From IMG/VR virus record IMGVR_UViG_3300010998_001290: a DNA stretch of 20,090 nucleotides; one strand, 5' to 3'. The translations under genes were made by a program, and so were the position numbers. Source of the stretch: a virus. Its lineage: Duplodnaviria > Heunggongvirae > Uroviricota > Caudoviricetes. Numbering within the stretch: the stretch's first letter is position 1; every line of letters starts with the position of its first letter. The notes beneath the pieces are model-generated. The model was not told where the DNA came from. It was given only the letters and a program-made list of their open reading frames with translations, and did no database searches. Positions 1 through 20,090 of this stretch are shown one piece after another.

Positions 1-717
1 ATGAGGATAGAACACGGAGTTGTTACAGAAATAACAAAGTCGGATGTACACGATAATCAGCTTATTTTTCCCGAAGAAGCATCTTCGATAGCTGCCGATA
101 TATCTGATTTGTTGAACAGCAGAGCGTCAGAGAAGATCAAGCACGTTGATTTCCGTAATGTTCAAACGCTGGAAAGCATAAGACTTAACAATCCCGGATT
201 ATGGGAGCCGGTAACACTATATAAAATAGCACCTCACGCAATAACGGTAAGAATGCCTGAAATAAACAATATAGCACAAAAATTTGCATTAGCAATGAAA
301 AACCTTGAAGAGGTATATGCGCCTTGTTTGACGTCTGTACCGATAATGGCTTTTTCAAATTGTCCAAAGCTAAGGTTGTTTTCATCTTCTCACTTTTTGC
401 GCGAAATAAAAAGTAGCTCCTTTTTTAAGAGCTATAGCTTAAGTAAGTTTATTGGGCTTAATCTAAACAATGTCAATATGGAACCTGTTTGGATAAGCGT
501 GGGCGTAACCTACAGTGTTGAGTGCGGCACGAATATCAGGAATTTTATATGCGTGCGAGATAACAATCGGAAAGATATATATTCGGATCATTCTGCTGAA
601 TATGTACAGATAATTGAGCCGGAACCTCCGAAATCCAAAATCTATGTATTAAAGGACGGAGGGTATTCATCGTATGCCGGTCTGTATTTCCAGACGGCAG
701 CCGATATTTTCAAGTAA
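1..717 (+). CDS. BspA/LRR_5-type leucine-rich repeat protein, paralog 1 (short, 238 aa)
   Basis: N-cap MRIEHGVVTEITKSDVHDNQLIFPEEASSI, VDFRNV motif, LRR-like AFSNCPKLR, C-terminal EYVQII...IYVLKDGGY shared with the other paralogs. RBS lies outside the window. Confidence 0.8.
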   Translation: MRIEHGVVTEITKSDVHDNQLIFPEEASSIAADISDLLNSRASEKIKHVDFRNVQTLESIRLNNPGLWEPVTLYKIAPHAITVRMPEINNIAQKFALAMKNLEEVYAPCLTSVPIMAFSNCPKLRLFSSSHFLREIKSSSFFKSYSLSKFIGLNLNNVNMEPVWISVGVTYSVECGTNIRNFICVRDNNRKDIYSDHSAEYVQIIEPEPPKSKIYVLKDGGYSSYAGLYFQTAADIFK

Positions 718-736
718 TTAAAAAGGAGAAGATGAA

Positions 737-1180
737 ATGTATAATACGAAAAATGAGTTAGCGCAGGAGCTTTTAAGAACATTAGAGTTTAGTCCCATAC
801 TTAAGGAAATCAAAGGTGTGGGCGACTCTGTGTACGGGAAACTTGGCTCAGGCGTTTTAGTCAAGATCAAGATGATAGATCCGAGAACAACCGGATGCTA
901 TTCTGCTGTTGAAATCAAGATGCTGAACCCGATGGAAGGTGAGATTGATAAGGCGAGAATAGACTTTTATTCTGTATGGGGTGAAAAAAGTCGAGCAGGT
1001 ACTCCGCAGATGCGCATAGAGAATTTCCAGAAGAAGTGGAATTTTCCGCTCACCGGAAAGGATTATGCGGTTTTATGCGAGGCTATTGACACTTATCTGA
1101 AGTTTTTTTTGATGAAAGGAAATGAATATGAAAATAGAAGATGGATTGGTGATAGATGCATCACCGGAAGATATTGTTGA
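737..1180 (+). CDS. Hypothetical protein
   Basis: 147-aa ORF with AAGGAG RBS; no recognised motif. The 3' end overlaps the next ORF (53 nt from its likely 1128 start). Confidence 0.7.
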   Translation: MYNTKNELAQELLRTLEFSPILKEIKGVGDSVYGKLGSGVLVKIKMIDPRTTGCYSAVEIKMLNPMEGEIDKARIDFYSVWGEKSRAGTPQMRIENFQKKWNFPLTGKDYAVLCEAIDTYLKFFLMKGNEYENRRWIGDRCITGRYC

Positions 1181-2069
1181 TGGCGTCTTAAGGTTTCCCG
1201 ATGAAGCCAAAAGGATTCAACCTGAATTCTTTAAGGGAATCAACAGTATTACGATAGCAGGAAAAGGAAGAGAAGTTAAAACGGTTGATTTTAACAATGT
1301 TGAGTATCTTTCAAAGGCATACGTGGCATGGGGCATTGGAATTTTTAGTCATATTTTTCCAAACGCCTGCGTGGTTATCGCGCCAAAGCTAAAGATTGTC
1401 CCTTGTGCCTTTTTTGAAGGTTTTTTAGGGGCAGATGCAGAAAATAAGCTGACAAAAGTCGTGCTTTCGGAAGCAGAAACCGTAGGCGAAAAGGCTTTTT
1501 ATTGTGCAAGAGCGCTAAATTCAGTTTACCTTCCGAAAGTAAAATCTATAGGTCTTGAGGCATTTAGATATTGTTATAATCTTAAAACACTGGATGTGTG
1601 CTCATCTATCACAATAGAAGCGATGGCATTTGCCAACTCAGGGGTTGAATGGATCGACTGCGGCACGGCTACAGTTGACAGGAATGTTTTTGGTTCTGGG
1701 CTGAAGACACTTAGGATAAATAACATATCCCAGCTGCACAAGCTTTCAGTCTATGATTGCAATTCGTTAGAAGCTATCATACTTAAAGAAGCGGTTAACG
1801 GCAAGAGAAAGAAGTTCCCTTATACATTTAGCGGTAAAACATACCGTATAGTTTTAGGGTACGAACAATTTGAATGCTATTCAAATCATTCCGAAGATGC
1901 TTGTGCTTATAAGGTTTCTCAGTCCTTTGAGATAGGAGATAAGAAATTCGCTCAAGTCTATTGCTTAGATACAGGCGGCTATTTTGCCAAAACAGACACA
2001 GCGTTAAGTCACAAGCTTCTCACAGAAGAAGAGATGTTTAAATGGCTGAAGTCGCAGGGCGTGATATAA
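1128..2069 (+). CDS. BspA/LRR_5-type LRR protein, paralog 2
   Basis: Repeats such as VGEKAFYCARALNSVYLPKVKSIGLEAFRYCYNLKTL. Start moved from 1122 to ATG 1128 (AAAGGA 7 nt upstream; matches the family N-cap MKIEDG). Confidence 0.9.
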   Translation: MKIEDGLVIDASPEDIVDGVLRFPDEAKRIQPEFFKGINSITIAGKGREVKTVDFNNVEYLSKAYVAWGIGIFSHIFPNACVVIAPKLKIVPCAFFEGFLGADAENKLTKVVLSEAETVGEKAFYCARALNSVYLPKVKSIGLEAFRYCYNLKTLDVCSSITIEAMAFANSGVEWIDCGTATVDRNVFGSGLKTLRINNISQLHKLSVYDCNSLEAIILKEAVNGKRKKFPYTFSGKTYRIVLGYEQFECYSNHSEDACAYKVSQSFEIGDKKFAQVYCLDTGGYFAKTDTALSHKLLTEEEMFKWLKSQGVI

Positions 2070-2105
2070 CAATGATTGATGAGAACAATCAAGAAAGGAG
2101 AATTA

Positions 2106-3059
2106 ATGGTAATTGATGAATATGGCGAAGTTATACGGCTGGAATCTTCCGACCTGAAGGGAAATATACTGACTTTTCCTGATGAAGCGAAGAAAATCAG
2201 CTTTTTAGTTTGGAATTACAATATGGACGAATATAATGCTTCGGGAATACATACAATCAACTTCAATAATATAGAGACAATAGTGAATGAGTGCGGAAGT
2301 TACTTTGCAGAACATTTTCCAAATGTAACTAAGGTCATTGCACCGAAATTACAGTTAGTTCCCAGATATATGTTTAGTAATAATGTAATGATATTTAGTA
2401 ATAATGTAATGATACATAGCAAACTGAAAGAAGTGTATCTAATGGAAGCTAAGGTAATAGGACAGGCAGCGTTTGCAGATACGGCAGCGCTTGAGTATGT
2501 TTATGCTCCTAAAGCTGAAACAATATGCAATTATGCTTTCGGACAAAGCTATGTACAGAAAATAGAGTTAGGTGCAATAAAAAATATACATAACGAAGCG
2601 TTCTATCAGTCTGACATAGAAGAGATTGATTGCAATTATGCAAACGTAGGAGCTAAGGCATTTATGTACAGTCATTTGAAAACAATCAAACTTAACTCTA
2701 TATCACAATTGAACCCGACAGCTTTAAACGATTGTAAAGAGTTTTCTCGGATAGAAGTTCAGAAGCCGGTTTCAAAAGCAAAATCAAAGTTTCCGTATGT
2801 ATGCGAGGGTCAACCCTACACCATAGTTGCTCCGGATCGGACATTTGAGTGCATATCGTCTTTCTCGGAAGATCATTGCGCTCATGAGCTGATACAGAAG
2901 ATATACAGGGCGAATGAAGAGTATTCTGCATATATATACTGTCTTAAGGACGGAAGATATTGTGCGACCTCCTTTATTGGCAATATGATGTCAATAAGCC
3001 CGATATTCGAGACCATTGATAAGGTTATAGGATGGCTTGAAAAAGGGAGAAAAATATAA
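2106..3059 (+). CDS. BspA/LRR_5-type LRR protein, paralog 3
   Basis: IGQAAFADTAALEYVYAPKAETICNYAF repeats; C-terminal IYCLKDGRY. Start moved from 2076 to ATG 2106 behind AAAGGAG. Confidence 0.9.
   Translation: MVIDEYGEVIRLESSDLKGNILTFPDEAKKISFLVWNYNMDEYNASGIHTINFNNIETIVNECGSYFAEHFPNVTKVIAPKLQLVPRYMFSNNVMIFSNNVMIHSKLKEVYLMEAKVIGQAAFADTAALEYVYAPKAETICNYAFGQSYVQKIELGAIKNIHNEAFYQSDIEEIDCNYANVGAKAFMYSHLKTIKLNSISQLNPTALNDCKEFSRIEVQKPVSKAKSKFPYVCEGQPYTIVAPDRTFECISSFSEDHCAHELIQKIYRANEEYSAYIYCLKDGRYCATSFIGNMMSISPIFETIDKVIGWLEKGRKI
2373..2414 (+). repeat. Exact 21-bp tandem duplication, in frame (FSNNVMI x2)
   Basis: TTTAGTAATAATGTAATGATA at 2373-2393 and 2394-2414. Confidence 0.95.
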
Positions 3060-3080
3060 AGAACAACACCACAAATACAG

Positions 3081-3109
3081 AAAAGGGGCTTCGGCTCCTT
3101 TTTTGTTTT
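3081..3109 (+). terminator. Intrinsic terminator (element copy A)
   Basis: AAAAGGGGC-TTCG-GCTCCTTTT stem with C(UUCG)G loop followed by TTGTTTT. Confidence 0.9.
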
Positions 3110-3159
3110 GTCTTACGGTATTTCATACTAATATCAGCAATACTTTCTGATGAATGGAG
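3103..3159 (+). promoter_or_regulatory. Repeated promoter/operator/leader element, copy A
   Basis: TTGTTT 3103-3108, 17 nt, TACTAA 3126-3131, GATGAATGGAG 3149-3159. Confidence 0.65.
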
Positions 3160-3173
3160 AAAGAGGTGAATTT

Positions 3174-3614
3174 ATGAACATTGAAGAAATTATTGTAATG
3201 AACAGGAATGAAGCGGTAAAGTACGCTCATACACAGCATTCCGAGAAAGCGATGATGATATCCATAAACGACATCGGCTCTGGCACGAAAGTGATGAAAA
3301 CGACTGCAAATGGTATATTCGCATTGCTTAAGCTCCAGTTTGACGACGTTGAGGATCCCGATATCAATGCTATTACTGAAAAAGACGCTGACCTTATTGC
3401 AAAGTTCGTTAAGAACAATGTTGATAATGCGGACAGGATAATAGTACATTGCAGTGCTGGAATCTCAAGATCAGCAGGCTGCGCGGCGGCTATTATGAAG
3501 TATCTTTACGGTGATGACAGTAAGATTTATGACTGTGCAAAGTATAGACCTAACAGTACTGTGTACAGGAGAGTTTTAAACGCTATGGTCGGAAAGGATT
3601 TCCCTCAAAATTAA
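3174..3614 (+). CDS. Cys-dependent (PTP/dual-specificity-type) phosphatase
   Basis: Catalytic P-loop IVHCSAGISRS (HCX5R) with an upstream FDD acid loop. Start likely ATG 3174 behind GAGGTG (ORF track start 3150). Confidence 0.85.
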   Translation: MNIEEIIVMNRNEAVKYAHTQHSEKAMMISINDIGSGTKVMKTTANGIFALLKLQFDDVEDPDINAITEKDADLIAKFVKNNVDNADRIIVHCSAGISRSAGCAAAIMKYLYGDDSKIYDCAKYRPNSTVYRRVLNAMVGKDFPQN

Positions 3615-3705
3615 AACAAATCTGCGAAAGACTAAGAGTTTACTTAGGACGACTTCCCGATGTTTGGGAATTTGAAGCAAGAAGGTTATAAGGAGAAATT
3701 ATTAT

Positions 3706-4407
3706 ATGAAAAATGTCAATTTTCCCTATAATATGATTGAAGAAATACAGCATGGCTGGAAAGGTGTAAAATACTGGAGACATATACAGGATGCGTATGG
3801 CGAAACTCCGTTGACAGACGATTTGGGAGGCACACTGTTGTACTTTATTTACGAAGAGTTACCTAAAGACCTAAGCAAGCTCTTTATCCAGAAGTACGTA
3901 ATGGGAAAATCATATAATGAAATTCAAGAGGAATTAGGAATTTGTGATGTAAAAAAGGAACTTGCAAAGGGATACGAGATTCTACTTCCCAAAATTGTCG
4001 CATGCTCTGAAGTTCTTTATTTAGGTCTAAAGAAGAATAAGCGCAGCTTATGGGATTACCGAACAGGTTATTATGCTGCACTCGACGATCTACGAAAGGT
4101 TGTGACACAAAAAAATCTGAGCATTGATGCAATAAAAAAGGCGGCAGGGATAGAGGATAATTCGGAGAAAAAAGTTAAAGTGTTTGGGAATGCTAAGTTA
4201 AACTCGGACATAAATGTACTCGGTTTACCAAATGTAATCCATAACGCTTTACGCCGGAATGGAATAAATACTGTTTCGGAGTTAGTTTCACTGAGTCGTC
4301 AAGATATAAACAACATAAACGGAATCGGCTGTTACTATACCGTGAAAATAATTAAAAGCATTGATGAATATTTAGGATGCACCCCAAAAGGGTGGGAAAA
4401 GCCATAA
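3706..4407 (+). CDS. Protein with sigma70 region-4-like HTH and C-terminal RNA polymerase alpha-CTD-like domain
   Basis: C-terminus INVLGLPNVIHNALRRNGINTVSELVSLSRQDINNINGIG follows the alpha-CTD HhH pattern. The middle segment LPKDLSKLFIQKYVMGKSYNEIQEELG resembles sigma region 4. AAGGAG RBS. Confidence 0.7.
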   Translation: MKNVNFPYNMIEEIQHGWKGVKYWRHIQDAYGETPLTDDLGGTLLYFIYEELPKDLSKLFIQKYVMGKSYNEIQEELGICDVKKELAKGYEILLPKIVACSEVLYLGLKKNKRSLWDYRTGYYAALDDLRKVVTQKNLSIDAIKKAAGIEDNSEKKVKVFGNAKLNSDINVLGLPNVIHNALRRNGINTVSELVSLSRQDINNINGIGCYYTVKIIKSIDEYLGCTPKGWEKP

Positions 4408-4424
4408 ATAAAAGGAGAAAAACT

Positions 4425-5021
4425 ATGGGGCACGCTTGTGGAATACTTACTTTCGACACACAGGACAGAAATATGATAAGGACGGAATGCGACCGCTGGG
4501 CTGCGTCCAATGCTGATTACGAGGAAACTCGCGGCATGGGCACTCTTCCCGGACCTATCAAGTTTACGAGCTTGATATTTGACACATACAGAGAGGCTGA
4601 AGAGTACCTTGATGGAACATTCGGGGACTATCGACAGACCGCTGTACAGTATAGGTCTTATCCTGAAGCTCCTGCTGAAACTAAGGCTATACAGGACTTG
4701 ACTCGCCGCTGTAATGAATACAGAGAGCGGATAAGGGAGCTTGAAAAGCCACACTATGCAGGGGTGTCTTCAAAGACTGTGAAGTGTAAGAAATGCGGTT
4801 CTTCTTTGTCTACCGAATACTGCGGTAAAACGTGGTACAACAATTGTCCGGTTTGTAGAACGGAGTTGAGACCTCGGACAACCATTGACAAGATAGTCAA
4901 ATATAAGACTGCCATCAATGAGCTTGAGAAAAAGAGGCAGGAAGAAGAGAAGAAACAGCTGCTTAAGCAGAAGGCAAAGTCCAAGCTCAAATGGGCTGTT
5001 GCCTGCGAAGTACATTGCTGA
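4425..5021 (+). CDS. Zinc-ribbon and coiled-coil hypothetical protein
   Basis: CKKC...CPVC pair flanked by charged helical segments. Start ATG 4425 behind AAAGGAG (ORF track start 4377). Confidence 0.7.
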   Translation: MGHACGILTFDTQDRNMIRTECDRWAASNADYEETRGMGTLPGPIKFTSLIFDTYREAEEYLDGTFGDYRQTAVQYRSYPEAPAETKAIQDLTRRCNEYRERIRELEKPHYAGVSSKTVKCKKCGSSLSTEYCGKTWYNNCPVCRTELRPRTTIDKIVKYKTAINELEKKRQEEEKKQLLKQKAKSKLKWAVACEVHC

Positions 5022-5042
5022 AAGGTAAGAAAGGAAGCTAAA

Positions 5043-5465
5043 ATGAAGAAGCTCTTCAATACAACGCAGAGCGATTTGCGTAAGTATAATGGAGAAATCG
5101 TTGAAGTAGGCGATGAGCTTACTGACGAAGAAAGAGATCCTGAAGTCGGAAGAATGTGGCGTATAACCTTTTCTGACGGCGGCTGGACAGATGCATTCGA
5201 AGATGAACTGAACGATTTACCGGAAGGAGAAAATGACATGAATAAGAAGTATTACTATGATTTCGGCTATTTTTTCAGCAGAAAGGAAAGCGGCAGCTGC
5301 CGTGTAACCCTTGACACCGACCTTGGTGACAGTGACATCGATGTCGATGAGGCTATATCTGTGGCACTTAAGGCGGGCGAACTCGATGAAGAGTACGCAG
5401 ATAACATCGTGTATGTAGAGAAGCTTACTGAAGAGGAAGCTAAGGAAATGGGGTTTGAGATATGA
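5043..5465 (+). CDS. Acidic hypothetical protein, possibly two fused small genes
   Basis: 140-aa ORF with AAAGGA RBS; internal GAAGGAG plus in-frame ATG at 5238. Confidence 0.7.
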   Translation: MKKLFNTTQSDLRKYNGEIVEVGDELTDEERDPEVGRMWRITFSDGGWTDAFEDELNDLPEGENDMNKKYYYDFGYFFSRKESGSCRVTLDTDLGDSDIDVDEAISVALKAGELDEEYADNIVYVEKLTEEEAKEMGFEI

Positions 5466-6025
5466 TCCTGTATCACGGCACAGATTACGAGTCGGCTCTG
5501 AGTATAATGGACAACGGATTTAACAATCCGAACACTGTATGGTTGTGCTCTGAAGCTGATAAGACTTATCTGGTTGAAGAAAAAGGCAATGACGGCGAGG
5601 CATTACGCTTCGCCTTCGAAGCCGGACAGATAGCTGCGGCGAATAAGGGTTCAACTAATTCTTCTGTAGGAATCATCAGAATAGAAATGTCTGATAAGAC
5701 CGCAGACGAAGAGCTTTACCCTGACAATTCGTGTGAGAATATGACGGATTGCTGGCAGATAGACTCTGACAGGCTCAATCAGCTTGCAGACGAGGGCAAA
5801 GTGATAATATCACTTGGAATATGCGAAAACGCTTATAATCCGAACCTTAGACCGTTCTATCTTGCAACGCTTTCAAGTGAACACTACAAGGCTGTTGATG
5901 ACCCGCAGCTTGAAGAAGCGATAGAAATCGTTTCACGGTGCGGGGATTTTCCTCTGGAAGACGTTATCGGATACCTTGAAGTAGACAGCTTTGACGAAAT
6001 CTTTAAGTATAAGATCACTGCTTAA
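5462..6025 (+). CDS. Putative ADP-ribosyltransferase-fold protein
   Basis: N-terminal LYHGT...SIMDNGF resembles the first catalytic strand of PARP/ART-like domains; ATGA overlap with the upstream gene. Downstream catalytic residues were not confidently located. Confidence 0.45.
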   Translation: MILYHGTDYESALSIMDNGFNNPNTVWLCSEADKTYLVEEKGNDGEALRFAFEAGQIAAANKGSTNSSVGIIRIEMSDKTADEELYPDNSCENMTDCWQIDSDRLNQLADEGKVIISLGICENAYNPNLRPFYLATLSSEHYKAVDDPQLEEAIEIVSRCGDFPLEDVIGYLEVDSFDEIFKYKITA

Positions 6026-6044
6026 GAAATAGGAGGATTTTATT

Positions 6045-6587
6045 ATGCAGCACATTATAGGAATTACAATCGACGGGATCAACTACAGCGCGATGGTGTC
6101 TAAGAACGATGAGTTCTATTTAGCAGGAGGCAGCCTTTACGCTACTGTCGGCATCTGGAGCGATACAGAAGACGGTGAGCCTAAGGGAGCTTCGCTCATC
6201 ATATTCGATATGGATACGATGGACGCTGTTTACGGCGAAAAGCTCGATGACTATGTCACCGGCGATGTTGATCCGAAGATGGAGAGACTGAACGATATAC
6301 TTGTTCAGGAAAGGATATTAAGATATGTCGCATCTCGTAATGCCGACAATAAGAACGGCGGTAACGCGAATGCGGACGATGACGACAGCGGCGAAGATAA
6401 AGATTACTACGTTACTTTCGCGGCAAACGTGAGATATGTGGCGGCTGTAAGAGCCTCCTCTCTTGAGGAAGCGAAGAAGTTCGCTCAGAACGACTTTGAG
6501 GCTGCCTGCTTCGGCAAGCTGGAGTTCGTTGACAGTGACCTTATAATGGTCGAAGACGAAGACGGCAACTATCTCTACGAAAAGTAA
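6045..6587 (+). CDS. Acidic hypothetical protein
   Basis: AGGAGG RBS. The C-terminal YYVTF...VRASSLEEAKKFA is weakly reminiscent of DpnD/PcfM-like small domains. Confidence 0.7.
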   Translation: MQHIIGITIDGINYSAMVSKNDEFYLAGGSLYATVGIWSDTEDGEPKGASLIIFDMDTMDAVYGEKLDDYVTGDVDPKMERLNDILVQERILRYVASRNADNKNGGNANADDDDSGEDKDYYVTFAANVRYVAAVRASSLEEAKKFAQNDFEAACFGKLEFVDSDLIMVEDEDGNYLYEK

Positions 6588-6602
6588 TCGGAAGGAGTAC
6601 AT

Positions 6603-7007
6603 ATGATACAGACATTATCAATACCACAGTGCAATCCGGCAGAATTCGATAAGGTGTTCCTTGTCGTGAGGAGCATATCTATTCTTGAAAAGAGAAAGGA
6701 TAAAATCCTTGACTCTGCGGAGCAGCTCGCTTGCCTTAGCCCCTCTAAGAAGTTGTTCTTCCAGTACCGCGATTGGGTCAAAGAAGGCAACTGGAACCTT
6801 AATACATTCAATGATAAGTATGTTCCTTGGTTCCTCCGCGATATATCTGCGGACAAAGAGGCACAGGAATGGCTTGACAGACTTGCTGCCGAGGAAAAGG
6901 ACAATAAAATAGCCCTCCTCTGCTTCTGCAAGGATAAGGCGCTGTGTCACAGGACAATTATCGGCAAGATGCTTGTTGATAGAGGCTGTAATGTCATAAT
7001 CGACTAA
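6603..7007 (+). CDS. DUF488-family protein
   Basis: LSPS..L, then F...Y, then IALLCFCKDKALCHRTII (the LLC...CHR signature). AAGGAG RBS. Confidence 0.7.
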   Translation: MIQTLSIPQCNPAEFDKVFLVVRSISILEKRKDKILDSAEQLACLSPSKKLFFQYRDWVKEGNWNLNTFNDKYVPWFLRDISADKEAQEWLDRLAAEEKDNKIALLCFCKDKALCHRTIIGKMLVDRGCNVIID

Positions 7008-7018
7008 AAACAAAGCAG

Positions 7019-7054
7019 TTTGTACACACCTGTCTTGTGACGGGTGTGTACAAA
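7019..7054. repeat. 16-bp-stem inverted repeat (hairpin or bidirectional terminator)
   Basis: TTTGTACACACCTGTC-TTGT-GACGGGTGTGTACAAA, with one G:T pair. Confidence 0.85.
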
Positions 7055-7072
7055 ATAATGAGAAAAAAGAAA

Positions 7073-7119
7073 CAACTACCCACCACTGAAGTAGTGGGAT
7101 TGCGAAACAATCGGGTTGA
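7073..7119 (+). mobile_element. Truncated IS200/IS605-type end (IscB omega-RNA/HEARO-like 5' segment)
   Basis: CAACTACCCACCAC-TGAA-GTAGTGGGATTG-CGAAA-CAATC-GGGTTGA resembles, from memory of the family, the (GT)CAACTACCC...hairpin...GGG(C)TTG...CAA(G)C...GGTTGA layout. No tnpA, tnpB or iscB is adjacent. Confidence 0.5.
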
Positions 7120-7140
7120 ATTGACAAGAAAGGACACGAA

Positions 7141-7932
7141 ATGAAAATACTTTATATTCAGAAATGGAACAAGAAAACCGGGTATCACGATGTAGGATAC
7201 GCTATATCTGATGAAGGCGAGAAGAGCTACGGTGACTATACAGGACGCTTTATCTCCTACATAGACGACGGTAATGTAGTCTCTATCAACGCGGATTGCC
7301 TTGACAAGACAGTCGTTAATATCGAGGATGAGATCATAACCGTTAAGATGCACTCCAGAAAGTGCGATAAATCGACGTTTATGAGGAAGGTCGCTGCTGT
7401 TATCGCCGAATATCAGGAAGATTATCTGAAGTCTGACTTTGGATTATTCATCAGTAGAGCGACAGAAGCTAATAGGCGTAAAACGGATAAGGATATCAGA
7501 GAGGCATATGAAGACCTCAGGGTAAACACTCCGTTTAAGCCCTACAAGATAGAGACGATAAAGCGCACCTACGGCAAAGGCAGTTATATGTATCGCTTCG
7601 CTTGGAATGCTATTGACATGAGCTTTGCGGTAGATAAGATGGCAATCCTTGACGGCTGGAATGGCGTGTTTACCATACAGGATGGCAGCTCAAAGAGGTC
7701 TACCCGCGAGGTAAGGGAAGACACAATCGGTCGTATTTTCGAGGGAACCGGCTTCGATACCTACTGGATGTACAGCATATCGGATGATATAACGTCGTTC
7801 AAGGAAGCTGTATTTGAAAAACTGAAGCTCAACGCAAAGCTTATCGAAGATACTAAGAACAAGCTTGACTACTATCTTAAGTGTAATGAAGCGCTTCTCA
7901 AAGGGGTGGAGAGTTCAATCAATAACTCTTGA
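7141..7932 (+). CDS. Hypothetical protein
   Basis: 263-aa ORF with AAAGGA RBS; no recognised motif and no IscB PLMP/HNH/RuvC motifs. Confidence 0.75.
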   Translation: MKILYIQKWNKKTGYHDVGYAISDEGEKSYGDYTGRFISYIDDGNVVSINADCLDKTVVNIEDEIITVKMHSRKCDKSTFMRKVAAVIAEYQEDYLKSDFGLFISRATEANRRKTDKDIREAYEDLRVNTPFKPYKIETIKRTYGKGSYMYRFAWNAIDMSFAVDKMAILDGWNGVFTIQDGSSKRSTREVREDTIGRIFEGTGFDTYWMYSISDDITSFKEAVFEKLKLNAKLIEDTKNKLDYYLKCNEALLKGVESSINNS

Positions 7933-7957
7933 CCTCTATCAGAGTTCATGGTATAAT
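7929..7957 (+). promoter_or_regulatory. Near-consensus sigma70/sigmaA promoter with extended -10
   Basis: TTGACC (7929-7934), 17 nt, TG-n-TATAAT (7952-7957), upstream of the macrodomain gene. Confidence 0.8.
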
Positions 7958-7979
7958 GCTTAAGAAAGGGTGAGATAGT

Positions 7980-8495
7980 TTGAATAAATTAATATATGAT
8001 GAAAAGGTTCAGGATCTCTTCAATCTGCCGGAAGATTTCTTTCTGGCGCACTGTATCAGTGCTGATTTCGCGCTCGGCAAAGGAATAGCGGTACAGTTCA
8101 ATAAGCACTTCGATATGAAGAACAAGCTTTTGGGACTGTATCCGGACGGCGTAACAGAAAAGTGGAAGCTTGATAACGCTAAGAACAACCTTGGCGTTTA
8201 TCGCTGTATCTTAGTTGACAGGGTGTTCAATCTTGTAACTAAGGAGCGGTATTATCATAAACCCACATACGATACACTCGGTTCTTCGCTGCTGGCGATG
8301 AGAAGGCTGTGTACAAGGAACGGCGTGACTAAGATAGGAATGCCCCTCATAGGCTGTGGACTTGATCGGCTTGCATGGAACAGGGTTTCAGATCTGATCA
8401 TAGACGCATTCCTGAATTCTTGTGTAGAACATATCGTTGTATGCAAGATGGAAGGCGAAGAGGTTCACGAAATATTTGAAAGGACGGATACATAA
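7980..8495 (+). CDS. Macrodomain ADP-ribose hydrolase, TARG1/OARD1/DarG (Poa1p-like) class
   Basis: LAHCISADFALGKGIA, FNLVTK...KPTY, MPLIGCGLDRLAW motifs. TTG start behind AAAGGGTG. Confidence 0.85.
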   Translation: MNKLIYDEKVQDLFNLPEDFFLAHCISADFALGKGIAVQFNKHFDMKNKLLGLYPDGVTEKWKLDNAKNNLGVYRCILVDRVFNLVTKERYYHKPTYDTLGSSLLAMRRLCTRNGVTKIGMPLIGCGLDRLAWNRVSDLIIDAFLNSCVEHIVVCKMEGEEVHEIFERTDT

Positions 8496-8575
8496 TGAGT
8501 AACGAAACATTGGTAAAAGAAATATTTGAATTCATCAAGAATACAGGAAGTGTTTTATTTATTGAGTATAAATAA
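8495..8575 (+). CDS. Putative 26-aa small protein (MSNETLVKEIFEFIKNTGSVLFIEYK)
   Basis: TAATG stop/start overlap with the macrodomain gene and AAAGGA upstream; it fills the gap before the 8591 gene. Absent from the ORF track because of its size. Confidence 0.4.
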   Translation: MSNETLVKEIFEFIKNTGSVLFIEYK

Positions 8576-8590
8576 GGAAGGAAAAATATA

Positions 8591-9232
8591 ATGTCGAACA
8601 AATATGACCTCACATTTTATGATAACTGGGTATCGGAAGGCAAAGAACAGAGCTTTATTACAATTTTTGACCGAATAGTAGGCACGAAAGTACGTTTCAG
8701 AGATAACGCCGACCGAAAGAAAAACTATATGTTCCATTCTCCTGTAAAAGCCGCTTTATATTCTAACGGTATGTTAAGGTGGGAAGTATCAACATCACTT
8801 CAAGGAAGTCCTGTACGGCTGTCTCTTCTTTTCAACAAAGAAGAGTTGAAAACATACGACCGCTTCCTGACACTTAAAGTCATTTGTGGTGAAGAAAACA
8901 GAGTATGTGCATACATTATGTTTAAGATAAAGCCTTGTGAGGTAAAACCCTTGAAAAAGGGCGGCATTACCGAAGGTAGTGAGATTGTCGGATATGATAT
9001 ATCGTATCAGAACGGATGCGATAGCGCTGTGCTTCATTCCATTCTGTCGCTTGATGAAAAATCCTACGCCACATGGCTCGAAAAATCAATAAAAGAAGAA
9101 TATCAAGCCGTTGTCACCGACGCTTTAAAGGATAAAGAGCTGTCTGACCCGTTTGCGGTAATACGTTACCTGACAGATAAAGCCGAAGATGACATAAAGA
9201 GGGCGAAGAAGCTTACAAATCAAATGCTTTGA
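8591..9232 (+). CDS. Hypothetical protein
   Basis: 213-aa ORF with AAGGAAGGA RBS; no recognised motif. Confidence 0.75.
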   Translation: MSNKYDLTFYDNWVSEGKEQSFITIFDRIVGTKVRFRDNADRKKNYMFHSPVKAALYSNGMLRWEVSTSLQGSPVRLSLLFNKEELKTYDRFLTLKVICGEENRVCAYIMFKIKPCEVKPLKKGGITEGSEIVGYDISYQNGCDSAVLHSILSLDEKSYATWLEKSIKEEYQAVVTDALKDKELSDPFAVIRYLTDKAEDDIKRAKKLTNQML

Positions 9233-9255
9233 GAGAAAAAGAAGGTGAACAATCT

Positions 9256-10446
9256 ATGTTTGAGATAAAAGGAAAGTACGCAAGTGCGACGGTATATACT
9301 GATTTGATAGAAGAAGAGGCTGTAGGGCAGATACTCAATCTTTGTAATCAGCCTGTAGCTGAGGGGTCTTCTATAAAGATTATGCCCGACGTTCATGCAG
9401 GCAAGGGCTGTACTATCGGCACTACTATGACTATAAAGGATAAGGTCGTTCCGAATCTTGTGGGCGTAGACATCGGATGCGGGATGTTGGTAGCGTGTCT
9501 TGGCAAAGTCCCGTTCAATTTTTCCTCGCTTGATAAAATCATTCGTCAGGAAATTCCCTCTGGCTTTGATATACGGGAAGAGGAACACTTTTATATGGAT
9601 GAAATCGATCTCACCAAACTCTGCTGCTATGAACATATAAATGCAGAGAGAGCGGCACTTTCTCTTGGAACTCTGGGCGGGGGCAATCATTTTATAGAGG
9701 TTGACCGTGCGGACAACGGCGATATGTACCTTGTTATCCATTCTGGGTCTCGCCATTTGGGAGTTGAGGTAGCGTCCTATTATCAGGAAGAAGCGTACCG
9801 CAGACTGTCAAGAAAGTTCAATAAGGAAGCCCAGACCGAACTTATAGCTCGGCTGAAAGCAGAGGGAAGAGTACAGGACATTCAAAGCGAACTGAAGAAG
9901 TTGACCGCATATAGTGTTCCAAAGGAATTTGCTTATTGCGAGGGAGAGCTGTTCGACCAGTATATACATGATATGCGTATTGTTCAGAAGTATGCGGCAT
10001 TAAATCGAAAGGCTATGCTTTCGGAGATATGTAAGCATACATGGAAGAGCAACTACACGTTTACTACCATTCATAACTATATCGACACCGAGAACATGAT
10101 ACTTCGCAAAGGCGCTGTATCGGCTCAGGCAGGAGAAAAGCTTATCATCCCTATCAATATGCGGGACGGCTCTCTTATCTGTACGGGCAAGGGAAATCCT
10201 GACTGGAACTGTTCAGCACCTCACGGGGCAGGACGGTTGATGTCTCGGTCCAAAGCAAAACAGGAAATTACGCTTGAAGAGTTTGAGAACTCTATGCAGG
10301 GCATATACACAACATCGGTGAACTCATCTACTCTTGATGAGTCTCCTATGGCATACAAGTCAATCGAAGATATTCTCGGTAATATAGGAGATACGGTAGA
10401 GGTAAACGAAATCATAAAACCTGTATACAACTTCAAGGCATCATAA
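9256..10446 (+). CDS. rtcB: RtcB RNA ligase (2',3'-cyclic phosphate/3'-P to 5'-OH)
   Basis: MPDVHAGKGCTIG, VGVDIGCGM, LGTLGGGNHFIE, IHSGSR, HNY, RKGA, SAPHGAGR..SR and DESPMAYK motifs. Start ATG 9256 behind GAAGGTG. Confidence 0.95.
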   Translation: MFEIKGKYASATVYTDLIEEEAVGQILNLCNQPVAEGSSIKIMPDVHAGKGCTIGTTMTIKDKVVPNLVGVDIGCGMLVACLGKVPFNFSSLDKIIRQEIPSGFDIREEEHFYMDEIDLTKLCCYEHINAERAALSLGTLGGGNHFIEVDRADNGDMYLVIHSGSRHLGVEVASYYQEEAYRRLSRKFNKEAQTELIARLKAEGRVQDIQSELKKLTAYSVPKEFAYCEGELFDQYIHDMRIVQKYAALNRKAMLSEICKHTWKSNYTFTTIHNYIDTENMILRKGAVSAQAGEKLIIPINMRDGSLICTGKGNPDWNCSAPHGAGRLMSRSKAKQEITLEEFENSMQGIYTTSVNSSTLDESPMAYKSIEDILGNIGDTVEVNEIIKPVYNFKAS

Positions 10447-10462
10447 TTCACCATATAACAGG

Positions 10463-10490
10463 AAGGACGGGCAACCGTCCTTTTTGTTTT
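10463..10490 (+). terminator. Intrinsic terminator (element copy B)
   Basis: AAGGACGG-GCAA-CCGTCCTT plus T tract. Confidence 0.9.
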
Positions 10491-10540
10491 GTCCTTCCAT
10501 ATACCATACTAATATTAGCATTATTATATGACGACTGGAG
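10484..10540 (+). promoter_or_regulatory. Repeated promoter/operator/leader element, copy B
   Basis: TTGTTT 10484-10489, 17 nt, TACTAA 10507-10512, GACGACTGGAG 10530-10540. Confidence 0.65.
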
Positions 10541-10569
10541 TGTATGTTGTCAGGAAAGGAAGTATAAGA

Positions 10570-11451
10570 ATGATTATAGAAGGTGGAACTGTAAAGCTTA
10601 TAACCGACGAAGATATCGTAGATGGTAAGATAGTAATTCCCGCTGGGGTCAAGAAGATGGATGGTGGAATACTAATTAGTGATTTTTCAAAGTGCAAAAG
10701 CGTAGAATTGATCAATCTTAATGAAGTTGAGGAGGTTGGCGCGAACACGACACGATTCGGGGAAGGGCATTTTCAAAATTTGAAAGAAGTCTATGCTCCG
10801 GAACTTAGAATAGTTAGGGACCATTTGTTTGCTTTATCTGAAAATCTCCAAAAGATAATAGCACCTAACGTAGAGACAGTTGAAGAATATGGGTTTGCAT
10901 ATTCTTCAAAATTAATAGAAGTTAATTTTCCGAAACTCACACAGGTAGAAGTGTCTGCATTCGGTGGATCTCACCTTGAGAGAATTACGTTATCTCCGAA
11001 TATAAAATATATAGGAAAAGGTGCCTTTGAAAAAACTGATATCGAAGAATTTGATGGATATGATGCCCAAATATGCGATGATGCGTTTTACGGTGGCAGA
11101 TTAAGACGTCTTACCGTAAACAGCTTAAAGAACATGTCAAAATGCTCGTTACGGGCGGCTACGGAGTTCGAAAGGCTTGAGGTTTTCAATAGCGATTCGA
11201 ACGACACAGAGCTTGAAACATATCCTGCTGTTCGTAAAGGTTATAAATATGTTGTTTCTTATTCGGAAGAGAATGAGAAACAAGTTATCAGTTGGATCTA
11301 TAATGCGCATGAAGTTGTTCAGGTGATTAAAGTAAATGAACACTATAAGATATATTCGCTTAAGAATGGCAAATACATAGTTGAATCTTTTTTTATTTCC
11401 GATGGATATGCATTTATAAATAGCCCCTCGGAGATAAATAAGTTCATATAA
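10570..11451 (+). CDS. BspA/LRR_5-type LRR protein, paralog 4
   Basis: IKYIGKGAFEKTDI-type repeats; N-cap MIIEGGTVKLITDEDIVDGKIVIP; C-terminal IYSLKNGKY. Start ATG 10570 behind AAAGGA. Confidence 0.9.
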   Translation: MIIEGGTVKLITDEDIVDGKIVIPAGVKKMDGGILISDFSKCKSVELINLNEVEEVGANTTRFGEGHFQNLKEVYAPELRIVRDHLFALSENLQKIIAPNVETVEEYGFAYSSKLIEVNFPKLTQVEVSAFGGSHLERITLSPNIKYIGKGAFEKTDIEEFDGYDAQICDDAFYGGRLRRLTVNSLKNMSKCSLRAATEFERLEVFNSDSNDTELETYPAVRKGYKYVVSYSEENEKQVISWIYNAHEVVQVIKVNEHYKIYSLKNGKYIVESFFISDGYAFINSPSEINKFI

Positions 11452-11476
11452 TGTACAGAAAGAGTAGGGTGCAAAT

Positions 11477-12403
11477 ATGAAGATAGATAAATCCGGAATA
11501 GTAAGAGAAATCTATGAAAGTGACATTTCCGAAGGAGTGCTTAGATTCCCTGATAGAGCAAATGCTATTATAGCTGATATGACCAGTATATCAGATGACG
11601 TTAGGAAAAGTGTCACCGATGTTGATTTTAATCAAGTCAAAGGCATTACGGCATTTATGTATAAAAACAATGGGATAGATACACCAGTAACTAAACTTTA
11701 CAATCTTTTTCCTAATATTAAGGAAATCACAGCTCCTAAGCTCAAGAAATATCGTGATGGTTTTTTCGAAAAATGTCAGTATCTTGAAAAGGCGTCCTTA
11801 TCAGAAGTAGAGGAAGTGCGGAAGGACTCTTTTTATGGATGTATAAATCTTAAAGAGGTCAATATACCTAAGGCGACAAAGATACTTAGCGGAAGCTTTC
11901 AGAACTGTTATTCTTTAAGCCTGCTGCCTGATATGTCTCACTTCGAAAGGATAGACGGCGGAGCATTTTCAGGGGCAGGACTGACCGAAATCGAGTTGAA
12001 GGAATGCTATGTGGATGCGGGGGCTTTTTCAGGATGCTCGAAGTTAGCTCTTGTAAGCTGTAACGATTTTAAAAATATTGATCTTGCAGCGTTCTGGGAT
12101 TGTTTAAATCTAAAGCTTTTTAAAGTCAAGGGTATCAATGGACCTCAGTCTTTTATACGAGATGGGCATACATATGCGATTGATGTAGAGGACGGAGACC
12201 TTATTAACATGGTTTGTGTACGAAACGCAGCAAAGGATTTAGCTTTTTATGCGCTCCCGTATTCCCAGATCATCGAAAGAACGTATTATTATAAGATATA
12301 TGTATTGACTGACGGAAGCTATGCAGTTGCATTGGGTCCGTCCCATTGCGAATATGCAAAGGACTTGGATACAATCAATCAGATAATTGAAGCAGGTTAT
12401 TAA
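11477..12403 (+). CDS. BspA/LRR_5-type LRR protein, paralog 5
   Basis: FYGCINLKEVNIPKATKILSGSFQNCYSL repeats; C-terminal IYVLTDGSY. Confidence 0.9.
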   Translation: MKIDKSGIVREIYESDISEGVLRFPDRANAIIADMTSISDDVRKSVTDVDFNQVKGITAFMYKNNGIDTPVTKLYNLFPNIKEITAPKLKKYRDGFFEKCQYLEKASLSEVEEVRKDSFYGCINLKEVNIPKATKILSGSFQNCYSLSLLPDMSHFERIDGGAFSGAGLTEIELKECYVDAGAFSGCSKLALVSCNDFKNIDLAAFWDCLNLKLFKVKGINGPQSFIRDGHTYAIDVEDGDLINMVCVRNAAKDLAFYALPYSQIIERTYYYKIYVLTDGSYAVALGPSHCEYAKDLDTINQIIEAGY

Positions 12404-12500
12404 GGTTACTTCTTACTTGACAATTCAAGCGGGACACGTTTATCCCTGTATGTACAAAAAGGATATGTATGAACAGGTTGATTCGTATACCGCTAAAAAG

Positions 12501-12535
12501 AAACAAAGGAAGCTGTAAAAGGCTTCTTTTGTTTT
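12501..12535 (+). terminator. Intrinsic terminator (element copy C)
   Basis: AAACAAAGGAAGC / GCTTCTTTTGTTT 13-bp inverted repeat. Confidence 0.8.
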
Positions 12536-12585
12536 TATGCGCAGGATGACATACTATTATTAGTATTTTGTTTTGAAGAATGGAG
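12529..12585 (+). promoter_or_regulatory. Repeated promoter/operator/leader element, copy C
   Basis: TTGTTT 12529-12534, 17 nt, TACTAT 12552-12557, perfect ATACTA-TTAT-TAGTAT, GAAGAATGGAG 12575-12585. Confidence 0.65.
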
Positions 12586-12620
12586 GCATATGATTATGCT
12601 GTATGAAAGGACTGGTATTT

Positions 12621-13559
12621 ATGGTTATTAACAATGAAGGTTTAGTTGTAGCGATTGAAGATAAGGATATTGATAAATCTGGGGTACTTTTCTTTCCAGA
12701 AGAAGCGAAAGAGATACATGCGAATAAGTTGACAAATCGTATCTCGAAAAAGGCAAAATCTAAAATTCAGTCAATCGACTTCAATAAGATCATTTTCATT
12801 AATGGAAGTCTTGCAGAGATCATTGGGGCAGCAGAGGCTGCAACGGTAAAGTATATAAATGCTCCGAATTTGGAAATTGTTTCCCTGCATTTATTTGACA
12901 ATTGTAATGAATTGAAAAAAGCTTCGCTTGATACTGCAAAGAGAATAGAAGCGGAATCTTTTTGGAATTGTCAAAATTTGCAGACGATAAACTGCCCTAA
13001 TATTACATTTATAGGGGATAATGCTTTTGCACGGTGTTTCAAACTGAGTTCTTTTGAATTTCCTAAGACACTAAAGAGTATAGGAAAGTATTCTTTCCTT
13101 ATGTCAGGAATAAAAAGTGTTACTATTCCCGAAGGGGCGGTACTGGGAGCATCTTTTGTAGATTGCAAACAGCTTGAAGTTGTGCGTATACATGATTTAA
13201 GCTCAATAAGGAGTACACCACTAACAGAGCCTTTTAAGGGATGCGAAAAGCTTGAGCAAGTGATAGTTGATGAACTTAATACCGATGATTGCTTTCTGCT
13301 GACAAGTGCTATGCACGGATACACTTTGCAGTGTAAGCTCGAAAATGAAACAAAGAGAATATTCTGTTTTTCTGATGAAAACATACTGGACGATGATGTC
13401 GTTGAGGTCACACAGATTATCGGTGATGCAGAGAATGATAAATACACAATCTGTTTGTTATTAGACGGTACATATCGCGTATGCACTAAAAACGAACTCA
13501 GCAGCCCGCTTAAGAACATTGAAGAAATTCAGGAATGGGTTGATGCTTTTTTGAATTGA
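12621..13559 (+). CDS. BspA/LRR_5-type LRR protein, paralog 6
   Basis: IGDNAFARCFKLSSFEFPKTLKSIGKYSF (canonical LRR_5); C-terminal LLLDGTY. Start probably ATG 12621 (ORF track start 12603). Confidence 0.9.
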   Translation: MVINNEGLVVAIEDKDIDKSGVLFFPEEAKEIHANKLTNRISKKAKSKIQSIDFNKIIFINGSLAEIIGAAEAATVKYINAPNLEIVSLHLFDNCNELKKASLDTAKRIEAESFWNCQNLQTINCPNITFIGDNAFARCFKLSSFEFPKTLKSIGKYSFLMSGIKSVTIPEGAVLGASFVDCKQLEVVRIHDLSSIRSTPLTEPFKGCEKLEQVIVDELNTDDCFLLTSAMHGYTLQCKLENETKRIFCFSDENILDDDVVEVTQIIGDAENDKYTICLLLDGTYRVCTKNELSSPLKNIEEIQEWVDAFLN

Positions 13560-13572
13560 AAGTGAGAATATT

Positions 13573-14529
13573 ATGCGAATTAGAATTAACGAAGAGGATA
13601 GGAGTATTATAGTTTTTGAAGCGACAGATATAAAAGATGGGGTTTTTACATTTTCTGATAACGTAGATGAATTTGATCTTGAAGGGTTCGAGTTTACAGA
13701 GGAATTCAGCAAACGTACGTCTGAAGTCAGGATTATTGACTTTTACAATGTTGAAGATGTACTCTGTTATTCAATTATGGGTGGCACATCGATGAATGAA
13801 TTTTGGGATGTTTTTCCGAATCTTGAAGAAGTGCGGGCACCAATGTTGACATATATCGGCGATGGCTTTTTGAAGGATTGCAAAACACTTAAAACAGCGT
13901 ACTTTGATTCCGCAAAAGAAATAGGCTGCGAAAGTTTCAGTGACTGTATTGCTCTTAGAAGGGTATATTGTCCAAAAGTCGAGATAATTGGCAACGAGGC
14001 ATTTTATGAATGCGGCAGTATGCACAGTATATATCTTCCTGACACGCTTAAGGAGATAAGGACAAACGCGTTTATGTGTTCAGGGCTCTATACGATAGAT
14101 ATTCCGAAGAGCGTAAAGCTTTACGACGAGGCTTTCTGTGATTGTGAGCAGTTGAAACATATACGCATGCATGATGTTCGGCAGTTTAACAAAGGAGAAG
14201 CCACAAAAGCGTTCTCGGCTTGTGTAAACCTTAAAACCCTTGAGCTTAATGTGGTCAACAAGAAGGATAGATATCCTTCGGTGGGCAGAGGCTGTATATA
14301 TACTGTAACACACAAAGAAGAGTGTAAAAAGATACTGTGCTTAAATGAAGATGATGCTTATGAGTATGCGCAGATCATATCAGGTATTTCTGAAATAGAT
14401 GGGGGTGCTCTGTATGTTTTGGCAGATGGCGGCTATATTATCAACATTAATGATGGAGAGATTATGACCGGGCATCTTGACAACATAAACGAAGCAAACG
14501 AGTGGATATCAGCCAATATATCGGCATAA
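13573..14529 (+). CDS. BspA/LRR_5-type LRR protein, paralog 7
   Basis: IGNEAFYECGSMHSIYLPDTLKEIRTNAF; C-terminal EYAQII...LYVLADGGY. Confidence 0.9.
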   Translation: MRIRINEEDRSIIVFEATDIKDGVFTFSDNVDEFDLEGFEFTEEFSKRTSEVRIIDFYNVEDVLCYSIMGGTSMNEFWDVFPNLEEVRAPMLTYIGDGFLKDCKTLKTAYFDSAKEIGCESFSDCIALRRVYCPKVEIIGNEAFYECGSMHSIYLPDTLKEIRTNAFMCSGLYTIDIPKSVKLYDEAFCDCEQLKHIRMHDVRQFNKGEATKAFSACVNLKTLELNVVNKKDRYPSVGRGCIYTVTHKEECKKILCLNEDDAYEYAQIISGISEIDGGALYVLADGGYIININDGEIMTGHLDNINEANEWISANISA

Positions 14530-14533
14530 CAAC

Positions 14534-14570
14534 AAAAAGAGGCGAGAAATTCGTCTCTTTTTTTTGTTTT
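14534..14570 (+). terminator. Intrinsic terminator (element copy D)
   Basis: AAAAAGAGGCGA-GAAAT-TCGTCTCTTTTT plus T tract. Confidence 0.9.
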
Positions 14571-14620
14571 GTAGTGGCAAATAACATACTATTTATAGTA
14601 TTATAATCAGACGAACGGAG
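14564..14620 (+). promoter_or_regulatory. Repeated promoter/operator/leader element, copy D
   Basis: TTGTTT 14564-14569, 17 nt, TACTAT 14587-14592, perfect ATACTA-TTTA-TAGTAT, GACGAACGGAG 14610-14620. Confidence 0.65.
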
Positions 14621-14656
14621 ACTTTTGGTTGTTGAAGTTCAGAAAGGAAGGTATGT

Positions 14657-15586
14657 ATGGAAGTAAAAGATGGGATTGTTACGAAAATAACAAACGAAGA
14701 TGTTGTTGACGGAAGTCTGGTGTTCCCGGATGACGCTATCGTCATAAAGAATACTGATGTTTCCGAGTTAGACAGCGAGAACATTACCAAGACGGTAAAC
14801 TTTAATAACATAGAAGAAATCGTTTCGTTTAGATTTGTTACAGATTATATAACCAAATCAGCGAGATGTGTGTGTGAACACGCGGAAATTGTCAGAATGC
14901 CCAAACTGCAAATGATAAAAAGAGAACAATTCAGCAATTGTGACATAAAAGAGGTTTATCTTGATACTACTGAGGTTATAGGAAATAAAGCTTTTTACTA
15001 TTGTACACGTCTTACCAAGGTGTTTATGGGTAATTCCCTTAAAACAATAGAAAATGGGGCGTTCATAGGAACGAAAGCGCTGAAGGCAGTTGATATACCG
15101 GAAAGTATAGTTTATATACGAGCTCAGGCGTTTTTTGAGAGTGGAATTAAATCCGTTTCAATTAAGGGTTCACCTGAAATTGATGCAACCGCTTTTAGGA
15201 ATTGTCCTAACCTTAAGCGAATAATGCTTCATTCCTACGACAGTAAGAGGATAAAAATCAGTGCGTTTTTGGAGTGTACGGAGTTGTCTGACATTGTTGT
15301 TTTTACAAAAATATCGGAAAAAACAAAGATGCCTTATATTGGGCACGGACAGATTTATACTGTACTTGAATGTTATAATGGCGTCAGAAATAAAACGATG
15401 TTTATTAATATCATTGATGATAAGACCCAGAAGAGAGATACGGTGAAGATAGTTCAAACACTTGATGTTAACGGCACAATGATATATGTTGTACAGAACA
15501 ACAATTATATCATCAAATCCGGAGACGACATCAAGGTTATGAACAAGGAAGAACTCTTTAGGTTAATGAGAAATGAGGGTATATAA
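14657..15586 (+). CDS. BspA/LRR_5-type LRR protein, paralog 8
   Basis: IGNKAFYYCTRLTKVFMGNSLKTIENGAF; N-cap MEVKDGIVTKITNEDVVDGSLVFP. Confidence 0.9.
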   Translation: MEVKDGIVTKITNEDVVDGSLVFPDDAIVIKNTDVSELDSENITKTVNFNNIEEIVSFRFVTDYITKSARCVCEHAEIVRMPKLQMIKREQFSNCDIKEVYLDTTEVIGNKAFYYCTRLTKVFMGNSLKTIENGAFIGTKALKAVDIPESIVYIRAQAFFESGIKSVSIKGSPEIDATAFRNCPNLKRIMLHSYDSKRIKISAFLECTELSDIVVFTKISEKTKMPYIGHGQIYTVLECYNGVRNKTMFINIIDDKTQKRDTVKIVQTLDVNGTMIYVVQNNNYIIKSGDDIKVMNKEELFRLMRNEGI

Positions 15587-16536
15587 TGATAATTACTGAA
15601 AGATATGGTACCGATGGCATTATGAGAAAGACGGCCACTGATATCGAAGAGAAAGATATTGTTGATAATGTATTGACTTTTCCTCCGGATGTCACTGCTG
15701 TACAGGACTTAAGAGGAAATTATCTCTTCCCGAAAGCTGGAGACGACGTATACAAGATCGACTTTTGTAATGTAGTTGATATAAGTGTTACGAATAAAAA
15801 CTACAATCACATGATATTCAGGCTTTTGCCAAACGCAGAAGTAATAAGCGCTCCTAAGCTCAAAAGAGCATCGGCAAGTGTTTTCGCAAGAAGTCAGGTA
15901 CGTCAGTTAAATCTTCCATCGGTAACGAAAGTTGATAATGAAGCCTTTTTTGAGTGCTATTATCTTGAGGAAGTTGATCTCCGTAATGCTAAAGAGATAG
16001 GAAGTTCTGCTTTTGACTCCTGCCGAAGCCTGCATTCTGTTATTTTCTCTGATTGTTTAGAGAAAATCGAATCTTATGCATTCTCGAAATGTAATAAGCT
16101 CGAAGAGATCAATATTTATGCTGCTATACCGGATGACGCGGCTTTCCACGATTGCTCTGCCCTAAAGGTAATCAAGACAAGCGAGATTGAAATACTTGGA
16201 AGAGGCTGGATAGACACCTGCATGGCACTTCAGCGTATAGAACAAAGTAATGAATTATATCTCCCAGAAATAAGGGTTTTCAAGTTCCCATTAGTAACAG
16301 GAGATAACAACGCACTATACGAATATGAAGTTGCAGCACCTAATGCTACTCTAAAAGTTGTATCCTGTCCGAAAGAGATGCTTGTGTATGAGTATGTGCA
16401 GAGGATAAACAGCGGAAATACGCTTATATATGTTCTCTATGGCGGAGATATGTTCGCAGTAAAATGTGATAACGAAGTCAAAATCTGCAATTTTGAAGAT
16501 ATGCAGGAACTTATAAGGTTTCACAGTCTATTTTGA
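15586..16536 (+). CDS. BspA/LRR_5-type LRR protein, paralog 9
   Basis: IGSSAFDSCRSLHSVIFSDCLEKIESYAFSKC; TAATG coupling to paralog 8. Confidence 0.9.
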   Translation: MIITERYGTDGIMRKTATDIEEKDIVDNVLTFPPDVTAVQDLRGNYLFPKAGDDVYKIDFCNVVDISVTNKNYNHMIFRLLPNAEVISAPKLKRASASVFARSQVRQLNLPSVTKVDNEAFFECYYLEEVDLRNAKEIGSSAFDSCRSLHSVIFSDCLEKIESYAFSKCNKLEEINIYAAIPDDAAFHDCSALKVIKTSEIEILGRGWIDTCMALQRIEQSNELYLPEIRVFKFPLVTGDNNALYEYEVAAPNATLKVVSCPKEMLVYEYVQRINSGNTLIYVLYGGDMFAVKCDNEVKICNFEDMQELIRFHSLF

Positions 16537-16559
16537 AACGTGGAAGAAAGAGGTATATA

Positions 16560-17459
16560 ATGATTATAGAAGATCATGTTGCACGAAAAATAGAGAAAGA
16601 AGATATCACGAGTGATACTTTTGTATTTCCGGATGAAGTCACTGAGGTCTATGCGGATGTAACAGAAATCACTGAGATTGCTCAGCGCATAAAAACTGTA
16701 GACTTCAATAATGCTGAGGATATAAAGTTTATCGTGTTAGGAGCTGCGACCTCCAAAATCGATGTTTTTGCGCCTAATGCAGAGAACATCATATTCCCAA
16801 AGGGTAAATCTTTGTTTAATGCCAATTTTATGGACAATAAAAGCATAAAAAGGGTTGAAGCAGTCAATGCCGAAATGGTGGAATATAGGGCATTTTCAGG
16901 TTGCAATAACCTTGAAACGGCAATTGTACCAAATTGTATAAATATTCGTGATGATGCTTTTTGTGGTACTTCACTAAAGAAGATCGTGTTTTCAGACGAT
17001 ATTCTCTATATTGGAGCAAGAGCTTTTTATTCGTCGCTAATATCGACAATGGATGTTCATAACGCAAAATGTTCATCATACGCATTTACAAAAAGTTCCA
17101 TTGAATGTCTTAAGGTAAATTCATTAAGCAAACTGAATAGATGTGCATTACAAGGATGCAGCTCACTAAAGCAGATAGAAATAAACGGTAAACTACCTCG
17201 GTCCAATAAGGGTAATTACTATCCCAATATAGGACGAGGACATGAATACAACGTTATGTCTACAATAAGTAAGAACAAGATAAATGTTGTATGCGGCACA
17301 TATACACATACATATTCGCAAAAAATGGAGTATGAGGGGAAAACTCCTGATAAGAGTTTCCTGCTCTATGCGTTAACAGACGGACGATATTATATTGTAT
17401 CTGATTGTATCGAAACAGTCACTGATATAGACGGGATAAACGCTTTTCTGCATATCTGA
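16560..17459 (+). CDS. BspA/LRR_5-type LRR protein, paralog 10
   Basis: AFSGCNNLETAIVPNCINIRDDAFCG; C-terminal LYALTDGRY. Start ATG 16560 behind AAAGAGGT (ORF track start 16533). Confidence 0.9.
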   Translation: MIIEDHVARKIEKEDITSDTFVFPDEVTEVYADVTEITEIAQRIKTVDFNNAEDIKFIVLGAATSKIDVFAPNAENIIFPKGKSLFNANFMDNKSIKRVEAVNAEMVEYRAFSGCNNLETAIVPNCINIRDDAFCGTSLKKIVFSDDILYIGARAFYSSLISTMDVHNAKCSSYAFTKSSIECLKVNSLSKLNRCALQGCSSLKQIEINGKLPRSNKGNYYPNIGRGHEYNVMSTISKNKINVVCGTYTHTYSQKMEYEGKTPDKSFLLYALTDGRYYIVSDCIETVTDIDGINAFLHI

Positions 17460-17470
17460 CAACCAAAAAT

Positions 17471-17507
17471 ACAAAAAAGGGGCTATATATGGCTCCTTTT
17501 TTGTTTT
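17471..17507 (+). terminator. Intrinsic terminator (element copy E)
   Basis: ACAAAAAAGGGGC / GCTCCTTTTTTGT 13-bp stem; the 3' arm GCTCCTTTTTTGTTTT is identical to copy A. Confidence 0.9.
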
Positions 17508-17558
17508 CCTTCGTAAAACAGCATACTAATTATAGATTTTATTAACTGACGACCGGAG
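17501..17558 (+). promoter_or_regulatory. Repeated promoter/operator/leader element, copy E
   Basis: TTGTTT 17501-17506, 17 nt, TACTAA 17524-17529, GACGACCGGAG 17548-17558. Confidence 0.65.
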
Positions 17559-17606
17559 ATAAGTTGAAGGTTAATTCGTACATAAATTGCATAAGGAGGG
17601 AATATA

Positions 17607-18542
17607 GTGAAAATCATAGACGGAAAGCTGGTTCAGATAGATTCAAAGGATATCTCCTTGAATGGGACGCTAAGGTTTCCTGAAGAACTGACAGAACTGG
17701 AAATAATACTGGACGAACTCGTCATTGATGAGAAAGATAAGGGAAGAATAAAGAGTTTAGAGCTTGAAAAATTGACAAAATGTCAAGTGCTAAAGCGTGG
17801 ACAGATGGTCAAGGGTTATCAAAAGACGTCGTTTTCAGAGATTGCGCCTACCTTGGCTGCGGTCAGAGCAAAAGAACTGTTGGAGATTGAGTCTTGGATG
17901 TTTTACAAATGTGAAAAGCTTGGACTTGTATGGGCTCCAAAAGCAACAAATGTGAGGTCTCACGCTTTTGAGGGGTGCGGCAAATTAGAGCATTTTTCGG
18001 CGCCTTCATTGAAAAGGATAGGGCTTAAGGCTTTCTACGGGTGCTCAAGCCTATACCATATGACTATCCCGGAAGGTGTTGAATATATTTCAGCGAACGC
18101 CTTTACCAACAGCGGACTCAATGAAATAGAGCTTACAGGTAATGTCGAGGTAAAGATGCACGCCTTTCAGTACTGCATAAACGCCGAAACAGTAAGGCTA
18201 CGTTCTTTTGAGAAGATAGATATGCACGCATTCGATTTGTGTATGAATATCAAGGAGTTTATACTGTCCGAGGATTATGAGAAGAGCAAGAGCTATAAAC
18301 TTCCATTCATCACCGGCGGGTACTTGTACACATACAAAGTCTCGCACAAAGACAAGCATATGAATATTATATGTTTCAGGAGAAGTGGGATGGAATGTAC
18401 TTCGGAGTATGTCCAGCAAATCGACTGCAACGGAAAAAGCATTTATATGTTGGCTGACGGAGAATATATAGTGAAAACCACCAACGACTATTGCTTTGTT
18501 TCAGACTCAGAGGCTTTGAAAAAAGCTCTTTACGACGAATAA
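17607..18542 (+). CDS. BspA/LRR_5-type LRR protein, paralog 11
   Basis: IGLKAFYGCSSLYHMTIPEGVEYISANAF; C-terminal EYVQQI...IYMLADGEY; GTG start behind AAGGAGG. Confidence 0.92.
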   Translation: MKIIDGKLVQIDSKDISLNGTLRFPEELTELEIILDELVIDEKDKGRIKSLELEKLTKCQVLKRGQMVKGYQKTSFSEIAPTLAAVRAKELLEIESWMFYKCEKLGLVWAPKATNVRSHAFEGCGKLEHFSAPSLKRIGLKAFYGCSSLYHMTIPEGVEYISANAFTNSGLNEIELTGNVEVKMHAFQYCINAETVRLRSFEKIDMHAFDLCMNIKEFILSEDYEKSKSYKLPFITGGYLYTYKVSHKDKHMNIICFRRSGMECTSEYVQQIDCNGKSIYMLADGEYIVKTTNDYCFVSDSEALKKALYDE

Positions 18543-18556
18543 GAAAAGAAGTATGT

Positions 18557-19489
18557 ATGAAATTAGAAGGAAATGTAGCCGTTTTTGAACAGGACGATAT
18601 GTGTAAAGAGCGTCTGATAGTTCCACCGGCGGCAAAAAAGGTTCGGTTCACATTATACGATATTCCGAGTGCCGGAAAGTCATTTAGCAAAATACGGGAA
18701 ATTGATTTCGGAAATGCTGAAGAGATCGAGATCCTTGACAAAGATGTTTTGGGGAATGTTATAGATTGTTCTATCTGTAGAGCAGCAGAGAAAATAGAAC
18801 ACATATTCGGACAAAAGCTAAAGAAAGTACCTGCCGGCGCTTTCATCTCGTGTAAGATGTTAAAGACCGTTATACTTCCCGAAGTCGATGAGATTGGCGA
18901 TGACGCTTTTAATTGGGACGACAAGCTTGAAATGATAACCGTTCCTAAAATCAAGAGAATAGGAGCGAGAGCGTTTGCAAACTGCAACAGACTTAGCAGG
19001 TTCAAGTTTCCTAAAGAGCTTCAGCAGATCGGAATGAGCGCCTTTTTTAACTCAGGCATAAGGAACATTGAAATTCTCGGAGATACCATAGTTGCAGATA
19101 GAGCTTTTAGCCAATGCAACGAGCTGGAGAAAGCAAACTTAAAAGACGCTGAAAATATCAGCGAGTGTGCTTTTGAGGGTTGTTCGCATCTTCACTATAT
19201 CAAATTAGAAAAGAATAGCAGCATCCGAGGGCGTGTCTTTTCTGCTGCGTATGATTATTGCCTTGACATATCTGGCGATAAACACTTCTACGTCAGCAAG
19301 CTGGGTAAGTATTATGAGTACTGCCAAAAGATCATTCAGGATGACATTGGGGCAGCTTATATTTTAAAAGACGGAAGGTGCTTGATATGGATGGTAAACG
19401 CCATTGTTTACAAAGGCGAAGATACGAATAAGATATTGTTTGACGATGCGCTTATCGCCATAAAAACAATGAATGCAAGTGTAAGCTAA
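18557..19489 (+). CDS. BspA/LRR_5-type LRR protein, paralog 12
   Basis: IGARAFANCNRLSRFKFPKELQQIGMSAF; C-terminal EYCQKI...AYILKDGR. Start ATG 18557 (ORF track start 18491). Confidence 0.9.
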   Translation: MKLEGNVAVFEQDDMCKERLIVPPAAKKVRFTLYDIPSAGKSFSKIREIDFGNAEEIEILDKDVLGNVIDCSICRAAEKIEHIFGQKLKKVPAGAFISCKMLKTVILPEVDEIGDDAFNWDDKLEMITVPKIKRIGARAFANCNRLSRFKFPKELQQIGMSAFFNSGIRNIEILGDTIVADRAFSQCNELEKANLKDAENISECAFEGCSHLHYIKLEKNSSIRGRVFSAAYDYCLDISGDKHFYVSKLGKYYEYCQKIIQDDIGAAYILKDGRCLIWMVNAIVYKGEDTNKILFDDALIAIKTMNASVS

Positions 19490-19500
19490 CCTTCAGCTAT

Positions 19501-19538
19501 AAACAAAAAGGGACTCTTAAAGGGTCTCTTTTTGTTTT
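19501..19538 (+). terminator. Intrinsic terminator (element copy F)
   Basis: AAACAAAAAGGGACTC-TTAAA-GGGTCTCTTTTTGTTT 16-bp stem. Confidence 0.9.
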
Positions 19539-19590
19539 GTTGGCTATTCTTGTATACTATATTAAAGTAGTATTATTCAGACGAACGGAG
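19532..19590 (+). promoter_or_regulatory. Repeated promoter/operator/leader element, copy F
   Basis: TTGTTT 19532-19537, 17 nt, TACTAT 19555-19560, GACGAACGGAG 19580-19590. Confidence 0.65.
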
Positions 19591-19626
19591 TATTCGGGTA
19601 ATCATTTGACAGGAAAGGAAGGAAAA

Positions 19627-20090
19627 ATGATAATAGAAGGAACAACGCTTGTGGATTTTGATGTGGCAGAATTCGGCAGCGAGGAATTGACTATACCGGA
19701 TAATGTGACTGAAATCAACACAAGAATAAAATTGACAGGGAAACCCAATAAAACGGTAAAGGTACTGAACCTGAACAATGTGAAAAGTGTATTTGTAGAA
19801 GCGGAAATGGAAAAAGGCGGGGTTATTAAGGATCTTGTAGGTCTTTCTCCTATTTTCAGCGGGGTTACTAAGGTGATAGCCCCTGAACTGGAGACGATAC
19901 CTAAGCGCTTTTTTGAGAGAAGGGCATCGCTTACCACTCTTATTGTACCTAAAGCGAAGATAATTGAGGATTATGCTTTTACCGGGTGCAAAAATCTCAA
20001 GGAGATACAGATAGGCAGTGCGGAGATTATAGGAAATGAGGTCTTTTCAAGAGCTGCTGTCGAGAAAATTGAATTTTCTGATAACATCAA
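19627..20090 (+). CDS. BspA/LRR_5-type LRR protein, paralog 13 (3'-truncated by the window edge)
   Basis: Translated by hand (not in the ORF track): MIIEGTTLVDFDVAEFGSEELTIPDNVTEI...LNLNNV...IAPELETIPKRFF...IIEDYAFTGCKNLKEI; AAAGGAAGG RBS. Confidence 0.85.
   Translation, partial: MIIEGTTLVDFDVAEFGSEELTIPDNVTEINTRIKLTGKPNKTVKVLNLNNVKSVFVEAEMEKGGVIKDLVGLSPIFSGVTKVIAPELETIPKRFFERRASLTTLIVPKAKIIEDYAFTGCKNLKEIQIGSAEIIGNEVFSRAAVEKIEFSDNI

Follow-up and report, generated by a model that had tools for sequence, protein, structure and literature searches.

The LRR_5 proteins whose role is known are extracellular adhesins. Large families of repeat proteins are a hallmark of the big eukaryotic viruses, in which they set host range and counter immunity: the large eukaryotic DNA viruses carry terminal multigene families of this kind, such as poxvirus ankyrin-PRANC, entomopoxvirus LRR, mimivirus-like LRR and FNIP/F-box proteins. 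To our knowledge, descriptions of large repeat-protein gene families in bacteriophages are scarce. LRR proteins go entirely unmentioned in a comparative overview of 224 jumbo phages (PMC7824862). In Goslar, 10 paralogs of the DUF7941 module, some of them fused to LRR/beta-helix heads, were found in virions, and a 'fiber cloud' for host recognition was proposed (bioRxiv 10.64898/2026.04.21.720040). Outside viruses, the BspA-like family of Trichomonas vaginalis counts 911 genes, of which only 193 encode a TM domain (PMC2843621).

The stretch of DNA analysed here (20,090 nucleotides, hereafter the window) comes from a 301,622-bp metagenomic contig and belongs to an array of LRR genes that sits at one end of it. 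The window holds 13 LRR paralogs, co-oriented as the earlier note had described, all on the + strand; 12 are complete and the last is cut by the window end. The features are as follows:

1-717, + strand: LRR01, short paralog of 238 aa; LRR_5 22 bits, below the gathering score
1122-2069, + strand: LRR02, 315 aa; LRR_5 E 2.6e-12
2106-3059, + strand: LRR03, 317 aa; LRR_5 E 2e-12; followed by an intrinsic terminator at 3077-3106
3150-10446, + strand: nested non-LRR block between LRR03 and LRR04, including the next five genes
3150-3614, + strand: DSP-type phosphatase
3706-4407, + strand: sigma4/alpha-CTD protein
6603-7007, + strand: DUF488 protein
7980-8495, + strand: DarG-like macro domain
9256-10446, + strand: RtcB RNA ligase
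10570-11451, + strand: LRR04, 293 aa; LRR_5 E 1.3e-15; terminator upstream at 10457-10488
11477-12403, + strand: LRR05, 308 aa; LRR_5 E 1.7e-22
12621-13559, + strand: LRR06, 312 aa; LRR_5 E 9.3e-19
13573-14529, + strand: LRR07, 318 aa; LRR_5 E 6.6e-21; terminator at 14534-14562
14657-15586, + strand: LRR08, 309 aa; LRR_5 E 7.9e-24; the paralog chosen for modelling
15586-16536, + strand: LRR09, 316 aa; LRR_5 E 1.8e-19; start overlaps the LRR08 stop
16560-17459, + strand: LRR10, 299 aa; LRR_5 E 9.6e-21; terminator at 17471-17504
17607-18542, + strand: LRR11, 311 aa; GTG start
18557-19489, + strand: LRR12, 310 aa
19627-20090, + strand: LRR13, cut by the window end; full length 308 aa

Five further paralogs (LRR14-18) follow LRR13 on the source contig, so that the array comprises 18 genes in two blocks of 3 and 15, the second opened by LRR04, separated by the 7.3-kb nested block. 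The family occupies about 17 kb, more than 5% of the 301.6-kb contig. The array had been taken to be open at both window edges. This holds on the right, where LRR13-LRR18 run past the window up to the window-equivalent position 25821, and not on the left, where LRR01 starts at base 1 as the first gene after a terminator-promoter cassette, with the contig ending 289 nt upstream. Compared with the terminal families of the eukaryotic viruses, this 'end' position is that of a contig and not a proven genome end. The reading frames of all 18 paralogs are intact. The aligned ATGs of the LRR genes, that of LRR04 included, are preceded by an RBS, and the longer ORF extensions are therefore unused. The carrier, for which a phage- or plasmid-like nature had been proposed, is a large phage-like mobile element of about 300 kb from ruminant guts, whose hosts are probably Firmicutes-type bacteria of that environment; no capsid or terminase gene lies within the 29.5 kb of the element that were read.

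The element thus encodes at least 18 ancient and strongly diverged versions of a single soluble LRR protein, a gene family that is real and unusual. When ten paralogs were scanned against Pfam, nine exceeded the gathering score of LRR_5 (PF13306, 27.7 bits), with 47-84 bits and E values from 2.6e-12 to 7.9e-24, and the source's own gene calls list the same family for LRR04-18. A single architecture is common to 18/18 copies: a beta-hairpin N-cap, BspA/TpLRR-type (LRR_5) repeats and a C-terminal beta-sheet-plus-helix domain of about 85 residues. Even LRR01, with about 4-5 repeats fewer, has kept both the N-cap and the C-terminal domain, and LRR15 carries four extra repeats (397 aa). The motifs named from the first inspection of the letters are present in the consensus of the paralogs, with the anchors MxIExGxVxxI...DIxDGxLxFPD, IDFNNVExI and PNxxxVxAPKL and, at the C-terminus, EYxQxI...IYxLxDGxY. 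Outside these anchors the copies had been judged barely alignable by eye; their mean pairwise identity is 24% (range 17-36%, n = 18 paralogs). The all-vs-all alignment and tree suggested earlier were carried out on the 18 paralogs; the tree is star-like, and only two pairs of neighbours are resolved, LRR02 with LRR03 (support 99/97) and LRR06 with LRR07 (support 86/85). Exposed positions are equally variable between paralogs on both repeat faces. No long DNA repeats were found between or near the LRR genes, only short motif-coding bits, which excludes recent gene conversion and a DGR; as no reverse transcriptase occurs within the 29.5 kb read either, the LRR proteins were rejected as DGR targets. 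The complete architecture (N-cap, LRR_5 repeats and C-terminal domain) was undetected outside this lineage.

The AF2 model of LRR08 (pLDDT 94.4, pTM 0.90) shows strands every ~22 residues, and predicts an N-cap with irregular repeats (residues 1 to ~95), regular LRR_5 repeats (~96-221) and the C-terminal beta domain with its helix (222-309). Its best structural matches are BspA-like and TpLRR structures, namely 4fd0 (Z 18.4, rmsd 4.4, 228 residues aligned) and 6mlx (Z 17.6, rmsd 3.4, 186 residues aligned), so that the predicted fold is a right-handed curved solenoid with repeats of ~22-23 residues. The repeat pattern L..V.IP..V..IG..AF..C..L is the one found in TpLRR (6mlx), BACCAC_03700 (4fd0) and BACOVA_01565 (4fdw). 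When modelled alone, the C-terminal domain of LRR08 reached a pLDDT of 91.3 and is predicted to fold independently. Its mean column identity is 24%; only Tyr and Gln (invariant) and Gly (near-invariant, in at least 90% of the copies) stand out, and this conservation, confined to such residues, makes the domain unlike an enzyme. Pfam gave no consistent match to it, the weak ones occurring each in one copy (best E 0.0056), and the structure searches returned at best a Z of 5.0 (45 residues aligned, rmsd 2.3), with no clear relative in AFDB or Foldseek PDB.

The solenoid, at Z 17.6-18.4, is shared with the BspA/TpLRR proteins. Unlike them, the copies described here lack any signal peptide, lipobox, Ig-like, dockerin, T9SS or LPxTG element, bear an N-terminal hairpin cap and an 85-residue C-terminal domain that are both private to them, and stand as 18 tandem copies on a phage-like element. 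By hydropathy and charge, none of the N-termini, which are acidic, has the positively charged n-region or the hydrophobic h-region of a signal peptide; no TM segment is present, the 19-residue Kyte-Doolittle maximum being at most 1.66 across the paralogs; and Pfam detected no dockerin, LPxTG or other anchor domain, LRR_5 being the sole family found. These analyses bear out the earlier reading of the termini, and the export or anchoring trait of BspA-like surface adhesins is lacking by N-terminal hydropathy and charge, 19-residue windows and Pfam alike. The models and the termini together point to compact, soluble, signal-less proteins with the shape of binder scaffolds. A similar picture comes from the Trichomonas vaginalis family, also a highly diverged TpLRR-type expansion mostly devoid of recognisable sorting signals (PMC2843621); that family, however, is eukaryotic, dispersed and variable in architecture, with at least one surface-located member, whereas the array is small, uniform, tandem and borne by a prokaryotic mobile element. 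With the repeat families of the eukaryotic viruses the array has in common many diverged tandem copies without export signals near one end, and a variable repeat part joined to a small constant C-terminal part; those viruses, in contrast, have eukaryotic hosts and a link to ubiquitin via F-box/PRANC, and the C-terminal domain of the array has no clear match among known adaptors.

Two other contigs, which come from different ruminant-gut samples, carry syntenic orthologs with 93-96% identity. The dN/dS ratio lay between 0.13 and 0.39 in each of the ortholog pairs tested, which indicates purifying selection: 0.32-0.39 for LRR08 (94-96% identity), 0.26-0.31 for LRR09, 0.19-0.26 for LRR10 and 0.13 for LRR11. 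Divided by region, the N-terminal, LRR and C-terminal parts all fell within 0.15-0.30, with no sign of a hypervariable face or of ongoing diversifying selection, and no region near or above 1, pairwise averages being a weak test. Uniform purifying selection without a variable face, an observation that had been named as contrary to a recognition repertoire, is arguably what is seen at strain level. No conserved chromosomal core array, which had likewise been named as contrary, was found.

The RtcB, DarG-like macro domain and DUF488 genes of the nested block are probably counter-defence genes, flanked by LRR genes, and are of a kind typical for counter-defence and RNA repair in phages; the six further genes of the block have no family or an unnamed PHROG family only. 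Together with the phosphatase, these neighbours weakly suggest a link between the LRR array and counter-defence. The RtcB is closest to phage RtcBs, and the RtcB module is itself mobile between elements, which weakens the association as evidence.

On these grounds we infer, with a probability of roughly 45%, that the soluble, non-exported proteins of this lineage-specific multigene family are binders that act in the cytoplasm as part of counter-defence or takeover of the cell. An old tandem duplication would have produced the copies, which would later have diverged over their whole exposed surface and are now each kept by purifying selection; such a history suggests that the copies are not redundant but amount to about 18 binders that differ in specificity. 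Expression in the infected cell would be driven by terminator-promoter units of the element itself; the proteins would remain in the cytoplasm and bind different macromolecules of the host or of rival elements, while the constant caps would act as a scaffold and perhaps also give one shared partner a point of attachment. The fuller version, a huge phage with an inherited set of ~18-19 intracellular LRR binders, each for a different host or rival protein, whose common new C-terminal domain commits the targets to one fate (blocking, degradation or relocation), is unlikely as a whole; if true, this repertoire would be to phages what the ankyrin/F-box host-range families are to poxviruses and giant viruses. 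What speaks against the cytoplasm is the extracellular role of the characterised LRR_5 proteins and the mostly structural-looking character of other phage LRR proteins. The absence of any region with dN/dS near or above 1 also fits poorly with a current arms race, this being a weak test. The intracellular recognition repertoire proposed in the earlier note is therefore compatible with the data and unproven: signal-less binder scaffolds kept by selection near probable counter-defence genes agree with it, and the expected diversifying selection or variable face does not appear.

A serious rival, although we consider it somewhat doubtful, is that the proteins are adhesins borne on the virion or released by lysis, recognition heads attached via the N-cap or the C-terminal domain that would give one phage many surface specificities, for host range or for retention on fibre, mucus or cells. 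The lack of signal peptides is common to phage virion proteins, which are assembled in the cytoplasm and freed by lysis; a phage structural protein needs none, and an intracellular function does not follow from their absence. The fold is that of surface adhesins, weak NCBIfam matches point to the adhesin HupY/LrrG, and the other phage LRR proteins in BFVD are mostly large and structural-looking, with annotations as surface or tail proteins. A fixed receptor set would be in keeping with the stable orthologs and their purifying selection, and a precedent exists in the Goslar DUF7941 paralogs seen in virions (bioRxiv 10.64898/2026.04.21.720040). The DUF7941 family of Chimalliviridae (Goslar gp22, gp23, gp86, gp92, gp161 and others) is, like the array, a set of jumbo-phage paralogs without signal peptides, in which a common module bears variable heads, some of them LRR/beta-helix; DUF7941, however, is an N-terminal oligomerising module, whereas the array has no DUF7941, and its LRR is itself the common body. 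The LRR genes, moreover, lie among RNA-repair, ADP-ribose and regulatory genes and not among structural ones, conservation in their would-be attachment modules does not exceed that of the rest (24% in the C-terminal domain), which would be odd for a single virion partner, and the units are small and single-domain-sized, without the elongated trimeric shafts usual in fibres. If virion adhesins they are, one gut phage would display many specificities; intracellular binders would instead offer a ready-made panel of natural inhibitors or adaptors against host proteins, with a new small domain.

A special case of the intracellular reading, which we regard as distinctly improbable, makes the proteins substrate adaptors, in which the variable LRR picks the targets and the constant C-terminal domain delivers these to a single common machine, for example a host protease or chaperone or an enzyme encoded by the element. 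The closest parallels would come from large eukaryotic viruses, with their ankyrin-PRANC/F-box and LRR/FNIP-F-box families; the structural neighbours do include LRR and FNIP/F-box families from giant viruses and entomopoxviruses. The pairing of variable repeats with a small constant terminal domain holds in 18/18 copies, truncated LRR01 and expanded LRR15 included, and the domain, predicted to fold as an independent unit, has its invariant Gln and Tyr and near-invariant Gly on an otherwise free surface. It shows, however, no clear resemblance to F-box, PRANC or other known adaptors in Pfam and structure searches, no candidate partner gene was found, and the whole-protein pTM of 0.90 suggests that the domain caps the solenoid, packed on it, and is not a free handle. 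The presence on a mobile element of a germline repertoire of diverse LRR modules might also recall sensors that protect the host cell or the element from rival phages or plasmids, in the style of NLR-type LRR receptors. This is very improbable, as Pfam and the gene calls assign nothing but LRR_5 to the copies, with no NTPase (NACHT/NB-ARC), TIR, nuclease or other effector domain among them, the four paralogs submitted to PADLOC gave no match, and the C-terminal domain has no conserved catalytic-type residues. The extreme divergence, the truncation of LRR01 and the loss of LRR02 in some strains could finally reflect a decaying or neutral expansion of a sticky repeat scaffold without specific role; we give this hardly any credence, and it is already largely refuted by the purifying selection (dN/dS 0.13-0.39 in every tested pair), the 18/18 intact frames and the synteny across studies.

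The LRR family is frequent enough in ruminant-gut data for study: 20 runs from 12 studies contain at least part of the array stretch, 19 of these runs being additional ones drawn from 11 other ruminant or gut metagenome studies. One 25.8-kb contig carries LRR04-12 in collinear order. LRR02 and the ORF at 737-1180 are jointly absent from contigs of runs X2 and X5, and in two other strains unlike sequence takes the place of the middle of LRR01 (110-590).

We consider it established that the region encodes about 18 distinct, soluble LRR proteins, each under selection and ending in a private tail domain; they are read as binders. Translation and alignment revealed 13 genes of one family in the window (LRR01-LRR13), arranged in two groups that are parted by a 7.3-kb stretch of unrelated genes, the nested block (3150-10446). 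On its source, a metagenomic contig of 301,622 bp (JGI 3300011008, Ga0139362_1000266) that was not found in IMG/VR, the window occupies positions 290-20379, and five more paralogs (LRR14-LRR18) lie past LRR13, giving a second block of 15 consecutive copies and a total of 18 in the region. The array had been described in the earlier note as open at both edges; instead it is open only to the right, because upstream of LRR01 the contig ends after no more than a terminator-promoter cassette. On its 3' side, LRR18 is followed by small ORFs, an N6-adenine methyltransferase and an RNase H. The G+C content of the window is 39-45%, the GC skew is steadily positive and the long ORFs are nearly all on the + strand. 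Strong intrinsic terminators at 3077, 10457, 14534 and 17471, with a conserved promoter-like box after each, divide the array into transcription units that hold two or three genes each. At the head of each array transcription unit an intergenic cassette is present, in which a T-run, a CATACTA..TAGTA box and GA(C/T)GAA(C/T)GGAG follow in this order.

Features of the window.
1-3059, + strand: first group, LRR01-LRR03
10570 to window end, + strand: second group, LRR04-LRR13
3100-3159, 10481-10540, 12526-12585, 14561-14620: 60-nt intergenic cassette, recurring after terminators; also at 170-240 of another sequence stretch, L137
3706-4407: sigma4/alpha-CTD protein, 233 aa; its C-terminus resembles the RNA polymerase alpha-CTD (Pfam 5.6e-9), and sigma-70 region 4 is matched weakly
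7980-8495: macro-domain protein, 171 aa, closest to the DarG antitoxin macrodomain (PADLOC 1.8e-11, NCBIfam 1e-9)

Pfam LRR_5 was matched in all 10 copies scanned, nine of them above the gathering cutoff; LRR01 is a 238-aa variant with 4-5 repeats fewer, and LRR15 (397 aa) has four repeats more. The AlphaFold2 model of LRR08 (14657-15586, 309 aa), obtained with the paralog alignment as input, was very confident (pLDDT 94.4, pTM 0.90) and consists of an N-terminal beta-hairpin, a solenoid with one strand per ~22 residues and, at residues ~230-307, an antiparallel sheet of six strands followed by a terminal helix. Structure comparison and Foldseek indicated BspA-like Bacteroides proteins and TpLRR as the nearest solved structures (4fd0, Z 18.4, rmsd 4.4, 228 aligned; 4fdw, Z 17.9; 6mlx, Z 17.6, rmsd 3.4, 186 aligned). 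The 'N-cap', 'DFNN' and 'FPN...APKL' anchors are indeed shared by the copies, but they do not form a separate domain: since the solenoid begins almost at residue 20 in the model, they are degenerate first repeats. The prediction of an LRR08 homodimer scored 0.00, which has no bearing for or against a dimer.

The absence of a signal peptide, TM segment or anchor, first noticed by eye, was borne out. No signal peptide was found, all N-termini being neutral to acidic and devoid of a hydrophobic core, TM-like hydropathy was not reached in any 19-residue window, and the Pfam scan returned no anchor domain; the verdict on sorting signals is therefore one of hydropathy and charge only. Translation starts at the aligned ATG/GTG codons and not in the longer ORF extensions upstream of them, as a purine-rich RBS stands before each such codon and the alignment of the N-termini begins at Met1.

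The 18 copies share 17-36% identity (mean 24%), and their tree, built by maximum likelihood, is star-like, has terminal branches ~1.9 changes per site long and resolves two pairs only, LRR02/03 and LRR06/07. Both consist of adjacent genes, and this adjacency is the footprint of tandem duplication. The only DNA repeats detected between copies were short motif-coding stretches and the intergenic cassette; therefore, recent gene conversion and a DGR were rejected. Two contigs of different samples, ENA ERZ28654209 (LRR08-10) and Logan SRR33674992 (LRR08-12), carry orthologs; both are syntenic, and the complete genes are 93-96% identical. Pairwise dN/dS of these orthologs is 0.13-0.39 and regionally even (0.15-0.30 for the N-terminal part, the repeats and the C-terminal domain alike), so that each copy is functional and under constraint. 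Of a currently hypervariable face, which the earlier note suggested looking for, no sign was seen: besides this regional evenness, exposed repeat positions are equally variable on both faces in the paralog comparison and all saturated (entropy 2.2-3.0 bits), the repeat-register test of the concave face being without resolving power at 24% identity; the dN/dS values are pairwise averages, and a few positively selected sites could still exist. Between the window (14657-18542) and these orthologs, dS was 0.04-0.07 in the LRR repeats versus 0.08-0.18 in the N- and C-terminal parts, which could be due to mosaic recombination between strains or to constraint at the RNA/DNA level.

The C-terminal domain is present in every copy, the truncated LRR01 included, and, when residues 222-309 of LRR08 were modelled alone, it folded independently (pLDDT 91.3). 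No consistent Pfam family was matched, each weak match being confined to one copy, and no convincing fold match was obtained for the domain alone: the best VIA match had Z 5.0 over 45 residues, none was significant in AFDB (E at least 0.08) or Foldseek PDB (E at least 0.28), and TM in Atlas was ~0.5. Across the 18 copies only one Tyr and one Gln are invariant, and one Gly nearly so, which makes an enzymatic role unlikely. A profile of the domain retrieved orthologs and nothing else from 126 fetched loci, and only chance-level matches (14-17 bits, in non-LRR ORFs) from 399 Clostridia-class genomes; no published account of it was found in the literature searched.

The stretch 10500-19500 was partly recovered in 19 sequencing runs besides the probable source, from 11 other studies, labelled as bovine, sheep or gut metagenomes. 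When four runs were compared with the window, LRR04-LRR12 were collinear on one 25.8-kb contig, and the following differences were observed.

Strain differences relative to the window.
110-590: 457 unlike bases in place of the middle of LRR01; other ruminant-gut runs
714-2166: 113 nt in place of ORF 737-1180 and LRR02; two DNA runs
3611-4343: 60 nt in place of the sigma4/alpha-CTD gene; missing in three runs
7007-7124: 413 nt in place of a 116-nt intergenic stretch; other ruminant-gut runs

The full architecture was not found outside this lineage in word-based searches, phage GenBank records, IMG/VR or GTDB, at limited sensitivity. In the word-based searches, which use at most 100 words and thus give a weak negative, full-length relatives were near-identical orthologs only (P0001, P0154, P0155, P0204). 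A full-length family profile against 1.84 billion representatives gave 435,535 matches, dominated by giant multi-repeat LRR_5 proteins, a search driven by the repeats and silent on private domains. A single paralog had no match in IMG/VR and, among GTDB genomes, matched generic LRR_5 proteins only, through the repeats. Contigs of the metatranscriptome run X20 (ruminant-type) covered 27 of the 30 bins of window 1-20000, several LRR genes included, a hint that the array is expressed, with DNA carry-over possible.

The LRR_5/BspA-type repeat itself is well known, and BspA-like genes are expanded in Trichomonas (PMC2843621); no description of phage LRR_5 or BspA paralog arrays was found in the literature searched. 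As for the function, we favour, with a probability of about 0.45, that the LRR proteins are intracellular binders of one kind or another. Three things agree with this: the lack of export signals, the kind of genes nearby and a parallel with the repeat-protein families found in large eukaryotic viruses, LRR and FNIP/F-box members of which were among the structural neighbours. On these three grounds the intracellular recognition or decoy repertoire proposed in the earlier note is one reading compatible with the data. Within the intracellular reading, a role as substrate adaptors appears quite improbable.

The main rival, that the proteins are adhesins borne on the virion or released at lysis, is judged less likely. 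It draws on the fact that structural proteins of phages, too, lack signal peptides, on the adhesive nature of the LRR_5 functions known so far and on the precedent of a jumbo phage reported to carry in its virion a ten-member module family with, in part, LRR heads (bioRxiv 10.64898/2026.04.21.720040). The 29.5 kb read contained no phage structural genes, and, by its setting, the array appears to belong to an accessory, host-interaction or counter-defence region of a very large phage. Sensors and neutral decay of the copies were each given a small weight.

Products of the nested block include a DSP-type phosphatase, a sigma-region-4/alpha-CTD protein, a DUF488 protein, a macro domain and RtcB. 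The sigma4/alpha-CTD gene is dispensable, because it is missing from contigs of three other strains. The macro-domain gene lies three genes after that for DUF488 and two before RtcB, with one 213-aa ORF between; its product, which also matches PHROG 335 'phosphatase' (3.9e-23), is a candidate for reversing DNA ADP-ribosylation by a DarT-type defence. The nearest relatives of RtcB are phage RtcBs (up to 62% identical), and no family members were found in the IMG/VR phages with the closest RtcB. The 213-aa ORF and RtcB (8566-10442) form a two-gene module with 90% DNA identity to 322-2201 of L017, a 4.9-kb metagenome contig with flanks unrelated to the window on both sides, which suggests that the two genes are transferred together from one element to another. 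With an 89% identical RtcB and no LRR downstream, L017 had been taken for a relative without the array; this was rejected, the part shared by BLAST being the module only, and, because both flanks differ, L017 is uninformative on array gain or loss. ORF 737-1180 (147 aa) is situated after LRR01, and its last 59 nt overlap the start of LRR02. Its product and that of 18122-18523 (133 aa), just past the array on another stretch, L016, matched no family; the two small proteins resemble each other weakly, with 23% identity over 71 residues (E 2e-5).

Follow-up and report, generated by a model that had tools for sequence, protein, structure and literature searches.

A recurrent, putative terminator-promoter cassette between gene units of an uncultured ~300-kb mobile element

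The window analysed, a stretch of 20,090 nt, belongs to a 301-kb contig of an uncultured mobile element of ~300 kb, phage or plasmid, of ruminant-gut Bacillota-type bacteria. The comparison was widened to 44 kb of this contig and to ten relatives with ~95% identity; no structural genes were seen in these 44 kb. The genes of the window are arranged in units on the plus strand, separated by six cassettes named A to F, and a seventh cassette lies just upstream (Table 1). An earlier note on this DNA had described A as heading a block of non-LRR genes, B to E as each heading two or three LRR genes, and F as heading one, and the gene tables agree with this layout. The block headed by A encodes a DSP-type phosphatase, a sigma-r4/alpha-CTD-like protein, a DUF488 protein, a macro-like phosphatase (phrog_335) and RtcB. 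The six cassettes sit 56-147 nt downstream of the preceding stop codon.

Table 1. Cassettes and gene units in window coordinates unless stated otherwise, with predicted hairpins (dG in kcal/mol) and predicted transcription starts. The last motif given for each cassette is box 3.
Feature	Position	Strand	Elements or contents	Hairpin dG	Hairpin z	Predicted start
Seventh cassette	contig position 205, ~85 nt before window start		heads LRR unit 1..3059
LRR-gene unit	1..3059	+	genes 1-717, 737-1180/1122-2069, 2076-3059; closed by terminator A
Cassette A	3077..3159	+	hairpin 3077-3106, TTTTGTTTT 3101-3109, TTGTTT 3103-3108, CATACTAA 3124-3131, GATGAATGGAG 3149-3159	-19.7	-6.2	~3137-3139
Unit A, non-LRR block	3174..10446	+	closed by terminator B
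Conserved sigma-A-type promoter	7929-7957		TTGACC-17-TGgTATAAT, inside unit A
Cassette B	10457..10540	+	hairpin 10457-10488, TTGTTT 10484-10489, CATACTAA 10505-10512, GACGACTGGAG 10530-10540	-21.8	-5.7	~10518-10520
Units B-E	10570..19489	+	each flanked by two cassettes
Unit B	10570-12403	+	2 LRR genes
Cassette C	12499..12585	+	hairpin 12499-12536, TTGTTT 12529-12534, CATACTAT 12550-12557, GAAGAATGGAG 12575-12585	-19.4	-6.2	~12563-12565
Unit C	12603-14529	+	2 LRR genes
Cassette D	14534..14620	+	hairpin 14534-14562, TTGTTT 14564-14569, CATACTAT 14585-14592, GACGAACGGAG 14610-14620	-21.0	-6.4	~14598-14600
Unit D	14657-17459	+	3 LRR genes
Cassette E	17471..17558	+	hairpin 17471-17504, TTGTTT 17501-17506, CATACTAA 17522-17529, GACGACCGGAG 17548-17558	-18.8	-6.9	~17535-17537
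Unit E	17607-19489	+	2 LRR genes
Cassette F	19501..19590	+	hairpin 19501-19537, TTGTTT 19532-19537, TATACTAT 19553-19560, GACGAACGGAG 19580-19590	-19.8	-6.1	~19566-19568
Unit F	19606..20090	+	one LRR gene (start 19606 or 19627), continues past window end
Next cassette after F	contig position 20904 = window position 20615

A pattern search of the whole window for TTGTTT-N17-TACTAW returned exactly six matches, all of them on the plus strand and at the six positions previously reported, against a chance expectation of 0.01; none of 100 dinucleotide-preserving shuffles reached this number. The cassette also accounted for the top direct-repeat families of the window in an unbiased repeat search. 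Alignment of the six copies confirmed the contrast already noted between constant boxes and differing spacers and hairpin loops, with TTTTGTTTT and ATACTA invariant and the spacer and hairpin sequences variable. In its fuller form, the -10-like box reads [C/T]ATACTAW, with C as the first base in five of the six copies, and it is followed 17-19 nt later in all six by a third invariant box, GA[CTA]GA[AC][CT]GGAG (box 3).

Upstream of each copy, folding predicts a hairpin with a dG of -18.8 to -21.8 kcal/mol and z scores of -5.7 to -6.9 (shuffled means, -4.5 to -7.2 kcal/mol); the terminator hairpins that the earlier note had placed there were recovered as predictions (dG -19 to -22 kcal/mol, z ~-6). 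All six have, at a gene's 3' end, a GC-rich hairpin that leads directly into a U-rich tract, as in intrinsic terminators. The likeness extends to the GC-rich stem, the short loop and the U-rich tail, and includes bidirectional terminators with an upstream A-tract, since the U-tract of the cassettes pairs with an A-tract on the 5' side of the stem. The difference from an ordinary intrinsic terminator is that the U-tract here holds a G whose distance to the next promoter, and not to the stem, is constant. In addition, a compensatory G-C to A-T change was found among orthologues of the hairpin of the seventh cassette.

From these features and those of the boxes, the cassette is very probably a terminator plus a promoter. 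A role as recombination sites or as a mobile repeat (attC-like or MITE-like), with none in transcription, appears extremely improbable. Hairpin-bearing repeats between same-strand gene cassettes, together with one unit-sized indel bounded by two copies, would suit such sites, but hairpin strength is kept across copies and hairpin sequence is not, and the units hold 1-12 genes, so not every gene has its own element. Moreover, the strict position of CATACTAW with respect to Shine-Dalgarno sites and start codons, and an orientation that tracks the gene strand, fit a promoter. Integron attC sites were rejected, as no RYYYAAC...GTTRRRY core was found in the six-copy alignment by inspection and no integrase in the gene tables.

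The motif recurs beyond the window. Over 44 of the 301 kb of the contig, [CT]ATACTAW has 22 matches on the strand of the genes and a single one on the opposite strand (expectation, 3.5 for either strand), and 19-20 of these sites fall within the non-coding 9% of the sequence. The sole minus-strand genes among the relatives also have it upstream on the minus strand (L140 -2439 and -861). At L140 +3469 and at contig positions 26957 and 26209, the Shine-Dalgarno site starts just 13-15 nt past CATACTAW, so that transcription would have to start just downstream of this box. Accordingly placed, [C/T]ATACTAW behaves in its sequence context as a strand-specific, intergenic, -10-like promoter core. Outside this set, a more distant genome (run X3) matches the window at the cassette cores only, with different hairpins in front, and cassette copies were absent from IMG/VR, the JGI contig collection and the GTDB genomes searched; the known copies all belong to one narrow lineage, and the comparative depth is shallow.

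Two other ways of reading this box were weighed against the same sites. CATACTA could be half of a palindromic operator, ATACTA-N4-TAGTAT, bound by a regulator acting as a dimer, with the actual promoter elements at another place; if one mismatch is allowed, this palindrome is present in B, C and D, where 0.07 would be expected, and several copies farther down the contig have it as well. We find this very unlikely, since the left half is invariant in 25 of 25 non-redundant sites, whereas about half of them, A, E, F and most terminator-less promoters included, have a right half that is degenerate or lacking, and no other conserved -10 candidate precedes the Shine-Dalgarno sites that start 13-15 nt downstream. 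A regulator over the -10/+1 region would, in any case, be compatible with a promoter at CATACTAW. A shift of register, with CATACTAW as a -35-like box, GAYGAM 17-19 nt later as the -10 of an ECF-like sigma factor and starts just past GGAG, is even harder to credit. It would fit the spacing between the second and third boxes, and a single contig from an RNA run ends at 3160, right after the GGAG of cassette A. However, that contig has a depth of 7, and the end of such a low-depth contig cannot show a start site; box 3 is missing from about half of the CATACTA promoters of the contig; and several promoters have only 13-30 nt between CATACTAW and their Shine-Dalgarno site and start codon, which is less than a -35 box would need.

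The earlier note had proposed that the U-tract of the terminator doubles as the -35 box of the next unit. All 15 terminator-linked copies place the G of TTG exactly 18 nt upstream of the C that opens CATACTA, while the number of Ts between the hairpin stem and this G varies from 4 to 8, and therefore the T-tract is anchored to the promoter and not to the hairpin. Indels between relatives are restricted to the upstream side of the G; at cassette D, for instance, relatives have 6 Ts upstream of it instead of 8, with the distance from G to CATACTA unchanged. Among orthologues, none of 75 columns in TTGTTTT and CATACTAW was variable, versus 15 of 70 in the spacer (Fisher p = 7.6e-6), which indicates purifying selection on the two boxes relative to the spacer. 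The boxes were invariant in the cassette A orthologues of nine relatives, and variation among cassette B orthologues was confined to the loop and the spacer.

These patterns make it fairly probable that the T-tract is a functional upstream promoter element. An unlikely alternative is that terminator and promoter merely lie side by side and that CATACTAW alone drives transcription, either as a promoter with just a -10 box, read by an alternative sigma factor, or as the single promoter element of an element-encoded polymerase; the fixed TTG spacing would then come from common descent and compaction, or from the needs of an extended hairpin, and not from a -35 function. Terminator-less CATACTA promoters do lack TTG, so TTG is no general requirement, and a promoter-less terminator before the primase gene (contig position 40020) also bears TTTTGTTTT; the -35 proposal loses ground on both counts. 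In five of the six copies, moreover, the G pairs with the C of an upstream ACA in the predicted hairpin, which could account for part of its conservation, and TTGTTT agrees with TTGACA at just three of six positions. On the other hand, the distance from G to CATACTA stays constant despite unrelated hairpins and spacers, the T-tract indels leave it intact, and terminator-less promoters carry a T-run at exactly the same position. This fixed distance, with the selection on the boxes, lends in silico support to the proposed double use of the U-tract.

As for the promoter class, the 17-nt spacing is sigma-A-like, but the cassettes reach no more than 6-7 of 12 matches to TTGACA/TATAAT, TACTAA/T agreeing with TATAAT at 3-4 of six positions, and a sigma-A housekeeping promoter was rejected on these hexamers. 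Position -7 is A in three of the six cassettes, whereas sigma-A promoters have A at -11 and T at -7, and none of the six was listed by a sigma-70 scan with a threshold of at least 9 of 12. A conserved promoter of true sigma-A consensus type coexists inside unit A, which sets the CATACTA class apart from the sigma-A type. On balance, we favour a reader other than the plain sigma-A holoenzyme, most likely an RNA polymerase with a dedicated sigma factor or one otherwise modified. The suggestion of the earlier note that an element-encoded sigma factor or activator might be needed is plausible in view of the invariant non-consensus bases and the coexisting sigma-A promoter, but the gene tables for 44 kb of the 301-kb contig held no such factor, nor a polymerase gene. 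A candidate reader in the window, the sigma-r4/alpha-CTD-like protein at 3706-4407, is missing from most relatives with identical cassettes.

The -10-like box starts with CATA in five of the six copies, as in promoters of sporulation sigma factors, and CATACTA also fits the sigmaG pattern of B. subtilis, CATnnTA. In C. difficile, sigmaK promoters have CATATAAT at -10 and AC at -35, and those of sigmaE have ATA at -35 (PMC3789822); phage-borne homologues of sporulation sigma factors exist (PMC9429907). A sporulation-sigma (E, K or G) promoter was nevertheless rejected, as TTTTGTTTT or a T-run occupies the -35 region here, and not AC, ATA or GnATA. The SigN regulon of the B. subtilis plasmid pBS32 is similar in that one non-sigma-A promoter type precedes most units of a large mobile element, with a few sigma-A promoters alongside; however, the SigN boxes, TTTACGTTT and AGATATAA (PMC6751061), are unrelated to the T-run and CATACTAW, and no sigma gene is found in the 44 kb here.

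Overall, the cassette is likely to be a compact transcription-unit boundary of this element, made of a terminator, a dedicated promoter and a leader box. An intrinsic terminator, with a GC-rich hairpin extended by A/U pairs and then a U-tract, would stop the upstream unit. The promoter would combine the -10-like core [C/T]ATACTAW with a T-run as upstream element, physically the U-tract of the terminator, preceded in terminator-linked copies by TTG at a distance of 17 nt from TACTAW. The predicted start lies ~6-8 nt past TACTAW, which would place the leader box GAYGAMYGGAG between about +12 and +22, ahead of the real Shine-Dalgarno site and start codon in all six copies. If the cassettes work in this way, they provide a transcription map of an uncultured 300-kb element, with unit boundaries, predicted starts and a non-host promoter class, a mechanism by which the LRR array could grow or shrink by whole units, and a testable rule, a T-run or TTG placed exactly 14-18 nt ahead of CATACTAW, by which their sigma factor or polymerase could be sought. 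Compact terminator-promoter parts of private specificity could then also serve as insulated expression parts for Bacillota.

The closest known systems are the PeSL (promoter-early stem-loop) cassettes of the T4-type phages RB49 and phi1, small intergenic combinations of a promoter and a terminator or attenuator stem-loop that can adjoin the -35 box upstream or overlap it, in five positional subclasses (PMC2839356). PeSLs concentrate before accessory genes in plastic regions, where recombination between cassettes leads to insertion or deletion of whole units, and their promoters match the host sigma-70 consensus (PMC2839356). The cassettes described here share the small intergenic format before accessory genes in a plastic region, as well as a stable predicted stem-loop whose U-tract overlaps the -35 position. 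In contrast, they have a poor sigma-70 match and an invariant non-consensus CATACTAW, a hairpin that is always upstream with its U-tract over the -35 position, an extra leader box, and a Bacillota-type host with a phage or plasmid as carrier.

The likeness may also extend to gain and loss of units. The relative L146 has an extra cassette and LRR gene (11953-13011) exactly at cassette C, bounded by two cassette copies, and this clean unit-sized indel suggests that cassettes can act as recombination points for the gain or loss of whole units. The other three of four indels against the relatives (714-2165, 3612-4342 and 7008-7123) lie away from cassettes in the synteny comparison, and the proposal that modules are duplicated or shuffled at these elements is thus backed by one case and not by the rest. 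A more ambitious reading, which we regard as doubtful, would join a private promoter class (T-run/TTG at -35, [C/T]ATACTAW at -10) that serves most genes of the element and has its own sigma factor or a modified polymerase as reader, a -35 box merged into the U-tract of a bidirectional terminator, re-initiation by polymerase that is released at the terminator and sits on the next promoter, and use of the 90-nt cassette as a recombination handle by which the LRR array is built and reshuffled. If true, it would make the cassettes a Bacillota giant-element counterpart of T4 PeSLs with their own transcription specificity. Terminator-promoter fusion and modular shuffling are already established in T4-type phages, so the advance lies in the variant and the host range and not in the principle.

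Finally, Shine-Dalgarno-like stabilisers near the 5' end of mRNAs occur in Bacillus, namely STAB-SD of cryIIIA and the polypurine stabiliser of phage SP82. The GGAG of box 3 resembles them in being ~20 nt away from the predicted start of the transcript and far ahead of the real ribosome site. Such a role would be putative; box 3 differs in that its GAYGAMY part has conserved non-purine positions, for which a stabiliser that binds ribosomes would have no need.

A pattern search for TTGTTT-N17-TACTAW in the 20,090 bases of the window returned six matches, all on the plus strand and exactly at the positions that the earlier note had claimed, against 0.01 expected from a dinucleotide-preserving shuffle. 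In the alignment of the six copies (A to F), TTTTGTTTT and ATACTA were invariant and the base before ATACTA was C except in copy F, where it was T; no likeness was found between the copies in the 14 bases separating the two boxes or in the upstream hairpin sequences. The six hairpins folded with −18.8 to −21.8 kcal/mol (ViennaRNA), versus −4.5 to −7.2 for shuffled sequences (z −5.7 to −6.9), and four of them ranked among the best terminator-like sites of a consensus scan. In an unbiased repeat search of the window, the cassettes also headed the list of direct-repeat families. They matched no Rfam family, and an attC/integron identity was dismissed by inspection.

All the long ORFs of the window lie on the plus strand, and the genes flanking the cassettes are paralogues of the BspA-type leucine-rich-repeat (LRR) family (PF13306). 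The proposed layout of transcription units, with copy A before a non-LRR block and B to E before two or three LRR genes, agreed with the gene tables: LRR genes number two behind each of B, C, and E, three behind D, and one behind F. Strong Shine-Dalgarno sites, e.g., AGGAAAGGAAG and AAGGAGGG, precede real start codons, which points to a Bacillota-type host.

Coordinates of features in the window and in fetched loci (L140, L144, L146, and L152; relatives or contig parts)
Feature	Position	Locus	Remark
Box 3 (GAYGAMYGGAG)	3149-3159, 10530-10540, 12575-12585, 14610-14620, 17548-17558, 19580-19590	window	
Inverted repeat ATACTA-N4-TAGTAT	10506-10521, 12551-12566, 14586-14601	window	
Sigma-A promoter TTGACC-17-TGgTATAAT	7929-7957	window	unit A; near-perfect, extended -10
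Dual-specificity phosphatase		window	copy A block
RNA polymerase alpha-CTD domain protein	3706-4407	window	copy A block; weak sigma region-4 match
DUF488		window	copy A block
Macro-like phosphatase (phrog_335)	7980-8495	window	copy A block
RtcB		window	copy A block
Overlapping ORFs	737-1180, 1122-2069	window	may be a single frameshifted LRR gene
Intergenic stretch with two inverted repeats	7007-7141	window	
Extra segment, 1,059 nt	11953-13011	L146	one cassette and one LRR gene
DSP phosphatase fused to Sigma70_r4 and alpha-CTD	6207-7313; 2519-3628	L144; L146	368-369 aa
Divergent intergenic region	2384-2560	L140	two back-to-back CATACTA promoters
Terminator before primase gene	about 17440-17495	L152	contig position 40020
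Promoters with GTGTACGAAAGACAATAGTT-like box	26209, 36400 (L152); 2521 (L140)	contig; L140	no terminator

The window corresponds, with zero mismatches, to bases 290-20,379 of a 301,622-bp JGI metagenome contig, Ga0139362_1000266 in JGI 3300011008, of which bases 1-44,013 were analysed; ten syntenic loci, about 95% identical and with contigs reaching 230 kb (400 kb in cluster look-ups), served as relatives. Along these 44 kb, the G of TTG lay exactly 18 nt upstream of the C of CATACTA in 15 of 15 terminator-linked cassettes, with four to eight Ts from the hairpin stem to that G. Differences in T-tract length among the relatives (6 to 7 in A, 8 to 6 in D) were all located upstream of the G, leaving the promoter spacing from G to CATACTA intact. 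The fixed distance on one side, the variable distance on the other, and the upstream-only indels indicate that the position of the T-tract is set by the promoter rather than by the hairpin. In five orthologous cassettes, no column of TTGTTTT and CATACTAW was variable (0/75), whereas 15 of the 70 columns in the spacer varied (Fisher p = 7.6e-6), and one hairpin had its pairing preserved by a compensatory change from G-C to A-T.

The fixed spacing to CATACTA and the conservation of the boxes support the claim that the terminator U-tract doubles as the −35 box of the next unit; against TTG as a simple −35 box stand promoters of other layouts, a terminator without promoter, and a predicted pairing of the G. 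Nine CATACTA promoters deviate from the standard layout, seven of them with no terminator ahead and none with TTG at −35. A run of four or five Ts occupies the same position in most of the nine, often inside TTTTTCC, and a conserved box lies farther upstream in some. In one cassette the terminator, and hence TTG, is 6 nt more distant, and another has TTTTATTTT. A promoter-less terminator ahead of a primase gene likewise ends in TTTTGTTTT. Folding also predicts a longer stem in five of the six window copies, where the G pairs with the C of an ACA located upstream. We read a T-run at about −32 to −29 as the common upstream element, and TTG as an extra peculiar to the terminator-linked class. This class may be factor-independent, and the copies with an upstream box activator-dependent.

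The primase terminator, a strong one, abuts the Shine-Dalgarno site with no promoter between, so that the primase would rely on read-through. Three terminator-less promoters share a GTGTACGAAAGACAATAGTT-like box that ends immediately ahead of the T-run, accompanied by a conserved spacer, TTTTTCC...CTGAAcAAT; this class has no member in the window, from which a 22-nt upstream box of a neighbouring contig stretch is also absent.

The downstream box was searched for as [CT]ATACTAW, which appeared 22 times on the gene strand of the 44 kb and once on the opposite one, a Markov model expecting 3.5 per strand. Although non-coding sequence makes up 9% of this region, 19-20 of the 22 sites are intergenic, located 2 to about 290 nt upstream of the next called start. 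Only two minus-strand genes were found upstream of the window in the relatives, each preceded by a minus-strand motif. At several CATACTA promoters, a Shine-Dalgarno site starts 13-15 nt past the box; this rules out CATACTAW as a −35 box and places the predicted transcription start just downstream of it, which fits a −10-type promoter core. In the divergent region of L140, the two promoters are 82 nt apart, one serving a minus-strand gene similar to those of solute-binding proteins and the other an LRR gene. Run X20, the sole RNA run, showed less depth in bins with cassettes C to E and a contig end at 3160, signals that its low-depth contigs make unusable for start or stop inference.

Each of the six copies also has a third box, GA[CTA]GA[AC][CT]GGAG, located 17-19 nt past TACTAW; it was overlooked by the earlier note and has no further occurrence in the window. 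About half of the CATACTA promoters outside the window lack it, so box 3 is taken as accessory. Apart from one fixed mismatch, GAAYGGAG is similar to the anti-Shine-Dalgarno complement GAAAGGAG. Box 3 is a possible candidate for a 5'-proximal ribosome-binding stabiliser or a protein-binding site. A leader hairpin received no support, as the six leaders folded no better than shuffles (z −1.4 to +1.8) and the variable arm paired with its own downstream region no better than with those of other cassettes (permutation p = 0.23). In addition, many copies have the palindrome ATACTA-N4-TAGTAT, which covers the −10 box together with the predicted start. Half of these copies have a degenerate right half, so the palindrome was treated as secondary; possible roles are an operator and a weak −10 box in antisense orientation that faces the bidirectional terminator.

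With respect to the factor reading these promoters, the cassettes match TTGACA/TATAAT at 6-7 of 12 positions, were not listed by a sigma-70 scan, and have A at position −7 in half of the cases. The sigma-A promoter of unit A, located in the short gap before the macro-like phosphatase gene, has its boxes conserved in 10 of 10 relatives, its spacer differing in one (L146). The invariance of non-consensus bases, beside a true promoter of the host type, argues for a specificity of the cassette promoters distinct from that type. Promoters of sporulation sigma factors likewise have −10 boxes starting with CATA (sigmaK CATATAAT), and Bacillota phages carry factors of this type (PMC9429907); however, their −35 boxes are unlike those of the cassettes, and this identity was discarded. 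The SigN regulon of the B. subtilis plasmid pBS32 is analogous only in its logic, as the SigN boxes differ and its consensus does not fit the cassettes.

That an element-encoded factor may be needed, as had been suggested, is made plausible by these invariant bases, but no sigma factor or polymerase gene was found in the analysed 44 kb. The sigma-r4/alpha-CTD-like gene of the copy A block is missing in most relatives, where the cassettes are identical, and both RNA and DNA contigs of three runs skip 3612-4342, again with unchanged cassettes; its product was therefore rejected as an obligatory reader. A search for loci related to the alpha-CTD protein found none, nor did an exact 52-mer of this gene, itself absent from most relatives, match in IMG/VR. 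Two relatives encode the phosphatase fused to Sigma70_r4 and alpha-CTD.

The three-box pattern had no matches in IMG/VR, one among JGI metagenome contigs (an unrelated 1.8-kb contig), and one among GTDB genomes (a Pacearchaeota MAG), the last two read as chance; a relaxed two-box pattern gave 56 lone matches on unrelated IMG/VR contigs, corresponding to background. None of 80 RtcB-related loci contained a cassette, megablast against GenBank phages gave no match, and no CATACTA cassette was present on the contigs that encode distant homologues, 44% and 54% identical to two proteins of the window. From these database searches and distant homologues, the cassette is known only from a narrow lineage. 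According to look-ups of sequencing runs, the element occurs in gut samples of cattle, sheep, and other animals, drawn from about a dozen studies. In run X3, representing a more distant genome, contigs of 19-92 kb match the window at the cassette cores only, with different hairpins ahead and box 3 after.

Whether cassette-bounded modules are gained and lost, as had been proposed, received support from one difference among relatives and not from three others. The extra segment of L146 sits exactly at the start of cassette C, and its cassette combines the hairpin of C with the leader of B, implying a unit bordered by two cassette copies. Recombination between cassettes would yield such an insertion, and has been described for the promoter-early stem-loop (PeSL) cassettes of T4-type phages (PMC2839356). 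In contrast, the loss of 714-2165, the loss of 3612-4342, and the replacement of 7008-7123 do not end at cassettes. Short-sided joints at 10541>12546, 11051>17694, and 3159>7 turned out to be cross-alignments among cassette copies, and their reading as rearrangements was dropped.

PeSLs are the closest to the cassettes in predicted function: both are small promoter-plus-terminator units of plastic regions, with a stem-loop that sometimes adjoins or overlaps the −35 box, and PeSLs drive modular shuffling (PMC2839356), as the cassettes may do. The cassettes nevertheless fall outside this family, because their promoter departs from the host-type consensus and a T4-type phage nature of the element is not established. 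Four points come from this window: the U-tract is placed exactly and is anchored to the promoter, terminator-less promoters provide a contrast, a conserved promoter of the host type serves as internal control, and one indel corresponds cleanly to a unit.

In the relatives, 113-115 other bases take the place of 714-2165, and contigs of runs X9 and X3 carry a B-like cassette ahead of sequence similar to the window from 1105 onward. The two inverted repeats of the intergenic stretch at 7007-7141 are TTGTACACACC...GGTGTGTACAA and CCCACCACT...AGTGGTGGG; in the relatives, this stretch is swapped for 413 nt bearing a DUF4313 gene.
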